Positions 1-64,000 of a stretch of DNA of 64,000 bases are shown one piece after another. Source of the DNA: a virus; the IMG/VR virus record IMGVR_UViG_3300045988_151351, positions 128,001 to 192,000 of that record. The stretch is one strand, 5' to 3'. The notes under the pieces were generated by a model that saw only the letters and a list, made by a program, of their open reading frames with translations, was not told the DNA's origin and did not search any database. Each line of letters starts with the position of its first letter. Positions within the stretch are counted from its first letter, which is position 1. The translations under genes and the position numbers were made by a program.

Positions 1-583
1 ATTTATTATTCATTTCCTTAAAATCTTCTAAGAATTTTTCATCATCTATTGGATTAGGCATTCTCTTTTTATCTTCTTCGCCATGGACAGCTCTATAAAG
101 TAGACAAACTCCTGCATATTCATCACCCATATTAATAGTCCCAGTAGTACTAAACTCTAATTTACCAATACCACTTAAGTGAGTATCATTTAACATACTA
201 TCTAATTCTGCGGCAATACGATATGGTCTTAACTAATAATCTTTTAATCGCCATTGATCATAATGACAAATAATATCAAATTCAATAGTATTATCTCTAA
301 ACTAAGGATTGGTGGGATTAGTAATAAAATTATCAAATTTAATAACAAGATAATTTAAAACACTATTATCAACTTTTAGCTTAGGAACTATTCTTATATT
401 CTTTTTAAATAATTCATACATTTGGTCATCTGTTAAGTTAGGCTTTTCCATAGCATCTGGAGTTGTATAATATAATAATCGTTTTAAACGTTCATTATCA
501 CATATTCTATCAACTATAATACCCATATCTTTTTCAATAGATAAAAAACTTGACTTTGGTATTTTTACTCCATCAATTTTCAT
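1..583 (-). CDS. hypothetical virion-module protein (N-terminal part; 3' end lies beyond the window). In-frame TAG codons at about 299 and 239 are read through.
   Basis: ORF 302..583 continues in the same frame through two TAGs to the window edge. RBS AGGAGATAAAGG sits upstream of the ATG at 583. Confidence 0.5.
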
Positions 584-598
584 ACACCTTTATCTCCT

Positions 599-1663
599 TT
601 AAAACAACGATTCAACTATAATAGTTTTTTTATAATTACCATAAGTTAAATCAAATTGTCCGCTAAATCCTGCATCCCAATATATTGTAATTTCACGAGG
701 GTCAAAATCATCTATTTTATATTTAACAGGAAAGCGTTTATCTATATTCCATTCTCCAGCTTCCCATCCGGCAAAATTATATTTATATTCTTTTTTAGGA
801 TGAATAAAAGTTTCTCCCTAAATTTCATATAAATCAGATTTTTCATTTGGATCTATGGGTTTAGTAATTAATGCTCCAACGATACCATTTTCTACATCAT
901 CTTCAATTTCATTAGCATAATATTCTGTAGCATTAACTTCTAATATTCCCGGCATACTAATAGAATCTATCGCTTCAACTCGCCAACATATTTTATCAGC
1001 GCCTTCTATATATGGAGAAAGATAAAATTTACTATAACGTTTAAAATATTTCAAAGTTTCTTCTGTCTTAGGCATTAATATATTTAAACTAAAATTGGGC
1101 TTATCTACGCTAGTGTTGTGCTTTTGGAAAAAATCAATTTTAGTTTCAACAGGACCACGAATAGCCGCGTAAGTACTTTGCTCATTACCTTCTTCATCTT
1201 GCCAATTAATTTCAAAAGAACATTTACGTATATCTCCTCTAAAATATGCAAGTTCAGTTAAATCTTGTAAATAAATAAGCCAATAAGTATGAGTGCCACG
1301 CCACTCAAATACATCCCCTGGTTTAAAATTATATTCATATCCAACAGAAAGAATCTTGTCATCATAATCTTGCTTTAATTTATTAGGATTTATTAAAGCA
1401 CGTATAGGTTTTTTTAATGTTGCTTTTGGTTTTATAATCTCAGCAGCCTAATATGAATTCCATACTGCCTAATCTAAACTTCTGCGCTTAGACATTATCA
1501 TACGTTCTTGCTGGAGATTACCGCCCATCTAACGCAATCTTGCCGCAGTATCATTCACGCCTTCAACAGAGTTACCTTCATACGGACGTTTATCATATGT
1601 ACCTAATCGTCCCTGTATCAATCTAAATGGATGCTAATTACTATAATCATATCCTGATGCCAT
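599..1663 (-). CDS. hypothetical structural protein, about 354 aa, with at least 5 in-frame TAG codons
   Basis: Hand translation from the ATG at 1663 runs in one frame through ORF 818..1075 to a TAA at 599-601. Every break in the ORF track is a TAG. Confidence 0.55.
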
Positions 1664-1865
1664 GATTTATTTCCTATAATAAATTAATAGCTTCAAAAAC
1701 AGTTTTACGATAGAAATTAAATTCTGTCTCCTGATTATCTAAGCCTTCAAGTTTTCCTAAAAGCTATAAGAAAAGGGGTTCAGTACTAAAAATTACACTG
1801 AACCCCACGATTTCATTTATGACAGTTTCTAGCTATTTTTGCCAATCTTCATCATGTTCACGCAT
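1647..1865 (-). CDS. small hypothetical protein, about 72 aa, with TAG codons
   Basis: ATG at 1865, TGA at 1647-1649. Contains the perfect hairpin at 1776-1808. Confidence 0.3.
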
Positions 1866-1932
1866 TGGAATTAATTTCCATAATTGGTTGGTTAAGCGTA
1901 AACAATTTTTTTCAATACTCTCTTTTGGAATA

Positions 1933-2514
1933 TTAATACCATAACTTGTATTCATCAGGTTTAAACATATCCCATGTAGATTCATATTCGCCTTTATCAT
2001 TTAAACGTCTACGTTTATAAAGACGTTGTAGATGATGAGACTATCTTTGACAATCAGATAATAAACTTAATAGTTTAGACAAATGATTTGCCTATGAAGT
2101 AAATTTAAAATCTGAACCACTATATTTCATTCGAGTATTTTCAATAGAAGTGACTTGACGTTGTACCCAACCGCACATCATCAAAATAGCTAAAATATTA
2201 ATTTCTTCTTCAGTTAAATCACATCCAAAAGTAGAACGATCTACTAGGACTTGAGGTTTTTCGCCCGGTTCTGGAATAGTTCCCCATAAAGTACCTACAA
2301 TAAAATCATTTGAGGTTGTACTGTCTTCATCAACAGTATCAACTTGAATTGTATAATCATATAGATTTTTACGCGGAAATTCAAATCCCGGTATAGCATC
2401 TATAATCAAATTCTATAAATCTTTTAAAGTATCCTGTGGCGTTAATTCCAGATACATATCATCAGTAACTTTTCCTAGAAAGCGATTATATACAGTAGAG
2501 AATAGTGTTCCCAT
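1933..2514 (-). CDS. hypothetical protein, about 193 aa, with 2 read-through TAG codons
   Basis: ATG at 2514 with RBS GGGAGCG. In frame through ORF 2092..2409 and on to a TAA at 1933-1935. Confidence 0.5.
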
Positions 2515-2534
2515 TTAATCGCTCCCTTCTTTTA

Positions 2535-3128
2535 TTACTTAGAAGTTTCCGCGGTTTTATTAATTACTTTATAGTTATTGCCTGTAGTGCGGCGGCCTTG
2601 AGGAGCTCCTTCCTGAACAACTCTTCTCTTATTAGGACTTACATCCTCTAAGATACTAGAAGGTTCATCGCTCTCTTTACTAGCTTTATCATTGGCAATA
2701 GCTTTATCTACATCAAATCCAGTCTTTTTCAAAAGTGCTTCACGCTTTTTGAAATCTGTAATAGGAAGAGATACAGAAAGACTCTTAATTAAATCAATAA
2801 CTCCAATTGGAGCAAAATCAAGAGCATCCAAGAAAGCATCAAGTGAACCATTTAAGATTAAATCGCGGACTTGAGCTTCTGACATATTATATTCAGGCTC
2901 TCTGTGAATATTTAAATCCTGAGTAACTTCTTCTTCCATAATCTGTAAAAAATTAGCAATTAACTCACGGCCACCGGGCTGATAAGTTAACTTCTCTAAC
3001 TCACTAAAAGGAATTCTTTTAGTTTCACCAGGGGCAAATGTTCTACGCAAATTACTTTCTGGAATTGAATAGACAACAACACTAGAACTTCTATTCTTAA
3101 CATTATACATATCAGTTTGATTAATCAT
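2535..3128 (-). CDS. hypothetical head-associated protein, 197 aa
   Basis: Intact ORF directly downstream of the MCP terminator. No TAG. Confidence 0.5.
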   Translation of the reverse strand: MINQTDMYNVKNRSSSVVVYSIPESNLRRTFAPGETKRIPFSELEKLTYQPGGRELIANFLQIMEEEVTQDLNIHREPEYNMSEAQVRDLILNGSLDAFLDALDFAPIGVIDLIKSLSVSLPITDFKKREALLKKTGFDVDKAIANDKASKESDEPSSILEDVSPNKRRVVQEGAPQGRRTTGNNYKVINKTAETSK

Positions 3129-3166
3129 TTTTTTTATCTCCTTTATCTCTTAAAAAAAATAATGGG

Positions 3167-3200
3167 GAGAGGGAGCTATTTCCCTCTCCCCATTAGGTAA
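3167..3200 (-). terminator. rho-independent terminator after the major capsid gene
   Basis: Minus-strand read gives GGGGAGAGGGA-loop-TCCCTCTCCCC followed by a T8 run. Confidence 0.8.
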
Positions 3201-3220
3201 ATTTATATATTAATTATAAA

Positions 3221-4327
3221 TTAGATTGTACCATCTAATCTACCATCATAGGTAACGACCTTACCAGTAACACCATCATAATTCCAAGTAGCCATCTGAC
3301 CAACAAGTGAAGTATCACAGTAAGCGCAAATGTTGTTAGCAAGCATGCAAACAACGCCGACTTTCTTATAAACCTGAATTTCACGAGAACGGTCTTTATT
3401 GGGGAATTCATCAACAATAGTGCCACCCTCAAAAGCGATCTTAACAGGTTTACCATCAGCACCGGTAGGAATAACCCAAGCATAACCAGGATCAATTACC
3501 TTACGGCTATTGGTTTCATCCTCAAAGCCCTGCTCAAGAATAATAACCTTTGTGCCCTTATAAGTAGCAAGACGGCCAGTATTCCAAAGCTCAGTCTTCA
3601 TAGCCTCAGTGTATCTCCAAGCTTCCTGTGGAATCATCTTTACAGCAAACTCATAAGTGCAGTAAATAGTAGGAGTACCATAAGCAGAAGCAATGGTAAT
3701 TAACTTATCCATAGCAGCCTCATCAAAACCAGCAACAGCAACGCGGTTGGCAGGTGGTAACTGATTGATAGAAGAAACAAGAGCACGAGCAACTTCTTTG
3801 TAAATAAGTTCATCCATGCCTTCCATAATGATCTTAGTCATTTCAGCGAAATCAACACGACCATCAAGGAATTCTTCGAAACCGATCTGAGCGGCTCCGC
3901 CGATAGCAGATGTACGAACTTCGAAGCATTCGTTCTCAGCAGGTCCAAGCTTAAATACTTCATAAATACCAGCAAGACCGACACGAGTTACGAACTGCTT
4001 TGCACGAGCACGAGTCTGTAATGGACGACGGAAAATTGGCTTATCGCCCTGAGCAAAGGTCTTAACTTCAGCAAACTGATCATATTGCTGAATAACTTTC
4101 TTTGGAAGAACTTCATCAAGAGTTTCTTCAATCATAGAGAAAATCTGATTCTTATTATCACGATAAAGTGAATAAGTACCAGCTAATTCATTCATTTCTG
4201 CGCGAAGAGTGTCATTCAAAGCCTCATAACTTAGATTCTGACCGCCAAAACTATAAGCAGTAGGAGCAGAAGGATCAGCTTTAGCAACAGTCTTCATTAA
4301 AGCGACTAAATTTTTTCTATCTAACAT
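3221..4327 (-). CDS. major capsid protein (HK97-fold-like), 368 aa
   Basis: Size, position after the scaffold gene, higher-GC codon usage, strong terminator and TAG-free ORF. The sequence composition is typical of phage capsid-family proteins. Confidence 0.7.
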   Translation of the reverse strand: MLDRKNLVALMKTVAKADPSAPTAYSFGGQNLSYEALNDTLRAEMNELAGTYSLYRDNKNQIFSMIEETLDEVLPKKVIQQYDQFAEVKTFAQGDKPIFRRPLQTRARAKQFVTRVGLAGIYEVFKLGPAENECFEVRTSAIGGAAQIGFEEFLDGRVDFAEMTKIIMEGMDELIYKEVARALVSSINQLPPANRVAVAGFDEAAMDKLITIASAYGTPTIYCTYEFAVKMIPQEAWRYTEAMKTELWNTGRLATYKGTKVIILEQGFEDETNSRKVIDPGYAWVIPTGADGKPVKIAFEGGTIVDEFPNKDRSREIQVYKKVGVVCMLANNICAYCDTSLVGQMATWNYDGVTGKVVTYDGRLDGTI

Positions 4328-4344
4328 TGTTCTTCTCTCCTTTC

Positions 4345-5256
4345 TTACTTAATACGCATAATCTTAGCGCCTTTTTGTCCATCAGGCATGGTATAAAGCT
4401 TAACAACCTGCCAACTCATAGTAGCGTCGCCAGTCTTACTTAAAATACCAGTAGCATCAGGAGAAAGGATATCGCCAATCTCTAAGGTTTCTTCATTAAT
4501 CATATTGGTAGTATAAATATCACCAACATTAGTCTTGAAAACACGAGGAACCATAGCAGTACCTGGATTCATGCGCTTTTCACGATAAATACCTAACTTA
4601 TGATATGGATCATTGGTCCAATTCATTTCATAGATATCGCGAACATTAGTAGTAACATCATCAAAAGTACGAACAAAGTCAATAGTTACTTTACCATCAA
4701 CAAGAGTATATTCAGTACCATTATAAGTAAATTTATTATCAGTAACGTCATAATCCTGACCATCAATAGTAACAGTCTTACCATCACGATTGATATCAAC
4801 ATTCATCTTCCAAGTGTAAGAACTCTTACCATTAGCATCAACGCCATTGAGCCACTTGGTCTGATATTCCTGCTCAGGATGTTCCCAATCTAATGGGCTA
4901 TATACACGAGCCTGATAATCATCCTTTAACATTGCGAATTCGCAATCCCACTGCTTTGTACCATCAAGATGGTTACGATATAACTTAATTTCATTATATA
5001 CTAACATCCACTCGCCAGCGCCAGTGAAATTAACTTCGCCAATGCCATTGCCATTAGCAGCATAATCATACTTTACATATTGACCGTTTTCAAGAATCTC
5101 AATCTCTGGGTTAGCAGGCAACTGAGCATAAATTTGAGCGGTTCTCTGTGCTGACAGGTGATTAGGTTCGACCTGACCGTAACCAAACTCAACATACTTA
5201 GCCTGAGACTTGTGATACTTTGGGTCCATATTTCGAGTCCAAAAGTCTTTAAACAT
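4345..5256 (-). CDS. hypothetical capsid-associated protein, 303 aa; possibly decoration or head fibre
   Basis: Intact TAG-free ORF between the scaffold and MCP genes. Confidence 0.4.
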   Translation of the reverse strand: MFKDFWTRNMDPKYHKSQAKYVEFGYGQVEPNHLSAQRTAQIYAQLPANPEIEILENGQYVKYDYAANGNGIGEVNFTGAGEWMLVYNEIKLYRNHLDGTKQWDCEFAMLKDDYQARVYSPLDWEHPEQEYQTKWLNGVDANGKSSYTWKMNVDINRDGKTVTIDGQDYDVTDNKFTYNGTEYTLVDGKVTIDFVRTFDDVTTNVRDIYEMNWTNDPYHKLGIYREKRMNPGTAMVPRVFKTNVGDIYTTNMINEETLEIGDILSPDATGILSKTGDATMSWQVVKLYTMPDGQKGAKIMRIK

Positions 5257-5279
5257 TTAGTATGTCCTCCTTATTAAAT

Positions 5280-6905
5280 TTATCTAGCGTTTTCATATTT
5301 TAACGCAGCTTTTACCCAAGCCGGAATAGATTCATCATCATCTTCACCATTATTTAAATTATAAGTAGTAGGCTTGGTTTCTTTATTTTCGTCAAGGTCG
5401 AAACTTACCTTGTTGCGAACGCAAATAACAGAAAGCTTTGCTTCAATATCATCAACAGAATACTTATCAATATTATCAATGACATCTTTCTTATCATCAT
5501 CAGATAACATATAGAATTGAGCAATCATAGCTTCCTTATCTTTCTTCTCAGAAGCAAGTTTGAACTTTCTTAAAGGTTCAATTTCTTCTATTAAAGAATT
5601 CTTTTCTGTTTCTAAAGCGGCATATTTAGATTTTAATTCTTCATATTCAGTTTTTAGTTCTTGATATTCAGTAACATCTTCTAATGAATATTTTTTCTTC
5701 TTTTTCTTATCTTCATCATCTTTGTTACCATCATCGTCAGAGTTATTACCCTTACCATCAAGATCATCTTTTTTACCGATTGGCTTTTTATCTTTGCCAT
5801 CTTCTGAATTATCAGAATTATTATCTTTGCCCTCTGATTTATTATCAGAATTAGACTTATTATCTTTATTATTTTTGTCCTCTTCTTCTGCCTTTTTTTT
5901 AGAAGCATATTCAGTTTCATAAGTCTTTACTGCCTCTAAAGAAAATTGAGGTTCAGCGGCAGGAATATAAGACTCAGTTACTTCAATTAAAGCATCAGCA
6001 GGAACAAAACCATCGGTTTCATTTAAAGAGAAATTTAAACGATAATACTTATTATCAGCACGATTCTGTAAGACAGCAAACTTCTGAGAATCCTCTTCAC
6101 ATACACCTTCGATAGCATATACTGAACTATAAGCATTGTCAGCATCAGGATATTTCTCTAAAATGTAATTCCATAAAGAGTTCCATAAGTTATCGCCAAT
6201 TTCAACAGCATATCTTGAAAACACTTTGGTTCCTCCTTCTTTAATTAATTCTTTTAAATCATTCATCATGGAGAATAGCTTTTGCTTAAAATCTTCATCG
6301 AATGTAAGACTAAATTTTGTGATTTGAGAGCCTTCAAAACAAGGTTCACATTCTTCTCCCAAAATACAAAGCTTAGAGATTATTGCCTCATTTATAATAA
6401 AAAACTTTGGCTTACCATTATCATCTTTTGTCCATGTTGCATTTAAAGTTTTTTCATCTAATTCCATGGATTGATTATTACCTTGGTCTATAATGCGCTG
6501 GCACTCAGGATACTAGCCAGTCCAAATATAACCCTCAGTCATTAGATATTCATGCTCTACGCCATCATCATTAAATTTCTAGAACCACGCACGCGCACCT
6601 AAATCAACAAAACCATAAGGCTTAGTTGTATCTTTGATTTTAAATTGGCCATTTGAAATATCAATTACACGATTATGCTCTTCAAAATCTCCAATAGCAT
6701 CATTGTAATAACCAACAATTGGGCTGCCTGGTAAGGAATTAGCCATCTAACGCGCAACTTCTTTGGTAATAATACTACCATTGCGGTTAGGCGTATCTCC
6801 GACATAGCACACTTTAATCTAACACTTAGAAATTAAAGGATTAACAGGAGTAATATTTATAAACTCACAAGGTGTTTCTAATTTAATACTTGTATGTTTC
6901 ATCAT
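5280..6905 (-). CDS. prohead maturation/scaffold fusion protein, about 541 aa; its N-terminal third is only joined in frame by reading through two TAG codons
   Basis: The ATG at 6905 (RBS AAGGAGG) is in frame with ORF 5280..6467. The C-terminal half is low-complexity K/D/E/N-rich with coiled-coil character, typical of scaffold proteins. Confidence 0.55.
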
Positions 6906-6912
6906 GTCCTCC

Positions 6913-8598
6913 TTAACTCATTGATTCTTTATTCTAAATAGTTTTACTACTCTTTTCATCATCGGCTTTCTCAGGTCGTCCGGCCGTACCAGAACCGCTT
7001 GATGTTTTAGCCGTTGTTGTAGTAATATTTGTTTTCTATGTTCCTGAATTATTTTGAGTTTCAGGTTTATTTCCTGAACCTTTTAAGCCCAAAATATCTT
7101 CACTACCCATAGTAGAACTCATAAGAGGAGGTATCATAACTTCACTCAAATGTAGTACATCATTCTCAAAATGAGCAGCATTTAGAATGAAACTCTAAGA
7201 ATGGCCTAAAGCAATTTGAGGAAGCATTTTAGAGTATCCTAACTACACGTGTTCTTTATATAATTTTGCTAAATTCTAATAATTATATTGTGTAGTTTCA
7301 AGCATATAAAATTTAAAATTATATTTACGATTATTACTATTACGCATAGCAGTAATTCTATTAAAGAAAATATTATATTGTAATAAAAGATTGCGCAAAT
7401 ATGATTCATCATTTAATACTGATTTTTCTAATGCCATATTACCATCAGTATTAAACAAATTCTATGAAATACCTAAAGAATTATAAACAGTACGTTCTAC
7501 TTTAGATAAGTCATCAGTAGTTGTTGTAGTATTCTTATCTGCTAAATCAATAGTATCAACATCAGTAAATGTGGTTAAAACATCAACACCAATACATCTA
7601 CGCAACATCTCTACAGCATTATGGTGAATATCTAATGCTTCATCAGAGTCAAAAATTAAATCCCCATTTTTATCCATAGGAAGTTTTTGAACAATAATTT
7701 TTAACAACTTCTACATTTGCTTTTTACGGTCTAGTTCTTGTGCAGCATCTAAATCCATAATAGCAGGAATAGAACTTACAAATAATGGCATATCATCATT
7801 ATTTAAATTAAACTTTACACAATACTGTGGATCTAACATATACCAACATCCAATAGTAGAATCTCTGCCTAATACATTTTCTTCTGATTTTAATTTACCT
7901 TGCTTATATAACATATAACCTTTGGCAAATTCATCAGGGAATAATTTCAATACTTTCATACGATAATTAATATCGTGGAAAGTATCAAAGAACTTCATAT
8001 TAAATTCAATAACAGGCATATTATCTACGCTGTATCGAGAACGGCAGAAGTTAACTGGTAAATCTTGTAAAATTAAATGGTCATTAGAAGGAACTATATA
8101 TCCATAATAACAACCTTCTTTAATTACTTTTAAAGATATATCTCCACAAATTTTCTTAATATAACTACTATCTAAATAATTAAGAGTCTTTGAAAAATCT
8201 TTTAATATCTTTTCCTCTTTGACTGTATCATCTAGAATCTCTGGCGCGACATACCAATCATATCTATATAAAAAAGCAAAATAATTACAAGTGCGCTCAT
8301 ATATACCATTTATGCTATAAAATAAATTAGATATACGACGCAGTTCCGGTAAATCATGATCAGCTATTGCTTTATAAATATCTGCTTTACAAAAGCCTTT
8401 TTGACCCGGAATATTTATTTTTTGATAATAATCTAAATCTAAAATAACATCATTTAGATTTCTATTACCAACCTTAACTTTTTTATATTCATTAGCAATC
8501 GCTGTTCTATATTCTCGATAAGAATCAGTCATATCAAATCCTTTATTATGAATTTCTTCAGCACGGACTTGATTTAGGGTTTGAGTTTGATTATCCAA
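6913..8598 (-). CDS. portal protein (putative), about 561 aa; three ORF-track fragments joined by TAG read-through, plus a further extension
   Basis: ORFs 7711..8598, 7462..7707 and 7276..7458 are in one frame and separated only by TAG. TTG start with RBS GGAGGTGG. Sits between TerL and the scaffold gene. Confidence 0.55.
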
Positions 8599-8610
8599 AA
8601 TTCCACCTCC

Positions 8611-10713
8611 TTAATAACCTGCTAGTTTCATTATATAATCATAAGAAATAAGGTTTTCATCAGTGTATGGAATTTCTATTAATTTAAAATCGTGCAAAGC
8701 ACAAAAACGTCTCTTTTGATTATCATTATATTGCTATTGGTATAAACCGCGTTTACCACCAAATTTAGAACTTGCTTCATAATGTTGCTTACCCTAATAC
8801 TCAATAATAAAATCAATTTTACCATCATCATCAAATATAACGAAATCAAATCTCAAAGGACGTCCATTTGGACTTCTTAAATCTGGAAATATATATTCCA
8901 TTTTAAAAGGAAGTCCAGCCTCTTCTAAGATTTCTTCTATTTTTATTTCTCCTCTAGAAGCACGCATAAACTTCCCTCCTTAATTCATAAAGCACCAATC
9001 AGATGCTTTAAATTTCTTACGTTTTTTCTTTTTATCTTCTTCGAGTTTTAAATAATATAATCCATATTCAAAAGCTGAAAATTTATCCTTTCGGATACCA
9101 CGATTTGCCTACTTCAGGATAATATTTACTCCTTCAGTTTCTTCACGCAAATTCATCATTTCTTCTTTTAATATGGAAGTTAAAGTAAATGGTTTTAAAT
9201 ATTCTGCCCTCTATTCAGGTTTCATGGATTGACCAACTTTAGTTGCCATTAATTTATTTTTAGCAATACGTTCATCAATAAGGAATTTTACTTTTCCAGA
9301 AGATAACTATGAACGCGCAATAGCATGTGCTTCAGTATTAATTGGCGCATTTGCTTTCAAAATATACATAGCATCTAGTTCAGTAACAGAAGTCTTATAC
9401 TTTTTGTAGTATCCTTCTTCGTCATTAGAAACACCGAAATCAGGATAAGTTTCATTAGTATCAGGATCAGTCTAAGATTTAACCATATAGTCAATTAAAC
9501 CAATACCCATACCATTACCATCTATTACAATCTGACGAGCATTATATTTATAATATAATTTCTTTAATTTGATAGCCTAATCTTCAAAATGTTCATCTGA
9601 TAAAGTATAAATATTAACAAGGCTCTTTGTAGCACCACCTTGAGATTGTGGAGTTACTTTAAATACACAAATAACAGAATCACAACCTTTACGTCCAATA
9701 TCAGCCGCTAAAACATAAAAAGCTAATTTAGAAGAACGACCACTTGCTTCATATTCAGGCTAATTTAAAATGCGGTTTCTATCAAAAATTTCCGCATTGA
9801 AAAATGCGTCTTCAACAGTACCAGACCATTTACTTTCATATTCACGATCAAAAGAACTTTCATTGAAAGTACCATCTTGTTTTAAATCTTGAATAAATGA
9901 TTTAGATTGTAAGCCAATTAATACAGGAATACGCCAAGTACCACCCATTATAATTGATTGCTCAGGTTTAATAATTTCCCAGACAAGCAACTGGATTAGC
10001 TTATCATAAGGGAATGTATTTTTATATCCAGCAGTAGTAATATAAATCTAAGATTTATTAAGAGTTTCTTCATCATGTGTTGTGCCATCCATACACATAC
10101 GAGAAATGTTCATCGTAGGAATAATAACCTAAGATAAAATATCTCCATCAACACCAACGCATTCCTCAATAAGGCCGCCATGACGACGTTTACCACGAGA
10201 AGATTCTCTAGCAGCGATATTATCAAAATAAGAACCATTCTTAAATACATATTTAACATAGTCCTTACCTTCAAGGGTTTGACCACGCCGCCAATCAATT
10301 TCTTTATTAAATGCTGGAATCAATGTACAAATTTCTTGTACTTTTTCTTTAACAATACCTGCGGCCTGTTCCTTACCACCAGAAGTAATAAATAATTTAC
10401 AACGAGGATAAAGAATAGCTCGGCACATAAGTACCATCATAGATAAAAATGATTTAGAATACGCACGAGGAAATACTGCATAGATATATTTATGCCGCAT
10501 TGCCGCACGCAAAAAGATTCTCTAATAAAAGAATAAATGAAAGTGTTGGGGACCGCCATCTGGTCCCGCCATGAAATCAATAAATAAATCAGGATATTCT
10601 CTCCAGAAGGCAATATACTTACGTGCTTCTGGAATAATACCTCTTAATCGCTCTTCTGAAAGACCGACTTTGCGGCGAGAGGCACTTAAATCTAGTAAGT
10701 CTTTAAGTGCCAT
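8611..10713 (-). CDS. terL: terminase large subunit, about 700 aa, with multiple read-through TAG codons
   Basis: Deviant Walker A PRAYSKS(F) in fragment 10129..10512, with a nuclease-like C-terminal half. Fragments 10522..10713, 10129..10512 and 9760..9990 share one frame, separated by TAG. Confidence 0.7.
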
Positions 10714-11888
10714 TAGACTTCTTCGCCTTTCGCCATATTTTCATAAGTTATTTCATCTAAGTCACTTTCATCTTCTAAGAACTAATTATGTTCTATAAAA
10801 TCTTCATCTTTTAATACTTCTTCATCTAAATTATCTATATCTTCAATGTCTTCATCTTCTTCACGGTTTTCCTAATCAACCATATTTTTAACGGCAGCTT
10901 CAATAAGATTACCAAGATTCATTTCTTCAGTGACTAATGTATGAGTATAATTCTTTAAATCATTTAAAGTTTCATCAACTTTATCCATAGGACCTTCAGT
11001 ATAATAACGAGGAATAAATCCTTCACGTTCACACATTTCAACTAATTCACTAATAGAATCAAATTCTCCAGAAGACTCAGATTTATTTTGGGCAGCAGTA
11101 AATTTACCAGATTTCATTAAACTATCATAAACTTTGCTCATCTTTTGGAATCCTTCGATATCACCAATATCAATCAGCTAATTCGCTTTCAAAGATGTCT
11201 TACATATTAATTTTAATGTATCTTTGTGACCTGCGCCTTGAATATCATATGAAGCCATCATCTCTTCATATAACTATTCTAATTTAACCCATTCTTCAGG
11301 TTTATAAGTTTTGCCCCATTTTAATCTTAGATATGTGCGGTCTTCTTCAGTTAAGTCTAAATCTTCTTCTGGACCGTTTTGCTAAGCAAAATAATCTTCT
11401 TGCGGAACTATGGTAGTATCTTCATATACAGGTTCCTCAAGGGGCTTATCAGGCATTGTAAATACTCTGCCTTTTTCTTTTGCTTCCATAATCTGAACTG
11501 CGTCATAACCTTGACGTTTCATAGTTTGTTCTAATTTAGCATCTTCTAATTCTTGAAGTCGTTCAGTATCTTTCCAACGAGTATCTTTATATTGTTTTAA
11601 TTTCATTTTAGAAAGATAACGTCCTAAAATAGTAGTTCCTGTTACTTCACTTGGATTAGTGGCATATTTCATCATAAGACTTTGCCATTCTTTAGGAACA
11701 TAAGGAACATCAGCTTCTTGTAAAATCCAAAGATAAGTATCTGGGTTCCAGTTATCAACGTGCATTGTAATACATTTTTTACATTGATTTAATTTACCGG
11801 TAGGATACTTTTCTAAATTATTACTGCCATAAAATTCAGAAGCATTCATTGTACGATTACATTTCTCGCAATAATAAGTTTCTGCCAT
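10713..11888 (-). CDS. zinc-ribbon protein with acidic C-terminus, about 391 aa; candidate terminase small subunit. Built from ORFs 11382..11888 and 10872..11141 joined through 4 TAG codons.
   Basis: N-terminal CEKC..CKKC motif and acidic DE-rich tail. TAATG overlap with the terL start. Confidence 0.4.
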
Positions 11889-11932
11889 AAAATTTCTCCT
11901 TTCATTAGATTATTAGTAATTCATAGAAAGGA

Positions 11933-12997
11933 TTATGATTTTTTGGCCTTAGAATTTCGACAACATTTACAAATGCTATAAAATCCATCTTTACTTGTTT
12001 TATTTTTACTAAAATATTTATTATGAGCTAATTTTATTTCACCGCATCTACTACAACGTTTATAATGTCCTTTTTCAACATTTAAATAATACCAACTTAA
12101 ATATTCATCTTCCGCAGTAGATGCAATTAATTTTGGAATTTTGTTTCTCCATAGACTAGAAATATACTCAAGACTATGTTTAATACCAAATTCCATTTGG
12201 ATTTTCTCTTGAATGTCAATATTTTGTAATCCATCAATTTTATATTCAACTATTCTATCATATAATGGATAGTCTTTCAAAGCTTTGTCACATAATTTAT
12301 CAAAATCTTCCATTAAATACCATAAATCTTTTTCATACTCGCCTTGACTATCTTGTTTTAATCGAGAATAGTTACATAAAATAGCAGAACAAACGACAGG
12401 ATCTAATAAACTTACTCCTTCTGGAATTGGATAAACATATCCATCTTCATCATCTAACATTTTTACTTCTCCATCTAAAGGAGTGAAACATCTTGAGCGA
12501 GTTAATTTATTAGGAATAATTGGTTTGCGGTAAGCATTTTTAATAACATACTAATCTTTCCGCATTTCAATTAGTGCTTTTTTAATTACAAAAGCATCTT
12601 TACCTTCTGTCACTTTCAATTTGGCTTCCCAAGCTGAAATGGCTTCTTTTAACTATTTTAAATAAGGTATTTCTTCAACATCTTTTTTTGTAATTGTAAC
12701 TTTTGGCTAAAATATTGTATTTTTATTTTCAGTAATTAAATTATAAATTCCATCTTCGCCATTTTCTAGTTGAGAGACAAGACCTTCAAAAGAAGTTTCT
12801 CTTTTATTAACTGTAGCCATACGATTTTCAGTTAATAATTTTTTTTCCTTTTTCTCTTGTTTCTCCATACAAAGAACTAAATAGTCAGCCAAGACTTCTA
12901 AATATTTTTCACTTGGTTCAGGATTCTCAGCAAGAATCTTTTTGACTAATTCATTTCTCTCTTCTGGAGTTTGTAAAGAATAATCTAACTTTATCAT
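11933..12997 (-). CDS. HNH-motif protein, about 354 aa; packaging-associated HNH endonuclease candidate
   Basis: C-terminal CSRCGEIKLAHNKYF...CKCC motif (CxxC..HN..CxCC). ORFs 12707..12997 and 11933..12460 are joined in frame through 3 TAG codons. Confidence 0.5.
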
Positions 12998-12999
12998 TT

Positions 13000-13190
13000 T
13001 TTACCTCCAGTCTATATAAATATTATATCGCAAATTTTCTCTTCTGTCAAAGAAAATTTTTAATCTTTTAAATAAAAGATTAAAAATTTTTTTAGATAAA
13101 TTAATAGAAATTGCCCATTTACAGAAATTTGACAATTTTAAAAAAATTTATTATAATATTTATAGAATAAGAAGATAGGAGGATTATATG
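13000..13190. promoter_or_regulatory. divergent AT-rich switch region between the minus-strand virion block and the plus-strand genes. Contains TTGACAATTTTAAAAAAATTTATTATAAT.
   Basis: TTGACA-N17-TATAAT reading rightward at about 13128-13165. No ORFs. Confidence 0.5.
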
Positions 13191-13556
13191 GAAGTATTAA
13201 GTATTATAAATATTATTTTTTTAATAATTATGGTAATTATTGAAGGATTAAAGTATGTTGTATTTATTTCTTTTAATACTTCTAATAATACCACATTAAG
13301 TCAAACAGAAACAGTATTAGGTAAAGTTATAAATAAATATCCTTGTACTGTTGGATTAAGTATTGTATTCAATGCTGATTTTGATGGTATAATTACAGAT
13401 TTTTCAAAATATGAAGATTATAATTTAATTGTATTCACAAGTTATAAGCCAGAAGATCCTCCTGAAGATTTAGCAGATATTAAAATGCTAACGCTTATTC
13501 CAAATTGTATAGTTTATGAATACGAAGGAGGATATTTTGATTGGGAGGAATTATAA
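13188..13556 (+). CDS. hypothetical membrane protein, 122 aa
   Basis: N-terminal hydrophobic helix. RBS AGGAGGATTAT. Confidence 0.5.
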   Translation: MEVLSIINIIFLIIMVIIEGLKYVVFISFNTSNNTTLSQTETVLGKVINKYPCTVGLSIVFNADFDGIITDFSKYEDYNLIVFTSYKPEDPPEDLADIKMLTLIPNCIVYEYEGGYFDWEEL

Positions 13557-13774
13557 TAGTTTTATTATGGGGAGTAATTTCTACCCTTGAATTTATAGAA
13601 TATGCTCCTTTTATTAAAGAAATAGAATCAAATAGTGATAAATTTATTGCTTTATTAATATTTTTAATTGGTGGTCCATTTTTTGCTATCACTAATGTTT
13701 TTAATTATATTTTAGATATATTAATGCCTGAAGGATGGAATGATGAAGATGACAGTGACAAATTCAATAAATAA
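13541..13774 (+). CDS. holin-like small membrane protein, 77 aa, two TM segments and an acidic C-terminus
   Basis: Two hydrophobic segments and a DEDDSD tail. Lies upstream of a cell-wall hydrolase gene. Confidence 0.45.
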   Translation: MGGIIIVLLWGVISTLEFIEYAPFIKEIESNSDKFIALLIFLIGGPFFAITNVFNYILDILMPEGWNDEDDSDKFNK

Positions 13775-14195
13775 AGTTAAAGAATATAACCAGAAAAATT
13801 GGATAGATCCTCTAACAAGAATTGCCCAAGCGCTCTCTCCACGTAGCACAGTATGTTTTTGTACAGACTACCGCAACAATAAATATCTCGCGCCACTTCT
13901 CAATGTACTGTTGGCGCATGACATTACCGTTCATCTGTGTAATAAGCATACTCCAGATATTTTTGATATGATCTCTGAATCAACTTTGACCATCGTTGAT
14001 TTCCCAGAAGGTGAGCATATCATTAATTGTTATCCTTTCACTCTTGGAGGATGGGCGACAAATAATCGCGGCATTCTTGATATTGGCAATAACTGTTTTA
14101 ATACAGAATTGCGCAAAGTATATCGGCCAATTTATAAAAAGCGCGAAAATGCTTATAAAGATATTTTAAATGCGCTAGAGGCAAGATGGGTATGA
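13740..14195 (+). CDS. hypothetical protein, 151 aa
   Basis: Intact ORF. Confidence 0.4.
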   Translation: MMKMTVTNSINKVKEYNQKNWIDPLTRIAQALSPRSTVCFCTDYRNNKYLAPLLNVLLAHDITVHLCNKHTPDIFDMISESTLTIVDFPEGEHIINCYPFTLGGWATNNRGILDIGNNCFNTELRKVYRPIYKKRENAYKDILNALEARWV

Positions 14196-14590
14196 TGATT
14201 ACTGATTTTGAATGGAAAGTAAGTCTTTGGGAACGCGAATTTACTTTATATGAAAGTAAGAAATTAAATTTAGAAAATCCATTTTAGATTTAGACTACTT
14301 TTACTCCCATTGAACGTGAAGACGGTACTACTAATTATACTTTTGATGGCACTTAGAAGCGCAAACATTTTACTGATGAAGATAAACAAAAATGGTGTCG
14401 TTTAAAAAATGAATATGTAATTGTGCGAGTGGCGCAAGAATATGGCTTTGAAAAGGCATGGAATTATTGTAATAATTGTAGTAATCCTACAGAATTATAG
14501 ACTTTCCTTTTAATGAAGTGTAAACCTTGCTTTTTTGATGGGCAATGTATGCTAGAATGTAAATTTTATGATAAAGGATGTAAAGAAAAA
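14192..14590 (+). CDS. hypothetical Cys-containing protein, about 132 aa, with 4 in-frame TAG codons
   Basis: Hand translation from the ATG at 14192 reads through four TAGs to a TGA overlapping the next ATG (ATGA). Confidence 0.45.
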
Positions 14591-15168
14591 TGAAAAAATT
14601 TATTATTATTTGTTTAGCTTTGTGCTTAATTTTATCTTTGTGCGGATTTACTTATGTCGGCAAAGATGTAGATGATGTTAAGGATAAAGCCCATCAAATT
14701 GCTGAATTGGCTCGTTCTATTGGACTTCCAGAAGATGATCCTATTATTGTAAGAGCGCAAGAAATTTATGATGACGTAACTGAAGTGCGGCATGCAGTTC
14801 CCTATACAGACGCGGAATTGAAGATGTTAGCTAATGTTGTTCATTATGAAAGTAAAGGCTGTCCTGATTGGCATCAACAAGTAGTTGCTCGAATTGTTAT
14901 TAATAGAATGTTAGATAAAGATTTTCCAGATACTATTGAAGGCGTAATTACTCAACCGGGCGCTTATTTGGAATGGTATGCGCGTGCGAATCCTGCTGAT
15001 ATTGAAGATAGATGTTATGAAAATGCGCGATTAGCTTTAGAAGGATATGTTGATATTCCTTTGAATGTAGTATATCAGGCTCAATTTACACAAGGTAGCG
15101 GTATTTGGAAAAGCAGTTATGTAAATACTGGTTGGTGGGAAAGTACTACTTATTTTTGTTATAAGTAA
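14590..15168 (+). CDS. secreted lipoprotein cell-wall hydrolase of the SleB/Hydrolase_2 family; endolysin candidate
   Basis: Signal peptide with an LSLCG lipobox-like cysteine. Conserved block ANVVHYESKGCPDWHQQVVARIVINRM typical of SleB-like hydrolases. Confidence 0.6.
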   Translation: MKKFIIICLALCLILSLCGFTYVGKDVDDVKDKAHQIAELARSIGLPEDDPIIVRAQEIYDDVTEVRHAVPYTDAELKMLANVVHYESKGCPDWHQQVVARIVINRMLDKDFPDTIEGVITQPGAYLEWYARANPADIEDRCYENARLALEGYVDIPLNVVYQAQFTQGSGIWKSSYVNTGWWESTTYFCYK

Positions 15169-15178
15169 ATATTTTATA

Positions 15179-15262
15179 TTTCCGTGATTTGAAATCGAAA
15201 AATGTTTTTCCGTGATTTGAAATCGAAAAATGTTTTTCCGTGATTTGAAATCAAAAAATGTT
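15179..15262. repeat. 3 tandem copies of the 28-bp unit TCCGTGATTTGAAATCGAAAAATGTTTT, each with an internal GATTTnAAATC inverted repeat
   Basis: Direct reading. The third copy has one substitution. Confidence 0.85.
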
Positions 15263-15540
15263 TTGGAGAGAGTTTTGTCCAGCACATACTCAAAAATTAA
15301 AAATAAAAAAATTTTTTCCCATAATACACCCCGGGGTATTTCTAGCTGATTCTGTCCTGAGAAAATATTAGCAGTCTGTTGTCTTGATTTTCACAGAGCA
15401 AGCACAGCTTCATTTATACACCCCCGTCAAATAAAGCACAAAGAGTTTCCCTTACACCTTTAACCTTTCATTATCAATACAAACTCATGCCCCGCTTTGT
15501 GCTAATCAGTTAATCTATCTATCCAGAAGGAGAATGATAA

Positions 15541-15808
15541 TGTTGTCAATAATGCCAATGAATGTATCACGCAAGATTGATACATTAGGTCGAGTAGTTA
15601 TTCCAAAAGGAATCAGAGATACATACAAATTAAATATTGGGGATGAAGTTTATTTCTCTATTCTTAATAATGATGGATAGCAGTATGTGGGCATCAGTAA
15701 AACTAACGAAGACTTAGTGAAATACAAGATAGCAATGTAGGTGCTGCTCGACCTAGATCTTGATGTACCAGAAGAATTAGCAGAGAAAGTTGAGAATATA
15801 ATTGAATA
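15541..15808 (+). CDS. AbrB/MazE-family (SpoVT/AbrB swapped-hairpin) DNA-binding protein, about 88 aa, with 2 TAG codons
   Basis: N-terminus RKIDTLGRVVIPKGIRD is the canonical AbrB-N motif. Frame continues through TAGs to a TAA. Confidence 0.55.
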
Positions 15809-15939
15809 AGCAACTCTCACAATCTCAAGCTACTCAAAGACTGCGAGCACGTGCGCAAGCACGCAATAAGTATAATAATCTATACACATAATGAATAGCA
15901 CATAATAAATAGCACATAATAAATAACACATAATCATCA

Positions 15940-16100
15940 CATCAATAGGCTGCTCGGCGCGCTGGCGGGTGTGGCGCGCCGAGTTTGCGTATTATACAAA
16001 TGTCACAAAAATCTTCTGTGCTTTTTGTACAAAATTATCCCTTGACAGATTTCCCACAATGTGCTATACTATAGATACAGTAAAGGAAAGAGGTATTCAC
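15940..16100 (+). promoter_or_regulatory. composite regulatory element E1: GC-rich hairpin (CTCGGCGCGC...GCGCGCCGAG), A/T tract, then promoter TTGACAGATTTCCCACAATGTGCTATACT
   Basis: First of 7 similar elements spaced about 2 kb apart. Confidence 0.5.
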
Positions 16101-16101
16101 C

Positions 16102-16410
16102 ATGGAAGAAATCAGACGCCGCATGAACATCTTCAGCGCTATCAGCGCAGTCATTGTTGTCCTGCTCATTATCTTGCTCTGCCAGTATATTAAGGCACAC
16201 CCAGCTCAGAATGTCAATAACATCTATGCGAGAAGTGCAACCGTTTGTGAAGTCAATGGCAATGTCCAATTCTACACAGATGACGCGGGCAATGAATGGA
16301 GTACTACAGACGAAAATGTGTCCGTTGGTGACAAGGTTCTTCTGGTAATGAATACCATGGGAACATCACCCATCTGTGACGATGAAATCATCGAGGTTAG
16401 AGCACGCTAA
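16102..16410 (+). CDS. early small membrane protein, 102 aa
   Basis: Own promoter and RBS. N-terminal TM helix. Confidence 0.5.
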   Translation: MEEIRRRMNIFSAISAVIVVLLIILLCQYIKAHPAQNVNNIYARSATVCEVNGNVQFYTDDAGNEWSTTDENVSVGDKVLLVMNTMGTSPICDDEIIEVRAR

Positions 16411-16524
16411 GCAAAGCGTGCTCTTTCTGCATCTGTTAGTCTCCGCACACGATAGTGAGTTCCCGGAACTTCACCAAGCTAAAGTAGTAAAGAAAAATTC
16501 TGTGAAATATTTGCGCAAAAAGGC

Positions 16525-16553
16525 TTGACAAAGCGTTCCCGAAATGCTATAAT
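16525..16553 (+). promoter_or_regulatory. early-class promoter TTGACAAAG-N-TGCTATAAT (representative of about 30)
   Basis: Perfect -35 and extended -10, followed by the conserved leader ACAGATACAAGGTAAGGAAATGAGG. Confidence 0.6.
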
Positions 16554-16588
16554 ACAGATACAAGGTAAGGAAATGAGGTATTACACAA

Positions 16589-16788
16589 TGACTACTATCC
16601 AGGTGCTGTACTCGATTATTATTTGGAGCTTTTCTCTTTTTCTCTGTGCTACGCTTGTAATTAACATGAGAGAGTTTATCAAGACTTCTATCAGTTGGAA
16701 ATACGATTGGCCTGTTATTGTTCTTTGGGTATGCGAGTTGGCCCTGACTGTTATTCTTATCTTAGTCCCATTTATTTTCTTTATGTGA
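16589..16788 (+). CDS. early small membrane protein, about 66 aa, 2 TM
   Basis: ATG after RBS; hydrophobic. Confidence 0.45.
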
Positions 16789-16884
16789 TAGGGAATAACC
16801 CTTATCACATTAAGAAAGATAGTTCTTGACAACTATCACATTCTGTGCTATAATACAGATACAAAGTAAAGAGAGGTAATAATC

Positions 16885-17022
16885 ATGTTTGAGTTTGGTA
16901 TCCTGAACATTAACACTCAGGAAGAAAGAATTATCTTTGGATACAATGGAATTGACGCTTTCCGCAGATACAATCTTGATGCGGCTAAATGGAAAGTTCT
17001 GTATTCTGAATACGTTGATTAA
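16885..17022 (+). CDS. early micro-protein, 45 aa
   Basis: Promoter at 16826-16854 and conserved RBS. Confidence 0.35.
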   Translation: MFEFGILNINTQEERIIFGYNGIDAFRRYNLDAAKWKVLYSEYVD

Positions 17023-17039
17023 GAAAGGGATAAATAAAA

Positions 17040-17201
17040 TGGTTGGTTTGATGAAATACGAATGCGGTCTGAAATTCACTGGTTGTGTCTTTGAGGACAA
17101 AGAAACAGCTGAAAAATTTATTTATGATAATGGACTAAATCCCGAAGCTTATGAGCTTATTCCCGTCGCAGGTTATTTTAAAAATGGTGAAATAAAATAA
17201 A
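17040..17201 (+). CDS. early micro-protein, 53 aa
   Basis: RBS GAAAGGGATAAATAAAATG. Confidence 0.35.
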
Positions 17202-17269
17202 ATTAGGGCTTGACAAACCGCAATCTTCATGCTATAATTAAGACACAAAGAACAAAGGAGATAACAACA

Positions 17270-17464
17270 ATGACTGACAACTACAACACTTACTACAACA
17301 AGCTTATGGGCATGAAGAAAGCGGACATTATCCGCGAAGGTCAGACTTGGGATATTTGGGCGAACTGCCAGAGCACCGCCGCTTGGCTGATGAAACAGTC
17401 TAAGACTTGGCTGGCTGGTGTCCTTGCTGGTCGGCTGTGCCGCTTGGAAAATCGGGGCTACTAA
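17270..17464 (+). CDS. early small protein, 64 aa
   Basis: Promoter at 17208-17240. Followed by a terminator. Confidence 0.45.
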   Translation: MTDNYNTYYNKLMGMKKADIIREGQTWDIWANCQSTAAWLMKQSKTWLAGVLAGRLCRLENRGY

Positions 17465-17480
17465 ACCCCCGATTTTCCGT
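17441..17480 (+). terminator. rho-independent terminator (AAATCGGGG-loop-CCCCGATTTT)
   Basis: Hairpin plus T-run. Confidence 0.6.
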
Positions 17481-17571
17481 TGCGGCTTTGGACTTCTGAA
17501 ATAAACACTTGACAGCCAGCCATTCATGTGCTATAATAAAGGCACAAAGTTAAGAAGTGAGGTAAAATAAA

Positions 17572-17766
17572 ATGCTGTTCATCATCTCTGCTGTTTACTA
17601 CAATTATAGACCTGACGACAATAACCGCTATCGTTGCGAGACTACAGTTGTAGGTCAAGACAATGCCTATGAACTGGGACAGAAATTTATGGACGCTGAT
17701 AATGTTCTTTCAGTGGATATTATTGACGCTATGACTGGTGAGGTGATTGAAAGCTGGACAGAGTAA
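17572..17766 (+). CDS. early small protein, 64 aa
   Basis: Promoter at 17508-17545; ORF; terminator. Confidence 0.45.
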   Translation: MLFIISAVYYNYRPDDNNRYRCETTVVGQDNAYELGQKFMDADNVLSVDIIDAMTGEVIESWTE

Positions 17767-17776
17767 TAAAATACCA

Positions 17777-17815
17777 ATTCAGCGGAATGAACAAATTCCG
17801 CTGAATTTTTTTATT
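17777..17815 (+). terminator. rho-independent terminator (CAGCGGAATgaacaaATTCCGCTG + T-run)
   Basis: Hairpin plus T7. Confidence 0.75.
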
Positions 17816-17849
17816 TATTTTGTCTATTGACAAATCCAATAGAATGTGA

Positions 17850-18044
17850 TAAAATGGGCGCGCCGGCCACAATCGCCACTGGCCGGCATTTTATTATAAC
17901 ATACCGCCAGCCAATTTGTCAAGGGGAAAATCGCACAAATATTACACAAAAAATTCTCCCGAAATTTGTGCGTTTTGCCAATAGACAAACAGAATAGCAT
18001 AGTGTATAATAAAGATACAAAGTTAAGGAACGAGGTAATTCACA
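17850..18044 (+). promoter_or_regulatory. composite regulatory element E2: GC hairpin GCCGGCC..GGCCGGC, conserved box CATTTTATTATAACATACCGCCAGCCAATTTGTCAAGGGG, then promoter TAGACA-N16-TGTATAAT
   Basis: Conserved with E3 and E7. Confidence 0.5.
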
Positions 18045-18212
18045 ATGACTATGAACGCACTTGCTGAGAAATTGTCCGCATGGCTCGACCGCTATGGCTG
18101 GGATGATGAAAGCCTGAATAATTTTGCCAACATCCATGCGACTTCCTACGAAGAATACAATGCGATTTGGGAAGTTTTGGAAGAACTGAAAAAAATGCGT
18201 GATGGGGATTGA
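18045..18212 (+). CDS. early micro-protein, 55 aa
   Basis: Conserved RBS. Confidence 0.4.
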   Translation: MTMNALAEKLSAWLDRYGWDDESLNNFANIHATSYEEYNAIWEVLEELKKMRDGD

Positions 18213-18269
18213 CAAAGTCCCCATTCCATGCTATAATAAATATACAAATTAAGAAAGGAATTGAATACA

Positions 18270-18488
18270 ATGGATTTCAAGAAAATGAGCGCAGGTGCAG
18301 CATTCGGCAAAATTCTTTACACAGTTGGCAAGTGGTTCGCAACTGCCGCTTTGATCTGGTGGGGCTGGAACATTTTTGCCTGGCACTTTGATCTGCCGCA
18401 GTTCGAGTACATGGAAATCTTTGCCATGCGTATGGCTCTGACCTGTATCATGAAAATTTTCTGGCAGAGAACTGACAAAGGGGATTGA
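18270..18488 (+). CDS. early small membrane protein, about 72 aa
   Basis: Promoter at 18210-18245. Trp-rich TM. Confidence 0.45.
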   Translation: MDFKKMSAGAAFGKILYTVGKWFATAALIWWGWNIFAWHFDLPQFEYMEIFAMRMALTCIMKIFWQRTDKGD

Positions 18489-18545
18489 CAAACAATCCCC
18501 CATGTGCTATAATAAATTCAGAAATTAAGAAAGGAATTGATAATA

Positions 18546-19007
18546 ATGAAAGCAACAGGAATTATCCGCAGAATTGATGAATTGGGGCGCGTAGTTATCC
18601 CCAAGGAAATCCGCCGCACTATCCGAATCCGCGAAGGTGACCCGCTGGAGATTTTCGTTGAAGGTGGCGCAGTCATTTTCAAGAAATACCAGACAATGGG
18701 AAATCTTGAAACTCAGTGTAATGTGCTTTGTGACACATTCCAAAAAATGTCCAGTGCGTGCGCAGTCTTTGATACTGATGGTGAATTGTTCGCGTCAAAT
18801 TCACAGTTCCGCTTTGCCTTTGCCGCCAACATGCCCAAGTTGCCGAAAGATTTAATTGGTTGCCGTGAAATTCTTGAACGCAATCACATGATTTTCATGC
18901 CAATTATCGCTGATGGGGAAATACTGGGAACTCTGGCAGTTGAAACCGATAACCGCGAAATGGTTCAATTTGCGGCAAGAAATTTGGCTGAACAGTCGAA
19001 AAATTAA
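18546..19007 (+). CDS. SpoVT/AbrB-family regulator, about 153 aa: AbrB-N domain plus a C-terminal GAF-like domain
   Basis: RRIDELGRVVIPKEIRRTIRIREGD is the AbrB-N signature. Length and architecture resemble SpoVT. Own promoter at 18484-18520. Confidence 0.6.
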   Translation: MKATGIIRRIDELGRVVIPKEIRRTIRIREGDPLEIFVEGGAVIFKKYQTMGNLETQCNVLCDTFQKMSSACAVFDTDGELFASNSQFRFAFAANMPKLPKDLIGCREILERNHMIFMPIIADGEILGTLAVETDNREMVQFAARNLAEQSKN

Positions 19008-19069
19008 GTCTTGACAAACCAGCCGGTCTATGATACAATAATGATACAAAAGAAAGCGAGGTACTTACA

Positions 19070-19228
19070 ATGAAAATGGTTATCTTCACTCTGGTAATTG
19101 CTATCCTTGTCATTGACTGGCTGGTTGCTATTTTGGAATTTGCTACCGGTCACAAGAAAAGCATTGTTGATGTTATCATCCGTTCATTCCTTCTTTTTGC
19201 CGTGCCTTTTATCGTCCAGTGGTTCTAA
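19070..19228 (+). CDS. early micro-membrane protein, 52 aa
   Basis: Promoter at 19010-19045; hydrophobic. Confidence 0.4.
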   Translation: MKMVIFTLVIAILVIDWLVAILEFATGHKKSIVDVIIRSFLLFAVPFIVQWF

Positions 19229-19374
19229 CTACTGGGCGATAAAATTCACTATTGACAAAATAATAAAAATGTGATATAATAATTATACAATAAAAAAAGG
19301 AATTGATAACATGAATTTTCTATTCAATTTGCCTATTGACATTTTTGATTGCGTATGCTATAATTAAATGATAA

Positions 19375-19568
19375 GAAAATTGCAGCCGCCCGCCGACGTT
19401 TGCCAGCCCCGGTATTTCCATTATAACACCGGCCAGCCATTTTGTCAAGCGAAAAATTGAACAAAAATGAAAAAATATTTGATCCCGAATTTGTGTATTC
19501 TACCAATAGACAAAAAGAAAAACAGGGTGTATAATAAGGGTACAAAGTTAAGGAATGAGGTACTTGAA
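19375..19568 (+). promoter_or_regulatory. composite regulatory element E3 (GC-rich segment, box CCATTATAACACCGGCCAGCCATTTTGTCAAGCG, promoter TAGACA..TGTATAAT)
   Basis: Conserved with E2 and E7. Confidence 0.5.
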
Positions 19569-19748
19569 ATGAGTAAGCGTGAAATGGTCCGCATGATTAA
19601 CGACCGCACTGGTGAAATCGTTGACAAGTTTTTTGATGATTCCGCCGATGCTGATGATCTTGAATTTCTTCTGGACATGATGCAAGTCCATTATCAGCGG
19701 TGGAGCGATGGCGAAATTCTTTATGAAGAAAATGATACAAGGGCTTGA
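19569..19748 (+). CDS. early acidic micro-protein, 59 aa
   Basis: RBS AAGGAATGAGG. Confidence 0.4.
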   Translation: MSKREMVRMINDRTGEIVDKFFDDSADADDLEFLLDMMQVHYQRWSDGEILYEENDTRA

Positions 19749-19806
19749 CAAACAAGCCCCCTATGTGATATAATCAATACAGAAATTAAGGAATGAGGTA
19801 ACTACA

Positions 19807-20019
19807 ATGAAGAACTTCACTATTGACGCTTACATCAAACAGCAGTTGATTTTTGCTGAGACTATGCCTACCGATGCCGAACTGTTCGAGCACAACGCTC
19901 TTGGCGCTATCGAGTGGGATGCTTATGTAAATGGCACTAACCCCGAACTTGAGCGCCGTTGGACTGAAAACTACAAACCCGCCTTTGAAAAGATTATTCG
20001 GGGGGTTTTCCATGGATGA
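19807..20019 (+). CDS. early small protein, 70 aa
   Basis: Promoter at 19745-19780. Confidence 0.45.
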   Translation: MKNFTIDAYIKQQLIFAETMPTDAELFEHNALGAIEWDAYVNGTNPELERRWTENYKPAFEKIIRGVFHG

Positions 20020-20212
20020 TCTGAAAAAAGGGACTTGTAAGGATTTTACAGCGTGGGACTTAAACTGTCCCCGCTATGTAAAACCTGACAACAAACTGAG
20101 AAAAAAATTCGTGCGGAAATATCGCAGAAATTCAAAACTGGCTCTTGACAAACAGGTAAAAACGTGCTATAATCAAGATACAAAAACGGAAAGGAATGAA
20201 AACAATGATTAA
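20014..20212 (+). CDS. basic K/R-rich micro-protein, about 66 aa; its coding sequence overlaps the next promoter
   Basis: ATGGATGA overlap with the preceding stop. Confidence 0.25.
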
Positions 20213-20675
20213 AGAAATCGTATTCGACATGGACGGAACTATCGCTGACCTGTATGGCGTTGAGAACTGGCTGGAAATGCTGAGAACATCCGACCCGACC
20301 CCGTATGAAATCGCAGAACCCCTGATTGACATGGCAGAACTTGCCAATCTGCTTTCCCAGTGTCGTGTTATCGGGATTGAAATTTCCGTGGTAACTTGGC
20401 TGAGCAAGGTTTCCACTCCCGACTATGATAAAGCGGTGAGAAAAGCGAAAAAAGAATGGCTGAACAACCATGATTTTCCTTTTGACCATTTCCACGGAGT
20501 CAAGTATGGAACACCGAAACATCAGGTAGTCAAGCAGGAACTTCCAAAAGATGGAACAGCACTGATTTTCGATGATGACGCGCGAGTGCGGAACGCTTGG
20601 ACGCTTGGCGAAGCAATCGACCCCACAAAAGAAAATATCATTGAAATCCTGCGGAATATTTTGGAAGCGCGCTAA
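20205..20675 (+). CDS. HAD-superfamily 5'(3')-deoxyribonucleotidase-like hydrolase, about 156 aa
   Basis: Motif I FDMDGTIADL (DxDGT). Size and layout match the phage NT5C-type nucleotidase family. Confidence 0.55.
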   Translation: MIKEIVFDMDGTIADLYGVENWLEMLRTSDPTPYEIAEPLIDMAELANLLSQCRVIGIEISVVTWLSKVSTPDYDKAVRKAKKEWLNNHDFPFDHFHGVKYGTPKHQVVKQELPKDGTALIFDDDARVRNAWTLGEAIDPTKENIIEILRNILEAR

Positions 20676-20788
20676 GCGCTTCCAAAGAAAGGAAATAATA
20701 AAATGAATGACGAACAGCTTGACATTTTGCTTGAAGAAGCAACAGACATTAAAATTTTGATTGCCTTGGGCTGAAAGGATGGGTAAAA

Positions 20789-21079
20789 ATGGAAACAAAG
20801 TTTATTTGGGTAGTTAATTTTGGCGATAATGATTTTGATGATTTGAATTGCGCATTTGACAATTTCAAAACTGCAAAAGAAGCAGTACAGACAATTTTTG
20901 GCAAGGTTTCCGCAGTAAACCCTGCTTGGCAGAATTTTAAGCTGGAAGATGAAGACACTGAAAATGAATGGGCAGTCTATGCATTTGACTATGTTGATGA
21001 AGACGCCCACCTTTTGGTAAATCCTCACATTGACATTGTCGTAGCTCCAATACCTTACAATTCTCTTCCTATTGATTGA
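20789..21079 (+). CDS. early small protein, 96 aa
   Basis: Intact ORF followed by a terminator. Confidence 0.45.
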   Translation: METKFIWVVNFGDNDFDDLNCAFDNFKTAKEAVQTIFGKVSAVNPAWQNFKLEDEDTENEWAVYAFDYVDEDAHLLVNPHIDIVVAPIPYNSLPID

Positions 21080-21120
21080 AAATTTTGGGAATCCAGATTT
21101 TGGATTCCCAATTTTTTTTC
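21079..21120 (+). terminator. rho-independent terminator (GGGAATCCAGATTTTGGATTCCC + T8)
   Basis: Perfect hairpin plus T-run. Confidence 0.8.
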
Positions 21121-21139
21121 GATTCATTTTTTGGAAATA

Positions 21140-21595
21140 GTTGTAAAATGACAGCCGCGCGGTCACGATTGTGTGGCCGCGCCATTTTGTCAAGAGGGAA
21201 TACTCACTAATTTTTTGAGCGGATTTTTGTGCATCTTGCCAATAGACAGAAATCCTGAAATGTGGTATACTCTATAATGTCAAGGGGAGAGAATGAAAAA
21301 AACTTTATCTCCCTCGTGGGAGATTAGGTGTCAGTCAGTCCCACCCACTCGAAAAAAAATGTAAAAAACCCCTTGACAAACCCCACGGAATGTGGTACAA
21401 TAAAGACGTCAAGAGGGAACAGCGATTAAAAAGTGCTTGGTATCATTAGCCGGGCTACACAACTTCCGCGGTTCGTGTGTAAAAAAAATAAAATTCCCTC
21501 TTGACAAACAGCTCCTGATGTGTTATAATCAATACAGAAATTAAGGATAGGGGAAACGATGGTAAGCCCCATCCAAAAGAAAGGAATTACCAAAA
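21140..21595 (+). promoter_or_regulatory. composite element E4 plus a cluster of three tandem promoters, each followed by a short hairpin transcript whose 3' arm overlaps the next -35
   Basis: Promoters at about 21247-21275, 21372-21400 and 21483-21512. Hairpins GTCAAGGGGAG../..CCCCTTGAC and CAAGAGGGAA../..TTCCCTCTTG. Confidence 0.5.
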
Positions 21596-22252
21596 ATGCC
21601 CAAAAATATCTACTGTACGCTGGACACTGAGACAGTCGGTGGCAGTTCTAACCCGACCGGAATGTATAACGCGGGTGCTGTCATTCACGACAAGGATGGT
21701 AACATTTTGGCAACAACTTCCATCCTTATCATGGAACATTATGACAGCATCAACAAAGACGATTATGCTAAGAAGCATTTTCCGATCTATGAAGCTCGTT
21801 TGACAAGTGGCACAATTTCCGCGGTAGCTACCGAAGCCGAAGCTGTATCCATCGTGCGCAACCTCTGTCGGTTCTATGGTGTAAAGTATGTTATGGCATA
21901 CAATAGCTGTTTCGATTTCATTAAGACACCTTTTGCCGCGCTTCTAGATGAATTTGAGTTTATCGACCTTTATTTGATGGCTTTACAGACCATCACGCAC
22001 CAGAAAGGCTTTGACAAATTCTGCCATGAAAATAATTTCGTTGCGCGAAGTGGCAGGTCTTGCGCGACGGGTGTTGAAGCGGTCTATGCCTACATCACCA
22101 GAAACCCCGACTTTGAAGAAGAACACACCGCACTTTCTGACGCACTGAATGAAATGGCAATTTTTGTTAAGTGCTATTCGCTCCATAAGCGCTTTACCAA
22201 AAACTGCCACCAGTGGAATTGCCACGAAAATAAAATGTTCCCCAAGTGGTAA
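21596..22252 (+). CDS. DEDDh 3'-5' exonuclease (DnaQ/RNase T-like), 218 aa
   Basis: Exo I CTLDTETVG, Exo II YNSCFDF and Exo III HTALSDALNEMAIF motifs. Confidence 0.6.
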   Translation: MPKNIYCTLDTETVGGSSNPTGMYNAGAVIHDKDGNILATTSILIMEHYDSINKDDYAKKHFPIYEARLTSGTISAVATEAEAVSIVRNLCRFYGVKYVMAYNSCFDFIKTPFAALLDEFEFIDLYLMALQTITHQKGFDKFCHENNFVARSGRSCATGVEAVYAYITRNPDFEEEHTALSDALNEMAIFVKCYSLHKRFTKNCHQWNCHENKMFPKW

Positions 22253-22320
22253 AAACCACTTGACAAACCCAATCAAATGTGATATAATCAATACAGAAAT
22301 TAAGAAAGGAATTGAATACC

Positions 22321-22824
22321 ATGACTAGAATTAACTTTACCGATGCCGCTAACCTCGCCGAAGCTGTTTGCCGCGTGAAGGAACTCTTTGGCACTAACCC
22401 CTTTACTTCCAAGGAATACAACACTAACCGCCCCAAGGGTATGGCACTGCTCAGCACTCTTGAAAATCATCACATTGTCACCATCGTCAAGACTGAGACT
22501 TTTGAAAAAGAAGTTAATTCTTGCTATGGCGCGGAATACGTTCTGAATGCTAACAATGAAAGTATCATGAAGCTGGACGATTTCAAGGCTCTGCCGCAGT
22601 CTGTTCAGGAAATGATTACCAAGGCGGCAGGTGGGATCCACATCGAACACCGCGACGTGGAAACAATTACCTGTAAGCGGTATTATTACCAGTTCAATCC
22701 GGAAGCCTATGAAAAGTATCTGAGCAACCGCGTGACTGAGTGGAAAATTGCCCTCTGTAAGAAACAGGAAAAGCTGGAACAGCTTTCCAAGGAAATCGCG
22801 GCTCTGAAAAAAATTGTCGGCTGA
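22321..22824 (+). CDS. early protein with C-terminal coiled coil, about 167 aa
   Basis: Promoter at 22258-22295. Confidence 0.45.
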   Translation: MTRINFTDAANLAEAVCRVKELFGTNPFTSKEYNTNRPKGMALLSTLENHHIVTIVKTETFEKEVNSCYGAEYVLNANNESIMKLDDFKALPQSVQEMITKAAGGIHIEHRDVETITCKRYYYQFNPEAYEKYLSNRVTEWKIALCKKQEKLEQLSKEIAALKKIVG

Positions 22825-22834
22825 GAAAATTAGT

Positions 22835-23008
22835 GCTTGACAATCGCCGCAAAGTGTGATACAATGTAAGTGTTCCAAGGGGAGATGAACTTCTCCCCAA
22901 GGACACGAAAAAAAATTCAAATTAGGTATTGACAAGTCGAAAGATTTGTGATACAATATATTCATCAAGTGAAGGACACACTTAAAAAACCAGAAAGGAA
23001 TTGATACT
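22835..23008 (+). promoter_or_regulatory. tandem promoter pair with an intervening perfect hairpin CCAAGGGGAGATGAACTTCTCCCCAAGG, and a leader shared with the paralogous cassette at 27960-28059
   Basis: TTGACAATCG..TGTGATACAAT and TTGACAAGTCG..TGTGATACAAT. Leader GTGAAGGACACACTTAAAAAACCAGAAAGGAATTGATACTATG is identical at both cassettes. Confidence 0.55.
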
Positions 23009-23371
23009 ATGGCTACTAAGATGACTAAGAAGGATTGCTTCACCGCTCTGCTCCAGATGGACGAAGTCCAGTCCAACCAGACTCTCGTGGATTTCATCAA
23101 CCACGAACTCGAACTGCTGGCGAAGAAGAACAGCGCCGAAAAGAAGCCGACCGCGACCCAGCTCGCCAATGATGGCTTCAAGTCCGCGATTCTCGCTCAC
23201 ATGAGCATGACCCCTGACCAGCTTTTTACCATCACGGAACTGATTAAGTCTGTGCCGGAGATTGCCGACCTGACCAACCAGCGTGTCAGCGCGATTGTCG
23301 GTCAGATGGTAAAGGCTGGAAGCCTTGTCCGTGTTGACGACAAGAGAAAGGCTTTCTTCAAGGTGGCGTGA
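23009..23371 (+). CDS. family-X protein, 120 aa; paralog of 28060..28440 and 44401..44808
   Basis: Shared blocks include HELELL.KKN....KKPTATQ.ANDGFK and LFTITELIK.VPEIADLTNQRVSAIV.QMV..G.L.RV. Confidence 0.5.
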   Translation: MATKMTKKDCFTALLQMDEVQSNQTLVDFINHELELLAKKNSAEKKPTATQLANDGFKSAILAHMSMTPDQLFTITELIKSVPEIADLTNQRVSAIVGQMVKAGSLVRVDDKRKAFFKVA

Positions 23372-23414
23372 CCGGATGGGGGCTTTTGCCCCCACTTCCG
23401 AAAGGAGGTAAAAA

Positions 23415-23774
23415 ATGACAGTCGAAGAACTCGCCCAGCGGTTGAACATTTCAGTCGATGAAGCGCGACAAGTCCAAGAGGATGACAAACGCATTGACCA
23501 CGGTGAAAAGTTATTTGAATTGCCGCCGGAGCTTGAAGCAGGAGCGAAAAAAGCAAGACAGACCGGAACGCGCAAGGTCACAGAGGTTAAACGAGAGCGC
23601 AAACCCGACGAGGACAAGCGCGAACTCATCCAGTATTTGGAAGGCAAGCTCGAAGATGCCCACCATTACGACATGGATTTGGATAACATTACCATTACCA
23701 ATCCAGAGCGAGAAATGGAATTTACTTACAATGGAAAAAAGTACCGGCTGACGTTGGCTTGCCCCAGAAAATGA
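23415..23774 (+). CDS. family-Y protein, 119 aa; paralog of 28493..28897
   Basis: Shared D.GEK..F.L.PE.E...KK....GTRKV and C-terminal Y.LTL...RK. Confidence 0.45.
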   Translation: MTVEELAQRLNISVDEARQVQEDDKRIDHGEKLFELPPELEAGAKKARQTGTRKVTEVKRERKPDEDKRELIQYLEGKLEDAHHYDMDLDNITITNPEREMEFTYNGKKYRLTLACPRK

Positions 23775-23780
23775 CAAAAG

Positions 23781-23818
23781 TTCCTCCCAGAAAATGGGAG
23801 GAACTTTTTTACCCAAAT
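23781..23818 (+). terminator. rho-independent terminator (TTCCTCCCAGAAAATGGGAGGAA + T-run)
   Basis: Hairpin plus T6. Confidence 0.75.
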
Positions 23819-23824
23819 TATTTG

Positions 23825-23991
23825 GAAATAGATGGAAATTCGGCCGCGCGACCACAATCCAGTGGGCGCGTCATTTTTGTCAAGAATAACATTCAACAAA
23901 TTTTCTGCACATTTTTTGTGTATTCTGACTGTTGACTTTTCTCCCGAAAAGCTTTATACTATTGGTACAAGGCTAAGGGAGGAAACACCTA
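23825..23991 (+). promoter_or_regulatory. composite regulatory element E5 (GC hairpin, TTTTTGTCAAGAAT box, promoter TTGACTTTTCTCCCGAAAAGCTTTATACT)
   Basis: Same architecture as E1 to E7. Confidence 0.45.
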
Positions 23992-24165
23992 ATGAATATT
24001 GAAGTAAATACCGAGCATCTAACTGAGTGCATTGAAAGTTGGGTCGAGACATTTGATGATTGTGCTTGTTGTCCTCTGATGTTCGACTGCCAAGAGGATG
24101 AAGATATCCGAGGCATTGACTGTATTGAATGCAGTGAAAAAATTATTGATTGGTTAAAGGCTTGA
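23992..24165 (+). CDS. Cys-rich micro-protein, 57 aa (CACC..C..C..C)
   Basis: RBS GGGAGGAAAC. Confidence 0.4.
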   Translation: MNIEVNTEHLTECIESWVETFDDCACCPLMFDCQEDEDIRGIDCIECSEKIIDWLKA

Positions 24166-24219
24166 CAAGATAACCCTATTGTGATACAATAGGATTATCA
24201 AAAGAAAGGAATTGATACA

Positions 24220-24354
24220 ATGGATTTAGCTATTATTATTTTAGGTGCTCTCTATCTCTGCGGGGTTAAAGTTGGCACAGCACTTGCAATCTGTGCTATT
24301 ATTGAAGGTCTTTTCATTATTATCAGTGCAATTATCAGAAAATTAAATGAATAA
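24220..24354 (+). CDS. micro-membrane protein, 44 aa
   Basis: Promoter at 24160-24197; hydrophobic. Confidence 0.4.
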   Translation: MDLAIIILGALYLCGVKVGTALAICAIIEGLFIIISAIIRKLNE

Positions 24355-24416
24355 GGGCTTGACAAACAAGCCCTATTGTGCTATAATTGATTTATCAAAG
24401 GAAAGGAATTGATACC

Positions 24417-24749
24417 ATGAATAAAAAAAATAATGAGAATTTAAAAAGAGTATTAAATCTCTTGGACGACCTTATTTCTGATGAAGTAGAAGAACGAACC
24501 GCAGAACTTGAAAAGGAAGTTTCTCATTTTAAATGTTCAAGTGCCCGATATAGGGATATAATTAAATTCCTTGTTAGAGAATCTAAACTTGATATTCCTG
24601 CTAAAACTGCCGAAGCCTTGGAAGAATTTAAGAATGCAAAAGAGTGTGATAGTAGAAATGGTTATTCTACTTATACAAGCTATACCAATCGAAAAGGTTA
24701 TGTTTATGAACAATATGAAATGATTAAAAAAATTTGTAATAGGGCTTGA
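24417..24749 (+). CDS. early small protein, about 110 aa
   Basis: Promoter at 24358-24395. Confidence 0.45.
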   Translation: MNKKNNENLKRVLNLLDDLISDEVEERTAELEKEVSHFKCSSARYRDIIKFLVRESKLDIPAKTAEALEEFKNAKECDSRNGYSTYTSYTNRKGYVYEQYEMIKKICNRA

Positions 24750-24802
24750 CAAACAAGCCCTATTGTGCTATAATAAAGACACAAAGAGAGGAGATGTAAT
24801 AA

Positions 24803-25009
24803 ATGAAACACAATAAATGGTTTGTGGCTTGTCTTGGTTGTCTGATGGTTAGCGTAGTTCTCGGCGGTTTGGGAATGATGTTGGGCGTTCTTGCCTGTGT
24901 GGCTTGTGCGGGCGGATGTTTCGTTAAGTGGCTTTTCGAAGAAGATAAATACCAGCGCGCAGAACACCAAAAATATTTGGAAAGTTTGAAAAAAGGGCTT
25001 GACAAATAA
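24803..25009 (+). CDS. small membrane protein, 68 aa
   Basis: Promoter at 24746-24783. Confidence 0.45.
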   Translation: MKHNKWFVACLGCLMVSVVLGGLGMMLGVLACVACAGGCFVKWLFEEDKYQRAEHQKYLESLKKGLDK

Positions 25010-25059
25010 CTACTTTGATGTTATAATAAAGATACAATAAAGGAAAGGAATTGATACCA

Positions 25060-25239
25060 TGAAACATTTCCATTGTCCGGTAAATGGTTGGGATTGCCCC
25101 TATTTCAAAAATGAAACGATAATCAATGGTCAGAAAGAAACCTGCATTTGTAGTCTGGAAAATCCGATGGATGACTGCGATGATTTTTACAGCATGTGGG
25201 GTGATTGCGAACCTGATGATTATACAGATGATAATTAAG
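25060..25239 (+). CDS. Cys-rich acidic micro-protein, 59 aa
   Basis: Promoter at 24996-25033. Confidence 0.4.
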
Positions 25240-25271
25240 GGGAAATTTCCCCTAGGAAAGGAATTGATACC

Positions 25272-25559
25272 ATGTTAGATAAAAATACGGAAGAAATGCT
25301 GAAAGGCATGACGGACAGTGAAATCGCTACATTGATTGGTCTTGCTTATAGAGAAAAGCAAAACAGAGATGAAGCAAAAAAAACAAAATACATGAACGCA
25401 ATTAACAAGGCTATTCAGGATTATCTGGATAATGTTGGAGATTTAACATTCCATGTTGAGTATGAAGATGAAGATGGTCAGGACGCGGAAACTGACATCA
25501 CCGTAGATAATACAAATCCGCCTGCTGGTGGTAATGGAGTTATTTATATTAAGGAGTGA
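25272..25559 (+). CDS. early small protein, 95 aa
   Basis: RBS only, no own promoter; co-transcribed. Confidence 0.45.
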   Translation: MLDKNTEEMLKGMTDSEIATLIGLAYREKQNRDEAKKTKYMNAINKAIQDYLDNVGDLTFHVEYEDEDGQDAETDITVDNTNPPAGGNGVIYIKE

Positions 25560-25636
25560 AAAAATAGCACAAGGGGCTTGACAAAGTAAGCCTCTTGTGC
25601 TATAATTGATTTATCAAAAGAAAGGAATTGATAAAA

Positions 25637-25876
25637 ATGACTCTCGGTATGATTAAAAATGTAATCGGCATTGTAAAAGGTTCGTTAATGTTTTATGATG
25701 GAAATGGTGTTGAAGTAATAAATGAAAATACCTGTGGTCGCTATCTCAAAGATCGCAAAGGCCGCATGACCTTGAATGGAGACCTTCTGGACACAAGTGA
25801 AGAATGGATGCTGGGATTACCTGTAACTGGTTTGAAAGCCAAAAATAATACCCTTATCATTTACGTTGATGGCTGA
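25637..25876 (+). CDS. early small protein, about 79 aa
   Basis: Promoter at 25576-25613. Followed by terminator 25877-25912. Confidence 0.45.
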   Translation: MTLGMIKNVIGIVKGSLMFYDGNGVEVINENTCGRYLKDRKGRMTLNGDLLDTSEEWMLGLPVTGLKAKNNTLIIYVDG

Positions 25877-25912
25877 AAATAAAATCCAGAGGGCTATGCT
25901 CTCTGGATTTTT
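25877..25912 (+). terminator. rho-independent terminator (AAATCCAGAG..CTCTGGATTTTTT)
   Basis: Hairpin plus T-run. Confidence 0.75.
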
Positions 25913-25914
25913 TA

Positions 25915-26088
25915 AAATCTATTAATTTTTCAGTCTCGCGCCCACGGTCCAAGCGCGAGGATTTTTAGATTTTAAACACATTACACAATTTTTTCGGGCA
26001 AAATTTGTGTAAAATAACAGTTGACATTTTTCCCGATACCTGTTATACTATAATTGTTCCAAGAGAGAACCAGTAAGGAGAATGAACA
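25915..26088 (+). promoter_or_regulatory. composite regulatory element E6 (hairpin CTCGCGC..GCGCGAG, promoter TTGACATTTTTCCCGATACCTGTTATACT)
   Basis: Same architecture. Confidence 0.45.
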
Positions 26089-26304
26089 ATGAAAAGATAT
26101 AGAATTACAGATGATGTTGTCGCTGATTTGTTGAACTTCTATTGCGAGGGTAAGCCTGCCGTTTGGAATTGGTTTTTTGGATGGCGCGGCGGACATTGGG
26201 ATACAAAAGGGAATCTAGTTTATTGCGATTACATTGTTTCTGATAAAATTCTGAATCAAGCAATCACATTAGCAAAAAGATTTTCCGATCGGCTTGACAA
26301 ATAA
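26089..26304 (+). CDS. early small protein, 71 aa
   Basis: RBS AAGGAGAATG. Confidence 0.45.
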   Translation: MKRYRITDDVVADLLNFYCEGKPAVWNWFFGWRGGHWDTKGNLVYCDYIVSDKILNQAITLAKRFSDRLDK

Positions 26305-26354
26305 ATAAAAATATGTTATAATAATTATACAAATTAAGAAAGGAATTGATAACA

Positions 26355-26540
26355 ATGACAATGTATAAACGGGAAGTAAAATATAAGTGGCTTTGGTGGA
26401 ATGGACGTGGTAGTTATGTTCTTTCTGATGAAACTGAATGGATGAGTGAAGAAGAAGCAAAAGAAAAGAACATCAAAACCTATGATACTGGTTTACAATG
26501 TTGTAGAGAATATGAAAGATTTATTCCGATAGAAAATTAA
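26355..26540 (+). CDS. early small protein, about 61 aa
   Basis: Promoter at 26293-26330. Confidence 0.4.
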   Translation: MTMYKREVKYKWLWWNGRGSYVLSDETEWMSEEEAKEKNIKTYDTGLQCCREYERFIPIEN

Positions 26541-26559
26541 AAAGAAAGGAATTGATACC

Positions 26560-26970
26560 ATGACTGAAATTAAGACCTATAAATGTGATTTCTGCGGGCA
26601 GGTGTTCGACGATGAAGCAGAGTGTATTCGTCATGAATGGAAATGCAGATATGAGGATCTGCGTAGAACAGAAAATTGCGAACCGCTGAAGCTGTTCGAC
26701 CTTGAAGACAAGGAAATTGAGGGATTTAATTATCCTAAATGTGATGAAATTGGTGCGATGGAAATTCATTCCTACGCTTGGGCACAATTCATCAATGATT
26801 ATTTTGATGAAATGGGTTATGAAGTTCCCATTAGAATCGTAGACGGAGAGGTTGAACGCTATGGTCTGTGGTATTATGACCCTGAATATCGCTATGGCGA
26901 GTGGCGATCTTATGAAGAAGTGCTTGAAGATATTCAGAAAATTGGAAAGAAATTTAATCAAGGGGCTTGA
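26560..26970 (+). CDS. early protein with an N-terminal C2H2/zinc-ribbon-like motif, 136 aa
   Basis: CDFCGQVFDDEAECIRHEWKC. Confidence 0.45.
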   Translation: MTEIKTYKCDFCGQVFDDEAECIRHEWKCRYEDLRRTENCEPLKLFDLEDKEIEGFNYPKCDEIGAMEIHSYAWAQFINDYFDEMGYEVPIRIVDGEVERYGLWYYDPEYRYGEWRSYEEVLEDIQKIGKKFNQGA

Positions 26971-27024
26971 CAAGCCCCTTGACCTGTGATATAATTGATT
27001 TATCAAAAGAAAGGAATTGATACA

Positions 27025-27300
27025 ATGAATAAACAGGTTATTTTCATGGACAACGAGGGAACTGTTCAGGCAGGCATCTGGAATCAGGACAGGGATGAAA
27101 TTATTTGCGGTTGTTGTGGCGCAACAATCGAATCGGGCGATTTTGTTCTGCTTCACATTTATGACGAATGGCTGAATATCACCGATGAAATCTGCGGAGA
27201 TGATGGAGATATTCTTCATGAGATTGAAGAAAAGGTTGACCGTCTGACCACTTCTGAAATTGAAGCTATTCTTGATGGAAAGAAGGAATTTAACGTATGA
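27025..27300 (+). CDS. early small protein, about 91 aa, with CGCCG..C..C
   Basis: Promoter at 26967-27005. Confidence 0.4.
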   Translation: MNKQVIFMDNEGTVQAGIWNQDRDEIICGCCGATIESGDFVLLHIYDEWLNITDEICGDDGDILHEIEEKVDRLTTSEIEAILDGKKEFNV

Positions 27301-27605
27301 AATTTCTTATTAAGGTTATCGCTAAGTGGTTCAAAGACAGAAATTGCGCGTTTGCTATTTATGGCGCGGATGGCTCATGCATTGAAAGTGCAAATACTGT
27401 ACCGGAAAAGAATTTTTTCCCACCGAAGACAAATCAAATACGGAAAAATGGTGATGATTGGTATTCATTTCCAATCAATGCCAACGGTGAATATTGCGGT
27501 TGTGTCTGCTGGCTTGAAGATACCAGCGAAGAAGCATGGATAGAATTTTACGATGTAATTAACATCTGCCAAATTCTGGAAACCGCGTGCGAAGTTGAGG
27601 AATAA
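27297..27605 (+). CDS. early small protein, 102 aa
   Basis: ATGA overlap with the preceding gene. Terminator at 27590-27625. Confidence 0.45.
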   Translation: MKFLIKVIAKWFKDRNCAFAIYGADGSCIESANTVPEKNFFPPKTNQIRKNGDDWYSFPINANGEYCGCVCWLEDTSEEAWIEFYDVINICQILETACEVEE

Positions 27606-27639
27606 ATTTCCTCAACTTTTTTCGCCTTTTTAATTGGGA

Positions 27640-28059
27640 ATTTTTGGGCGCGGCGCCCACGTATGTAAGGCGCCGAATTTCCATTATACCACCCCGCCAG
27701 CAATTTGTCAAGAGAAAAGTTATACAAAATAATCTTTTTATTTTATCCCGTTTTCGTCATTTTGCCAATAGACTTTTCAAGGGGTATCTGCTATAATACA
27801 TAATGTCAGGAGGGAATGGAGAGTTCCCAAGCGGTTAAAAAAACTTTTGGGAATTGAAAATTTCCTCTTGACAAAGCCCACACGATGTGGTATAATAAGG
27901 GTGTCAATGAGGGGCGGCTAAGTCCTGCAGGCTGAAAAAGATTTTAGAATTTTTGGGAAAAAATTCGCCAAACCTCTTGACAAGCCCCACAAAGTGTGGT
28001 ATAATCTAAATGTAATTAAGTGAAGGACACACTTAAAAAACCAGAAAGGAATTGATACT
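27640..28059 (+). promoter_or_regulatory. composite element E7 plus a triple tandem promoter-hairpin cluster, paralogous to 21140-21595 and 22835-23008
   Basis: Box CCATTATACCACCCCGCCAGCAATTTGTCAAGAG. Promoters at about 27775-27805, 27880-27910 and 27975-28005. Confidence 0.5.
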
Positions 28060-28440
28060 ATGGCTAAGACTACTTCCAAGCTGACCAAGCGCGACTACTT
28101 CAACATTCTCCGTGAAGCGTATCCGCAGACCGCGGACAACTATGACGCAGTTATCGGTTTCATCGACCATGAGCTGGAACTGCTTTCCAAGAAGAACGCG
28201 GCTGACAAGAAGCCGACTGCCACGCAGGTGGCGAACGACGGTTTCAAGACCTCGATTAAGGCGGTGATGTCCGCAGAACCGACCCGTCTGTTCACTATCA
28301 CGGAACTGATTAAGACTGTTCCGGAGATTGCCGACCTGACTAACCAGCGTGTTTCTGCTATCGTCCGGCAGATGGTAACTGATGGCACGCTCGACCGCGT
28401 TGAGGAAAAGCGGAAAGCCTATTTCCGCATTCACCAGTAA
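28060..28440 (+). CDS. family-X protein, 126 aa; paralog of 23009..23371
   Basis: See 23009. Confidence 0.5.
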   Translation: MAKTTSKLTKRDYFNILREAYPQTADNYDAVIGFIDHELELLSKKNAADKKPTATQVANDGFKTSIKAVMSAEPTRLFTITELIKTVPEIADLTNQRVSAIVRQMVTDGTLDRVEEKRKAYFRIHQ

Positions 28441-28492
28441 TTGCCAATCGGGGCGGAGCAATCCGCCCCACCCAGAAGAAAGGTGGAATTAA

Positions 28493-28897
28493 ATGGCATT
28501 AAAGGAAAAAGACAAGCAAGCGTGGATTGACAAAAATATGAAACTCATGGGCTGGACGCAGGAAGAAGCGGAAAGTGTGTGGGAAGCCGACCGCGCTATC
28601 GACAAAGGCGAACGTGTTGATTTTGACTTGTCACCAGAACAGGAAAAAGAAGCCAAAAAATATATGAACGCGGGAACGCGCAAAGTGCCGACAAATTACA
28701 AATTTGACCAGCGCAAGCGTAAAGAAAACCCGACCAAAGCCGGAATTATCGCAGAATTAGCAACTTTTTTGGCTGAAAACAGCGAAAATGCGTGCGAAAA
28801 CGTGGAAATTACAAACAAAGAGCGCATGATTGCGTTCAAAGTTGGTGAAAATTGCTACGAATTGACGCTCACGCAGAAAAGAAAGCCAAAAAGTTAA
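28493..28897 (+). CDS. family-Y protein, 134 aa; paralog of 23415..23774
   Basis: See 23415. Confidence 0.45.
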   Translation: MALKEKDKQAWIDKNMKLMGWTQEEAESVWEADRAIDKGERVDFDLSPEQEKEAKKYMNAGTRKVPTNYKFDQRKRKENPTKAGIIAELATFLAENSENACENVEITNKERMIAFKVGENCYELTLTQKRKPKS

Positions 28898-28928
28898 GAA
28901 AAAGGGCGAGAAATCGCCCTTTTTCTAA
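28898..28928 (+). terminator. rho-independent terminator (AAAAAGGGCGAGAAATCGCCCTTTTT)
   Basis: Hairpin plus T-run. Confidence 0.75.
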
Positions 28929-29035
28929 GCAAAAACTGCGGAAAAGTTAGGCTTGACAACGACTTTTTTGTATGGTATAATGTCTATACAGTTAAGGGAG
29001 CGGACAACCCAACCAACCGCAGAAAGGTAAAGCGT

Positions 29036-29683
29036 ATGTTTGAATATTTCTCCAAGGAAATCGACCAGATCGAAAGCGAAGATTTGCGAATGTTCGTTAA
29101 GTTCTATCTTGACGAAAAAGTTCCGTCCTATTTCTGGAAAATCGGCGCTTCAAGTTCTGGAAAATTTCATCCTGTTTTTTCTCAGGGTGAAGGCGGTCTA
29201 GTTCGTCATACCAAAGCCGTTTGTGCGTTCTGTGAAGAACTTTTGAGAATGTCTCAATGGGCTTACATGAAAGACGAATACAAAGACCTCGCGCGTGTCG
29301 CTTGTATTTGCCACGATACCGCAAAATACGGTTTAGCAGATTTTGACAAGGGAGAATATCCCAACCATGCCGCGAATGCCGCAAAATTGGTAGATTCTGC
29401 TTGGCGCGAATACTTTGATGAACCTGCTCCGTTTTTGCTCACGCAAGCCATTAAGTCCCACATGGGGCAATGGAGCACCGACCGCGAAGACAGACCTTTT
29501 ACAAATATTGACAGGCTTGTCCATCTTGCGGATTACATCGCTTCCAGAAACTTCATCGACATTCCTGAAATTACCAGCGACTACAATTCCACATTTTCTA
29601 ACGAAGATGACGCCGAACCGGAAGATATTGACAGCGATGAAGGCTTCGACCCTTACTCCGGCTGTTTCACCTATGACTGTTAA
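29036..29683 (+). CDS. HD-domain metal-dependent phosphohydrolase, 215 aa
   Basis: H..H...CHDTAKYG...HLADYIAS (HD motif). Promoter at 28953-28990. Confidence 0.55.
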   Translation: MFEYFSKEIDQIESEDLRMFVKFYLDEKVPSYFWKIGASSSGKFHPVFSQGEGGLVRHTKAVCAFCEELLRMSQWAYMKDEYKDLARVACICHDTAKYGLADFDKGEYPNHAANAAKLVDSAWREYFDEPAPFLLTQAIKSHMGQWSTDREDRPFTNIDRLVHLADYIASRNFIDIPEITSDYNSTFSNEDDAEPEDIDSDEGFDPYSGCFTYDC

Positions 29684-29715
29684 AAAAGAGGGCATTAGCC
29701 CTCTTTTTTTTGTTC
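29683..29715 (+). terminator. rho-independent terminator (AAAAAAGAGGGCATTAGCCCTCTTTTTTTT)
   Basis: Hairpin plus T8. Confidence 0.8.
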
Positions 29716-30086
29716 ATTTTGCCTATTGACAAATGCGGCCTGGGGTGGTATAATATCTATAGGGGATAGTTCATCGGGGCGCTGACATAGTCAAGCCCCG
29801 AATTCCCGATCTTTTATCCCATATGGAAAATTTTTGCTCAATCCAGCGGCCTCCATATGCGACCTGGTTCTCCCGAAAGTGATGCCCCCGCAGGGCGCCG
29901 ATCGGTACTATATCATATGCCCGGCATTTGACAATATTAAAAAAATTTGTTATAATATTAAAAAAAAGCATTTTTAAAGCGCGGCCCATTTAGATAATCC
30001 GCCCATTTGACATTTATAAAAAAAAATGATATAATATATTTAGAAAGTGAGAGATCACTTTACTATTAGATAAAGAGGTAACATAT
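29715..30086 (+). promoter_or_regulatory. multi-promoter region marking the transition between the two promoter families: TTGACAAATGCGGCCTGGGGTGGTATAAT, then two AT-rich TTGACA..TATAAT promoters
   Basis: Direct reading. GC-rich structured segment at 29760-29900. Confidence 0.4.
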
Positions 30087-30464
30087 ATGTTTACTAAGGA
30101 AGATATTATTGCTCGTCTTGCTAAGGGTGAGGACGCTCAGTCGATCGCAGATGAAATGGCTAAGACTCTGAATGAGGCAGTCCAGGAGACCAAGGATCAG
30201 GACAATAAGACTAATCTGCGCGCAGCTATTAATGAGAAGTCAACTGATCTTATGAATCTGCTGCTGGAGTATTTTGATGTCGATGAAACTTGTACTACCG
30301 ATGAAATGGCCAGCCTGACTGATCAGCTCCTTGATACTATTGAAGCCGTTGTGCCTCTGATTGAGGTCATTGAGAAGTATGATGATAAGAGTGCTTCTAC
30401 GCGCACAACTGCTAAGACTTCGGATAAGGTAATTTCGGACTTTTTGAAGGTATTCGTAGATTAA
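30087..30464 (+). CDS. acidic helical protein, 125 aa
   Basis: Intact ORF. Terminator at 30536-30575. Confidence 0.45.
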   Translation: MFTKEDIIARLAKGEDAQSIADEMAKTLNEAVQETKDQDNKTNLRAAINEKSTDLMNLLLEYFDVDETCTTDEMASLTDQLLDTIEAVVPLIEVIEKYDDKSASTRTTAKTSDKVISDFLKVFVD

Positions 30465-30535
30465 AACGGACACTTCTTCGGGTGGGACAATTTTCATCCT
30501 AAGAATTGGAAATCTGAATAGAAATCGAGATATTA

Positions 30536-30575
30536 AAGAGTGAAACGTTGAGTTTCACTCTTTTTTTTATTTTTA
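30536..30575 (+). terminator. rho-independent terminator (AAAGAGTGAAACGTTGAGTTTCACTCTTTTTTTT)
   Basis: Hairpin plus T8. Confidence 0.8.
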
Positions 30576-30629
30576 TTACGGTGACGATGAGGATGGATTG
30601 TTGAGATAGTTGTATAGGACCGATCGGCA

Positions 30630-30700
30630 CGACACTTCCACAATTTTCCACAATTTCCCACAATTTTCTATAGCTATCTACAATTTTCTACAATTCTTCA
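30630..30700. repeat. at least 6 iteron-like repeats of (C/T)CACAATTTTC
   Basis: TTCCACAATTTTCCACAATTTCCCACAATTTTCTATAGCTATCTACAATTTTCTACAATTCTTC. Confidence 0.7.
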
Positions 30701-30967
30701 TTATTTATTATAATTATTATAACCCACCATAATAATAACTTTTACCTTTATCTTTCTCCTACTAATCCAAATTACCTCAGACTTATAATCCAATAGAGAA
30801 GAAATTGCCGAATGCCCCTCTCAGCGCAATTAACTCTTATGAAAAATTTCTTAACAAAATCTTGACAAAAGAAAAAATTTATTATATAATATAATTACAA
30901 AGTGAGGAACAACCTCCATCCTTTCAATTTTATTCTTTCTACTACCTTACTTTGTATTACAATTAAA

Positions 30968-31003
30968 TAAAAAAAATAACCGCTATTTCAGCGGTTATTT
31001 TTT
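30968..31003. terminator. bidirectional terminator (A8-AACCGCTATTTCAGCGGTT-T10)
   Basis: Hairpin flanked by A-run and T-run. Confidence 0.75.
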
Positions 31004-31005
31004 TT

Positions 31006-31371
31006 TTATGCTAACAAATCATCAATACTCAAAGCACTATATTCTTTAATCATAGCTTCTGCGAGAGTATGCTTATCTTCCAACATACACTCATGCTTAT
31101 CATAAAGAACATCATCCATAGACTGCGGCACTACTGCGCCTTTCTTTTTAGGAGTATATCTATATTGACTTACCGACTTAATACCACCATCACGCTTGAT
31201 AGTACCAACTACAAAGCCCTTATAAACAAGTTTCATGCCATCATCATACATAATAAAGACCATATCATCACAATCTTTATAACTATAAGTAGAAAGAGCA
31301 TATACAGGCAACCCTTTATAAGTACCTACTCTTTCATTATTATCCTTTAAAGTTTCATAGCAAAATTCCAT
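31006..31371 (-). CDS. hypothetical protein, 121 aa
   Basis: Intact ORF on the minus strand. Confidence 0.45.
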   Translation of the reverse strand: MEFCYETLKDNNERVGTYKGLPVYALSTYSYKDCDDMVFIMYDDGMKLVYKGFVVGTIKRDGGIKSVSQYRYTPKKKGAVVPQSMDDVLYDKHECMLEDKHTLAEAMIKEYSALSIDDLLA

Positions 31372-31520
31372 TTCAATTTTCTCTAAGGGTCCCTTTAAAT
31401 TTTCATTTCATTTTTTTAAACGCTACTTAGACTCTGGGAGTATTACCCCTTATAAAATGAATATACCCTTACTCCTTATATATATTATAACATAATTATA
31501 AATATAAATCAAATACACTC

Positions 31521-31790
31521 TTATAACTCATCACCATATACTTCATGGTAATAATCATACATACTATACTTAGCTGTACTATATCCATCTAACCAAGCAT
31601 TAGGATTACCATCTGTATATATATTATATGTTTTCTAGCTTTCTTTACATAATGCGGTTGGATTTATATATCCAATTATTCTCTATCTATATGCTTTAAT
31701 ACCTTCATCATCATATGGATAAATACCTAAATCTAATCCTATACTCATTATTGTTGAATCACTTAATTTATTTTCATCTAATTGTATCAT
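31521..31790 (-). CDS. small hypothetical protein, about 89 aa, 2 TAG codons
   Basis: Hand translation. Coordinates approximate to within 2 nt. Confidence 0.3.
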
Positions 31791-31791
31791 T

Positions 31792-32058
31792 TTATTTCTC
31801 CTTTAATTTATCTGTTGAAAAATAATATTTATCTTCATCTATTATTTTCATATATCCACATTCAATTAAATTAATAATAGCATCATTCATAGATTTTCTA
31901 ACTGTTCTACTTTTTACTTTATAATCTATATTTAACCAATTAGCATATTCCTACGGATTTACTATCCATTCCTATTTATTATAAAAGCAACTTAAAAATA
32001 AATATAACTTTAATCCACAGTGCTTTAATTCATTTACTACTTTACCATCTATTGCCAT
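31792..32058 (-). CDS. small winged-helix-like DNA-binding protein, about 88 aa, 2 TAG codons
   Basis: Hand translation. Helix-turn-helix-like segment. Confidence 0.3.
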
Positions 32059-32189
32059 TATTATTCCTCCCTTAACTCCCTCGAAAAAAATCTTGTATAG
32101 GATTTAAATGGCCCGAAGGGACATTTAAAGCCTATACCATCCTTACTTATATTACTTATTACTTAGATAAACTATGATTTTTTACCTAA

Positions 32190-33300
32190 TTTAATACGAA
32201 GCAACTATGAAAAATTACCTAAAGTGGGTATGAAAAATTACCTAACTAAATCTTTATAATCAAAGCAAAATTTCGTCAATCGCTTCTTCTAACTTTTACC
32301 ATCAAAAAAGCTAACATAATCTATTAATTCAGAATTACATAAAAATGTTAAAGCATTATTAACAATTTCATAACCACGAGTATTATTCTCTACTTTAATA
32401 CCACTATGTTCCCCTAACTCTTTTAAAGTAAATTCATACTATGTTCCTCGTTCCAATGCCCATTTATATCTCTAACCAAGATATACATAAATCTTTATAA
32501 TATGCTCTTTACAATTATCATTTATATACTATAAAGTCTTTAATGGAATTAAAAAATATATATTCTCCATTTCAGGTAACATATATTTATCTTCTTCTTC
32601 AATAACATAACCCTACTCAATTAAATAACTTAAATGTGATTTATAAGTCTTGGGGCTTTTGATACCTAATGTCTTACATATCTAAGACTATGAAGGTAAT
32701 GATTTCTTTAATACAAAAGTTCTAAATAAATTATTATCTTTATCTATTACTTCATAAGTAGATAAAGTCTATAAATAAGCATATAACTCACCATTAATTT
32801 TTTTATCATTTAAAAAAGTAAGAACTTCCATAGTAGTATTCGCCGGAAAGCGCTTTTTATCTTCAGCCAATTTAATATTGCCTCCTTTCATACTTTATTT
32901 AAAATCTAAATAGGTAAAATTAACGATTTTTACCCAACTAAATAAAAATAGGAAACTATGAAAAATTACCTAATCAGCACTTCGGTTTCCCGATCAGTGG
33001 CTATGAAAAATTACCTAAAATTTTAAATAAAAAGAGGAACATATGAAAAATTACCTAAAAATTTTACCTAATTTATCCACTTTAAATAAAAATAGGAAAC
33101 TATGAAAAATTACCTAATTTGGTTTTAAACACTTATTTATGACCAACTAATAGAAATTTTTGACCAAAACAATAGAAATTTTTGGACAAAAATATAGAAA
33201 ATTTTGACCATTTATCAGAAAATTTTGACCATTTTCATTTAAAACGACCATTTTATATTTTTATTAGAAACTATGAAAAATTACCTAATTTAACTAAAAT
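32190..33300. repeat. dispersed repeat CTATGAAAAATTACCTAA (at least 8 copies) and AGAAAATTTTGACCA (4 copies)
   Basis: Copies at about 32206, 32229, 32952, 33000, 33042, 33097 and 33279. TTTTGACCA copies at 33150-33240. Confidence 0.75.
32238..32891 (-). CDS. HTH transcriptional regulator, about 217 aa, about 8 TAG codons
   Basis: RBS GGAGGCAATATT. Hand translation gives SQICKTLGIKSPKTYKSHLSYLIEQGYVI, an HTH-like segment. Confidence 0.4.
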
Positions 33301-33390
33301 ATAACTAATTAAAAATTTACCAATTTGATTTTTAATAAAAAATAATATATAATATTTATAGAAAATGAAAAAAGAAAGGTATTGATAAAA

Positions 33391-33723
33391 ATGAGTATTG
33401 AATATTCCGCAGTTATTACACGCGGCTACCGCCTCAATGCCGCAGACATGAAATCTCTTACCAAAGATCAAATTCTAGAACTCTATAATACAGAATTTCT
33501 TAAAGACTACAATTTGGATATCGCCGGTTGGGAACATGATGAAAATTGGTACGGTGTTCTTGGCATTACTCTAGATTACTGCGATCAAGATAGCTATCCC
33601 GCAGAAATTGATCCTTCACATTACACTGATGAAGACCTCTTTATCAAAGACCTTTTATCACGTTATTTTCCTAATAAGAAAGACGCTGAAATTCACACCT
33701 ATCTAGGCGTAAAAATCTCATAA
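33391..33723 (+). CDS. hypothetical protein, about 110 aa; first gene of the middle block
   Basis: AT-rich promoter at 33335 and RBS AAAGAAAGGTATTGATAAAAATG. Confidence 0.45.
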   Translation: MSIEYSAVITRGYRLNAADMKSLTKDQILELYNTEFLKDYNLDIAGWEHDENWYGVLGITLDYCDQDSYPAEIDPSHYTDEDLFIKDLLSRYFPNKKDAEIHTYLGVKIS

Positions 33724-33734
33724 GGAGAAACCGC

Positions 33735-34193
33735 ATGATTACAACTTGTCATCAATGCGCATATTCAAAAGATAAAACTGGCGCATATTCATTGTGCGTG
33801 CTCTTGGGCAAAAATGTTCAATTAGATTCTCCCAGTTGTGGTGAATTTTATCGTATTAAATATAATTGTACTTCATGCGGTAAACAGATTTATCATAAAG
33901 AAGTTTTATTCTATAATGATAAGCCTTTTTGTAAAGAATGCGCAGCCAAGTTTAGTAGTTGCGCGCACTGTAAATTTTCTGGCAATTGCGCCTTTGAAGA
34001 AGATCCAAATCCAATTCCAAAACTTATCCAACAGCAAGTGCGTATGCCACAAGGCATTGCCGTGAAAACAGTAATGAATCCGAAGCGTATTGAAATTACG
34101 TGCGCACGGAATTGTTCTTGTTTCGACAAAGAAAATAAAGAATGTAATAGAAATTATAAAGTATGTAGCGATTATAGCGAGAAGGAGTATTAA
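33735..34193 (+). CDS. Cys-rich multi-zinc-ribbon protein, 152 aa
   Basis: At least 6 CxxC pairs. Confidence 0.45.
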   Translation: MITTCHQCAYSKDKTGAYSLCVLLGKNVQLDSPSCGEFYRIKYNCTSCGKQIYHKEVLFYNDKPFCKECAAKFSSCAHCKFSGNCAFEEDPNPIPKLIQQQVRMPQGIAVKTVMNPKRIEITCARNCSCFDKENKECNRNYKVCSDYSEKEY

Positions 34194-34195
34194 AA

Positions 34196-34704
34196 TGTGG
34201 CTTTGGTTTGTTATTACTGGCATAATTATTATTCTCCTAGTAGGTAATACAATTTATTGGGAAGAAGGCATTGGTACTGTTATTTTAACTATCATTGGCG
34301 GAATAGTGATCGGCGCCCTTGTTTGCGGAATGCTCGCATTCCTTATCGGCGGCGTTATTAGTAATAATTCAGATATTATGATAGATACTATCGAATCTAA
34401 TAATGAAATCATCGCATTAGCAGATAATAATCAAACTTATTTGTATCGTTCTGCCGATAAAAATAATAATATTAGATACAATTATATGATTAAAACAGAG
34501 CGTGGTTATCTCACTCAGAGTGTCCTAGCAAATCGCGCCTATATTATCGAAACTGATGATAAAACACCAAGTGTAGAAACACATCAAATAACTTATAAAT
34601 CTAAATTCCTGCGTAAGCATTTTTTCAATGACAACGCTCCATATTATTATATTTATGTTCCAAAAGGCACAATTATAGGAGGATTTACAATTGACTTACA
34701 ATAA
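34196..34704 (+). CDS. membrane protein, about 169 aa
   Basis: Two N-terminal TM helices. Confidence 0.45.
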
Positions 34705-34814
34705 GACAGAATGGTGGCAGAGCCTTTTTGATCCTAATAAAGATTATTATTGTTAATCTTTTATAATATTATTATACATAAAAAAATCTATAAAATCAAT
34801 ATAAGGAGAATTAT

Positions 34815-35222
34815 ATGTTATTGCTTATTGGCGCAATTGTTCTTTGTATTATTTCATATTTTATTATGAAAGCTACTGAAGATAGGTATAAAGAACCAGC
34901 TCTTGTTTTAAATATCATTTTTACCGTTTTATTCATTCTTATGGTTATTTGTGTTATTGTTTGTCTAGTGGTAATTATCGGAAATCAGATTGCTGGTATT
35001 GCTACTGCTCAAGCTCTTGAAGTTCAACGTAATTCACTTGTCTATCAGTATAATAACCAGCTTTATCTTAATGATATTAATTATGGCGCAAATGAATTGT
35101 TTAATCAGATTACAGAATTTAATGAGCGTGTACGTGGTAAGCAAGCAATGGCAGAGAACCTTTGGACAAATTGGTTCGTTCCATCTTGTTGGAAAAATGT
35201 CGAATTGATTCCTTTTAATTAA
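34815..35222 (+). CDS. membrane protein, 135 aa
   Basis: Two TM helices. Confidence 0.45.
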   Translation: MLLLIGAIVLCIISYFIMKATEDRYKEPALVLNIIFTVLFILMVICVIVCLVVIIGNQIAGIATAQALEVQRNSLVYQYNNQLYLNDINYGANELFNQITEFNERVRGKQAMAENLWTNWFVPSCWKNVELIPFN

Positions 35223-35449
35223 CTATTAAAGGTCTTTTGGTTATTACCAAAAGACCTTTATTGATTTTTTATAAAAAATATATTATAATATTTATATAAA
35301 ATAAAGAAAATAATAAAGAAGGTACGATTTATGAAGAAAACTATTTTTTTGAGTGATTATGAAATGTTTACGAACTTTATTATGAATAATTTTCTTGAAA
35401 CTCTCCGAGGTGAGGGTATTCTTATTGATCTGGGTTAAGGAGAATTAAG

Positions 35450-35686
35450 ATGTTTTATAGATATAAAGTTAAGTTTTATGATGAAGTAAATCATAAAGAT
35501 GATTCCCAATGTGGAATCGTTCATAGTGAAGAGGATAGCGGCACGGGTTATCAAGATGCTATTATGAAAGTGTGGCGTCATTACGATAATATTAATGAGA
35601 TCACTCTCGCGGAGCTGTCTGATAATTCGTGTCTTATTGTTGATAGTGACGCCTTGCGAGAAATTGAAGATAATGTAAACTGGTGA
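35450..35686 (+). CDS. hypothetical protein, 78 aa
   Basis: RBS AAGGAGAATTAAG. Confidence 0.4.
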   Translation: MFYRYKVKFYDEVNHKDDSQCGIVHSEEDSGTGYQDAIMKVWRHYDNINEITLAELSDNSCLIVDSDALREIEDNVNW

Positions 35687-35705
35687 AAGGGGCACTTGGG
35701 CAAAA

Positions 35706-35912
35706 ATGTTTAATCGTATTAAGAATTGGCTGAAAAATCCGTCTATCTGTATATATGAAGTCGGTGTTCGCTTTAAGGACGAAAATCTTAATTTGTCTGA
35801 ATATTTTTTGACCCATAAAAGTGCGGAAAAGTATGTAGAAAAGTGGAACAATGAGAACAAAGATAAGGAGTTTAGTCTTTTCCTTGGAGGAGTTCCACTT
35901 TATCTCTGGTAA
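35706..35912 (+). CDS. hypothetical protein, 68 aa
   Basis: Intact ORF. Confidence 0.35.
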   Translation: MFNRIKNWLKNPSICIYEVGVRFKDENLNLSEYFLTHKSAEKYVEKWNNENKDKEFSLFLGGVPLYLW

Positions 35913-35933
35913 ATAATTAAAAGGAGGTATAAT

Positions 35934-36665
35934 ATGGTTCCCGGTCTTTATAATTGTTTTGATAATTGGGGCAAAAAGGGCGCTGTATGGCTGATGGGCG
36001 ATACGCATTTTGGTGATCGCGATATTAAATCTGGCTTTACAAAGCGTCCAACAGATGAAGAATTAATTACAAACATTAATAACAAAGTTGGTAAGCATGA
36101 TACTTTTATTCTGCTTGGCGATGTAGGTGATATTTCTTGTGTGCGCAAGCTCAAAGGATATAAGATTCTTATTCTTGGAAACCATGATACTGGTCGGTCT
36201 AACTATGAGCGCAAGATTGTAACTGAAAAATTCGATAAGGAAAAGTATCAGAAGGATGAAGCACTCCTTGAAATGAAACGGCTTTATCCTCATTGTAAGT
36301 ACGAAGTTGATGAAAGTCATGGCTTTCAGTCACCTTTTGAGTATTGGACTGTAAGCGCAGATAACTGTCTTTTTGATGAAGTATATGAAGGCGTTCTTAC
36401 TATTGGACCAAAGCTTATTCTATCTCATGAACCGCTTGAAGGTATAGAATGGGCATTAAATATCCATGGACACGATCATTCTGGAGGCGGATTTAAAGAC
36501 AAATATCATAAAAACTGCTGTGCTGATGTAATTGGTTATACCCCTATCCATCTCACTCAGCTTATTAAGAGTGGTCCTCTCGCGCAGATTCCTTCTGTCC
36601 ATCGTATTACTATTGATAAGGCAACCAAAAGAGCAAAAGCACGAAAGAAGGGTAAAAAAAAGTAA
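35934..36665 (+). CDS. calcineurin-like metallophosphoesterase, 243 aa
   Basis: GDTHFG, GDVGD, GNHD and GHDH motifs. Confidence 0.6.
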   Translation: MVPGLYNCFDNWGKKGAVWLMGDTHFGDRDIKSGFTKRPTDEELITNINNKVGKHDTFILLGDVGDISCVRKLKGYKILILGNHDTGRSNYERKIVTEKFDKEKYQKDEALLEMKRLYPHCKYEVDESHGFQSPFEYWTVSADNCLFDEVYEGVLTIGPKLILSHEPLEGIEWALNIHGHDHSGGGFKDKYHKNCCADVIGYTPIHLTQLIKSGPLAQIPSVHRITIDKATKRAKARKKGKKK

Positions 36666-36947
36666 TGAATATTTCTGAGTATCTTGATATATGTAGCGAT
36701 TTGCGACATTAGATTGCGGATTATGATAATAAAATTCTTGAACTCTTAGAGACAAGAATTAATTTATCTAAAAATTTAATTAAAATTAAATTATCTCAAA
36801 ACCAAAATGCTTATGATCCAATAGTAGAAGATAAAAAGATAGAAACATTGTGTGCGCAAACCGCGTACCCTGACTTGGTTAAAATTATTTGGCCCCTCAT
36901 TATGTTATATTGCCGCGCTTCAGAAGGTCTTAATGAAAATTAAGACC
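36666..36947 (+). CDS. AroQ-type chorismate-mutase-like protein, about 93 aa, 1 TAG codon
   Basis: EYLDICSDLR-x-IADYDNKILELLETRINLSKNLIKIK matches the AroQ helix-1 pattern (R..IDxxDxxLLxLLxxR). Confidence 0.35.
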
Positions 36948-37006
36948 TTCTTTGATTTTTTATAAAAAATATAATATAATATAAATAGAAAGTGAGGGAA
37001 TGATAA

Positions 37007-37270
37007 ATGTTAGTAAAGATACAGCTATCTGAGGAAGAATATATTTATTTAAATCTGGCACAAACTATTATAGTGCATTTTTCAAAGGAAGATTTTACGA
37101 TTTATATTCGTTCAGCATACTCTACTGCTACATATCATTTTGAAAATGAGATTTTTTATTCAGATGCGCAAGACCTTATTGATGAATATACCCTTCATCC
37201 TTTGGAAAAAAATGATACTGAGAAGTATAGACTTGATGTAAATACTGGGATTTGGTACGGGGAGGATTAA
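37007..37270 (+). CDS. hypothetical protein, 87 aa
   Basis: Promoter at 36950. Confidence 0.4.
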   Translation: MLVKIQLSEEEYIYLNLAQTIIVHFSKEDFTIYIRSAYSTATYHFENEIFYSDAQDLIDEYTLHPLEKNDTEKYRLDVNTGIWYGED

Positions 37271-37271
37271 T

Positions 37272-37550
37272 ATGACAGTTGGTATTCTTGAAATTGATGA
37301 TAATTATGGCGATATGTGTAATCGGCAGGTGTTTACCAATGTTTCATGGGAAGATTTGATGGAACTTGCTTGCGATTATATTAATGAAGAAATCGAAGAA
37401 TCTATTATGTATTCTCAGCAATTAGAATATGAAGGCGATATCTTCCCCTACGATTGGTGGTATGGAATGACTAAGAATGAAATGTTTGTTTATCTTAGTG
37501 CGCGATGCTTTCTTGATGTTTATGAAGCTATTGAATTTAATCAGGATTAA
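37272..37550 (+). CDS. hypothetical acidic protein, 92 aa
   Basis: Intact ORF. Confidence 0.4.
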   Translation: MTVGILEIDDNYGDMCNRQVFTNVSWEDLMELACDYINEEIEESIMYSQQLEYEGDIFPYDWWYGMTKNEMFVYLSARCFLDVYEAIEFNQD

Positions 37551-37562
37551 GGAGAAAATAAA

Positions 37563-38234
37563 ATGAAAAAGATTATAGCGGTAATTTTTACGATTGTTCT
37601 TCTTCTCAATCTTTGTGCGTGTGCCGATGTTAGCACCATTACTATGGATGCTTCAAGCTCAGAGACCGGTGATGCAGTAAAAATTTCTTACGTCGCTGAT
37701 TTTTATGATAATTATGGCGATCAATGGCTGAGTGTTGAAGGCAATAGTTTTAATATCTCTCCTAATAAGGTTAAGGAATACGCTTATGATAGTGATGGCA
37801 GTTGGATTTCTAGCTGGACCACTTCTTCTGTAATGTCTATTGATATTGATGGTAATAAGATTGAGTCGTGCGGTTCAACTGTTTTGTTCTATGATACTCG
37901 ACTTGAAAAAATTGATATTGATATTCCGCAGAATGTTGATTTAACTACTGAGAATAGTTATAGCGTTACTACTCCGAGTGATCTGCGCGCTAGTGATTAT
38001 TGGAGTTTAAATTGGTGGTTTATTACTAAAAATCAAAGTAATACTACTGTGCGCTCTCGTATGGTTATTATTCAGTCGCAGAATGGCGATCCGATTTGTA
38101 TGTTCAATGGCGATAATGTTTCTTGGGAAGTTTCTCGTAATTTGCCGAAGACCACTGAAATTATGATTGATGGTATGCCGGTTTATGTCCATCGCGCAAA
38201 TTTCGCCATTGTTGATTTGAGCGTTTTTAATTAA
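37563..38234 (+). CDS. lipoprotein, 223 aa
   Basis: Signal peptide with LNLCAC lipobox. Confidence 0.5.
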   Translation: MKKIIAVIFTIVLLLNLCACADVSTITMDASSSETGDAVKISYVADFYDNYGDQWLSVEGNSFNISPNKVKEYAYDSDGSWISSWTTSSVMSIDIDGNKIESCGSTVLFYDTRLEKIDIDIPQNVDLTTENSYSVTTPSDLRASDYWSLNWWFITKNQSNTTVRSRMVIIQSQNGDPICMFNGDNVSWEVSRNLPKTTEIMIDGMPVYVHRANFAIVDLSVFN

Positions 38235-38337
38235 TATATATAAAAATCAAAGCTATTCAAAAGAATAGCTTTGATTTTTTATAAAAAATATATTATAATA
38301 TTATTATAAAAGATAAGAAATGAAAGGAATTGATATT

Positions 38338-39048
38338 ATGCCGGTTGCTAAGAGTTTTCAGTCTTATACTCAGGTTGGTGACATTTTCATGTCAGGTGGT
38401 AAACAGTATGTAAATATGAAGAATCCTTCGACTGGCACAATTCGTAAGTGCCGCTGGTATAGCGATACTGAGTATGCGCGGTATTATCCAGAAGTCAAAG
38501 TAATTAAGGCAGGCAAGACTCAGAAAGAAGTTCTTGGTTTTGAAAAGGGCTATATTACTATCTTCAAGGGTAATTGTTACGAGGACCGCGAATGGTTTAA
38601 GCAGTCTTCTGCTCGCTATACTCGTTTGTGGGGTTGGTATTTCATTTCTACTGAAGAACTGCCTGCGGATTTGCCGACTGATGTGACTCCTATCCAGTTA
38701 AAGTGGGAAGATGTTGGCGGCGAAGATGGTAAGTTGTTCTCTGATGCCAAGGTAAAGGCATTTGTTGATACTCTACTTTATGATGAAGATCCGAGTGAAT
38801 ATGTTGGTGAAATTGGTCAGCGTATTGAACTTACTGTTACTGTCGTAAAGACTTATGACGTTGATGGACAGTTCGGTGTAGCTACGATGCATACTTTCAA
38901 AGATGAAAATGATAACATTTTCCTTTGGACAACTGCTTCCAAGAAATGGGAAGTAGGTACTGTTCATCATATTCGTGGTACAGTTAAAGATCATAAAATG
39001 TTTAGAAATTGTAAGGAAACTATTCTCTCAAGATGTATGGAGATTTAA
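38338..39048 (+). CDS. hypothetical protein, about 236 aa
   Basis: Promoter at 38270 and RBS GAAAGGAATTGATATTATG. Confidence 0.45.
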   Translation: MPVAKSFQSYTQVGDIFMSGGKQYVNMKNPSTGTIRKCRWYSDTEYARYYPEVKVIKAGKTQKEVLGFEKGYITIFKGNCYEDREWFKQSSARYTRLWGWYFISTEELPADLPTDVTPIQLKWEDVGGEDGKLFSDAKVKAFVDTLLYDEDPSEYVGEIGQRIELTVTVVKTYDVDGQFGVATMHTFKDENDNIFLWTTASKKWEVGTVHHIRGTVKDHKMFRNCKETILSRCMEI

Positions 39049-39049
39049 T

Positions 39050-39385
39050 ATGGGAAAAGTAAAAGAATATTACACTGACGAAGATATGTTGGAAGCTCTT
39101 GGCGTAATTCGACACAAGAAAAATATCTATACTATTATGCAAGATATTTTTAAAGAATATGAAGTAACCAGCATGGAGAATAATTCTCATTATGAGACTC
39201 ACAGATGCCGTAATGGAGCGATTTCTGACCTTATGAAAACGCTGAATAGTTATGGGTATAAATATGGGGTTGATTTTACATGGTATCCTAATTTTTGGAA
39301 TAGTTATGTATTTGCTTGGACTGAAAATAAGGCTATTTTCATTACTGTGATTGAGGAAGGATGGAAGGAAAATGTCAAAGCGTAA
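39050..39385 (+). CDS. hypothetical protein, about 111 aa
   Basis: ATG at 39050. Confidence 0.35.
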   Translation: MGKVKEYYTDEDMLEALGVIRHKKNIYTIMQDIFKEYEVTSMENNSHYETHRCRNGAISDLMKTLNSYGYKYGVDFTWYPNFWNSYVFAWTENKAIFITVIEEGWKENVKA

Positions 39386-39797
39386 AAATTATTTTTGTGA
39401 TTGTATTCGGAATAAGGATAAAACTTATTGGGAAGGATCTCATAGTTCCAAGAGTAAGCAGAATCTGAAGCGGAAAATTGTAAAGGTAATTAAAGATCTA
39501 AATGACAGCGTTCTTCGTGACAATCTGTGGCGTGGGCGTTTTTATGTAACCTGCGATTCGATTCAATATACTAATTATAGTGATGGTAGTGGCACTTATG
39601 GTTGGGTTTATCTAACTTTTTGTGATTTGGCTACTGGACAGGTTTCTCAGGTTATGTTTAATGATTTTGATTTTACTATGTTCAATGGCTATAAAGTATG
39701 GGAAAGATTGAATTCTTTTGTTGTAGATGATTGCGATGTTTGGCGCAATAAAGATATCAATGTCTATGCCGATAAGACCGTGTATCGTACCATTTAA
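39372..39797 (+). CDS. hypothetical protein, about 141 aa
   Basis: ATG at 39372. Confidence 0.35.
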   Translation: MSKRKNYFCDCIRNKDKTYWEGSHSSKSKQNLKRKIVKVIKDLNDSVLRDNLWRGRFYVTCDSIQYTNYSDGSGTYGWVYLTFCDLATGQVSQVMFNDFDFTMFNGYKVWERLNSFVVDDCDVWRNKDINVYADKTVYRTI

Positions 39798-39808
39798 GGA
39801 GAATTAAT

Positions 39809-40267
39809 ATGCTTATTGTATTTTTTGTAATTTGCCTCGTTTGTATTAGTTTGGGTATTATCCTCTGGTTTAAGAAGCCTTATTCTGATGCCGGTCCTAC
39901 AGTGTTTGCCATTTCACTTATTGTGCTTGTTGTTGTAATAATTTGTTGTCTTTTTAATGTAAATAAAATTGTTAAAGCTAATACACTTGAGCAAAAAATT
40001 ACTGTATATCAGGAAGAAATGACTAATATTGAAAATAGTATTAATCCTGTTGTTCAAAATTATTTAGACCATGAAAAAGAGACTTATACTGCGCTGACTC
40101 CTGATAATGCTGTTATTTTTGCTTCTATTTATCCTGAATTGTCTAGTAATGAAATTGTTCAGAAGCAACTAAATATTTATAATGAGTATTTAATTTCAAT
40201 TAAAAATCTAAAATTGGAAATCGCTGAAATCTCTACCGCGAAATGGTGGTTGTATTTTGGGCAATAA
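39809..40267 (+). CDS. membrane protein, 152 aa
   Basis: N-terminal TM helices. Confidence 0.45.
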   Translation: MLIVFFVICLVCISLGIILWFKKPYSDAGPTVFAISLIVLVVVIICCLFNVNKIVKANTLEQKITVYQEEMTNIENSINPVVQNYLDHEKETYTALTPDNAVIFASIYPELSSNEIVQKQLNIYNEYLISIKNLKLEIAEISTAKWWLYFGQ

Positions 40268-40565
40268 ATTTGGGAAATTAATTAGTCATCTTGTAGATGC
40301 TTTTGTGCTCGCAGTTATGATTGCTGTTATTGTAGTTTTGATATTGCGATAAGGAGGTTAATTATGGATTGTGATCCTGCGGTTCTTGGACTTCTTGCCT
40401 GTATTTGTATTATGGGGATTGCTTTCGCTTTAGATTATTGGCACCGAGTGAAATAATAAAAGGGAGGAGATAATCCTCCCTTTTTTGATTTTATAAAAAA
40501 TAAATGATATAATATATATGTAAGATAAAGAAAGAGATAAATGAAATAAAGGAGAGTGCGTAGAT

Positions 40566-40796
40566 ATGGAATATTGCTATTTTACTTACACAGTTGGTAT
40601 CCGTCATGGTGATGAAGTCGAATATTTTTATGGTATTACGACTGGCGAAGATTATAGCGATGCTATGGGCAATGTTTATGAGGAATATTGCACTAAGGAT
40701 ATTACACAGATTATCATTGAAGATTTTGATAATCGCGCTTGCCTTGAAATGACTAAGAGCGCTTTGGAAGATTTTAAGAACGCAGTTAATTTTTAA
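40566..40796 (+). CDS. hypothetical acidic protein, 76 aa
   Basis: Promoter at 40485. Confidence 0.4.
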   Translation: MEYCYFTYTVGIRHGDEVEYFYGITTGEDYSDAMGNVYEEYCTKDITQIIIEDFDNRACLEMTKSALEDFKNAVNF

Positions 40797-40806
40797 GGAG
40801 GGTAAT

Positions 40807-41031
40807 ATGTATCACCATAGCAATCATTGCGCATTTGATTTATGGAGTCCAGTAGTTGATGATTGCGCTGTAGAAAATAGAGCATTTTCTGCTTACGCAT
40901 TTCATACTTCTGAGATTGAAAATATTATTGATAAAATTTGCGCGGGTGAGACTGAAATTACAGTTTCGAGTTTCTTGTCGCAAAGCGACCTTGATTATAT
41001 TAAAAGCGAGGTTGAACGAAGAATGAATTAG
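40807..41031 (+). CDS. hypothetical protein, 74 aa
   Basis: Intact ORF. Confidence 0.4.
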   Translation: MYHHSNHCAFDLWSPVVDDCAVENRAFSAYAFHTSEIENIIDKICAGETEITVSSFLSQSDLDYIKSEVERRMN

Positions 41032-41042
41032 GAGTTAGATAA

Positions 41043-42194
41043 ATGATTATTACTACTAATCAAATGAAGCGCATTTTTGATGAATTTAACGATCAAGTAA
41101 GTGCTAAATGTTATCAGAAAATGCCGCGAGATGATTGGCGCAAAATTAAAACTGCTATTGAAGATGGCAGAATGTTTATTCTTAATATTCATGATAGAGC
41201 ATATCTTACTTTTGCTGAGGATTATAATGAGCCTCGTACAATGATTTCTTTTGAACGCCATGATAGTTCATTTGGCGATTTTCTGTATGATTTGTTCTGG
41301 GATGATGATAAACTAGAGATGATTTATTGTACTAATGATTATCTCGATAAAGCACTTTGTACTTCTACTTCTAGCACTACAAGTACTACTGTTACTGTTG
41401 GTAGTACTAGCTCAGCAACAACTATTCAGGTAGGAGATTATAATATTAGTTCTGGGAAAGCTATTGATGGTTATGCTATCACTACTGGTACTATTTCTCT
41501 AACTGATAATATTGAAGATACAGCACGAAAAGTTTTTAATGAAGAATGGAATAAAAGAAAGGAAAATGATAAAATGAAGTTTGGTAATTTTGATTTTGGT
41601 CCTTGCGCGAATGATAATGTGAGAATGTCTATGTATGGTATCGCTATTAAAAATGTTGCCGGCACTTATGTGTCTTATGATGCGGCGAGTGGCGAAATTA
41701 TCGACGTTGATGTGTTCAACTTTGATGGCGGTAAGTATATGTTTAAGCTGCCGGTCGCTATTAAGGATGTTAAGGTTGGCGATGTTATTATCCATAATAG
41801 AACTCCGATGTTTGTAGTTGGTTTTGCTGAGAACACTGGCGATCTGATCGCAGTTGATATCCGTGCTGGCGAAAAGAAGACTATTATGCCGATGCGTAAT
41901 ATGTTCCATTTCGATTTTGTTACAAAGATTGTTTCTTTGTTCGATATGAATGGTGTGACTCAGCCGTCTTCTGATATGCCTTTTGGTAATATGCTGCCGC
42001 TGATGATGATGAGCGATGATAACAAGGATATGGATATGAAGGATATTCTTATGATGTCTATGCTGGCAAATGGCGGCAATATGAGCAATATGAATCCTAT
42101 GCTGTTGTATTTTCTTGCTTTTGATGAAGCGGACGGCACTTCGATGAAGGATAAGCTCCTTCCGATGATGCTGCTTAGTAATCAGCAGAAGTAA
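41043..42194 (+). CDS. hypothetical protein, 383 aa, with an S/T-rich linker and a Met-rich C-terminus
   Basis: TSTSSTTSTTVTVGSTSSATT linker. C-terminal 90 aa contain more than 20 Met. Confidence 0.45.
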   Translation: MIITTNQMKRIFDEFNDQVSAKCYQKMPRDDWRKIKTAIEDGRMFILNIHDRAYLTFAEDYNEPRTMISFERHDSSFGDFLYDLFWDDDKLEMIYCTNDYLDKALCTSTSSTTSTTVTVGSTSSATTIQVGDYNISSGKAIDGYAITTGTISLTDNIEDTARKVFNEEWNKRKENDKMKFGNFDFGPCANDNVRMSMYGIAIKNVAGTYVSYDAASGEIIDVDVFNFDGGKYMFKLPVAIKDVKVGDVIIHNRTPMFVVGFAENTGDLIAVDIRAGEKKTIMPMRNMFHFDFVTKIVSLFDMNGVTQPSSDMPFGNMLPLMMMSDDNKDMDMKDILMMSMLANGGNMSNMNPMLLYFLAFDEADGTSMKDKLLPMMLLSNQQK

Positions 42195-42323
42195 GTTAAT
42201 ATATAGAACCCCTTTCAAAAGATTCCCCTCTTTGTTTGGCCGCAGAGAGGGGAATTGATTTTTATATAAAAATTTGATATAATATATATAGAAGATAAAA
42301 GAAAGTGAGAGTTGGTATTCTAA

Positions 42324-43952
42324 ATGGCTTTGTGCAATTATTTAAGTAATGAAGATAAATCAATATTTTGTAATTGGATCAATATGTATGGCGGCATGAG
42401 TGACAATAAAGATCCTGATCTTGATGTAGAAAATGTCGATCATATTTTGCGGTTTTGGGATAAGGAGAAAGTAACTCTTTGGAAGATGCTTGGTGAAAAA
42501 TTTACTATTTCCAAAGATGTAACTTTTAAACGTTCTGAGCGCCAGTCTAGATCTGATTTTGAAGATTGTCTTGGTTATTGGCGGGGTGGCTATAAGTTTA
42601 TTCGTGAATATCAAGACTTTACTGCTGATAAAAAAAATCTTGAGACGCCAGAAAGTTATCATGATCCTCTTTATAAAGTAAATCGGTTTGAAGACATTAT
42701 GGCTTTGAGAGAGCTAACTACTTTTGAAAGCCTTCATAATAATATTTATACGGGTGATACTTTTACTATTACTCGTAGTGATGATGGACAAACAATGTTA
42801 GTCAATAAAGGTGCCAAAATCAGTAAATTACTTGGTAAGTTGGCAAAATTCTTTGAGCTGTCAGAAGTAAAATATGAAGAATTTAGAATTGCTCATTCTC
42901 AATTTTTAAATCAAGATACTATTAAAGGTACACTTTGTTTGTCAATTCATCCAATGGATTATGTGACCATGAGCGATAATGATTGCGATTGGGATAGTTG
43001 TATGAGTTGGCGTAATGAAGGCGATTATCGTATTGGCACTGTTGAAATGATGAACTCTCCTTGCGTCCTTGTTGCTTATCTTCGTGCGAAAGAAGATATG
43101 GAATTTGGCTGGGGTGAGAAGCTTTCACATTGGAATAATAAGAAATGGCGTCAACTTTATATTATCACCAAAGATTTGATTAGCGATATTCGTCAGTATC
43201 CTTGGCATAATGATGAATTGAATGGTCTTTGTATGAAATGGATTAGAGATCTTGCGGCTACTAATCTTGGTTGGCAATATAGTAATCTTTGTACTTATTA
43301 TAATAATTTCCGCGATGCTGATTATAATAATTTTTGTTTGGAATTGAGTGATAAGCCTTATTCAATTAACGTCTATTGTGATAAGATGTATAATGATGTT
43401 TATTCCAAAAATCAAAAATGTTTTATTGGCATCGAAGCACCGCACGAAATTGACATTGATTATTCCGGTTATAGCGAATGTATGAATTGTGGCGAAGAGA
43501 TTGGTGACATTAGTGATACTTGTATGTTACTTTGTGATAATTGCTCTAATGCTATAAGATGTAGCTGTTGTGGCGACATTATTCATAATGATGATTACTA
43601 TTGGATGGACGATGATACTTGTCTCTGTTATGACTGTTATACTGAAAAAGCAGGTACGTGTGAAGACTGTGGCGAAGCTTTTTATAATGAGGATTTGAAT
43701 GAAATTCGTCTTTATAAAGATAATAAATTAACTTGGCGTTCTGGTTATCTTTGTTACAATTGTAAGAGCGATTATGAAGAAGCTGGATTAATTATTAGTG
43801 ATCCTATCCAATCATCTTTCGGAGTCCATTATCGAGTAGATTTCGAAACTTTGATGGAATCGGATAGCGAAGCTGCTGATAGACTACGTGATATTTTTTC
43901 TATTAATAGTGAAGAAGGTCGGCAATGGTTCCTTGATAGTTTGAAAGATTAG
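42324..43952 (+). CDS. large multi-zinc-ribbon protein, 542 aa; paralog of 46807..48255
   Basis: Shared HP.D...S.N...W.SC core and NKKWR block. C-terminal CxxC repeats. Confidence 0.5.
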   Translation: MALCNYLSNEDKSIFCNWINMYGGMSDNKDPDLDVENVDHILRFWDKEKVTLWKMLGEKFTISKDVTFKRSERQSRSDFEDCLGYWRGGYKFIREYQDFTADKKNLETPESYHDPLYKVNRFEDIMALRELTTFESLHNNIYTGDTFTITRSDDGQTMLVNKGAKISKLLGKLAKFFELSEVKYEEFRIAHSQFLNQDTIKGTLCLSIHPMDYVTMSDNDCDWDSCMSWRNEGDYRIGTVEMMNSPCVLVAYLRAKEDMEFGWGEKLSHWNNKKWRQLYIITKDLISDIRQYPWHNDELNGLCMKWIRDLAATNLGWQYSNLCTYYNNFRDADYNNFCLELSDKPYSINVYCDKMYNDVYSKNQKCFIGIEAPHEIDIDYSGYSECMNCGEEIGDISDTCMLLCDNCSNAIRCSCCGDIIHNDDYYWMDDDTCLCYDCYTEKAGTCEDCGEAFYNEDLNEIRLYKDNKLTWRSGYLCYNCKSDYEEAGLIISDPIQSSFGVHYRVDFETLMESDSEAADRLRDIFSINSEEGRQWFLDSLKD

Positions 43953-44400
43953 TCTTAGTCTTAGGCGCGTAGACCTACTTTAGTATATAGAACATCTGAT
44001 TATTAGCAAGAAGCAAAAATAACTAATCCTCTAGAAGATATGTTATGGGATAGTTTAAATAAAGCTTTAGAAGAAGTTATTGAATCTTATAAAGCAATAG
44101 GGATTACTCCCCAACAATTAAAAGATGGATTAGTAACTATTCCAGAAGAAGAAATGACTGAAAAAGCAGAAGATGCTTTAAAGGAATATTATGAACAATT
44201 TGTTGATTTCAGAAAAGTTATTTGATTTTTAATAAAAAATAAGATATAATATATATGTAAGATAAAGAAAGGGTAAGAGAAATAAAGAAAAAACTTTTAC
44301 CCCGACTTTAAATCTTAATTGATTTTTAACAAAAAATAAGATATAATAAATATACAAAGAATAAATAAACTTTAAAAATGAAAGGTTAAAGGTGTTAATT

Positions 44401-44808
44401 ATGGAAAAGATTACGAAGCGCGAAATGTACGAAGCAATTGCTGAGGCTATGAAGACTGGCGAATGCCGTTATGATCCGGCTGAGGTTATTTCGTTCTGTG
44501 AGAATGAAATTGACCTGCTTGATAAGAAGGCGGCAAAGGCTAAGGAGCGTGCTGCGGCGAAGGCTGCTGAGGGTGATATTCTGACTGCGCTGGTTCGTGC
44601 GGCTCTGACTACTGATGAGTTTAAGTCTATTGCTGATGTGACTGCGATGGTTGCTGAAGAGGAGCCGGATGTTACTGCGGCGAAGGTTTCTTATCGTCTG
44701 TCTTCTCTGGTTAAGGCTGGCGAAGCTGAGAAGTCTGAAATTACGATTCCTGCGACTGAGACTTCTAAGAAGAGAACCGTTAATGGCTATCGTCGAATTA
44801 ATGGCTAA
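44401..44808 (+). CDS. family-X paralog (third copy), about 135 aa
   Basis: Shares ITKREMYEAI / MTKKDCFTAL, E(I/L)DLLDKK and VKAGE blocks with 23009 and 28060. Confidence 0.4.
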   Translation: MEKITKREMYEAIAEAMKTGECRYDPAEVISFCENEIDLLDKKAAKAKERAAAKAAEGDILTALVRAALTTDEFKSIADVTAMVAEEEPDVTAAKVSYRLSSLVKAGEAEKSEITIPATETSKKRTVNGYRRING

Positions 44809-44974
44809 TATAGCGCATTAAGGACTGGGAAATTTCCCAGTCCTTTTTTTATAAGGTCTGCTCCGGCCGGCGATGGACGCATCACTCGTAAAACCAAAAA
44901 TAAAAGATTGCTTACTAATTTTTATTGACATTTGTGAAAAAATAAGTTATAATATATATAAGGAGTGATATAAT

Positions 44975-45778
44975 ATGAAATATTCCGTATCAATTCGGTA
45001 GTCTGCGGCAAATAAGCGCGTAGCTGATGAAATTATGCTTGATTATAAAGATATTAAAGGCTTATATAATATTATTGATGATTTTTATAATAAAGAGTAT
45101 GTAATTCGTATCCCAAAGAATACTTCATAGATTGATTGGGACGAATTAAAGATGTTCTCTGAAAAAGTAAAACTCACTCTTGCTATTGAAAATATATTTA
45201 TGGCAAGTGATTGTAATTCACGTTCAATTAATTATTATTGGGCTTATCCAATTACTACATGGTATGAATTAAATGGATTAGTTGATTTAGGTGTAAAACA
45301 ATTATTTTTAGGTGTTCCGCTAACTTTTCAACTTCCAGAAGTGAAGAAGATAGGATTGCCGATTCGAGTAATTGCTAATGTATGCTATGATGGCTTTATT
45401 CCTCGTAAAGATGGAATTCGTGGATTTTATATTCGTCCAGAAGATGTGAAAGCTTATAGCGCATATGTGGATACTATTCAATTTGATACCGATAGTTTAG
45501 AGAAAGAGGCAACTTTATTAGGGATTTATAAAGCAGAATTATGGCCTGGTAATTTAAATCTATTATTGACTAATTTGAAATATAATGTTGATAATCGTGG
45601 CATTCCTGATGAATTTGCGCCGATGCGTATTAAATGTAAGCAAAGATGCCAAAGTGGAAGCGCTTGTAGTTTTTGTGAAACTGCGCTAAAGTTTAGCCGA
45701 GAAGTAGATAAGAATAAAGATTACTGGACTAAAGGTGTTGGTTTTACGCAACCAGAGAGCATTATTGACAATAATTAA
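44975..45778 (+). CDS. hypothetical protein, about 267 aa; N-terminal extension joined through 2 TAG codons
   Basis: ATG at 44975 is in frame with ORF 45152..45778. Promoter at 44925. Confidence 0.35.
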
Positions 45779-45829
45779 AAAATATGATATAATATAATTA
45801 CAAAATAGAATATAAGGAGAAATTTTTAA

Positions 45830-46852
45830 TTGCGTGGGTTGAAAGCAAAAGAATATGAGACATTAGAGCAGCTATTTAAAATGAAACAGGGCAGCTTGCT
45901 TAAAACTATGTCTTATTTTCTTCAGAGTAAATACAAAACAGTAAAAACTACTGCGGATTATATTTATGCCATCGGTGATATTCCGATCGCTCTTGTAGCC
46001 CATATGGATACAGTTTTTCCTAAACCTGTTTCTGAGTTATATTATGATACAAGAAAAAATGTTATGTGGAGTCCGCAGGGTCTTGGAGCTGATGATCGAG
46101 CAGGCATATATGCGATTATTCAGATATTATGTTCTACAAATTTGCGTCCACATATCATTTTTACTACTGATGAAGAACGAGGCGGCATTGGAGCATCTGT
46201 ATTAGCTCAAGAGAATTGCCCATTTCCGCAGCTAAAGTATATGATTGAATTGGATAGACAAGGAAAAAATGATTGTGTATTCTATTCATGTGATAATGAT
46301 GATTTTGTAGCATATATTGAATCTTTTGGATTTATTGAAGATTTTGGTAGTTTTTCTGATATTAGTATTTTAGGACCAGCTTGGCAAGTGTGTAGCACAA
46401 ATTTATCAGTTGGTTATGAAAATGAACACACATATATTGAAACTCTAAATATTAGTGCTCTATTAAATACTATTGAAAAAGTCAAAAAGATGCTTCAAGA
46501 AGAATCTATCCCAGATTTTAAATATATTGAATTTAGTTTATCTACTAAAAGATGGTTCCAAGATTTATACAGCAGTAATGGAGCCGCAGGCGATAATGAT
46601 TTTTATGTTCATTGTAAGAAATGTAAGGGATTATTTTCTGGTTATGAGGTCTTTCCTGTGAAGGGATTAGATGGTAAGACTTGTTTTTATTGCCCTGATT
46701 GTATAGTAGAAAATATTGAATGGTGTGATAATTGTGGAGAACCATTTGAAATTGATCCAAATAATCCTAAGAAAATTTGTAATGATTGCGCAGGAGGCCT
46801 ACTTGAATGTCATTCGACATCAAAGAAATTAAAAAACAATTTGATGAAGTAA
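45830..46852 (+). CDS. M42/M28-like metallopeptidase fused to C-terminal zinc ribbons, 340 aa
   Basis: VAHMDTV, GADDRAG and TTDEERGGIGA motifs. C-terminal CKKC..CPDC..CDNC..CNDC. Confidence 0.45.
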   Translation: MRGLKAKEYETLEQLFKMKQGSLLKTMSYFLQSKYKTVKTTADYIYAIGDIPIALVAHMDTVFPKPVSELYYDTRKNVMWSPQGLGADDRAGIYAIIQILCSTNLRPHIIFTTDEERGGIGASVLAQENCPFPQLKYMIELDRQGKNDCVFYSCDNDDFVAYIESFGFIEDFGSFSDISILGPAWQVCSTNLSVGYENEHTYIETLNISALLNTIEKVKKMLQEESIPDFKYIEFSLSTKRWFQDLYSSNGAAGDNDFYVHCKKCKGLFSGYEVFPVKGLDGKTCFYCPDCIVENIEWCDNCGEPFEIDPNNPKKICNDCAGGLLECHSTSKKLKNNLMK

Positions 46853-48255
46853 TTCGTTATTCACAAGGAATTGAAAATCCTAAAACAGAAGAATTATTTA
46901 ATAGATTTTTAGACGCTAAAAGAGATTTTATTGAATTATTTGGTGGTAATCTAATCTATGAGTATCCATATGTATTACATTTAAAGCTTGATAAAAAAGA
47001 AAAACAAAAGAATTTAAATAATTTTTTGGATACAATTGATTGCTTATATAGCAATTATGATTTAATTGATTTTATTGAAACTAATAGAGATGGATTTTTT
47101 ACTAATCAAGTTATTGAAGAATATAAATTACCTGATGGTAAAATTATTCCAGTAGGCATGAAACTAGTTAAAGCATTTAAGTATTTTATTTCTGATAAAG
47201 ACTTATTGAATGATATTCAAAATAGCGCAAGTCGTGTTATCCAAGAGGATAAGATTGAAGGTAAGCTATGTATATCAGTTCATCCACTTGATTTTTTAAG
47301 TTCAAGTGAAAATACTTATAATTGGCGGTCTTGTCATGCACTTGACGGTGAATATCGCGCAGGAAATCTTTCATATATGGTTGATAAATCAACTGTAATT
47401 TGTTATTTAAAAGGTGCTGATGGGGTAAGATTACCTAATTTTCCTGAAGATGTGCTTTGGAATTCTAAAAAATGGAGAGTATTAATTTTCTTTGAAAAGA
47501 ATTGGAGAGCAATTTTTGCGGGTCGGCAGTATCCTCTTTCTACTTTAAGCGCTTTAGAGACTATTTCTATGTGTTTAAATAATATGGGAGTAGAGTTCCA
47601 TAGATGGGAAGATAGTAATATTACTGGTTATACTGATAAAATTTCTGGTAAGCAATATCCTTTAGATACTGATTATATTGCAATTGGTGGGAAGATTTAT
47701 CCAATTAAAGATAAAGTAGCAGATGCTAAAAATTCTTTACAATTTGATGATTTAATAAATTCTTCATGCTATCGACCTTATATGGCGGTTCGTGCAAGAG
47801 GATTTTATGCTAGTGATGCTGATGAATGGCATTGGGATATTGGCGGAGAAATTAATTGTTTAAATTGTGGTAAATCATTAATTGAGCATAGTGATTTTAT
47901 GCGATGTGATAGTTGTGAATTAGCATATGGTGATAGTGAAAATGATATTTTTGGATATTGTGACTGTTGTGGTCGCAGAATATTATTAGATGAAGCTTAT
48001 TATGTTGATTCAGACGAAATAGTTTGTAGTGATTGCTTTAAAAATGAATGTATGACTTGTGATAGATGCGGTAATGGATATTATCGTAGTTCTATGAAAT
48101 ATAATGAGGAATACCATAAGTATTTATGTCCTTGGTGTTCAGAAGATATGGAACGAGGAGAACCATTTGATTTAAAGCAATTAGTTTTTGATGAATGTAA
48201 TAAATTAGAGAAGAAAATAATGGAGGATAATAATGGCGAAGGGACAAATTGCTAA
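46807..48255 (+). CDS. large multi-zinc-ribbon protein, 482 aa; paralog of 42324..43952
   Basis: See 42324. Confidence 0.5.
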   Translation: MSFDIKEIKKQFDEVIRYSQGIENPKTEELFNRFLDAKRDFIELFGGNLIYEYPYVLHLKLDKKEKQKNLNNFLDTIDCLYSNYDLIDFIETNRDGFFTNQVIEEYKLPDGKIIPVGMKLVKAFKYFISDKDLLNDIQNSASRVIQEDKIEGKLCISVHPLDFLSSSENTYNWRSCHALDGEYRAGNLSYMVDKSTVICYLKGADGVRLPNFPEDVLWNSKKWRVLIFFEKNWRAIFAGRQYPLSTLSALETISMCLNNMGVEFHRWEDSNITGYTDKISGKQYPLDTDYIAIGGKIYPIKDKVADAKNSLQFDDLINSSCYRPYMAVRARGFYASDADEWHWDIGGEINCLNCGKSLIEHSDFMRCDSCELAYGDSENDIFGYCDCCGRRILLDEAYYVDSDEIVCSDCFKNECMTCDRCGNGYYRSSMKYNEEYHKYLCPWCSEDMERGEPFDLKQLVFDECNKLEKKIMEDNNGEGTNC

Positions 48256-48529
48256 GACTCAAGTAGCAGATAGAATTGCGAAAGCATTTGGTAATGATTG
48301 GATTGGAGAGTATGATAAGAAATACTATGTTTGGGCTACCGAGAATGGAGAGCGCTTACAGATCGCTATTTCTATGACTTGTCCTAAGAATCCAGTTGGT
48401 GATGTATCTACTGTTGGTTCTAATGCAATGAATTTTGAAGATTCTGCTCCAGTAGTTCAAGAGAAGAAAGAAATTACTGAAGATGAGAAAAAACATATTG
48501 CGGATTTGATGGCCAAACTTGGTCTATAA
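48233..48529 (+). CDS. hypothetical protein, 98 aa
   Basis: ATGG overlap with the preceding gene. Confidence 0.4.
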   Translation: MAKGQIAKTQVADRIAKAFGNDWIGEYDKKYYVWATENGERLQIAISMTCPKNPVGDVSTVGSNAMNFEDSAPVVQEKKEITEDEKKHIADLMAKLGL

Positions 48530-48610
48530 GATTATTTTTGATTTTATAAAAAATAAATGATATAATATATATGTAAGATAAAGAAAGAAAGACTTTTACA
48601 GCAATAGTCA

Positions 48611-48683
48611 TCCAAAGTGGGGTAGAGGATAGCCTATCAGAGTAAAATTCTGAAGACCGCGGTTCGAATCCGCGCTTCGGAAA
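48611..48683 (+). tRNA. tRNA-like gene with a canonical cloverleaf but anticodon loop GTAAAAT (apparent anticodon AAA); isotype uncertain
   Basis: Acceptor TCCAAAG/CTTCGGA with 1 mismatch. D stem GGGT/GCCT. Anticodon stem TCAGA/TCTGA. T arm CGCGG-TTCGAAT-CCGCG. Confidence 0.35.
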
Positions 48684-48708
48684 AATGATTTATAAGTCTT
48701 GATTTTAT

Positions 48709-48779
48709 AGGGGTGTCGGTTAATGGTAAACCACCGGTCTCCAAAACCGGGACTCTCCGTTCGAGTCGGAGCGCCCCTG
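48709..48779 (+). tRNA. tRNA-Trp(CCA)
   Basis: Acceptor AGGGGTG/CGCCCCT. Anticodon stem CCGGT/ACCGG, loop CTCCAAA. T arm CTCCG-TTCGAGT-CGGAG. Confidence 0.6.
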
Positions 48780-48897
48780 CGGGAATTTGTCACAATACCT
48801 TCACGTGGTGTTCCTGTTTTTACTAAAGTTGTGGCAAGTTTGTTAAATTTACCTGCCAAAATTTTCATATATTACTGAGAAAGGTAGGTAAATTTTA

Positions 48898-49542
48898 ATG
48901 AATGGATTTATTTATAAAATTACAAATGATATAAATGATAAAGTATATATAGGAAAAACTTTATCATCTATTGAGAATAGATTCAAAGAACATAAGTAGG
49001 AAAGCCAAAGAGAGTCAGAACAAATTCGACCTTTATATCGAGCAATGAATAAATATGGAAATGAGCATTTTCATATTGAAGAAGTTGAAGAATGTCCTTT
49101 AGAAATTTTATCAGAAAGAGAAAAATATTGGATAAAATATTTTTCTTCTTATGAAAATGGCTATAATGCTACAATGGGTGGCGATGGTAAATAGTTATAT
49201 GATTATGATGAAATTGTAAAAGGTTTTTTATCAGGAAAATTAATGTATGAATTAGCAAATGAATTTGAATGCTGTCAAGATACTATCCGCGCAGCTTTAA
49301 GTTTAGCTAATATAGATTCTACTATTAATGCTAATAAAAAATTAAAAAAAGGAATTATAGCGAAAGATTTAAATGGAAATGTAGTAAAGATTTTTGATTC
49401 TCGGATAGAGGCTGTTAAATGGTTACAAGATAATAACTATGTTGCTAAATCTGTCGTAAAAGATAATGTTATAGCCGCAATAGGTCGAGTAGCTAATGGA
49501 AAACGTAAAAGTGCTTATAATTTGATTTGGGAAAATTTTTAA
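48898..49542 (+). CDS. GIY-YIG homing endonuclease (I-TevI-like), about 214 aa, 2 TAG codons
   Basis: GFIYKITNDINDKVYIGKT...RFKEHK is the GIY-YIG motif. EREKYWIKYF block. ORF 49243..49542 is in frame downstream of TAGs. Confidence 0.6.
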
Positions 49543-49995
49543 TATTTGCCAGTCAAAAAGAAATTTTTTGATTTTATAAAAAATAAATGATATAATATAT
49601 ATGTAAGATAAAGAAAGACAATTACAGCAATTTTAATTTTTTCAAATTGATTGGTAATCCGTGTGTTGTTGGTTCGAGTCCAACTCGTGCGTATTAATTT
49701 ACAAACGATAGCTCAAATGGCAGAGCAACGTAATTAAAAAAGTTGTCTTGTTTTATTTAGTTAAAAAATCTTTTTGATTTTTTATAAAAAATATGATATA
49801 ATATTTATATCAAATGAAAGAAAAAAATAAATAGTTTGGTAGTACCCAGAAAATGAGAGCTGAGCCTTGGGAGATGAGTCAAAGGAACAAAAGACTTTAT
49901 GAAGCGGACAGCCTCGCCAAACAAACCTTGCTTTCCCAAGCAGGTATATACTTACCTGTGACTCGCAGGACTAAATATTGGGAAGAGTATCTTAT

Positions 49996-50070
49996 GGGAG
50001 ACTAGCCTAGTGGTTCAGGCAGCGGACTGTTAATCCGCCAAGCAAGGTTCAATTCCTTGGTTTCCCGCCA
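49996..50070 (+). tRNA. tRNA-Asn(GTT)
   Basis: Acceptor GGGAGAC/GTTTCCC. Anticodon stem GCGGA/TCCGC, loop CTGTTAA. Encoded CCA. Confidence 0.6.
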
Positions 50071-50322
50071 TTATTGGTCTTATACATGGGGTTTCCGATT
50101 TGAACTAAATAGCTAATTACTATTCTTGTGGCAATAGACCAATTAAAAATAAACTGAGGCAAAGGGAAATCGGGTTTAATGTATAGCTATAAAGAAATTT
50201 TATAGTTAGCTATGATGAACTTCATAGTAAAATCCTCTCATAATCAAGTTAATTGGGAGAGGGGTAGTGCGGGAACGGGGAGAAGCGCGCTATAAAAGGT
50301 GAAATACTTCTTTCCACCATAT

Positions 50323-50398
50323 GCCGGTGTAGCCGAATGGCATAGGCGAATGATTTAGGATCATTAATCTGAAGGTTCGAGTCCTTTCACCGGTACCA
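50323..50398 (+). tRNA. 76-nt type-I tRNA with anticodon TAG (reads CUA/CUG); isotype uncertain
   Basis: Acceptor GCCGGTG/CACCGGT. Anticodon stem AATGA/TCATT, loop TTTAGGA. T arm GAAGG-TTCGAGT-CCTTT. A73 and CCA. Confidence 0.45.
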
Positions 50399-50464
50399 TA
50401 AGCCGATATCTTTGTACTATCCGGTGGTTGGCAACTCCATCGTTATGTAAATAAGTTGCTAATA

Positions 50465-50536
50465 TGCCTTATGGTGTAATGGAAACACGCCGCCCAGTAG
50501 AGGGCGGAGTCTTTGGTTCGAATCCAAATGAGGTAA
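50465..50536 (+). tRNA. tRNA-like gene with an 8-nt anticodon loop CAGTAGAG
   Basis: D stem GTGT/ACAC. Anticodon stem CCGCC/GGCGG. T arm TTTGG-TTCGAAT-CCAAA. Confidence 0.3.
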
Positions 50537-50874
50537 TGGTGATTAGAAAAGGGAATGATAATCGCCCATAAAGTAATATAGGATTATCATTATAGATTAT
50601 ATTTATTAAAAATGGCGGCTAAATCTTATATTAGTTACTTGAAAAATATGTGATGCTGCGAGACCTATCAAGTTAGTCTATAAATCACTTGAAGCTATCT
50701 TTTACGCTTACTCTTTTGATTGTTTGGACTGCTTTACGCAAAAGGAAAAATGGAAAAGAGGGTAAGGCTTAACCATAAAGCCAGCTTTTTTGTGAATGAC
50801 TTTTTAAGAGGGGATATAAAAGTTATTTAAGGTGATACTGCCTTGGCGGGTCCGGAACCGCCGAAATGTGATAT

Positions 50875-50958
50875 GCTCTGGTGGCGGAATGGCAGACGCG
50901 ATCGGCTCAAACCCGATTGTCGAAAGACGTGTGGGTTCAAGTCCCACTCTGAGCACCA
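50875..50958 (+). tRNA. tRNA-Leu(CAA), long variable arm
   Basis: Anticodon stem ATCGG/CCGAT, loop CTCAAAC. Variable arm TGTCGAAAGACGTG. T arm GTGGG-TTCAAGT-CCCAC. CCA. Confidence 0.6.
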
Positions 50959-51318
50959 AAAGGATTTAGCATATTAAATTCTTTTTGACATTTTTAAAAA
51001 AATATGATATAATATTTTTACAAAGTTAAGAAAGGAATTTAAAAAAGATGTTCAATGACTTTGATACTCAAATCCAATCCGATGAATTTGAATGGCAGTT
51101 CCTTGAATGGTGTAGACTAATGGAGGAGGAATATGGAAATGAATACCAAGAAGAAAATTGATAGACGCATCTTTAAGAAAAGTCCTGATGAACTTCAAGA
51201 ATATATGATGTTTAAACGACGCGGTTCTCGAACTCCTGCAAAAAAGGGTAAGGGAATGAAATATGAACGCGCACAAGAAAAAGAAAAGTCAAGAAATTTG
51301 GTTTCTGATAATTAATTT

Positions 51319-51394
51319 GGCCCCATCTACTAATTGGCTAGGTGGTAACCCTCTCAAGGTTAAGATGGCGGTTCGAATCCGTCTGGGGTCACCA
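51319..51394 (+). tRNA. tRNA-Glu(CTC)
   Basis: Acceptor GGCCCCA/TGGGGTC. Anticodon stem TAACC/GGTTA, loop CTCTCAA. Confidence 0.45.
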
Positions 51395-51463
51395 ATGCCT
51401 TTTACACCACCAAAAAGGCTGAGGTCCCGTGGGAGCCTCCCGCCAAAAGTCCCACATTTTTAA

Positions 51464-51540
51464 CGGCGCATAGACAAATAGGTATAGTCACTACCCTTTC
51501 AAGGTAGAATGTAGGGGTTCGACCCCCCTTGCGCTGACCA
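51464..51540 (+). tRNA. tRNA-Glu(TTC)
   Basis: Anticodon stem CTACC/GGTAG, loop CTTTCAA. T arm AGGGG-TTCGACC-CCCCT. Confidence 0.5.
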
Positions 51541-51543
51541 TAT

Positions 51544-51619
51544 GGTGCTGTAGTTCAGTTGGAAGAATGCCAGCCTGTCACGCTGGAGGTCGTGGGGTCA
51601 GGACCCATCAGCATCGCCA
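51544..51619 (+). tRNA. tRNA-Asp(GTC)
   Basis: Acceptor GGTGCTG/CAGCATC. Anticodon stem CCAGC/GCTGG, loop CTGTCAC. Confidence 0.55.
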
Positions 51620-51726
51620 TTCGCTTTTTCCTATGTAAGCGATTTTGAAGCATAGAACTTGATGGAGCGTTCTATTAGTCTGATGCCTGCATTAGATTAA
51701 GTTTTATAACCATCACAATTAAATAT

Positions 51727-51803
51727 GCCTGTGGAGCTTATGAGGAACAAGCGCTAGACTCATACCCTAGAGATATTTGGTTCGAATCCAAAGGCAGGCA
51801 CCA
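51727..51803 (+). tRNA. tRNA with anticodon CAT; candidate Ile2 or second Met
   Basis: D stem GCTT/AAGC. Anticodon stem CTAGA/CCTAG (4/5), loop CTCATAC. T arm TTTGG-TTCGAAT-CCAAA. Confidence 0.4.
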
Positions 51804-51804
51804 T

Positions 51805-51878
51805 TGCGGTGGTCTTCTAACGGTAGGATACTGGGCTCATAACCCGGAGACGCGGTTCGATTCCGCCGACCGCAACCA
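51805..51878 (+). tRNA. tRNA-Met(CAT)
   Basis: Anticodon stem CTGGG/CCCGG, loop CTCATAA. T arm CGCGG-TTCGATT-CCGCC. Confidence 0.5.
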
Positions 51879-52227
51879 GTTCAATTTATTTGAACAGTCT
51901 CCAATTTTTCATTTGATTGTCTTATTTTGTTCATAAAATGTAATATGTAAGCCCTTAGATGTTGTGCGTTTCTTCTAAGGTATCATAGTATTAGACGTAT
52001 TCAGCAAATATTCTTTAAGAATAATTTTCGTGATTTGGTTTCACATTTTAATTGCAAATTAAAACGAATAGGTTCGAGTCCTATATATTATCTTTTTACG
52101 TCTAGTGATTTTAATAAGTCGGTTAAGTACATTTAAATAGTTTCTATAATTGATTAAAAGACACAAACAGCCATTAAATATTTCTAATGATATTTGAAAG
52201 TAATTGTGTCTTGTTTTTTATTCCTAT

Positions 52228-52304
52228 GGGCAGATAGCTTATGAGGTCTGAGCACTGGTCTGAAAAACCAGAGGGTGAAGGGTCGGTACCTTCTCTGCCC
52301 ACCA
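52228..52304 (+). tRNA. tRNA-Phe(GAA) with a non-canonical T-loop GTCGGTA
   Basis: Acceptor GGGCAGA/TCTGCCC is perfect. D stem GCTT/GAGC. Anticodon stem CTGGT/ACCAG, loop CTGAAAA. Confidence 0.5.
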
Positions 52305-52572
52305 TTGAAGAACAGCACGAGAGGATCCATATAGGAATAATGATGTTGTATGGCTGCTGGGATTCCTTTGAAAGAATAAGGACTACTCTTTTCTATATAT
52401 TTGGATATATAGGAACAAAAAACTATTCAATAGAGAGAGTTTTTTACATCTAGTTTGTTTTATGTTTTTCTTTAACTTCCTGTTTTGTATCCTTTCGATG
52501 GGTGGTCATGTTTTGTTTTCTCTCCTCTTTCTGTAAAGCAAATCGTTTTTTTACTCTCTATTTTTCATATAT

Positions 52573-52664
52573 GCGGAGGTCGCATAGAGGCCGAGTGCGG
52601 GGGATTGCTAATCCCTTGACCGGGGCAACCCGGTCCGAGAGTTCGAATCTCTCCCTCCGCGCCA
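52573..52664 (+). tRNA. tRNA-Ser(GCT), long variable arm
   Basis: Acceptor GCGGAGG/CCTCCGC. Anticodon loop TTGCTAA. T arm GAGAG-TTCGAAT-CTCTC. Confidence 0.6.
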
Positions 52665-52841
52665 TTAGACTTGATAACTGCAAAAATCTACTACTAATAA
52701 TATTTTCAAATAATAGATAGATGAAATATTATGAAAATCTAAAGTAAGTAATTGGACAAACTTTGTATTTCAATAAGGAAAGTGATTTATTTACTTTTCT
52801 AATATTTATTTTCTAGTCCTGCGAGTCTAGTAATTGAATAT

Positions 52842-52932
52842 GCTGGGGTGCGCAAGCGGTCATAAGCGCCTAGTCTTGAAAACTTGTGTGAGCTAATTAC
52901 TCCCGTGGGTTCGAATCCCACCCCCAGCGCCA
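52842..52932 (+). tRNA. tRNA-Ser(TGA), long variable arm
   Basis: Acceptor GCTGGGG/CCCCAGC. Anticodon loop CTTGAAA. T arm CGTGG-TTCGAAT-CCCAC. Confidence 0.5.
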
Positions 52933-52957
52933 ACAAAAAGAAAGGATAATATAAATT

Positions 52958-54076
52958 ATGAATGTTGTTAATGCTGGTAGCCGATTTCAAATTTATGGTG
53001 AAGATGTAAAAACGTATAAGCGTCTTCCAACTATGTCTTTTGAAGTTAGCTTTAATAAAATGACTGGCTTTTTCTTGGTTTCTCGGCCTGATTTGTCAAT
53101 TAATGAAGAAAAGATTTACGGTAATCATGAAGCAAAAGTAAATAAAGTAATTAAATCTTACAAGTGTTCAACTCGTAATTTTGGTATTATTTTAAGCGGT
53201 CAAAAGGGTATTGGCAAGTCTCTATTTGCTCGCGTCCTTGCGGCAAAAGCTATCGAAAATGGATTTCCGGTAATCATTGTTAATGAATATATTCCGGGCA
53301 TTGCTAATTTTCTTAGCTCTATTGAGCAAGAAGTCGTAGTCATTTTTGACGAATTTGAAAAGACTTTTGGTGAAGTTGAGCATAGTGATCCGCAGGAAGA
53401 AATGCTTTCTTTGTTTGATGGACTTGATAATGGCAAGAAACTTTTTGTTATTACTTGTAATGAAACCCGTAAATTAAATGAGTATCTTCTTAATCGCCCC
53501 GGTCGTTTTCATTATCATTTTATGATTAATTATCCAACAGAAAATGAAATTAGAGAATATCTCAAAGATAAGTTGTCACCGGATTATTATGAGGTAATTA
53601 ATTCTATTGTTAATTTTTCTCGTACAATTAACATGACTTATGATTATCTGCGTGCTATTGTTTTTGAAATTAATCAGGGTTATAGCCTTGAGGAAACTTT
53701 AAATGATCTTAATATCACTCAGAGCAGTTCTGTTACTTTCAATATGACAGTTACTCTCACTTCTGGTAAAGTATATACAACTTATGGTCGTCATATTGAT
53801 TTGGCTGAGACTTCTTATGAATGGTATGACGCATATGATACCAAGAGTGATAATAGATTACGGTTTGCGATTATTCCTAGCAAAATCACTTTTAGAGATG
53901 GACAGCTTTATATCAAGGGTGAAAATACTAAGATTTATGTTGATCCTGACGATTATTGGCAGATTGAAGACGAAGATGAGCGCAAGGCTGTAATTAAAAA
54001 GGCTGAGTCTCAGAGCATTAAAGAAGTTACTTTCCAGAAAAATACTCCTGATTTTACAACGAAGTATCTTGTTTGA
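52958..54076 (+). CDS. AAA+ ATPase, 372 aa
   Basis: Walker A GQKGIGKS, Walker B VVVIFDEFE, sensor NRPGRF. Confidence 0.6.
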   Translation: MNVVNAGSRFQIYGEDVKTYKRLPTMSFEVSFNKMTGFFLVSRPDLSINEEKIYGNHEAKVNKVIKSYKCSTRNFGIILSGQKGIGKSLFARVLAAKAIENGFPVIIVNEYIPGIANFLSSIEQEVVVIFDEFEKTFGEVEHSDPQEEMLSLFDGLDNGKKLFVITCNETRKLNEYLLNRPGRFHYHFMINYPTENEIREYLKDKLSPDYYEVINSIVNFSRTINMTYDYLRAIVFEINQGYSLEETLNDLNITQSSSVTFNMTVTLTSGKVYTTYGRHIDLAETSYEWYDAYDTKSDNRLRFAIIPSKITFRDGQLYIKGENTKIYVDPDDYWQIEDEDERKAVIKKAESQSIKEVTFQKNTPDFTTKYLV

Positions 54077-54142
54077 TTTTATAAAAAATTTATGATATAA
54101 TATATATGTAAGGTTGAGAGATAAATAATCTCTCCCTTATAT

Positions 54143-54228
54143 GCCGGTGTGGTGGAATGGTAGACACAAGGGACTTAAAATCCCTCGGTGGCAGCACTGT
54201 GCGGGTTCGAGTCCCGCCACCGGCACCA
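54143..54228 (+). tRNA. tRNA-Leu(TAA), long variable arm
   Basis: Acceptor GCCGGTG/CACCGGC. Anticodon stem AGGGA/TCCCT, loop CTTAAAA. CCA. Confidence 0.6.
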
Positions 54229-54260
54229 CGTAGATATTAATCTACGAAGTTAGGCTTAAC

Positions 54261-54626
54261 TTGAAAATATTTTATGAATCCAGTAGAAAAGAAAGTTTCT
54301 ACTGGATAAAAGCATTAGGAGGCTTTAAAATGAAATTTTATTCAGAACTGACAAAGAATTTTTATGAAAGTGAAGATGCCTGTAAGCAGGCTGAAAGTAA
54401 GTTCAATAAAGAGCTTGCTGAGAAGGAAGCTAAGGAGAAGGCTTTGAAGGCTGAACGTAAGCAGCGCGCCGAAGAGGTTAATGATGCATACAAGGCTATT
54501 AAAGAAGCTGAAAAGCATTATTGCGAACTCCGCGATCAATTTATAAAGGATTATGGTAGTTTCCATATGACATTTACTGATACTGGTAGTTTCTTCTTTG
54601 ATCCTTTCAGATTTACTATTCTGTAA
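54261..54626 (+). CDS. coiled-coil protein, 121 aa
   Basis: K/E-rich heptads. Confidence 0.4.
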   Translation: MKIFYESSRKESFYWIKALGGFKMKFYSELTKNFYESEDACKQAESKFNKELAEKEAKEKALKAERKQRAEEVNDAYKAIKEAEKHYCELRDQFIKDYGSFHMTFTDTGSFFFDPFRFTIL

Positions 54627-54789
54627 TGAATGTGCCGTTTCCTGTTTATCCGATCTTTTAGACGGGAAACGGCATTTTCCTCATATTTGGGTCTTTAGCT
54701 CAGTTGGCAGAGCACCTGATTCTTAATCAGGGTGTCCGGGGTTCAAGCCCCCGAAGGCCCACCAAATTTAGTTAGGAGTAAAAATTATT

Positions 54790-55668
54790 ATGGAGTATAC
54801 TGGATATTTTGTCAAATTTAATAATTTTGCTGCGCACCCCTCTGGAACAGGTCGTTTACATATTGATGTTTTAAGTAAATATTCTCAAGTACTTTGGGGA
54901 CAATGGCGAAATGGTATAAATCTTTTGAATGAAAAAATTCGTAAAGAAATGAATGATGTTGCACCTTTTAAGTTTTATGCTTTAGATAAATCTGTAGCTT
55001 TATTAAAAATGAATGTGACTCGAGTACTTACTCGTGAAGAAGTTATTGCAGAAAAGTTAGAATATCTTATTCCAGATTATTATAATATTGATACACCATG
55101 TTCAGCATATTATCTTATTGATAAAATTGAAATTCTACCCGTTGAATCTGCACTTAAAATAATTAATATCAATACTAAGAAGTCAATCTATGATTCAGCT
55201 CAAGTGAATAGTACGACTCCTTGGAGAGTATGTGAAATTGATAATGATTTAGGAATAGAAAATATTGTTATTCCTAGTGTAACAACTAAATCTGTTAAAT
55301 TTAATCCGCCTGTCTCTTCTGAAAATATATCTAATATTATTTCTCATAAGTCTAAAAATGAAACCTATTGTATTTATCAATATTATTCTAAAACTATGAA
55401 GAAAAGTTATATTGGCTTAACTAATGATATTAATAGGCGTAAAAAAGAACATGAAAGTCCTAGCAATTGGACGCGAGAAAAGAAAAAATATCTTTATACA
55501 GCAATGCAACTTATGGGATTAGATGATTTTGAATTCCATATTCTGCATGATAATTTGTCTGAGGAAGATGCTCATTACTGGGAAGCAAAAGAAATTGAAA
55601 ATCATCATTCTTATTTCCCGGACGGATTCAATGAAAGAAATGAATCCCGATTCTTAAAAAATATTTGA
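54790..55668 (+). CDS. protein with a C-terminal GIY-YIG nuclease domain, 292 aa
   Basis: YCIYQYYSKTMKKSYIGLTNDINRRKKEHES is the GIY-YIG motif. Confidence 0.5.
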   Translation: MEYTGYFVKFNNFAAHPSGTGRLHIDVLSKYSQVLWGQWRNGINLLNEKIRKEMNDVAPFKFYALDKSVALLKMNVTRVLTREEVIAEKLEYLIPDYYNIDTPCSAYYLIDKIEILPVESALKIININTKKSIYDSAQVNSTTPWRVCEIDNDLGIENIVIPSVTTKSVKFNPPVSSENISNIISHKSKNETYCIYQYYSKTMKKSYIGLTNDINRRKKEHESPSNWTREKKKYLYTAMQLMGLDDFEFHILHDNLSEEDAHYWEAKEIENHHSYFPDGFNERNESRFLKNI

Positions 55669-55735
55669 TTTTTTAAAAAATTTATGATATAATATATATG
55701 TAAGGTTGAGAGATAAATAATCTCTCTCTTATATG

Positions 55736-56020
55736 CCGGATTAAACAATAGTAGCTAACGATAGTTGAATAGACGGGTCGGGGCTAACATAGAAAGGTTA
55801 GCAGGTAGTGCGGCGGTAGGTAACAAATCCGCAAGTCGAAATGAGTCGGGAAAACCGAATGATACGGCTTAGATGTTTTCCTCATTTGAGGTTTGGATGG
55901 AGATTTTAGGCGAAGGATAACAACCTTTGACTGCCATCTTGTAAAGCGACCATGAAACCGGGTCATAGCTACCATGCTATTGTTTATTTTTAATGTGCGG
56001 GTTTAAGTCCCACCACTAGT
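55736..56020 (+). ncRNA. structured non-coding RNA candidate, about 285 nt, expressed from a duplicate of the tRNA-Leu(TAA) promoter and leader
   Basis: Promoter and leader at 55660-55745 are near-identical to 54075-54152. First 10 nt TATATGCCGG are shared with the tRNA. No ORF. Ends with a T-arm-like GCGGGTTTAAGTCCCAC. Confidence 0.35.
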
Positions 56021-56039
56021 ATTAAATCTATCCCTTTAG

Positions 56040-56116
56040 CTTAGTGGAATAAAGCGCGTGGCTACGAACCACGAGACCGGGAGTTCGAGTCTCTCAAGGG
56101 ATGCCATGTGGCTGTA
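56040..56116 (+). tRNA. tRNA-Arg(ACG)
   Basis: Acceptor ATCCCTT/AAGGGAT. D stem GCTT/AAGC. Anticodon stem CGTGG/CCACG, loop CTACGAA. Confidence 0.55.
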
Positions 56117-56117
56117 G

Positions 56118-56193
56118 TTCAGTTGGTAGAACGTCTGATTGTGGCTCAGAAGGTCGTGGATTCAATTTCCACCAGTCACCCCATATGCTCTCG
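56118..56193 (+). tRNA. tRNA-His(GTG)
   Basis: Acceptor GTGGCTG/CAGTCAC. Anticodon stem TCTGA/TCAGA, loop TTGTGGC. Confidence 0.55.
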
Positions 56194-56196
56194 TAG

Positions 56197-56335
56197 CTCA
56201 ATCGGTAAGAGCCGGCGACTTATCCAAGATTAGTTTAAATGGTAAAATAGTCTATGCGCAAGAAAGATGTAAGTTCAAATCTAACATCTTGGGCCAAATC
56301 GCCAGATGTGGGTTCAAGTCCCGACGGGAGCACCA
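56197..56335 (+). tRNA. 139-nt tRNA with an insertion of about 79 nt in the anticodon loop; the insertion is itself tRNA-like
   Basis: Outer acceptor GCTCTCG/CGGGAGC, D stem GCTC/GAGC, anticodon stem GGCGA...TCGCC. The insert is bounded by CCAAGAT/ATCTTGG (7/7 bp) with D-arm GTTT-AAATGGTA-AAA and T-arm GTAAG-TTCAAAT-CTAAC. Confidence 0.4.
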
Positions 56336-56703
56336 TTAACCAACAAGCCTATGGCGACAACTCTAAGCTCAAACCGTTGGTTTTCTGAACAAACGAATAA
56401 AAACCTTTCGTTCTAAGACCTAAAGTACGAAGCAGGGTGACAACCTCCAGAAATGGGACTTAGTTTTGGGTTAAAGTTGAGCGTTTATTATAAATTGATC
56501 TCGTCAATTAATTTTTAATAAATGCGATTTTTTATGCAAAAGTAGTCAAGAGGTTTAAGACCCCAATCTGCAAAACTGTGTGACTCTTTGGGCGTGGGTT
56601 CGAATCCCGATGGGAGCACCATAAGGCATAAACAGCAAATAATTAAATATTTTGCCATTTTCTTTTAAGCGAATGACGCACCATTTTATTATGCCTAGTA
56701 TAT

Positions 56704-56780
56704 ACTTCATTAGCTCAATGGACGAGAGCATCTGATTTCTAATCAGAGGGTTTGAGGTTCGAGTCCTCAATGAAGTGCCA
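56704..56780 (+). tRNA. tRNA-Arg(TCT)
   Basis: Acceptor ACTTCAT/ATGAAGT. D stem GCTC/GAGC. Anticodon stem TCTGA/TCAGA, loop TTTCTAA. Confidence 0.55.
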
Positions 56781-56795
56781 ATGTGAGGATTATAA

Positions 56796-57146
56796 ATGAA
56801 AATTGAATTTAAACAAAGTCAAGCTGATTATTTTAATTATGTAATTCAAAAATATGGCGGTAGTTGGGAATTATCTGAAGGAGTTATTATTCTTCAAAAT
56901 GAAGATGACTATTTCCGAATTGAACATAATAATGTTACAACTGGAAAATTATATACTGCTTGGCATAAAAATCATTTTCATAATAAAAATGATTTTCATA
57001 AACAATTATCATTACATAATTTAAGAAAATTGTTTTTTAGATGTGCTACTCATAAAATGCGTTGTAAAGAAAAAAGATGTTATAAGCGTTCAGATTATAT
57101 TCAAGATATGGAAGATTATAGAAATTTTCAGAAAGCTTTAAAATGA
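56796..57146 (+). CDS. hypothetical protein, 116 aa, in the tRNA island
   Basis: Intact ORF with RBS. Confidence 0.4.
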   Translation: MKIEFKQSQADYFNYVIQKYGGSWELSEGVIILQNEDDYFRIEHNNVTTGKLYTAWHKNHFHNKNDFHKQLSLHNLRKLFFRCATHKMRCKEKRCYKRSDYIQDMEDYRNFQKALK

Positions 57147-57199
57147 TAAATTGATTTTATAAAAAATTTATGATATAATATTTATACAAGATAAAGAAA

Positions 57200-57325
57200 G
57201 ACAGTATCAGCAATTAATGATATTTGCTTTGGGAGCCGGAAATTATAGGTTCGAATCCTATATCCCTGACCAATTTCGGGGATTAGTTTAAATGGATAAA
57301 ACGCCGTTAAAAATCTGTCTTGTGT
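57200..57325 (+). ncRNA. candidate circularly permuted or split tRNA: a 3' half (T-arm TATAGG-TTCGAAT-CCTATA, acceptor ATCCCTG, ACCA) directly followed by a 5' half (acceptor CGGGGAT, TA, D-arm GTTT-AAATGGAT-AAAC)
   Basis: The two acceptor strands pair 7/7 with one G-U. Anticodon-stem halves CCGTT and GCCGG pair 4/5. Confidence 0.3.
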
Positions 57326-57327
57326 AT

Positions 57328-57404
57328 GGAGATGTAGTTCAGTTGGTTAGAATATTCGACTGATAATCGAAAGGTCAGTGGTTCAAATCCACTCATCTCT
57401 ACCA
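57328..57404 (+). tRNA. tRNA-Ile(GAT)
   Basis: Acceptor GGAGATG/CATCTCT. Anticodon stem TTCGA/TCGAA, loop CTGATAA. Confidence 0.55.
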
Positions 57405-57430
57405 TTATTCCAACAGAAAGGAATTTTAAG

Positions 57431-57670
57431 ATGAAACTTACAAACATTTCTCAGGTCGAAGATTTTATCGCCGCGGTTAATCGCGCACATAGTAATGTAT
57501 GGCTTGTAAGTCCGCAGGGTGATAGATATAATATGAAATCTGCGCTTTCTCAGTATATTGCTCTTGGAGCTTTGCTTGGTCAGCATGGTGATGAACTTGA
57601 GCTTTTCTGTGATAGTAAGCAGGATGAAGGATTGTTTATTGAATTTTTCGTTAAGCATCCTGAAGTCTAA
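57431..57670 (+). CDS. small hypothetical protein, 79 aa
   Basis: RBS AAAGGAATTTTAAGATG. Confidence 0.4.
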   Translation: MKLTNISQVEDFIAAVNRAHSNVWLVSPQGDRYNMKSALSQYIALGALLGQHGDELELFCDSKQDEGLFIEFFVKHPEV

Positions 57671-57708
57671 TTTAACATTTAAACTATTTTAATTAAAATA
57701 GTTTATAT

Positions 57709-57785
57709 CCGGGTGTAGTTCAGTTTGGTAGAACGCTTGATTTGGGATCAAGAGGCCGTGAGTTCAAGTCTCGCCACTCGGACCA
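57709..57785 (+). tRNA. tRNA-Pro(TGG)
   Basis: Acceptor CCGGGTG/CACTCGG. Anticodon stem CTTGA/TCAAG, loop TTTGGGA. Confidence 0.55.
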
Positions 57786-58080
57786 TCAGGGTTCTGTTAA
57801 AAATATATAATTGAAAAGGATTGATCTCCCTGAGTAGATTTGTATTTGAATGAAAAAATGAGGTCTAGATGACACAGATAACCTCCCCTGAACCATCCCT
57901 TTTCCTAATATGTGGTCTGGGTTAAACAATTAGGCACTGCTCGTATTCATATTACCTATGCGGTATATGGATTCCTCGTATTTAAGACTCTGTAACAGCA
58001 AATGATTTAACATAATAACTGTTTAATTCTCTTTTAAAGAATTTTTTGTAATTTTGTTTTTAAGAGTCTTGTTTAATTAT

Positions 58081-58155
58081 ACTGGTGTCGCCAAGTGGGA
58101 AGGCACAGGACTTTGACTCCTGTATTCGTTGGTTCAAATCCAACCACCAGTGCCA
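58081..58155 (+). tRNA. tRNA-Gln(TTG)
   Basis: Acceptor ACTGGTG/CACCAGT. Anticodon stem CAGGA/TCCTG, loop CTTTGAC. Confidence 0.55.
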
Positions 58156-58239
58156 TTGTGCCAGAAGAACAAATGATCCGATGGGCAAATAAAATATTTA
58201 TTCGGGATGTGTGGTTCAACTACCTAAAGTTATTTATAT

Positions 58240-58325
58240 GGGAGAGTGGCAGAGTGGTCAATTGCGGCGGACTGTAAATCCGTTGCCTTCGGGCTTCGTT
58301 GGTTCAAATCCAACCTCTCCCACCA
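58240..58325 (+). tRNA. tRNA-Tyr(GTA), long variable arm
   Basis: Acceptor GGGAGAG/CTCTCCC. Anticodon loop CTGTAAA. Confidence 0.55.
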
Positions 58326-58415
58326 ATTAAAAGATTAATTACGAGAAAAATAAGTAAAAATTTATTTGATTTTTATAAAAATAAATGATATAATATTTAT
58401 AGAAAATAAAGATAT

Positions 58416-58492
58416 GCGAGATTAGCGCAGCTGGTTAGCGCATCTGCCTTACAAGCAGGAGGTCACTGGTTCGAGTCCAGTATTTCGCACCA
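58416..58492 (+). tRNA. tRNA-Val(TAC)
   Basis: Acceptor GCGAGAT/ATTTCGC. Anticodon stem TCTGC/GCAGG, loop CTTACAA. Confidence 0.55.
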
Positions 58493-58539
58493 CATGGTGG
58501 TTATTCATTCATTCCTTTCTTTTAGTTAAAAACATAGAC

Positions 58540-58650
58540 GCATACAGCAAAAACACAAATTTTGTGTATTATCGGTTCAAGTCCGATTCCGCCGTCCTTT
58601 GGCAGATAGTTTAATGGTTAAACAACAAAAAAAAAATGCGTCTTGGTGAT
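58540..58650 (+). ncRNA. second candidate permuted or split tRNA: T-arm ATCGG-TTCAAGT-CCGAT plus acceptor TCCGCCG, then 5' acceptor TGGCAGA, TA, D-arm GTTT-AATGGTTA-AAAC, then ACAAA pairing the upstream TTTGT
   Basis: Acceptor pairing 6/7. D stem perfect. Anticodon-stem halves ACAAA/TTTGT complementary. Confidence 0.3.
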
Positions 58651-58652
58651 AT

Positions 58653-58727
58653 TGAGGGGTAGCATAGCGGCAAATGCGCCGGTCTCTAAAACCGGATAAG
58701 TGGGGTCGGCACCCACCCCCTCCGCCA
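58653..58727 (+). tRNA. amber suppressor tRNA-Sup(CTA), 75 nt, canonical cloverleaf, with glutamine-like identity
   Basis: D stem GCAT/ATGC. Anticodon stem CCGGT/ACCGG, loop CTCTAAA (U33, C34 U35 A36, A37). T arm GTGGG-GTCGGCA-CCCAC. Acceptor (T)GAGGGG/CCCCTCC with unpaired 1:72, G73 and CCA. Confidence 0.7.
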
Positions 58728-59470
58728 TAAGTAAAGCAATATGTTCAAAGCATTGATAAGACTTTACTTCGATAGGACGTAGGATTAGAAGTGTCCAGCG
58801 TTTAAAGATTGATTTGCGATCGCGAGGTAAATCTTTGGTCAAAAGACACACTATCGGGGTTTGAAGATAAACCTTAAAATCTTCGCCATATGTTGAACTC
58901 TTTAATAGTGACATAATATAACCTTTGGGATATATTTATTTCACATCAACAGTGTATTTTATTCCTAATAGAGTATAAGAATAACGTTCCAATACGAAAC
59001 ATTGGTGAATAATAGGATATAATTTAATTAATGAAGATGTTTGGATCATATGTTTGTTAAAGTAATCATCGGTGAAATGGCAGTAAGATTTCCTATTTAA
59101 ATCTAACCAAACTGAATACTAAAATCGAACCGAGAAAAGACTCTGTGAAATAAATATTGTAAATTCTGATGGATAGCTTAATGCTTGATAGGAATGGGTT
59201 GGACAGCATAACGCAACATATGTGTTAGCGGTTATGGAGTAAGAATTTACAATATTTAAAGTAATAGAGTCTTTTTGTTTTATATAGAAAGTACGGCAAA
59301 GCTGCTCCGGCCGGTGTCAATCGCACATATCGTAAAACCAAATAAAAATAAGCCCTTAGAAATTTTTGTTACAATTTCTAAAGGCTTATTTTTTTAGGCC
59401 AGAAAAAGACCTATTATCTCATTTATTTTTTAAAAAAATATAGGAAAATATTATTAAAGGGGGCTAAACA

Positions 59471-59740
59471 ATGTATGGCTTAACGCATAATAATAATAAA
59501 GCTGTATATGGAATTAAGCGCTTTATATTAGATAAAGAAGAAGATACTAAAACTTTACCTACTCGCGGCTTAACTCCCGGTAGTACAGCTTTTGTTATTG
59601 AAACCTCTAATACATATATGCTTAATAATTTGTATGTATGGAAGAAAGTAAAAGCTAATAGCTCAAGCAGTGGTGGTACTGATCCAGCACCCGGTCCAAG
59701 TGATAATACTTATATTTGGGACGGTGGAGATATTGGTTAA
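59471..59740 (+). CDS. hypothetical virion protein, 89 aa
   Basis: RBS GGGGGCTAAACAATG. Confidence 0.4.
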   Translation: MYGLTHNNNKAVYGIKRFILDKEEDTKTLPTRGLTPGSTAFVIETSNTYMLNNLYVWKKVKANSSSSGGTDPAPGPSDNTYIWDGGDIG

Positions 59741-59769
59741 GGAGAGTGTTTTAATTGGCTGATGTTTAT

Positions 59770-60993
59770 ATGAATTCAAAATTCTATTTCAAGCGTGGTA
59801 AAGCCGCGTCTTGGACGAAATAGAATATATTATTAGGTCCTGGCGAGCCTGGTTTTGAATTAGACACTGGTAAATTAAAAGTTGGCAATGGTGTTGATAA
59901 ATGGAATGATTTACCTTATATAGTAAATAAAGATACATTACCTGATGAAATTGTTTATTATATTGGTAAGCAAGATACTCTTCCAGAAGAAGGAACAGAT
60001 GGTAGCATTTGTATTGTTGGTGAAGATATTTATATTCGCGCCAATGATAAATGGACGAAATTAAATACTACTGCTAAAGGTGAAATTGAAGTTATTAAAA
60101 TTAAAGGTAATAATGATGGTAGTTTAGAAATTGATGGTAAAAAGTATGATACTATCCAAGAGGCACTAAAAAATGTAACAAATGCCGAAGTCGCACTACC
60201 AACTGAATTAACAGAAAATCTTACCATTTCCGCAGGTCAAACTATTACTTTAGATTTAAATGGTACTAATACTGTTACTGATTAGGTCAATCCTCTTCAA
60301 ATTGCTTATAACGGTTCTCTTATTATACAGGGAGATGGCACTGTTGAATGTAATAAGAATGGCGCAGCAAGTATAGAGAATAATGGCACCTTAAAAATTC
60401 TTAATGGTGTCATCTCTCGATCTATTGACGAAAAAGGTAATGGATACTATGTAGTAGTTAATCATGGATATACAACTATTGATGGAGGAATTTTCACATC
60501 TCCCGGTGGTATGTCGAGTTTAATTGAAAATGGTTATTATAATTATAATTCCAATCTTGCTTCTACTGGATATGTTGAAGGACAAAATGTTCAAAGTCCA
60601 AAATTAACTATTAATAATGGATTATTTATAAATGATTATACTACAATTAAAAATGATGATAATGGTGAAACATTTATAAATAACGGTCAATTTTATGGTA
60701 TGATTTACCACGTTGGACGTACTCTTGATATTAAAGATGGATATTTTAATGCTAGTGATGGCTATGAAAATATTCAAGTAAAGAAATTAAGTCAAAATTT
60801 AAATTGCGCTGATTGTTATATTAGTGGCGGCACTTTTGAGACTAATGGTTCTGTTAATATTACAGGGGCAGGTAATCCAACAATTATTATTACTGGTGGA
60901 AAATTTAATAAAAAAGTTCCTGATAAATATATCGGGAAAGGTTATACTTAGACCTTAATTGATGGTTATTATACTATAACTAAGGAGGGATAA
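59770..60993 (+). CDS. tail fibre or receptor-binding protein, about 407 aa, 3 TAG codons
   Basis: N-terminal FKRGKAASWT.N..LG.GEPGFELDTGKLKVGNGVDKWNDLPY motif is a conserved tail-fibre N-terminal block. Frame continues through TAGs into ORF 60511..60951. Confidence 0.55.
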
Positions 60994-60995
60994 TA

Positions 60996-61364
60996 TTGGC
61001 TTTTAATGTTGTTTATGCTGATAAAAATAAAATTAAAAGTAGTATTACACAAAATATTATTCCTAAAGAAAGTTTAATCTTAACTGCTTAGGATGATAAG
61101 CAATCAGAATCATACTATTATGATGATGAAGGTAATTTAAAATTTATTACCAAAAAAACTACTTTTAATTCTAAAATTGAAGCAAGAACTTGGATTGCTA
61201 GATACGGCAATTATCAAGGAGAAATAATTTCAATTTATTAGAATAATTCTTACGTTCCGTTTTTAGTAAATAATAATAATGAGTTAGTTCCTCTTCAAAC
61301 TGGAGAAGAAGAAACTGCTGATTTTAATATTATTGATGGCGGAGCGGCCAATACTAATTATTAA
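60996..61364 (+). CDS. hypothetical tail-associated protein, about 122 aa, 2 TAG codons, TTG start
   Basis: Hand translation. Confidence 0.3.
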
Positions 61365-61381
61365 TTAGGAGGAAACAATTT

Positions 61382-62602
61382 ATGGCTGAAAAGACATTAA
61401 AAACTCGTATTTTATTACGCAATGACAGTGCCGCAAATTGGGAAGCCAATAAAACAACTGTCCTGAAAAAAGGCGAAATTGGCATTGAAATTGATACTAA
61501 TAAAATGAAAATTGGTGATGGTGTAACTGCTTATGGTAACTTAAAGTACTTTGGCGGTGAAGCTGCACTTAATTTTGAAGTATTTCCAAAAGGCGAAACA
61601 ACTGATATTGAAGCGATTAACGCGGCTGTTGGTGATACTGAGATTCACAATGGTGATACTGCTATTGTAAAACGTGATATTGCTGGTGGTAAATCTTCCT
61701 ATACCGCATATGTTTATGATGGCGAATGGAAGGCTATGGATGGCAATTATCGTGCTGATAATGTTTATTTTGATGAAGATCTAATTTATACTGCTAATAT
61801 TGGCGTAAAGACTGTTCCTAGTTCTGGTTCTGGTACTATTGATGCTGCTGGTAAGAATGTTGAAGAAGTTCTTAAATCTATTCTCGCCGCTGAAAAGAAT
61901 CCTAGTAATACAAAACCTTCTGTTTCTTTTAGTACTCAAAGTGGTTTTGGTACTTTCGAGATTGGTACTAAGAAGAATTTGACTTATACTGCTGCTCTAT
62001 CTGCTGGTAGTTATACCTACGGTCCTGCTACAGGTATTACTGCTCAGTCTTGGGAAGTTAGTTGTACTGGTGTTGAAGGTTCTAAGGATACTGCTACTGG
62101 CACTTTTGAAAACGTAATTGCTGAATCTACGGCTAAGAAGATTACTGCCAAGGCTAACTATAATGAAGGTGCTATTCCTAAGACTAATCTTGGTAATCCT
62201 TATCCTAATGCTAAAATCGCAGCAGGGAGTGCTTCTAAAGATTCTAATTCTTTGATTGGTGTTCGTCATATGTTCTATGGTGTTCTTAAATCTGATGCCG
62301 TTCTTGACAGTAGTGTTATTCGTAGATTAAATCATGAAGCTGCTGATAAAAAGACTATCACTACTTTTGGAGCAGGTGCTGGAGCAGTTAAAGTTGTCAT
62401 TGCTTGTCCTGCTGGATATAATGTAACTAAGGTTCTTATGCCTAGTGCTATGAATGCTGATGCTACTGCTAACTTTGTAAAACAAGCTGGCACTGTTAAT
62501 GTTGAAGGTGCTGAGGGCTACACCGCAGTTCCTTATACTATTTGGATGTATAAACCAGCTTCAATTGATGCCAGCGAAACTTATGCTGTCACAATTGGTT
62601 AA
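61382..62602 (+). CDS. tail fibre protein, 406 aa, TAG-free, with the same N-terminal motif
   Basis: TRILLRNDSAANWEANKTTVLKKGEIGIEIDTNKMKIGDGVTAYGNLKY. Confidence 0.6.
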   Translation: MAEKTLKTRILLRNDSAANWEANKTTVLKKGEIGIEIDTNKMKIGDGVTAYGNLKYFGGEAALNFEVFPKGETTDIEAINAAVGDTEIHNGDTAIVKRDIAGGKSSYTAYVYDGEWKAMDGNYRADNVYFDEDLIYTANIGVKTVPSSGSGTIDAAGKNVEEVLKSILAAEKNPSNTKPSVSFSTQSGFGTFEIGTKKNLTYTAALSAGSYTYGPATGITAQSWEVSCTGVEGSKDTATGTFENVIAESTAKKITAKANYNEGAIPKTNLGNPYPNAKIAAGSASKDSNSLIGVRHMFYGVLKSDAVLDSSVIRRLNHEAADKKTITTFGAGAGAVKVVIACPAGYNVTKVLMPSAMNADATANFVKQAGTVNVEGAEGYTAVPYTIWMYKPASIDASETYAVTIG

Positions 62603-62626
62603 TTTATAAAGGAGGAATAAAATAAT

Positions 62627-64000
62627 ATGGCTACTATTTATGATAAGAATGCCGCTTATATGGCTCTTCCTATGAATATCAAGCGTGGTAATCCAATCCC
62701 ACTTGATACTACTGCTGTATGGGATAATAAAGCTGAATTAGAAGCATATGCTAAGTCTGGTGCCACTTCTTATGTCGGTCAAATTTTAACATTATTCGCT
62801 GATGGTGTTGCTGAAGCTTATTTAATTAGTAATGAAGCAGGCGATCTTGTTAAATTAGCTCAAACTTCTGGCACTGGTGATGTTAGTACTGATATTGCTA
62901 ATTTAAATAAGAAAATTAATTCTCTCGTAACTGAAATTGGTAAAGCTTCTACTGAGACTGAAAGTGCTAGTGGTTTATATGCTTTAATTGAAGCTGCCAA
63001 AAAGCAAGCAGATAAGGGTGTTGCTGATGCTAAAGCTGCTGATGATAAAGCTCAAAGCGCTCAAAATGATCTTGATGCTCTTGAAGCTGTTGTTGGTGCT
63101 GACGATACTGCTGGACTTCGTAAGCGCATTAAAGCTAATGAAGACGCTATCGGTGTTTTAAATGGTACTGGCGAGGGTTCTGTTGATAAAGCGGTTAAAG
63201 ACGCCATTGATGATTTTGCTAACAAAGTCACTGACGATGGTACTATTAATACTTTTAAAGAATTAGTTGATTGGGTTGCAGAACATCCTGAAGTCGCGCA
63301 AGGTTTAACTACTGAAATTAATGCTTTAAAGACGATTCTTGCAGGATTTGGTACTGCTGAAGGCGAAACCGCTACTGTTAAAAAATATGTAGATGATGCG
63401 GTTGCTGCTCTTAAGATCGGTGATTATGCTAAAGCTGCTGATCTAACGGCTCTTGCTGAACGTGTTAGCACTCTTGAAGGAAAACCAGCAGCTTCTATTA
63501 CTCAAGAATAGATTGATGCTTGGACCGCAAAGCAAGATGCTGGCGATTTTGTTGAAAAGTCTGCTTATAATACTAAAGTAAAAGCTTTGGAGGAAGCAGA
63601 TGCAGCTAATGCAACTGCTATTGCTGGTGTAAAAACAACTGCTGAAGCTGCTGTAAAAGCTAATGATGCCATTACTGCCGGAACTGCGACTAAGATTACT
63701 TATGATGCTAAAGGTCTTGTTACCAGAGGTGAATCTCTTACTGTTGATGACCTTCCTGAGCTTCCTCAAAGTAAGATTGCAGGATTGGGTGATGCTTTAA
63801 ACGCTAAGCAAGATAACCTTGTATTTGATGGAAATTACTCTGCAAGTAATAAAGTCGCAACTGTTGCTACTGTTAATACTGCAAGAGATAATTTAATTCA
63901 TACTCTTGGCGGCGATGATGGCGTTACTGATATTGATACTGAAAATAGTGATACTATCCATGGCGCTAAAATATATGCTAAAGCTCGTGCTGATGCCGCT
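62627..64000 (+). CDS. tail fibre protein, Ala-rich coiled-coil shaft; continues beyond the window; at least 1 TAG codon at about 63512
   Basis: ORF 62627..63511 continues in frame through a TAG to the window end. Confidence 0.5.

What the first reader, a model, noticed from the sequence alone, without database searches (positions are those of the whole stretch)
20205..29683. Early nucleotide-metabolism trio: HAD deoxynucleotidase, DEDDh exonuclease and HD phosphohydrolase
All three carry clear catalytic motifs and each is driven by strong early promoters. The exonuclease sits behind the triple-promoter cluster. Together they could remodel dNTP or nucleotide-signal pools, degrade host nucleic acid, or destroy nucleotide second messengers of defence systems. 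That last role is speculative.
Basis: partly seen in the sequence, partly recalled or inferred. Interest (0 to 1): 0.55.

Follow-up and report, generated by a model that had tools for sequence, protein, structure and literature searches.

The report
Three early phage 3'-end enzymes
Three intact enzyme genes (a small HAD phosphatase, a DEDDh 3'-5' exonuclease and a YhaM-like HD hydrolase) sit as separate units in a dense array of perfect early promoters in a ~200-kb human-gut phage that recodes TAG. They look more like nucleic-acid end-processing enzymes than nucleotide-pool or signal-destroying enzymes, so this is useful annotation rather than a new kind of system.

Summary
All three ORFs exist at the stated coordinates, keep their full catalytic motifs, and each lies behind consensus sigma-A-type promoters, including the triple cluster before the exonuclease.

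- **No discrete trio.** These are three of about 40 separately transcribed genes in a 14-kb immediate-early array. The window holds 27 exact TTGACA-N14-TGN-TATAAT sites against 0 expected by chance.
- **HAD protein.** It fails the NT5C test. It aligns best with the 3'-phosphatase domain of a phage polynucleotide kinase-phosphatase (hhalign 94%), against 67% over motif I only for SPbeta YorS.
- **Exonuclease.** It is a true DEDDh enzyme by motifs and predicted fold, but belongs to an uncharacterised phage family.

Best reading: early enzymes that heal and degrade nucleic-acid 3' ends. Pool remodelling, a replisome accessory role and signal degradation remain possible. Enzymes are of known kinds; interest is modest.

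The parts
20145..20173 (+). Promoter of the HAD unit (TTGACA-17-TATAAT with TG)
   Evidence: 12/12 match plus extended -10
20205..20675 (+). HAD-superfamily phosphatase, 156 aa (an in-frame ATG at 20196 would give 159 aa)
   Evidence: Invariant DxDxT, T67 and DD126-127. Sub-threshold Pfam hits to Hydrolase and HAD_PNKP. hhalign 94.4% to the Pnkp phosphatase domain against 66.8% over motif I only to NT5C-type YorS. Start supported by RBS spacing and independent gene calls.
20789..21079 (+). 96-aa ORF of unknown function, co-transcribed with the HAD gene
   Evidence: ORF with RBS. No family hit. No promoter between it and the HAD gene.
21085..21182 (+). Two intrinsic-terminator-like hairpins that end the HAD unit (21085-21111 and 21157-21182)
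21243..21529 (+). Three tandem promoters upstream of the exonuclease (21243-21271, 21373-21401, 21501-21529)
   Evidence: 10/12, 11/12 and 12/12 matches. Sequence read directly.
21596..22252 (+). DEDDh 3'-5' exonuclease, 218 aa
   Evidence: Invariant D10, E12, D107, H177, D182. phrog_20187 at 5e-28. PADLOC DEDDh profile at 1.5e-5. AlphaFold model pLDDT 87.9. Foldseek hits to TREX1, REXO2, RNase T, ERI3 and Pop2.
28953..28981 (+). Promoter of the HD gene
   Evidence: 12/12 plus TG
29036..29683 (+). HD-domain metal-dependent hydrolase, 215 aa: YhaM-like catalytic core plus an acidic C-terminal tail (residues ~190-215)
29682..29709 (+). Intrinsic-terminator-like hairpin directly after the HD stop codon, so the HD gene is monocistronic
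   Evidence: 12-bp stem plus T-run
16525..30035 (+). The immediate-early promoter array that contains all three genes
   Evidence: 25 of the 27 exact extended-consensus promoters lie here. Uniform RBS cassette AAGAAAGGAATTGATACC-ATG. GC 0.40-0.455 against 0.27-0.37 in the other low-GC blocks.

Best explanation
The three genes are separately transcribed immediate-early genes of a ~200-kb human-gut siphophage. The phage reads TAG as an amino acid in its late genes and is related to Enterococcus phages EF1/H1 and to phAss-1. Host RNA polymerase would transcribe them on entry from consensus promoters, and they can be translated in the standard code.

Their most likely substrates are the 3' ends of nucleic acids, not free nucleotides.
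- The HAD enzyme resembles a polynucleotide 3'-phosphatase. It would turn blocked 3'-phosphate ends into 3'-OH.
- The DEDDh enzyme degrades from 3'-OH ends.
- The HD enzyme is a second 3'-exonuclease-type catalyst with two metal ions, related to YhaM. In many homologues its variable C-terminal tail copies the SSB tip or a SASP helix, which suggests targeting to DNA or to DNA-bound proteins.

Together they would degrade or trim host (or damaged) DNA or RNA at the start of infection.

Shown here: enzyme class, intact active sites, transcription-unit structure, conservation and synteny. Inferred: substrates, timing and biological target.
For: **Enzyme classes**
- Classes and invariant catalytic residues.
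- HAD is closest to the Pnkp 3'-phosphatase domain. hhalign gives 94.4% over 114 columns; the partner protein was confirmed as AAA_33 plus HAD_PNKP at 2e-46 and lies near an RNA ligase gene. Nineteen of 27 family members touch HAD_PNKP.
- Exonuclease fold matches TREX1, REXO2, RNase T and ERI3 and the DEDDh profile.
- HD: YhaM is the top hit by two methods, and Cas3-HD profiles also hit. YhaM is an Mn-dependent 3'-exonuclease on ssDNA and RNA with an extended two-metal HD motif (PMC12107432). The same H..HD..H..H..D pattern is invariant here.

**Genomic context**
- In sister phages L004-L006 the slot after the second MarR-like pair holds a catalytically intact DEDDh paralogue instead of the HD gene. 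This suggests the two are interchangeable.
- Tails of HD homologues: 50 of 120 end in acidic-LPF, like the Gram-positive SSB tip DDDLPF (PMC5531588). Others end in a SASP C-terminal helix. Both point to DNA.
- HAD and exonuclease recur together in phAss-1, in two gut contigs and in the sister phages. They are among the few array genes conserved between relatives.
- Early expression is inferred from the promoter array and the absence of in-frame TAG.
- In the cultured relative H1, true nucleotide-synthesis genes (thymidylate synthase, DHFR, ribonucleotide reductase) lie in a different module.
Against: - No biochemistry exists for any of the three families.
- HAD misses the HAD_PNKP cut-off (17.5 against 27.6 bits). 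One orthologue nearly reaches NT5C (23.6 against 24.8). No kinase fusion was found among 931 clusters, so a small-molecule phosphatase is not excluded.
- No early endonuclease that would create the ends was identified.
- The HAD gene next to the exonuclease in Enterococcus phage H1 is a different subfamily, HAD-IB.
- The three genes are not an operon.
Confidence: 0.45

Rival explanations
1. Nucleotide-pool remodelling, as the first reader proposed and as in T5. The exonuclease digests host DNA to dNMPs, the HAD enzyme is a (deoxy)nucleotidase that dephosphorylates them, and the HD enzyme is a dNTP or dNMP phosphohydrolase.
For: - Precedent in T5, whose pre-early genes A1 (host DNA degradation) and Dmp (dNMP phosphatase) work this way (bioRxiv 10.64898/2026.04.02.716235).
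- phrog_2643, annotated as a deoxyribonucleotidase, hits the HAD protein at 5e-6.
- An orthologue scores 23.6 bits on NT5C.
- The HAD family is almost always a standalone ~155-aa protein, as small-molecule HADs often are.
- Sister phages carry a nucleoside 2-deoxyribosyltransferase gene in the same array.
Against: - NT5C membership fails.
- The HD protein's closest relatives are nucleases, while SAMHD1 and dGTPases rank far lower.
- tblastn gave no similarity to T5 Dmp or T5 A1.
Confidence: 0.2
2. Replisome or recombination accessories. The DEDDh protein would be the proofreading (epsilon-like) partner of the phage's DnaE-type polymerase. The HD protein would be a replication-fork or flap nuclease that docks through its C-terminal tail.
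For: - This phage group uses a Pol III alpha-type polymerase (PMC10607447). TerL places the window with EF1/H1, E3, phAss-1 and SPbeta-like phages.
- One public source names an exonuclease homologue after Pol III proofreading.
- HD homologues lie beside polymerase and SSB genes in SPO1 and Shanette, and beside helicase-primase genes in c-st and CPD4.
- Many HD homologues carry an SSB-tip-like tail.
Against: - In this phage and its sisters both genes sit in the immediate-early array, not next to replication genes.
- The exonuclease is duplicated in relatives.
- tblastn found it in only 10 phage records and not in the TerL relatives E3, KKP_3916 or SPbeta.
- Epsilon structures were not among the top 50 fold matches.
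- The window's own HD copy lacks the LPF tail.
Confidence: 0.2
3. Counter-defence by destroying nucleotide signals. The HD enzyme, the DEDDh enzyme or both would cleave cyclic or linear oligonucleotide messengers of CBASS or type III CRISPR systems, and the HAD enzyme would remove terminal phosphates.
For: - Immediate-early expression fits anti-defence genes.
- REXO2/Orn-type DEDDh enzymes degrade dinucleotides, and these appear among the fold hits.
Against: - There is no specific similarity to any known anti-signalling enzyme.
- The cyclic-nucleotide phosphodiesterase matches are much weaker than YhaM.
- The PADLOC hits are to generic DEDDh and Cas3-HD nuclease domains.
- Tails copying SSB and SASP point to DNA.
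Confidence: 0.07
4. tRNA 3'-end maturation or repair for the phage's 25-tRNA array: 3'-phosphatase healing plus RNase T-like and YhaM-like trimming.
For: - The window carries 25 tRNA genes.
- RNase T is among the fold hits.
- Pnkp-type phosphatases act in tRNA repair, and the Astolliot Pnkp gene lies near an RNA ligase gene.
Against: - No RNA ligase or kinase is nearby.
- The genes lie 20-30 kb from the tRNA array and are under different (early) control.
- HD homologues occur in phages with no sign of a link to tRNA arrays.
Confidence: 0.05

Closest known systems
T4-type polynucleotide kinase-phosphatase (Pnkp/PseT), 3'-phosphatase domain (Pfam HAD_PNKP)
   Same: DxDxT HAD core with similar spacing and a similar DDxxxVxxxW motif IV. 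hhalign gives 94% probability over 114 columns to the Astolliot Pnkp phosphatase domain.
   Different: It is standalone, with no kinase domain and no fusion in 931 clusters. It scores below the Pfam cut-off. No ligase gene is nearby. It is an immediate-early gene.
Bacillus subtilis YhaM (3'-exonuclease on ssDNA and RNA; PDB 9h3f)
   Different: It has no N-terminal OB domain. It has an extra N-terminal helical segment with an invariant GASSSGK(F/Y)HP loop and a variable acidic tail. There is no detectable sequence similarity. Hexamer formation is unknown.
SPO1 gp32.6 and its homologues in SPO1-like Bacillus phages, Clostridium phages c-st and CPD4 (PHROG 5889)
   Same: True homologues: 33-37% identity and phrog_5889 at 1.5e-42.
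   Different: Those copies lie in replication modules, whereas this one lies in the early promoter array. None has been characterised.
DEDDh exonucleases TREX1, RNase T, Orn/REXO2, ERI and T4 DexA
   Same: Same catalytic pentad and fold. T4 DexA is a precedent for a phage DEDDh exonuclease that helps finish host DNA breakdown; this rests on established knowledge and was not tested here.
   Different: TM-scores are only 0.45-0.58. There is no Pfam hit. It has a distinct Cys/His-rich C-terminus. No sequence similarity to T4 was found by tblastn.
SPO1 host-takeover module and the T5 pre-early (first-step-transfer) region
   Same: Both are clusters of many small genes, each behind strong host-type early promoters, that include enzymes acting on host DNA or nucleotides (T5 A1 and Dmp). 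The SPO1 comparison rests on established knowledge.
   Different: No sequence homology was found. Here the promoters are exact consensus copies with a near-uniform RBS cassette. The array also holds convergent antisense promoters.

Membership tests
HAD superfamily | Motif I DxDx(T/V), motif II S/T, motif III K, motif IV DD or DxxxD | tested here: met
   D11, D13, T67, K71/K85/K108 and D126-D127 are invariant in 27 sequences.
HAD superfamily | Pfam PF00702 gathering score (26.4 bits) | tested here: inconclusive
   The window protein scores 17.8 bits. Twenty-one of 27 homologues hit at E<=0.01, and one relative reaches 27.0 bits.
NT5C 5'(3')-deoxyribonucleotidase (PF06941) | Pfam gathering score (24.8 bits) over the whole domain | tested here: not met
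   13.3 bits on residues 8-22 only. None of 27 members reaches E<=0.01. The best orthologue scores 23.6 bits.
NT5C 5'(3')-deoxyribonucleotidase (PF06941) | Profile alignment to a bona fide phage member (SPbeta YorS) across the domain | tested here: not met
   hhalign gives 66.8% probability over 29 columns, covering motif I only.
NT5C 5'(3')-deoxyribonucleotidase (PF06941) | Helical C1 cap that forms the nucleotide pocket | not testable with these tools
Pnkp 3'-phosphatase domain (PF25109 HAD_PNKP) | Pfam gathering score (27.6 bits) | tested here: not met
   17.5 bits. Nineteen of 27 members hit, best E 2.4e-4.
Pnkp 3'-phosphatase domain (PF25109 HAD_PNKP) | Profile alignment across the phosphatase domain of a verified Pnkp | tested here: met
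   94.4% probability, E 8.8e-8, 114 columns. The target was verified as AAA_33 plus HAD_PNKP at 2e-46.
Pnkp 3'-phosphatase domain (PF25109 HAD_PNKP) | Fusion to, or neighbourhood with, a polynucleotide kinase and an RNA ligase | tested here: not met
   The family is standalone. Fusions are only to homing-endonuclease-type domains. No kinase or ligase lies in the array.
DEDDh (DnaQ-like) 3'-5' exonuclease superfamily | Exo I DxE, Exo II Nx2-3(F/Y)D, Exo III Hx4D | tested here: met
   D10, E12, N103, D107, H177 and D182 are invariant, including in the distant homologues from phAss-1 and Enterococcus phage H1 and in the paralogue.
DEDDh (DnaQ-like) 3'-5' exonuclease superfamily | RNase H-like exonuclease fold | tested here: met
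   Model pLDDT 87.9. 124 PDB hits at E<=1e-3, including TREX1, REXO2, RNase T, ERI3, Pop2 and CRN-4. PADLOC DEDDh profile matched end to end at 1.5e-5.
DEDDh (DnaQ-like) 3'-5' exonuclease superfamily | Match to a curated sequence family (Pfam RNase_T or NCBIfam) | tested here: not met
   No Pfam family at E<=0.1. NCBIfam gives only 15 bits against a cut-off of 247.
Pol III epsilon-type proofreading subunit | Gene linkage with the polymerase gene | tested here: not met
   No polymerase gene within +/-6-10 kb in H1, phAss-1, L004-L006 or L011. The gene lies in the early array opposite the packaging genes.
Pol III epsilon-type proofreading subunit | Physical binding to the polymerase PHP domain or to the clamp | not testable with these tools
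   No complex prediction is available.
HD-domain superfamily (PF01966) | Pfam gathering score (22 bits) and the H..HD..D metal ligands | tested here: met
   32.0 bits. H58, H93-D94 and D166 are invariant, as are H111, H142 and H163.
YhaM 3'-exonuclease family | HD catalytic domain of YhaM type | tested here: met
YhaM 3'-exonuclease family | N-terminal OB-fold nucleic-acid-binding domain | tested here: not met
   The protein is 215 aa and all-helical from residue 2. No OB domain appears in Pfam.
YhaM 3'-exonuclease family | NCBIfam PRK13480 cut-off (460 bits) | tested here: not met
   The window protein has no hit. SPO1 gp32.6 scores only 15.8 bits.
T5 Dmp-type dNMP phosphatase | Detectable homology to T5 Dmp | tested here: not met
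   tblastn of the HAD and HD proteins against 50,697 phage records returned no T5-like phage.

The most novel reading that the evidence does not exclude
The HD protein may be a new class of immediate-early phage nuclease: a YhaM-like catalytic core that has lost its OB domain and is aimed at host DNA transactions by swappable C-terminal peptides that copy host proteins. The tail types seen are an SSB-tip-like ...DDLPF, an alpha/beta-SASP helix, PLDLFED, PELPWEEE, and GFDPYxGC(F/Y)T(Y/F)DC in this window. It appears functionally interchangeable with a DEDDh paralogue in the same genomic slot. With the Pnkp-like 3'-phosphatase it could form a host-chromosome or replication-fork attack kit typical of TAG-recoded and related gut Firmicute phages.
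Probability: 0.12. Interest if true: 0.6.

Novelty: new member of a known kind. Interest (0 to 1): 0.3.

Why it matters
These three families are abundant in human-gut phage metagenomes (619, 7,232 and 1,966 database clusters respectively), yet none has been characterised. They are among the few conserved genes in an otherwise hypervariable early region of large Firmicute phages, including phages that recode TAG. Knowing whether they attack host DNA or RNA, adjust nucleotide pools or serve the replisome would explain the first minutes of infection in this widespread group. The cultured Enterococcus relatives H1 and EF1 make the exonuclease question experimentally tractable. If the tail mimicry is real, it would be a neat case of a phage nuclease using host docking peptides. 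As it stands, this is refined annotation, not a new mechanism.

Tried and rejected
**Searches that found nothing useful**
- Megablast of 20-30 kb against 50,697 phage records: no match.
- Single-sequence and profile searches of PDB sequences for all three proteins: only noise or a weak RNase H hit.
- Foldseek against afdb50: the library was unavailable.
- Literature search for a characterised phage HAD, exonuclease or HD early anti-defence set: nothing specific.

**Leads that did not hold**
- Rosetta-stone search for HAD fusions among 931 representative clusters: the partners were only T5orf172 or HNH homing-endonuclease-type domains or unknown sequence, with no kinase.
- A conserved HAD-exonuclease pair reaching Enterococcus phages was rejected as orthology. 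H1_102 is a HAD-IB enzyme, and the window HAD protein does not hit the Enterococcus phages.
- The odd C-terminus of the window HD protein is not a frameshift. It is a genuine alternative tail shared with P0277.
- A second exonuclease copy, a nucleoside deoxyribosyltransferase and an H1-type HAD are all absent from the window.
- PADLOC hits (DEDDh, Cas3-HD) were read as evidence of domain type only, not as membership of a defence system.
- Other array ORFs were scanned for enzymes. Only a SleB-like cell-wall hydrolase, AbrB/SpoVT-like proteins and MarR-like proteins were recognised.

Full report

The finding's coordinates run from the start of one ORF to the stop of another.

| Gene | Coordinates (+) | Length |
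|---|---|---|
| HAD | 20196/20205-20675 | 159 or 156 aa |
| Exonuclease | 21596-22252 | 218 aa |
| HD | 29036-29683 | 215 aa |

All three were found. The HAD start at 20205 is the better one. It has the same AAAGGA-9 nt-ATG spacing as most genes in the region. Gene callers on three independent metagenome contigs also gave a 156-aa product. All three genes end in TAA and contain no in-frame TAG.

Alignments with metagenomic homologues show that the catalytic residues never vary:
- HAD: D11-x-D13, T67 and D126-D127.
- Exonuclease: D10/E12, N103/D107 and H177/D182, the classical DEDDh set. These hold even in the 25-33% identical homologues from phAss-1 and Enterococcus phage H1, and in a paralogue.
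- HD: H58, H93-D94, H111, H142 and H163/D166.

The promoters are as described:
- HAD: a 12/12 site with an extended -10 at 20145-20173.
- Exonuclease: three tandem sites at 21243 (10/12), 21373 (11/12) and 21501 (12/12).
- HD: a 12/12 site at 28953-28981.

The exact 29-nt pattern TTGACA-N14-TGN-TATAAT occurs 27 times in the window against 0 in 100 shuffles.

**2. What surrounds the genes?**

The promoters are not special to these genes. Twenty-five of the 27 exact sites lie between 16.5 and 30.0 kb. There, roughly 40 mostly tiny plus-strand ORFs each have their own promoter and a near-identical leader and RBS, AAGAAAGGAATTGATACC-ATG.

The transcription units are as follows:
- HAD is co-transcribed with a 96-aa ORF, and two terminator-like hairpins follow.
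- The exonuclease runs straight into the next promoter.
- The HD gene is monocistronic, with its own terminator at 29682-29709.

About 20 unrelated ORFs lie between the HAD and HD genes. The array has a higher GC content (0.40-0.455) than most of the rest of the window, which is largely 0.27-0.37.

To its left, on the other strand, lies a late block of terminase, portal and related genes. This block becomes a set of long contiguous ORFs only if TAG is read as sense. The window also carries 25 tRNA genes, including a suppressor with anticodon CTA.

The source and relatives are clear:
- The exact exonuclease protein occurs on ~201-kb human-gut contigs.
- TerL places the phage with Enterococcus phages H1, EF1 and VRE9 (52% identity), Geobacillus E3, phAss-1 (44%) and, more distantly, SPbeta-like phages.
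- phAss-1 is the type of a 'code 15 clade' of gut phages thought to infect Clostridia (PMC10607447).
- Enterococcus phage H1 has the same layout: late genes on one strand and a divergent array of small genes holding the exonuclease on the other.
- Dense arrays of the same exact promoter occur in phAss-1 (13 in 15 kb) and in sister gut contigs (16-24 in 20 kb).

So the three genes belong to a conserved immediate-early array, readable in the standard code by host machinery.

**3. What is each enzyme?**

*HAD.* Pfam gives only sub-threshold hits to the generic Hydrolase family and to HAD_PNKP. NT5C matches motif I alone at 13 bits. Across 27 family members, 21 touch Hydrolase, 19 touch HAD_PNKP and none touches NT5C.

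The only annotated phage hit outside the clade is the C-terminal half of a Pseudomonas phage polynucleotide kinase. I verified that protein as AAA_33 kinase plus HAD_PNKP at 2e-46, lying near an RNA ligase gene.

| hhalign target | Probability | Columns aligned |
|---|---|---|
| Pnkp phosphatase domain (Astolliot) | 94.4% (E 9e-8) | 114 |
| NT5C-type YorS (SPbeta) | 66.8% | 29 |

The family is large, with 7,232 clusters at 90% identity and 931 at 50%. It is almost always a standalone ~155-aa protein, and the rare fusions are uninformative. One orthologue nearly reaches the NT5C cut-off. The substrate class therefore stays open, but 'NT5C deoxynucleotidase' is not supported, and the nearest relative acts on polynucleotide 3' ends.

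*Exonuclease.* It has no Pfam hit but a clear PHROG family of unknown function (5e-28) and an end-to-end match to a DEDDh profile. The AlphaFold model (pLDDT 87.9) hits DEDD exonucleases in the PDB: TREX1, REXO2/Orn, RNase T, ERI3, Pop2 and CRN-4, at TM 0.45-0.58. It is a genuine but divergent DEDDh enzyme. tblastn finds it in only 10 phage records: the Enterococcus EF1/H1/VRE9 group, phAss-1 and two gut contigs. It is often present in two copies.

*HD.* Pfam HD is above threshold and phrog_5889 scores 1.5e-42. The model (pLDDT 87.7) has one outstanding structural neighbour, the catalytic domain of B. subtilis YhaM:

| Method | YhaM (9h3f) | Next best hit |
|---|---|---|
| Foldseek | E 3.3e-4, TM 0.59 | E 0.035 |

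YhaM is an Mn-dependent 3'-exonuclease on ssDNA and RNA with an extended two-metal HD motif (PMC12107432). The invariant H..HD..H..H..D pattern here fits that type. Cas3-HD nuclease profiles also hit at 3.9e-6. The protein lacks YhaM's OB domain and is not a YhaM family member.

**4. Context in relatives**

- The HD family's homologues in cultured phages all lie in replication modules:
  - SPO1 gp32.6 lies between the DNA polymerase gene and the exonuclease and ligase genes.
  - The Shanette copy lies right after an SSB gene.
  - The c-st copy lies before the YorF, ATPase, helicase and primase genes.
  - The CPD4 copy lies before thymidine kinase and primase-helicase genes.
- In the sister gut phage L011 the order HAD - AbrB - x - exonuclease - MarR-like pairs - HD is the same as in the window.
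- In another sister lineage (L004-L006) the slot after the second MarR-like pair holds a second, catalytically intact DEDDh exonuclease where the HD gene would be. I read this as a hint that the two are functionally interchangeable.
- Of ~39 array ORFs, only the HAD gene, the exonuclease, the HD gene, the AbrB-like and MarR-like regulators and two or three others have detectable homologues in the relatives.
- The HD core carries variable C-terminal tails (numbered (i)-(iv)).
  - (i) Fifty of 120 homologues end in acidic-LPF. That is the tip of Gram-positive SSB, DDDLPF, which mediates partner binding (PMC5531588). In S. mutans it can also act as a ClpXP degron (PMC5143411).
  - (ii) Some end in the C-terminal DNA-binding helix of alpha/beta-type SASP.
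  - (iii) The window copy has a different tail, shared with P0277, and it is not a frameshift.
  - (iv) These tails point to DNA or DNA-bound proteins as the place of action.
- In the cultured relative H1, bona fide nucleotide-synthesis genes form a separate module.

**5. Most likely mechanism**

I favour a set of immediate-early enzymes that work on nucleic-acid 3' ends (confidence about 0.45).
- The Pnkp-like phosphatase would unblock 3'-phosphate ends.
- The DEDDh exonuclease would degrade from 3'-OH ends.
- The YhaM-like HD enzyme would be a second 3'-directed nuclease, aimed by its tail.
- The target would be host or damaged DNA or RNA during takeover.

Enzyme class, active-site integrity, transcription units and synteny are shown. 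Substrates, timing and targets are inferred.

The rivals are not mutually exclusive:
- Replisome accessories (0.2). The exonuclease would be an epsilon-like proofreader for the group's DnaE-type polymerase, and the HD enzyme a fork nuclease.
- Destruction of signalling nucleotides (0.07).
- tRNA end processing (0.05).

**6. Comparison with known systems, and novelty**

The array works like the SPO1 host-takeover module or the T5 pre-early region, but shares no sequence with either. Each enzyme belongs to a known superfamily. None meets the curated threshold of a characterised family (NT5C, HAD_PNKP, RNase_T or epsilon, YhaM).

I rate it a new member of a known kind. Interest is 0.3: solid annotation of abundant but unstudied gut-phage genes, with two testable hints (the HD-for-DEDDh swap and the SSB/SASP-like tails), but no surprising mechanism demonstrated.

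Noticed in passing
window 599-12997 (-), 58653-58727 (+), 48611-58727: The phage recodes TAG. The minus-strand late block (terminase, portal and related genes) becomes contiguous long ORFs only if TAG is sense. A suppressor tRNA with anticodon CTA sits in an array of 25 tRNA genes. The closest named relative, phAss-1, is classified in the 'Caudoviricetes code 15 clade'. The early array avoids in-frame TAG.
   Followed up: partly
window 16525-30035 (+): There are 25 exact copies of the extended consensus promoter TTGACA-N14-TGN-TATAAT (27 in the window, 0 expected). Most are followed by a near-identical leader and RBS, AAGAAAGGAATTGATACC-ATG. The same arrays occur in phAss-1 and in sister gut contigs (13-24 per 15-20 kb).
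   Followed up: yes
window 17893-17922 (-), 19420-19448 (-), 27683-27711 (-); also L001, L004-L006, L011: Perfect consensus promoters on the opposite strand lie inside the array. Each is followed by a conserved ~45-nt GC-rich hairpin element (GAAATTC-GGCCCGC...GCGGGCCGCC-CAATTT). In two of the three window cases they face a plus-strand promoter 60-90 nt away. They may produce small sense/antisense RNAs or act as a transcription-interference switch. No Rfam family matches.
   Followed up: partly
window 22837-23774 and 27868-28897 (+): A duplicated two-gene cassette: a MarR-like winged-helix protein (120 and 126 aa) plus a 119/134-aa partner. Each cassette lies behind two tandem promoters. Relatives carry three copies. 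The upstream promoter of each tandem pair, and those before the exonuclease, start with a GTCAAG(A/G)GG-like box, which could be an operator.
   Followed up: partly
window 14590-15168, 15540-15680, 18546-19007 (+): The early region encodes a SleB-like cell-wall hydrolase (Pfam Hydrolase_2) and two AbrB/SpoVT-type proteins, one with a possible GAF-like C-terminal half as in SpoVT. Some HD homologues also carry SASP-like tails. Together this hints at a spore-forming host and possible interference with sporulation or germination.
   Followed up: no
HD homologues P0241-P0360; window 29600-29683: The conserved HD core carries swappable C-terminal tails. The types are acidic-LPF (50 of 120, like the SSB tip DDDLPF), an alpha/beta-SASP C-terminal helix (for example P0312), PLDLFED, PELPWEEE, and GFDPYxGC(F/Y)T(Y/F)DC in the window copy and in P0277.
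   Followed up: partly
L004-L006 at about 15.0-15.7 kb and 17.7-18.9 kb: Sister phages carry a nucleoside 2-deoxyribosyltransferase-family gene in the same early array. They also have a second DEDDh exonuclease paralogue in the slot that holds the HD gene in the window. The window has neither.
   Followed up: yes
window 1-64000: GC content steps sharply from 0.27-0.37 in most late and tRNA regions to 0.40-0.455 in the early array (16-24 and 28-30 kb). This fits early genes tuned to host codon usage, before the phage tRNAs are made.
   Followed up: no
window 55754-55866 (+): A RAGATH-33 RNA (Rfam RF03102, 137.9 bits, above the gathering score) lies within the tRNA array.
   Followed up: no
window 50465-50536 (+): ARAGORN reports a tRNA with a four-base anticodon (GTAG) and an undetermined amino acid. 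It could be a misprediction or an unusual decoder. Rfam's tRNA model does not report it at gathering score.
   Followed up: no
window 48898-49542, 54790-55668 (+): GIY-YIG-type homing-endonuclease genes are interspersed among the tRNA genes. The first needs TAG read-through to be full length.
   Followed up: no
window 35934-36665 (+): A calcineurin-like metallophosphoesterase (Pfam Metallophos, phrog_547) lies outside the early array. Enterococcus phage H1 also has such a gene inside its tRNA array. It belongs to the same broad class as T5 A1.
   Followed up: no

Follow-up and report, generated by a model that had tools for sequence, protein, structure and literature searches.

Messenger RNAs are stabilized by elements at their extreme 5' end, namely 5'-terminal stem-loops, polypurine sequences and STAB-SD elements (reviewed in PMC3997798; primary sources therein: Emory 1992, Hambraeus 2002, Hue 1995, Agaisse & Lereclus 1996). 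Pairing of the first nucleotides guards against 5'-end-dependent decay, and the RppH of B. subtilis requires at least two unpaired 5' nucleotides (PMC3997798). The described stabilizers (E. coli ompA and papA; B. subtilis aprE; ermC; SP82 polypurine; cryIIIA STAB-SD) share with the phage locus studied here an extreme 5' end formed by a helix or by purines resembling a Shine-Dalgarno sequence. The SP82 element is also similar in that it belongs to the early RNA of a phage infecting a Gram-positive host. Pairing of the extreme 5' end with a distant segment of the same transcript, controlling ribonuclease access, is known from the hbs mRNA of B. subtilis (PMC5737220). There, the partner is located in the 3' UTR of a monocistronic mRNA, whereas in the phage locus the 5' leader itself contains the partner, which shares sequence with a promoter.

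Near-consensus host promoters in the same orientation and ~100 bp apart, as found here, occur in T7 (A1/A2/A3), in the early or host-takeover regions of SPO1 and SP82, and in rrn P1-P2. As at this locus, the tandem early promoters of T7, SPO1 and SP82 lie ahead of immediate-early genes, are mutually read through and give rise to structured leader RNA. The processing hairpin of T7 is situated 3' of all three promoters and uses no promoter bases, in which it differs from the units described below. We know of no report of complementarity between an initial transcribed sequence and the next -35 in T7-type tandem promoters. Likewise, no description of such complementarity was found in the literature searched or in the phAss-1 genome paper. 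Finally, inverted repeats involving promoter hexamers are a feature of the ssDNA or hairpin promoters of plasmids (Frpo/ssi) and of the early promoters of phage N4. These are folded DNA with the -35 and -10 (or a polymerase recognition hairpin) inside the stem, whereas here only the -35 is part of the repeat and the -10 and spacer remain outside; compared with these promoters, the evidence points to RNA rather than DNA.

Promoter stacks and the genes behind them

The locus belongs to an uncultured gut phage. Each stack brings together two to four early promoters of the host (sigma-A) type, all close to consensus. In the window, i.e. the whole stretch of 64,000 nucleotides analysed (positions 128,001 to 192,000 of IMG/VR virus record IMGVR_UViG_3300045988_151351), a sequence-only reading had proposed a tandem promoter-hairpin-promoter anatomy, and all eight promoters were found where it had placed them, on the plus strand. 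Cluster A (21243-21529) comprises P1 at 21243..21271 (TAGACA-17-TGgTATACT, matching 10/12 consensus positions), a member of the 'TTTGTGCAnnTTGCCAATAGACA' promoter class, P2 at 21373..21401 (TTGACA-17-TGgTACAAT, 11/12) and P3 at 21501..21529 (12/12), the leader of which spans 21536-21595. The two promoters of cluster B (22837-22957), P1 at 22837..22865 and P2 at 22929..22957, both match at 11/12 positions, P2 being the promoter closest to gene X. Cluster C (27769-28005) holds P1 at 27769..27797 (TAGACT-17-TATAAT, 10/12) as well as two promoters with 12/12 matches, P2 at 27868..27896 and P3 at 27977..28005, the latter closest to gene X'. A TG precedes the -10 in 8/8 promoters, an A/T-rich UP-like tract accompanies each of them, and the spacing within the stacks is 92-130 bp. 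Scanning the window sequence revealed no intrinsic terminator or attenuator between the promoters inside clusters A, B and C; consequently, RNA from an upstream promoter runs through the downstream promoters.

A GC-rich terminator-like hairpin, part of a repeated 'operon-start' module, is located just 5' of cluster A (21157..21182, plus strand), and a copy is found 5' of cluster C (~27640-27680). The minus-strand promoter of this module at 27683..27711, a perfect consensus, points back into the latter hairpin. Many single promoters in the window also sit within local palindromes.

The clusters had been described as lying ahead of an exonuclease gene and both X/Y cassettes, and these positions were confirmed, all on the plus strand. 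The gene 3' of cluster A (21596..22252) is DEDDh exonuclease-like, with LDTET, NSCFD and HTALSD motifs and a match to phrog_20187; its match to the NCBIfam 3'-5' exonuclease is weak. Cluster B is followed by an X/Y cassette at 23009..23774 (X 23009-23371, Y 23415-23774) and cluster C by a second one at 28060..28897 (X' 28060-28440, Y' 28493-28897). X is a predicted winged-helix DNA-binding protein.

Predicted pairing of the 5' end with the next -35

Transcripts of the four units of clusters A and C begin at the predicted +1 G with GUCA(A/G)G(A/G)GG, which is complementary to (Y)CCUCUUGAC, i.e. the flank and first five bases of the next -35. In unit A1 (21279..21377, plus strand, as are all units), the 5' arm GTCAAGGGG (21279-21287) faces the 3' arm CCCCTTGAC (21369-21377), which includes the first five -35 bases of cluster A P2, and the interior is made up of a hairpin and an A-rich UP-element-like tract. 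Unit A2 (21408..21505) has a 12-bp helix between GTCAAGAGGGAA (21408-21419) and TTCCCTCTTGAC (21494-21505), with a z-score of -4.5. In C1 (27805..27872; z -6.9), GTCAGGAGGGAAT and ATTTCCTCTTGAC form a 13-bp lower helix with two G:U pairs, which a 4x4 internal loop separates from the 14-bp upper helix. C2 (27903..27981) combines GTCAA(T)GAGG with CCTCTTGAC; as RNA, GUCAA(U)GAGG pairs with CCUCUUGAC with one bulge. The RNA structure prediction suggested by the sequence-only reading was run, and a closed panhandle was predicted for 4/4 of these units (z-scores -2.2 to -6.9) and was also kept in folds of the full-length leaders. In clusters A and C, the inter-promoter spacers are all likely to form closed loops in which the 5' end is paired flush within a helix of 9-13 bp.

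The idea that the closing arm of the hairpin coincides with the next -35 thus holds for the four units of clusters A and C, but not for cluster B. There, the B1 hairpin (22872..22906, GUUCCAAGGGGAG...CUCCCCAAGGAC) is local and 5'-terminal from the predicted +1, is followed by an A-run and ends 23 nt before the next TTGACA with no overlap. Nor can such an overlap follow each promoter, as had been stated, since no further -35 comes after the last promoter of a cluster; a local 5' hairpin replaces the panhandle at the gene-proximal promoters as well as at cluster B P1. Of the promoters in the window, only the four preceded by a GTCAAG-type start have a CCTC/CCCC flank 5' of the -35. The +1 positions are predicted from promoter geometry only, as a G located 7-8 nt after the -10 with T at -1. 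The spacer from the -10 hexamer to this G is 6 nt in 18/32 and 7 nt in 14/32 representative units, and T is found at -1 in ~85-90% of database hits (matched on both strands). With the 7-nt spacer, the start could be an A two bases upstream, giving a 2-nt overhang.

The panhandle design is shared across a large family of gut phages with TAG recoding, as a rule 5' of homologs of gene X (X accompanies the units in 22/47 loci in a search not selected for X), and phAss-1 (OQ749652) has the same module. In unconstrained MFE folds of 32 non-redundant units drawn from 51 related loci, nucleotides 1-6 are paired in register with CTTGAC of the next -35 in 27 units. A GTCARGRRG start is linked to a C[CT][TC]C-flanked next -35 with an odds ratio of 18-43 (p~1e-12, for related loci that are not phylogenetically independent). 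At helix position 7, tallied for IMG/VR sequences in promoter-unit-promoter context only, 28 A:U clusters (46 sequences) and 32 G:C clusters (40 sequences) stand against 7 mixed ones (Fisher p = 2e-11), i.e. GGGG..CCTC (3 sequences, 3 clusters) and AGG..CCCC (6 sequences, 4 clusters, all of which read as bulged-A helices). The inverted-repeat pattern is beyond chance. Position 5 is A:U in 22 units and G:U in 9 (29%), and a compensatory G:C to A:U change is seen at position 11 between the orthologous units of L002 and L004-L006. Beyond position 7 covariation is weak, the observed values being reached by 21-34/500 shuffles of a 31-row arm alignment. The 3' side of the helix is largely fixed by the -35 itself. 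One- and two-nucleotide bulges occur, as in C2 and in GUCAG(GU)GAGG of L012 and L046; this tolerance fits an RNA helix and would not suit a protein-binding site.

The interiors of the window's units have no alignable homolog beyond near-identical genomes, and the helix is kept where X proteins are only 38-60% identical and the interiors are past alignment. A 97%-identical relative (L001) lacks exactly unit A1 and P2, conserves A2 and retains the closing helix in its C1 ortholog, while a different RNA of ~190 nt occupies the slot of C2 and the -35 after it lacks a CCTC flank. Phages that are 97% identical thus differ in the number and content of their units, and replacement of a 5' arm goes along with a changed flank at the next -35. 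An 88-nt 5'-UTR element of other phage contigs moreover has the closing helix of the panhandles, again flush with the predicted start, but no promoter downstream. Loop size ranges from 20 to >250 nt, and an internal covarying motif is common to some larger units (in L046 and L050). In all cases the 5' arm is rich in purines, which suggests an extra constraint (promoter escape or ribosome binding) beyond pairing.

Micro-ORFs had been noted in two of the hairpins. Both peptide strings exist, but the ATG ends on the predicted +1 G and conservation is lacking: an ATG is present in 14/32 representative units, and the peptides, 5 to 43 aa in length, have only MSRG or MSGG in common, residues that are dictated by the RNA arm.

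Candidate roles of the panhandle

We favour, at about even confidence, a reading in which the panhandle is an RNA-level 5'-terminal element that protects and insulates the read-through leaders of stacked promoters, a function inferred from the features above. The helix would act in the plus-strand RNA, where RppH and 5'-end-dependent RNases (J1, Y, E) would act poorly on a base-paired triphosphate 5' end. Closure of the spacer would also keep two segments away from the downstream ribosome binding site, namely the A/U-rich copy of the UP element and the purine run that resembles a Shine-Dalgarno sequence. As the -35 and UP element are fixed by promoter function, it is the initial transcribed sequence that would have evolved to match the -35, leading to the double duty of the latter. 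The proposal that transcript folding occludes or exposes the downstream -35 was not borne out. Sigma recognises the -35 as duplex DNA, so that a fold within the RNA leaves the box unchanged and cannot mask it, and the clusters contain no terminator or attenuator; access to the DNA -35 would thus not be regulated by the fold. Compared with the known 5' stabilizers, the partner strand is not part of a local hairpin but lies at a distance of 60-280 nt downstream, a single DNA segment serves both as -35 box and flank of the next promoter and as RNA arm, and the units are stacked in series; the stabilising role assigned to them here is read from sequence. Against a protective panhandle, it may be held that the association with X genes would also fit an autoregulatory DNA operator, that the arms may co-travel simply through duplication of whole cassettes, and that the proximal promoter of L002 retains GUCAGGAGGG in a locally paired form with ~5 nt free.

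It is unlikely that the panhandles are instead processing sites, at which an RNase III-type nuclease would cut the closing helices, trim the leaders to a uniform X mRNA and free stable hairpin RNAs. RNase III processing is classical for the polycistronic early RNAs of phages (T7 R-sites; SP82 early RNA), the case of SP82 reportedly having been described by Panganiban & Whiteley in 1983. C1, with its two helices and internal loop, resembles a T7-type site, and there is no other 3'-end signal in the clusters. However, the typical closing helix is just 9 bp long and opens onto a multiloop, whereas RNase III usually acts on about two helical turns, and flush pairing of the first nucleotide, although unneeded for processing, is the most constant feature.

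A co-transcriptional device is a quite improbable alternative. Here, the helix would close as the upstream polymerase crosses the spacer and -10 of the next promoter, reducing interference in the stack by keeping this polymerase from backtracking or from a sigma-dependent pause at the consensus -10, or by aiding clearance of the downstream promoter. Extended -10 elements are strong sigma-dependent pause signals (lambda PR', promoter-like elements), and the downstream promoters of the stacks have perfect ones; the 3' arm ends at -31 and, by geometric inference, would leave the RNA exit channel with the polymerase near the extended -10, and the local palindromes around single promoters also fit. 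Still, such a device does not require a 5' arm starting at +1, a short local hairpin would act faster than loops of such variable size, and the 88-nt element has the same helix with no promoter downstream.

We also consider it rather doubtful that the units are small RNA genes with their own promoters, producing abundant early hairpin RNAs, e.g. as decoys for a host factor. Each unit does combine a consensus promoter with a stable closed fold, a conserved ncRNA-like element of ~200 nt occupies the same slots in relatives, and the internal motif of L046 and L050 covaries. Yet the restriction of the window's unit interiors to near-identical genomes argues against sequence-specific small RNAs, as do the missing 3'-end signals in the clusters. 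The absence of an Rfam match for the units and their gain and loss between 97%-identical phages also weigh against small RNA genes.

A DNA-level signal, in which CCTCTTGAC and its inverted copy at +1 are protein sites (e.g. for X autorepression) or form DNA hairpins or cruciforms, is very unlikely. It would agree with the strong association of units with genes for a predicted winged-helix DNA binder and with the YCCYCTTGACA flavour also seen at minus-strand promoters of the upstream module. However, the two copies within a unit covary mutually, as would not be required of independent sites. Bulges in the 5' copy would put a protein site out of register, the G:U found at position 5 would amount to a C:A mismatch in DNA, and at 60-280 bp the copies are too far apart for a cruciform or a single dimeric operator. 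The absence of any function, with the repeat a by-product of cassette duplication (inverted or tandem -35 duplication, unequal crossing-over), is already disfavoured and highly improbable: cassettes are indeed gained, lost and replaced between near-identical phages, and the 5' arm looks like the -35 flank at neighbouring minus-strand promoters when that flank is read as its reverse complement, but the helix persists across diverged phages, shows position-specific covariation and is anchored flush to the predicted +1.

The protective panhandle would form part of a wider theme of structured 5' ends, together with the B1 hairpin, the 88-nt element and a hairpin in the X leader. The latter (22967..22983, plus strand; AAGUG-AAGGACA-CACUU, then conserved AAAAAACCAGAAAGGAAUUGAUACUAUG) has an identical copy at 28021-28037, and its stem covaries across phages, with the observed score reached in 0/500 shuffles of a hand-built alignment. 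The arrangement would combine two known things, 5' stem-loop stabilizers and tandem early promoters. The genes behind the stacks, the several-copy X and here also the DEDDh exonuclease-like gene, would need very high immediate-early expression.

Promoter stacks and the units between them

The eight promoters proposed by the sequence-only reading were all recovered, with starts at 21243, 21373 and 21501 in cluster A, 22837 and 22929 in cluster B, and 27769, 27868 and 27977 in cluster C. Each scores 10–12 out of 12 against the consensus and carries a TG. By sequence these are tandem host-type early promoter clusters, in that two or more predicted sigma-70/sigma-A consensus promoters of one orientation lie near each other ahead of a single gene, uninterrupted by a terminator. 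No terminator-like site was found on the plus strand inside any cluster, and upstream transcripts must consequently read through. An intrinsic terminator or attenuator was rejected, as the plus strand of the clusters holds no GC-rich hairpin followed by a U-tract; the arms described below are followed by AAAnCC..., and A-runs are located inside the loop. The inverted TTGACA copies lack a −10 at the correct spacing for antisense promoters. A single-stranded DNA (Frpo-type) promoter was likewise discarded, the repeat containing TTGAC only, with the spacer and −10 outside it.

In clusters A and C the inter-promoter units open 7–8 nt past the −10 hexamer with GTCAAG, GTCAGG or GTCAAT, and in all four units this stretch is complementary to the flank and TTGAC of the following −35. 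The 5′ and 3′ arms are GTCAAGGGG and CCCCTTGAC in unit A1 (21279–21377), GTCAAGAGGGAA and TTCCCTCTTGAC in A2 (21408–21505), GTCAGGAGGGAAT and ATTTCCTCTTGAC in C1 (27805–27872, two G:U pairs), and GTCAA(T)GAGG and CCTCTTGAC in C2 (27903–27981, one bulge). Structure prediction, proposed by the sequence-only reading as a check, bears out the folding: RNAfold closes four of four units as panhandles, in which the 5′ arm pairs with the next −35 region (z −2.2 to −6.9), and the panhandles persist as independent domains in folds of the whole 276-nt and 337-nt leaders. The overlap of a hairpin arm with the next −35, claimed for all three clusters, holds for A and C. It fails for the last promoter of each stack and for cluster B, where a local hairpin (22872–22906) runs from the predicted +1 and ends 23 nt short of the next −35.

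The 5′ arm is purine-rich and Shine-Dalgarno-like in every case, and the 3′ arm is preceded by an A-tract/T-tract/A-tract stretch resembling a full UP element. Among 32 representative units, the spacer from the −10 hexamer to the first G of the helix measured 6 nt (18 units) or 7 nt (14 units), and T occupied position −1 in most IMG/VR matches (the scan matched both strands). T(−1)/G fits the canonical pyrimidine(−1)/purine(+1) pattern of transcription starts, from which a 5′ end flush in the helix is predicted. With the helix G at this canonical position, 7–8 nt past the −10, the start as predicted would place the helix within the ~0–4 nt of the 5′ end expected of a stabilizer.

Known RNA families and peptides offered no identity for the units. 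No Rfam 15 match was obtained in them by a window scan at gathering score, a relaxed scan of 17500–30500 or scans of 18 related loci; the sole unit match at relaxed E-value, mir-276 on C1, was spurious (26 bits against a gathering score of 62), and five further low-scoring matches in 17500–30500 all lay outside units. The micro-ORFs to which attention had been drawn earlier did not hold up, there being no conserved start, frame or peptide: an ATG is present in 14 of 32 units, the ORFs are 5–43 aa long, and the shared part is just MSRG or MSGG, dictated by the arm. Separately, the spacers of the downstream stack promoters at 21379–21395, 27874–27890 and 27983–27999 are small palindromes using the extended −10 (CCACnnnnnGTGG; CCACAnnnTGTGG), which fold as mini-hairpins in the predicted read-through RNA.

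Conservation and covariation of the closing helix

Within the window, the only promoters with a CCTC/CCCC flank before the −35 are the four preceded by a GTCAAG-type start; flanks at the other ~30 promoters are mostly GGGC-type. Related loci (51) were fetched from IMG/VR via homologs of the exonuclease-like gene after cluster A (21596–22252) and of gene X after cluster B (23009–23371). In 703 non-redundant pairs of consecutive promoters, a GTCARGRRG start at the first is predictive of a C[CT][TC]C flank on the second −35, the odds ratio being 18–43 (p ~1e-12, a descriptive value only, as the loci are related). In unconstrained MFE folds of representatives below 85% identity, nucleotides 1–6 pair in register with CTTGAC of the next −35 in 27 of 32 units. 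An arms-only alignment (31 rows) gave weak covariation, with 21–34 of 500 shuffles equalling the observed values, because most columns are invariant.

The seventh pair counted from the predicted +1 G was more informative. Four IMG/VR-wide scans were run, one per pair combination, and only matches in promoter-unit-promoter context were kept. A:U (GTCAAGAGG...CCTCTTGACA) was found in 46 sequences (28 clusters) and G:C (GTCAAGGGG...CCCCTTGACA) in 40 (32 clusters), against three sequences in three clusters for G:U (GGGG...CCTC) and six in four clusters for AGG...CCCC, giving a Fisher p of 2e-11 counted on clusters. Every member of the last class reads as a bulged-A helix in which GUCAAG(A)GGG(G) pairs with CCCC; with the apparent A:C cases explained in this way, the asymmetry between G:U and A:C at this position is uninformative. 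At position 11 a compensatory change from G:C to A:U separates orthologous units of locus L002 and loci L004–L006, and position 5 is A:U in 22 and G:U in nine of 31 units. Bulges of one or two nucleotides occur, in C2 and as GUCAG(GU)GAGG in L012 and L046, and the loop ranges from ~20 to >250 nt. The observation is real and conserved. Covariation with G:U pairs tolerated is the signature of RNA-level selection; the covarying arms, the tolerance of G:U pairs and bulges and the variable loop length favour a helix acting in the plus-strand RNA. Neither two independent protein-binding sites nor a DNA cruciform predicts this pattern.

Unit interiors behave differently from the arms. Among 364 fetched loci, blastn-short found homologs of the window's four interiors in near-identical genomes only. 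In L001, a relative at 97% identity, precisely unit A1 and the second promoter of cluster A are missing, a clean 129-bp difference (window 21200–21600 against L001 5730–6005). In the C2 slot (window 27740–28065 against L001 10680–11108) it carries a different RNA of ~190 nt that opens with ACAAAAG, and the flank of the next −35 is AGGTA, not CCTC. Cassettes are thus gained, lost and swapped with both arms changing together, and such polymorphism between phages with 97%-identical proteins suggests frequent unequal recombination between stacked promoters. A MITE or transposon was rejected: despite a 10-bp inverted repeat, the flanking sequences differ, with no target-site duplication visible, and the interiors bear no relation to each other. 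Relatives also have, within their promoter stacks, a conserved ncRNA-like element of ~200 nt with its own consensus promoter and the motifs CCCAYGAGAGYGAKGUAAGAC and GACCGCAAGGUGUUCCUGUUUGCGGUAUACAAAUGUGAACCAG (L001 10840–11010, L008 1060–1260, L012 9140–9340, L016 2240–2440, L019 4330–4530, L021 5440–5640, L025 4330–4520). The window has no copy, and Rfam at gathering score returned no match to the element in L008, L012, L016, L019, L021 or L025.

The same closing helix, GUCAAGAGG/CCUCUUGAC, recurs in an 88-nt 5′-UTR element, GUCAAGAGGAUAAAACAGAAUGCGGACAGCGCCGCCCAGCUUACGAGCUUCAAGCGGUAAGCGCGCUGCGAAAGGUAACCUCUUGAC, present in L072 (8723–8809), L058 (3713–3800) and ~25 further IMG/VR contigs and without a match in Rfam. 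A −10-like box immediately precedes the element, with the spacing to the −10 seen in the panhandle units. It stands ahead of two different genes, and a ribosome binding site, not a promoter, comes straight after it. The helix is found here with no promoter downstream, which suggests that selection acts on having GUCAAGAGG paired at the 5′ end, and that stacked promoters make secondary use of its complementary strand as a −35.

Possible functions of the panhandle

The preferred reading, to which we give about even confidence, is that the panhandle is a 5′-terminal protective and insulating fold for the leaders created by promoter stacking. A base-paired triphosphate 5′ end would resist RppH, which in B. 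subtilis requires at least two unpaired 5′ nucleotides (PMC3997798), and by the same token would resist RNase J1 and other 5′-end-dependent decay. Stem-loops at the 5′ end are established stabilizers, and so are Shine-Dalgarno-like or polypurine elements close to it, with one example from phage SP82 early RNA (PMC3997798 and references therein). As the −35 and UP element cannot change, the initial transcribed sequence would be the side that adapts. Such 5′-terminal stem-loop stabilizers are among the functionally nearest known things to the panhandle, as are the tandem early promoters of lytic phages (T7 A1–A3; the SPO1 and SP82 early regions) to the stacks. Here one promoter's initial transcribed sequence is complementary to the −35 and flank of the promoter after it, whereby each stack spacer becomes a closed panhandle; this geometry was not found described in the literature searched, and nor was its conservation in uncultured TAG-recoded gut phages, of which a large family shares it.

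Processing of the panhandles by an RNase III-type enzyme is unlikely. Such sites comprise about two helical turns of coaxial dsRNA, often with an internal loop, a size reached by C1 alone (13 + 14 bp); the closing helix is typically 9 bp, too short, and opens onto a multiloop. Also unlikely, and a little more so, is that the panhandle actively couples stacked promoters. In one version, the helix would close as polymerase crosses the next consensus promoter and so strip sigma, suppress sigma-dependent pausing or clear the downstream promoter; in the other, released hairpins, their closing helix an RNA copy of the −35 duplex, would build up as abundant early RNAs and titrate a host factor. Either would, if true, be a new double use of promoter sequence, as DNA signal and as RNA structure.

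Two further readings are slightly less probable again, and equally so. A co-transcriptional device against pausing or interference could act on the read-through transcript, but explains neither the anchoring at +1 nor the 88-nt element. Autonomous small RNAs, an option raised in the sequence-only reading, are opposed by the lack of conservation of the interiors and of any 3′-end signal. That reading had also proposed that transcript folding occludes or exposes the downstream −35, an idea left without support since sigma reads the −35 in duplex DNA. A DNA operator for X, with CCTCTTGAC duplexes and the hairpin with a AAGGAAAA loop as candidate targets, or a cruciform, is more doubtful still in view of the covarying arms, the bulges and the G:U pairs. 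Least probable is a neutral by-product of cassette duplication, as the helix is kept while the interiors diverge.

Downstream genes, phage genome and wider meaning

In the X-selected loci, nearly every panhandle stack precedes a homolog of X, several paralogs in a given phage included, and L002 has four stacked promoters ahead of X. In the scan not selected for X, a homolog was found within 1.5 kb downstream in 22 of 47 full-context loci; the link of panhandle and X is strong, not exclusive. X has >3800 homologs, a few of them named "HxlR family" or "predicted transcriptional regulator" by JGI. AlphaFold models it (pLDDT 86.5) with a winged helix at the C-terminus, for which Foldseek gave weak matches to MarR/ArsR/MecI-like folds (E ~5e-3). 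The model of the adjacent gene Y (23415–23774) was too poor for structure search (pLDDT 69). A PDB sequence search gave no match for X and one weak match for Y (E = 0.088), and Pfam, PHROG and NCBIfam scans of both were uninformative, Y having no more than sub-threshold matches. The gene after cluster A shows DEDDh exonuclease motifs by eye (LDTET, NSCFD, HTALSD), belongs to a PHROG of unknown function and has a weak NCBIfam match. Its start (21596) is overlapped by a 23-codon upstream ORF (MVSPIQKKGITKNAQKYLLYAGH, 21560–21631) that begins within a leader hairpin (GGAUAGGGG...CCCCAUCC).

The proximal leaders of both X genes contain a small hairpin, AAGUG-AAGGACA-CACUU (22967–22983 and 28021–28037). 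In diverse phages it takes the form of a 4–5 bp stem and a conserved Shine-Dalgarno-like AAGGA(A/C)A loop, followed by invariant AAAAACCAGAAAGGAAUUGAUACUAUG; it is present also in L008, L012, L013, L021, L025, L039, L050 and L110. None of 500 shuffles reached the observed covariation score and four of five pairs have two-sided changes, in a hand-built alignment that, its stems being rebuilt by hand, biases the count toward structure. MAFFT with RNAalifold mis-aligned the short hairpin and predicted nothing in the X leaders. The hairpin might control X translation, as an operator, or stabilize the X mRNA.

The clusters belong to an early-type region on the plus strand (16000–31000), where small genes have about one near-perfect TTGACA-17-TGnTATAAT promoter each (~38 in all); promoter-like sites numbered 96 in the scan, compared with 52 ± 7 in shuffled sequence. 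A repeated 'operon-start' module of ~200 bp, consisting of the previous gene's terminator, a GC-rich hairpin then CATTTTGTCAAG, and a promoter of the class cccgaaATTTGTGCAtTTTGCCAATAGACA-17-TATAAT, is located at 17800–18010, 19310–19535, 21090–21271 and 27600–27797, with weaker copies at 23800–23960, 25900–26050 and 29640–29755, and occurs also in relatives and in phage phAss-1. Three copies carry a perfect minus-strand promoter (17922, 19448, 27711) firing back into the hairpin, and two a perfect plus-strand promoter (17827, 19336) facing it. Convergent consensus promoters ~95 bp apart across a bidirectional-terminator-like hairpin predict sense and antisense hairpin RNAs of 40–55 nt. Elsewhere the TGA within TTGACA is the stop codon of the upstream gene (−35 hexamers at 16525, 18209, 18485, 19745, 24746 and 26967; example ORFs ending at 16528, 18212, 18488, 19748, 24749 and 26970). 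Local palindromes enclose many of these boxes and vary in a compensatory manner: GGGCTTGACAAACAAGCCC at 19745, 24359 and 24746, GGGGATTGACAAAGTCCCC at 18209 and CAAGGGGCTTGACAAGCCCCTTGA at 26967.

The source is a large phage-like genome. An array of 25 tRNA genes (48611–58727) includes a CTA-anticodon, amber-suppressor tRNA (58653–58727), consistent with TAG recoding (code 15). ARAGORN also reports a tRNA-like gene with a four-base anticodon 'gtag' (50465–50536), and a RAGATH-33 RNA lies at 55754–55866. Among GenBank phages there was no close relative, the matches being merely promoter-sized, to Staphylococcus Herelleviridae repeats and phAss-1. The sole informative nucleotide match within the studied clusters was to phAss-1 (OQ749652), classed at NCBI under "Caudoviricetes code 15 clade". 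Its authors predicted a Clostridia host, and their genome paper makes no mention of promoters or hairpins (PMC10607447). A scan of bacterial genomes gave total matches at about the chance expectation for 596 Gb, those to Accumulibacter being an unrelated multicopy element. The promoter-unit-promoter context was present in ~17 MAG contigs, mostly binned as Clostridia, Oscillospiraceae and Lachnospiraceae. The interior of C2 has a 100% match in L221 (6588–6637 of CAAFXG010000343.1, a 65.6-kb contig of Lachnospiraceae MAG HGM12091), which puts a near-identical phage contig in the bin of a Lachnospiraceae genome. Such binning gives a weak hint of a host in the Lachnospiraceae or Clostridia.

The panhandle finding alone opens no long-standing question. 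It offers practical handles, namely a signature by which early regions and X-type regulator genes could be located in metagenomic phages, and a candidate portable promoter-leader part for Bacillota expression systems. To our knowledge, almost nothing is known of gene expression in uncultured TAG-recoded phages, and the design is conserved over hundreds of their contigs. If our reading is right, it would be a clear case of dual selection on one DNA segment, as promoter hexamer and as RNA helix arm. It would also represent a compact rule by which phages of Gram-positive gut bacteria reach extreme early expression: consensus promoters are stacked, and the read-through leaders each fold into a closed, 5′-protected module.

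Follow-up and report, generated by a model that had tools for sequence, protein, structure and literature searches.

The analysed window is a 64-kb stretch of the genome, roughly 125–155 kb long, of an uncultured gut phage in which TAG codes for an amino acid. The phage is related to Bacillota-infecting phages and has strong Shine-Dalgarno sequences, and its AAA ATPase and capsid-region proteins are ~40% identical to those of Enterococcus, Bacillus and Brochothrix phages. The 33.3–58.4 kb part of the window holds 18 co-directional copies of a promoter-like repeat, here called family 2, 15 with a TTGATT −35 element and three with TTGACA (Table 1). All 18 lie on the coding strand, 20–200 nt 5' of the start codon of a Shine-Dalgarno-bearing ORF or of a tRNA or other RNA gene. 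The −35 elements of two copies take in TGA stop codons: that of the AAA-ATPase ORF at 54073 and, at 44222, the one that closes a read-through extension of ORF 42324-43952, in a frame that stays open as far as 44225. ORF 44975-45778 contains two in-frame TAG codons. A separate iteron array, different from the element, occupies 32940-33300.

Table 1. Family-2 promoters and associated features in the window (hybrid: TTGACA with an A/T spacer; ΔG in kcal/mol).
Feature	Coordinates	Strand	−35 start	Details and context
Promoter, TTGATT-17-TATAAT, with conserved initial transcribed region	33325..33377	+	33325	5' of ORF 33391-33723; immediately right of iteron array
Fused unit	35227..35313	+	35261	Hairpin 35227-35260, 15 bp, ΔG −21.1; promoter 35261-35289; initial transcribed region
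Fused unit	36922..37004	+	36952	Hairpin 36922-36951, ΔG −17.7; promoter 36952-36980; 5' of ORF 37007-37270
Fused unit	38242..38323	+	38271	Hairpin 38242-38279; promoter 38271-38299; 5' of ORF 38338-39048
Fused unit	40458..40537	+	40485	Hairpin 40458-40484, ΔG −17.3; promoter 40485-40513 with TGn; 5' of ORF 40566-40796
Fused unit	42221..42307	+	42255	Hairpin 42221-42256, ΔG −23.4, overlaps promoter 42255-42283; 5' of ORF 42324-43952
Promoter	44222..44274	+	44222	Followed by short hairpin, then promoter 44319
Promoter	44319..44371	+	44319	Tandem with 44222; 5' of ORF 44392-44808
Hybrid promoter	44925..44977	+	44925	5' of ORF 44975-45778
Hybrid promoter with TGn	45765..45817	+	45765	5' of peptidase-like ORF 45830-46852
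tRNA cluster	48611..58727	+		25–27 tRNA genes interspersed with eight family-2 promoters
Promoter	48538..48590	+	48538	45 nt 5' of tRNA-Phe(AAA), then tRNA-Trp
Promoter	49568..49620	+	49568	5' of tRNA-like RNA 49644-49753 (weak YrlA match)
Promoter	49774..49826	+	49774	194 nt 5' of tRNA-Asn
Hybrid promoter with TGn	50985..51037	+	50985	5' of small ORF and tRNA-Glu/Glu/Asp/Met run
Promoter	54073..54125	+	54073	Followed by leader hairpin; tRNA-Leu(UAA) 42 nt downstream
Promoter and leader	55665..55739	+	55665	97%-identical duplicate of 54072-54147; 5' of RAGATH-33 RNA
RAGATH-33 RNA	55754..55866	+		Rfam RF03102, 137.9 bits vs gathering score 120.4
Promoter	57151..57203	+	57151	149 nt 5' of tRNA-Ile
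Promoter	58366..58418	+	58366	Last copy; 22 nt 5' of tRNA-Val, then amber-suppressor tRNA
Amber-suppressor tRNA, anticodon CUA	58653..58727	+		Last tRNA of cluster; downstream of promoter 58366

Across the whole window and both strands, TTGATT-N17-TATAATA occurs 17 times, against 0.01 expected from shuffles. Fifteen matches lie on the plus strand inside the 33.3–58.4 kb region and the other two on the minus strand (31512 and 34799); three plus-strand TTGACA variants with the same A/T spacer (44925, 45765 and 50985) complete the family. A repeat search of the window grouped 17 copies of a 64-nt unit. The sequence-only reading had claimed at least 17 copies, and the element is indeed present at all 16 of the sites that it listed; the copies at 44925 and 45765 are additional to these. 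Its proposal that the element drives tRNA genes is also correct, eight copies lying in the tRNA cluster. Its 48-nt consensus described a real element but fits closely in only ~4–5 copies, as the register of the T-run shifts; a search with the literal 28-mer, allowing three mismatches, recovered two copies.

The spacer is exactly 17 bp in every copy and consists of a T-run and an A-run, with only 0–2 G+C among its 17 positions. Four to six T make up the T-run, with corresponding shifts in register, and from copy to copy the A-run/T-run block moves by 2 bp against the hexamers. A TGn motif precedes TATAAT in 11 of 18 copies, forming an extended −10, and a purine-rich initial transcribed region is conserved across the family. 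The alignment holds ~63 bits of information, of which the two hexamers together account for only ~18, leaving ~45 outside them. A short palindrome, ATTTTTTATAAAAAAT, lies inside the repeats.

Strong GC hairpins abut the promoter in five of the 18 copies (35261, 36952, 38271, 40485 and 42255), all between 35.2 and 42.3 kb. Their folding energies range from −13 to −23 kcal/mol (z −4 to −7.6) and their U-tract is TTGATTTT; at 38242-38279 the 3' arm takes in TTGATTTTT of the −35. The earlier suggestion that many copies carry a GC hairpin ending in the T-run, making terminator and promoter a single unit, thus describes this subset but not the remaining copies, and none of the tRNA-region copies has such a fused hairpin.

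The TTGACA-N17-TATAAT core of the other promoter family in the window, family 1, which was previously labelled early, occurs 31 times against 0.06 expected. The description of family 2 as clearly distinct from it was overstated: TTGA, the 17-bp spacing, TGn and TATAAT are common to both, and nine hybrids joining TTGACA to a family-2-type A/T spacer (13129, 19252, 26294, 29928, 30007, 30862, 44925, 45765 and 50985) occur inside both regions. In family 1, a hairpin encloses the −35 in 7–11 of 22 cases, which largely accounts for its GC-rich spacers; this is a different terminator geometry, not a different recognition code. TAG codons are absent from nearly all genes behind either family but number 3–9 in each structural gene, suggesting that both families belong to a pre-suppression phase, within which a finer order is possible.

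The cassette architecture is kept in ~50 viral contigs that are related but share only 44–59% identity in their AAA ATPase. TTGA, the 17-bp spacing and TATAAT are fixed across these contigs, while −35 positions 5–6 are lineage-specific (TT, AA, CT or CA). The published relative phAss-1, from the proposed Phassvirus group (Babkin et al. 2023, PMC10607447), likewise reads TAG as sense in its structural genes, has suppressor tRNA-CUA genes in a large tRNA cluster and shows the same two-tier promoter layout, but its proteins are ~50% identical and there is no DNA-level match. Its equivalent family, TTGAC(A/T)nAAAAAAATTTTTnTGnTATAAT, also has fused hairpins and tRNA targets; it differs in its −35 (TTGACA or TTGACT) and in the order of its A/T spacer, A7T5 compared with T6ATA6 here. 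Promoters are not mentioned in the phAss-1 paper.

Consensus hexamers, exact 17-bp spacing, coding-strand orientation and position 20–200 nt upstream bear out the view that the copies are promoter-like, and they are very likely near-perfect host-type promoters of the primary sigma-factor class. Their anatomy, strand, position, statistics, clade-wide conservation and hairpins are directly shown, and from these we infer activity, strength, timing and holoenzyme. Most probably, each is a ~55-bp cassette read by host RNA polymerase with its primary (sigma-A/sigma-70 type) sigma factor. The cassette comprises a −35 (TTGATT, or TTGACA in three copies), a 17-bp T-run/A-run spacer almost devoid of G/C, in most copies an extended −10, TRTGnTATAAT, matching the Gram-positive "−16" form, and an initial transcribed region that is A/T-rich and then purine-rich (ATATATgtAAgATAAAGAAAG), ending in or near the ribosome-binding site. 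Non-structural regions of the genome would thereby be partitioned into short, strongly transcribed units holding hypothetical genes, a phosphoesterase, a peptidase, the AAA ATPase, homing endonucleases, two small RNAs and ~26 tRNAs, among them the amber suppressor. Five of the units have a predicted intrinsic terminator of the upstream unit fused to the cassette, with TTGATTTT(TT) serving both as U-tract and as −35 plus spacer start. This dual use plausibly explains why this lineage has T instead of CA at −35 positions 5–6. Copies in one genome are presumably kept alike by duplication and recombination among them (concerted evolution), while they drift between genomes. Three observations sit awkwardly with this reading: 15 copies are fixed for TTGATT even though TTGACA is the stronger −35; ~45 of the 63 conserved bits lie outside the hexamers; and the split between GC-rich and A/T-only spacers, kept in phAss-1 too, is not fully explained by promoter strength alone.

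In addition to this promoter role, the cassettes could matter mainly as portable recombination sites resembling those of T4-like phages, with homologous exchange between copies shuffling, inserting or deleting the modules that separate them, a possibility to which we give appreciable but less than even weight. In a comparison with five close relatives and one further contig (L009), five of 36 homology-breakpoint clusters fell inside cassette windows, which make up 5.7% of compared bases (p = 0.052). A gene replacement starts at 35313 in a 96%-identical relative and another replacement at 49824 in two relatives, the ends of the initial transcribed regions of the 35261 and 49774 copies, and an indel common to two relatives ends exactly where the −35 at 57151 begins. 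Promoter-led tRNA-Ile and tRNA-Phe(AAA) modules, neighbours in L009, are separated by 8.6 kb in the window, and a 1.5-kb segment absent from a close relative ends on its right with the 97% cassette and leader duplicate (55665). Yet the enrichment at cassette edges is marginal, most breakpoints lie instead at tRNA gene ends, tRNA anticodon loops or homing-endonuclease genes, and no event is a clean cassette-to-cassette crossover.

Alternatively, both families may use the host sigma-A holoenzyme while something acting on the spacer or flanks separates them in time or strength, which we consider unlikely. Candidates include an early phage DNA-binding protein, such as the AbrB/MazE-fold ORF 18537-19007, which lies in the family-1 region, or an HTH protein; supercoiling changes that affect GC-rich and A/T-only spacers unequally; and the order in which the DNA enters, should family 1 be close to a genome end, as it is in linearised phAss-1 (127.7–130.8 of 136 kb, near the right end). 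Distant relatives keep the split between GC-hairpin and A/T-tract spacers, and the rarity of TAG behind both families leaves room for finer ordering. Against this, no regulator has been identified, no binding motif is fixed in register, and the family-1 spacers owe much of their G+C to the enclosing hairpin.

The phage-directed switch in promoter recognition that the sequence-only reading inferred is not supported; the repeated element alone does not show one. On that view, family 2 would be a distinct temporal class, unread until the phage has re-programmed the polymerase with its own sigma factor or through T4 AsiA/MotA-like sigma appropriation, with TTGATTTT and the spacer as recognition box. 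The regional division of −35 choice, with TTGATT never joined to a GC-rich spacer, would suit such a class, as would conservation of the spacer and initial transcribed region well past what hexamers require and the two-tier layout kept in two relatives (L002 and L006) and phAss-1. We nevertheless judge it very unlikely: both families carry host primary-sigma determinants, with both family-2 hexamers and their spacing fitting that consensus, and hybrids within both regions bridge them. Known phage-directed classes replace the −35 (T4) or both elements (SPO1) and family 2 does not, which argues against a switch. Relatives vary only −35 positions 5–6 (TTGAAA or TTGACT), phAss-1 keeps the canonical TTGACA, and the A/T block, which shifts by 2 bp between copies and is inverted in phAss-1, makes a fixed box for protein binding less plausible. 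Neither a sigma factor nor a polymerase modifier was confirmed within the 64-kb window, although one may sit elsewhere in the genome; the only ORF labelled "sigma factor" by PHROGs was not confirmed as such, having no Pfam, PDB or fold support. That the repeats are instead iterons, packaging signals or mobile-element ends is scarcely credible, because their strong conservation and palindrome are outweighed by perfect hexamers at exactly 17 bp in every copy, by 18 copies strand-locked to genes, each just 5' of a start codon or RNA gene (the two minus-strand matches falling outside this set), by an identical design across the whole clade and by the separate, unlike iteron array.

T4 middle promoters depend on a MotA box and AsiA sigma appropriation, with the −35 replaced (PMC2988021). 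They too form a second class, in which a conserved box lies upstream of a host-type −10, but lack a −35 at 17 bp, the MotA box being centred at ~−30, whereas TTGA at exactly 17 bp is invariant here and relatives have full TTGACA. Bacillus phage SPO1 runs a cascade from sigma-A to gp28 to gp33/34 (PMC13401047). It and other large Bacillota phages offer a comparable background, with many near-consensus sigma-A promoters before short early units of small genes; unlike family 2, which keeps the sigma-A consensus, the middle and late SPO1 classes have consensus sequences other than that of sigma-A and are served by dedicated phage sigma factors. The gp28 and gp34 classes replace both promoter elements. 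Phage T5 promoters, reportedly described by Gentz and Bujard in 1985, are said to form very strong host-polymerase classes with common hexamers, set apart by conserved A/T-rich blocks that lie in the spacer, the upstream region and the initial transcribed region. Their temporal classes are set without a new sigma factor, by two-step DNA entry and phage factors. Here, too, hexamers are common while A/T-rich blocks differ, although T5 has a Gram-negative host type and its promoters are not as a rule terminator-fused.

Of the known systems, the closest is the promoter-early stem-loop (PeSL) cassette, a promoter/terminator unit found in T4-like phages (Arbiol et al. 2010, PMC2839356; Comeau et al. 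2014, PMC4122927). The lineages are unrelated, this phage being of Bacillota type, TAG-recoded and from the gut, and sequence homology is absent; moreover, the stem-loop occurs in only five of 18 copies here, many copies would drive tRNA or small-RNA genes, and a recombination role is only marginally supported (p ~0.05). In both cases, nonetheless, a small intergenic cassette is repeated, made up of a strong promoter with host consensus, an upstream part rich in A/T and a GC stem-loop terminator or attenuator, and it ends at the next gene's ribosome-binding site. Both kinds of cassette are also concentrated among small, poorly conserved genes, with some indel or replacement boundaries at cassettes.

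A single promoter cassette recurs through 33.3-58.4 kb of the window, and its sequence marks the copies as putative primary-sigma (sigma-A/sigma-70) promoters. A hexamer-anchored search found 17 matches to TTGATT-N17-TATAATA in the 64-kb window, where dinucleotide-preserving shuffles predict 0.01. Fifteen of these matches lie on the + strand between 33325 and 58366, and three more + strand copies (44925, 45765 and 50985) combine TTGACA with the same kind of A/T-only spacer. We refer to these 18 elements as family 2 and name each copy by the start of its -35. A repeat search of the window grouped 17 copies of a 64-nt unit, and the element was present at every position listed in the sequence-only reading. 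All 18 copies are co-directional with the genes (+ strand) and lie 22-200 nt 5' of RNA genes or of ORFs with a Shine-Dalgarno sequence.

Aligned on the -10, family 2 holds ~63 bits, of which the two hexamers together account for just ~18, with the consensus a.aaA.A..tt.t TTGATTTT ttA.AAAA.AtATgA TATAAT ATaTATatAA.aTaaAgaaA. Copies differ in the T-run behind TTGA (4 to 6 T) and in the register of the ATAAAAAAT block, which moves by as much as 2 bp. Because of this register shift, the literal consensus first proposed retrieved just 2 copies with 3 mismatches allowed, and hexamer-anchored searches took its place. Hexamer spacing is exactly 17 bp (17 +/- 1 bp is usual for primary-sigma promoters) and the -10 is a perfect TATAAT in 18/18 copies, while the -35 reads TTGATT in 15 and TTGACA in 3, with TTGA, the part of this hexamer that matters most, invariant. 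A TG one base 5' of the -10 occurs in 11/18 copies, often as TATGA-TATAAT or AATGA-TATAAT; those without it are 33325, 35261, 36952, 38271, 44222, 44319 and 44925. A TRTGn extended -10, or '-16 region', is typical of sigma-A promoters in low-G+C Gram-positive bacteria (Helmann 1995). We consider it likely that the copies are strong promoters for unmodified host sigma-A holoenzyme, spread as a ~55-bp cassette.

Viral contigs of 80-400 kb yielded ~65 loci for comparison in an exact-pattern scan and a protein-guided scan, and these place this cassette in a wider clade. Its design (TTGAnn, a T-run/A-run spacer, TGn-TATAAT and ATATATAgAAagTAAAgAAAg) is kept where the ATPase is just 44-59% identical to that of the window, and positions 5-6 of the -35 vary by lineage (TT, AA, CT or CA). 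The published relative phAss-1, which reads TAG as a sense codon, carries ~18 copies of TTGAC(A/T)nAAAAAAATTTTTnTGnTATAAT-atatatagaaagtgag at 89-126 kb, several with abutting GC hairpins, before tRNAs, NAD-salvage genes and other ORFs. The A/T-spacer family is therefore clade-wide, and since phAss-1 has a canonical -35 and the opposite order of the A/T block, TTGATT does not appear to be a recognition code of its own. These comparisons suggest that the copies in any one genome are alike through copying from cassette to cassette, and that composition and shape (no G/C, A-tracts) are conserved rather than a fixed box. A palindrome in the spacer was also considered as a fixed operator and rejected as the main reading, because the A/T block moves by 2 bp from copy to copy and has the reverse order in phAss-1.

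The sequence-only reading described family 2 as clearly distinct from an early promoter family (family 1). This distinction stands for the spacer, which is GC-rich in family 1 and A/T-only in family 2, but not for the promoter core. TTGACA-N17-TATAAT occurs 31 times in the window versus 0.06 expected, and family 1, found mostly at 16.5-29.8 kb, consists of TTGACAAA, a spacer with 6-12 G+C and TGTGnTATAAT. Common to both families are TTGA, the 17-bp spacing, TGn, TATAAT and a similar purine-rich leader, and nine hybrids (TTGACA with an A/T-only spacer) occur inside both family regions and outside them. The GC of family-1 spacers is largely the 3' arm of a hairpin holding the -35 hexamer in its loop, as in aagggcTTGACAAacaagccct, with dG <= -11 kcal/mol in seven copies and at least 4 enclosing pairs around the -35 in 11/22. 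Family 1 thus likewise joins a stem-loop to a promoter, in another geometry. The same design, a GC hairpin around the -35, is present at 127.7-130.8 kb of phAss-1, where TTGACAAG promoters have GC-rich spacers. Short, very GC-rich, self-complementary sequences that are not ORFs follow the family-1 promoters at 27868, 27977, 28953 and 29726 (+), and similar GC-rich self-complementary sequences follow those at 27711, 19448 and 17922 (-); these may be small or antisense RNAs. The segment at 27.6-28.4 kb has ~70% identity to several places in two related viral loci, L002 and L006.

The split between GC-hairpin spacers and G/C-free T-run/A-run spacers is kept from the window phage to phAss-1, and in L002 and L006 a run of 14 TTGACA promoters is followed by TTGATT promoters. 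Because this two-tier layout is conserved, it could be that the same holoenzyme serves both families while a factor or topology effect acting on the spacer separates them, a possibility that we regard as unlikely but worth keeping in view. The split might also define two temporal classes, both read by host sigma-A and told apart via the spacer and initial transcribed region, with altered DNA topology or a DNA-binding protein made early by the phage as the discriminator. We think this doubtful; if true, expression would switch in time under one and the same sigma factor, and this would time the suppressor-tRNA burst that unlocks translation of TAG-containing late genes. The originally proposed phage-directed switch in promoter recognition is improbable, since the -35, -10 and spacing are all host consensus, with no departure from primary-sigma, and relatives have TTGACA within the same A/T-spacer family; the claim of a new mode of promoter recognition does not hold up.

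Scanning for sigma factors and polymerase modifiers gave one named candidate, a 354-aa ORF (with TAG as Gln) matching PHROG 5767 'sigma factor' (E = 1e-52). This ORF had no Pfam sigma domain and no PDB sequence relative, and Foldseek with its AlphaFold2 model (low quality, pLDDT 64.6) gave no sigma-like fold. The PHROG label stands unconfirmed. The ORF has thousands of highly conserved homologues without a name, contains three TAG codons and a C-terminal CxxC...CxxC motif, lies just upstream of the terminase region, and is preceded by a TTGACA-17-TATAAT promoter. A Sigma70_r3 match in ORF 23415-23774 (119 aa; E = 0.004) fell below the cut-off and was set aside as merely a short HTH-like stretch. 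The other scanned ORFs of the 64-kb window included no sigma factor and gave an AbrB/MazE-fold protein, an HD-domain protein, HTH proteins and homing endonucleases. The AbrB/MazE-fold (SpoVT-AbrB) DNA-binding ORF lies behind a family-1 promoter and is a candidate early regulator.

Fusion of promoter and terminator is real, yet it is the minority arrangement. GC hairpins directly abut five consecutive family-2 copies (35261, 36952, 38271, 40485 and 42255), with stems of 11-17 bp, dG of -13 to -23 kcal/mol and z of -4 to -7.6 versus shuffles. Measured from the first T of TTGATTTT, these stems stop at 0 to -3 nt, and the -35 with the T-run behind it thereby serves as the terminator U-tract. The remaining 13/18 copies, including all eight in the tRNA region (0/8), have no such hairpin, so the suggestion that a GC hairpin ends in the T-run in many copies applies to 5/18. 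At related loci, a loose hairpin test beside promoters gave 14% against 16% in random controls, and a stricter test gave 15/308 cassettes (4.9%) versus 68/1923 random positions (3.5%), with no enrichment by either; the figure for the window was 6/43 versus 27/857. Terminator fusion is thus not general to cassettes across the clade. Where present, the terminators would insulate some transcription units, with the T-rich -35 doubling as U-tract in this lineage.

Copies at 33.3-48.3 kb stand before hypothetical genes and genes putatively encoding a calcineurin-like phosphoesterase, a DUF5052 protein and an M20/M28-like peptidase. Eight further copies are interspersed among the 25-27 tRNA genes at 48.5-58.7 kb, and the proposal that the element drives tRNA genes is correct by position, with copies before tRNA-Phe, -Asn, -Leu, -Ile and -Val. 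Two copies precede other RNAs. The RAGATH-33 RNA matched Rfam RF03102 at 137.9 bits, above the gathering score, and a literature search on it returned nothing; in L069, a close relative, RAGATH-33 comes after tRNA-Leu without a promoter of its own. The other is a tRNA-like RNA with a full-length but weak match to YrlA (Y RNA-like), which at 35.9 bits (E = 8.6e-5) falls short of the gathering score, 69. Three upstream frames have their TGA stop inside TTGATT (44223-5, 54074-6 and 55666-8). A 542-aa ORF without a family match (42324-43952) ends in TAG, and past this codon are 91 open codons with 3 more TAG and then the TGA inside the -35 of copy 44222; read-through to 44225 may yield a suppressor-dependent C-terminal extension.

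Promoter copies of the tRNA region and other features of the window and of locus L069
Feature	Position	Strand	Remark
Portal	6913-8598	-	In TAG-containing structural block
Probable large terminase	8980-10713	-	In TAG-containing structural block
ORF matching PHROG 5767	11933-12997	-	354 aa
Promoter of the PHROG 5767 ORF	13050	-	TTGACA-17-TATAAT
AbrB/MazE-fold ORF	18537-19007		Behind family-1 promoter
HTH_36/LexA-like ORF	32238-32891	-	Adjoins iteron array
Iteron array	32940-33300
Family-2 copy	48538	+	45 nt 5' of tRNA-Phe(AAA), then tRNA-Trp
tRNA-Phe	48611-48682		Unusual anticodon, AAA
GIY-YIG endonuclease gene	48898-49542
Family-2 copy	49568	+	5' of tRNA-like RNA 49644-49753 (YrlA match, weak)
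Family-2 copy	49774	+	194 nt 5' of tRNA-Asn
tRNA	50465-50536		Four-base anticodon (gtag) by ARAGORN
Family-2 copy	54073	+	42 nt 5' of tRNA-Leu
GIY-YIG endonuclease gene	54790-55668
Family-2 copy	55665	+	5' of RAGATH-33 RNA 55754-55866
'Long' tRNA	56187-56332		146 nt
Family-2 copy	57151	+	149 nt 5' of tRNA-Ile
Family-2 copy	58366	+	22 nt 5' of tRNA-Val, then suppressor tRNA
tRNA, anticodon CUA	58653-58727		Last of tRNA cluster
Terminator hairpin and late-type promoter candidate	59345-59460		Upstream of tail-fibre-like block
Interrupted tRNA loci of L069	3164-3627, 5536-6420, 11612-12089, 12774-13254 (L069 coordinates)		Inserts directly 3' of anticodon

Some family-2 copies coincide with the edges of exchanged segments in alignments of the window to locus L009 and to five close relatives, whose aligned blocks show 75-99% identity. 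One gene replacement begins where the conserved leader of copy 35261 stops (35313), and another replacement, in two relatives, begins at the leader end of copy 49774 (49824). A 368-bp ORF-bearing indel in two relatives ends exactly at the -35 of copy 57151, and indels of GIY-YIG genes end 14-21 nt 5' of copies 48538 and 49568. At the right end of a 1.5-kb window-specific segment (54229-55739), which carries tRNA-Lys and a GIY-YIG gene, promoter and leader are duplicated at 97% (55664-55739 versus 54072-54147). Furthermore, L009 has the promoter-led modules of tRNA-Ile and tRNA-Phe(AAA) side by side, and the window has them 8.6 kb apart. Breakpoint clusters fell inside cassette windows in 5/36 cases, against 5.7% of compared bases (p = 0.052), and most remaining breakpoints were at tRNA ends, tRNA anticodon loops and homing-endonuclease genes. 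These patterns are suggestive of shuffling at cassettes like that of the promoter-early stem-loop (PeSL) cassette of T4-like phages.

Putative mobile elements also occur around the tRNA genes. The two GIY-YIG endonuclease genes of the window are present or absent among close relatives. In L069, tRNA-Asn, -Asp, -Pro and -Val are split by inserts of ~440-890 bp; those in tRNA-Asn, -Pro and -Val hold open frames of 149-155 aa that resemble one another in their N-terminal regions, and that in tRNA-Asp holds a different frame of 107 aa. These inserts look like intron-like elements with a homing endonuclease, and Rfam found no group I intron in the inserts (~450 bp). The window has one 'long' tRNA.

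The recoding of TAG gives this promoter map its context. A DNA-level search with 7.9 kb of the window against 50,697 phage records returned no match, and relationships were established through proteins: the AAA ATPase shares 39-43% identity with proteins from phages (115-230 kb) of Enterococcus, Brochothrix, Bacillus and Lactococcus, and a capsid-region protein is 50% identical to that of 'Phage Phass-1' and 40% to those of Enterococcus phages of ~140 kb. The phAss-1 group comprises human-gut phages with TAG as glutamine, suppressor tRNAs and Clostridia as predicted hosts, and the paper describing it makes no mention of promoters (PMC10607447). The window resembles this group in using TAG as a sense codon and in having a tRNA-CUA. 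Reading through TAG turns 599-12997 (-) into closely packed long ORFs, each containing 3-9 in-frame TAG; + strand ORFs at 59755-61364 also contain in-frame TAG, while almost all ORFs behind family-1 and family-2 promoters use TAA or TGA as stop and contain no TAG. The tRNA cluster, including the amber-suppressor tRNA needed to translate structural genes, sits behind host-type promoters; unmodified host polymerase thus probably launches the change of genetic code, which it would set off via the suppressor tRNA.

A separate late-promoter motif within the structural block at 599-12997 (-) was rejected, as its junctions are too tight to contain one. The search for a late-type promoter gave a single candidate, upstream of 59471, and no second copy; here, a bidirectional terminator hairpin is followed by a family-2-like T-run/A-run without TTGA and with TAGGAAAAT replacing TATAAT. 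An iteron array, with ATGAAAAATTACCTAA ~6 times and AAATTTTTGACCA 4-5 times, adjoins a HTH_36/LexA-like ORF with 8 in-frame TAG, and may serve as an origin of replication or as binding sites for a regulator.

Family 2 differs from phage promoter classes that depart from the host consensus. Middle and late promoters of SPO1 have non-sigma-A consensus sequences, whereas family 2 keeps the sigma-A consensus. T4 middle promoters have a MotA box in place of the -35 (see PMC2988021), whereas family 2 retains its -35. The SPO1 middle and late classes are associated with a cascade of phage sigma factors (PMC13401047). The closest analogue appears to be the PeSL cassette, in which a terminator stem-loop and an A/T-rich upstream region accompany a strong sigma-70-like promoter and which has been implicated in modular shuffling (PMC2839356, PMC4122927). 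A composite of promoter and adjacent stem-loop is found here in 5/18 family-2 copies, and 7-11 of the 22 family-1 copies show a related arrangement in which the loop encloses the -35. PeSLs are repeated in variable regions, and the cassette region here is rich in hypothetical genes. For the large gut phages of this uncultured clade, in which TAG is a sense codon, our data offer a ready map of promoters and terminators, and by this analogy the promoter-plus-terminator cassette design of T4-like coliphages would extend to an unrelated phage lineage.
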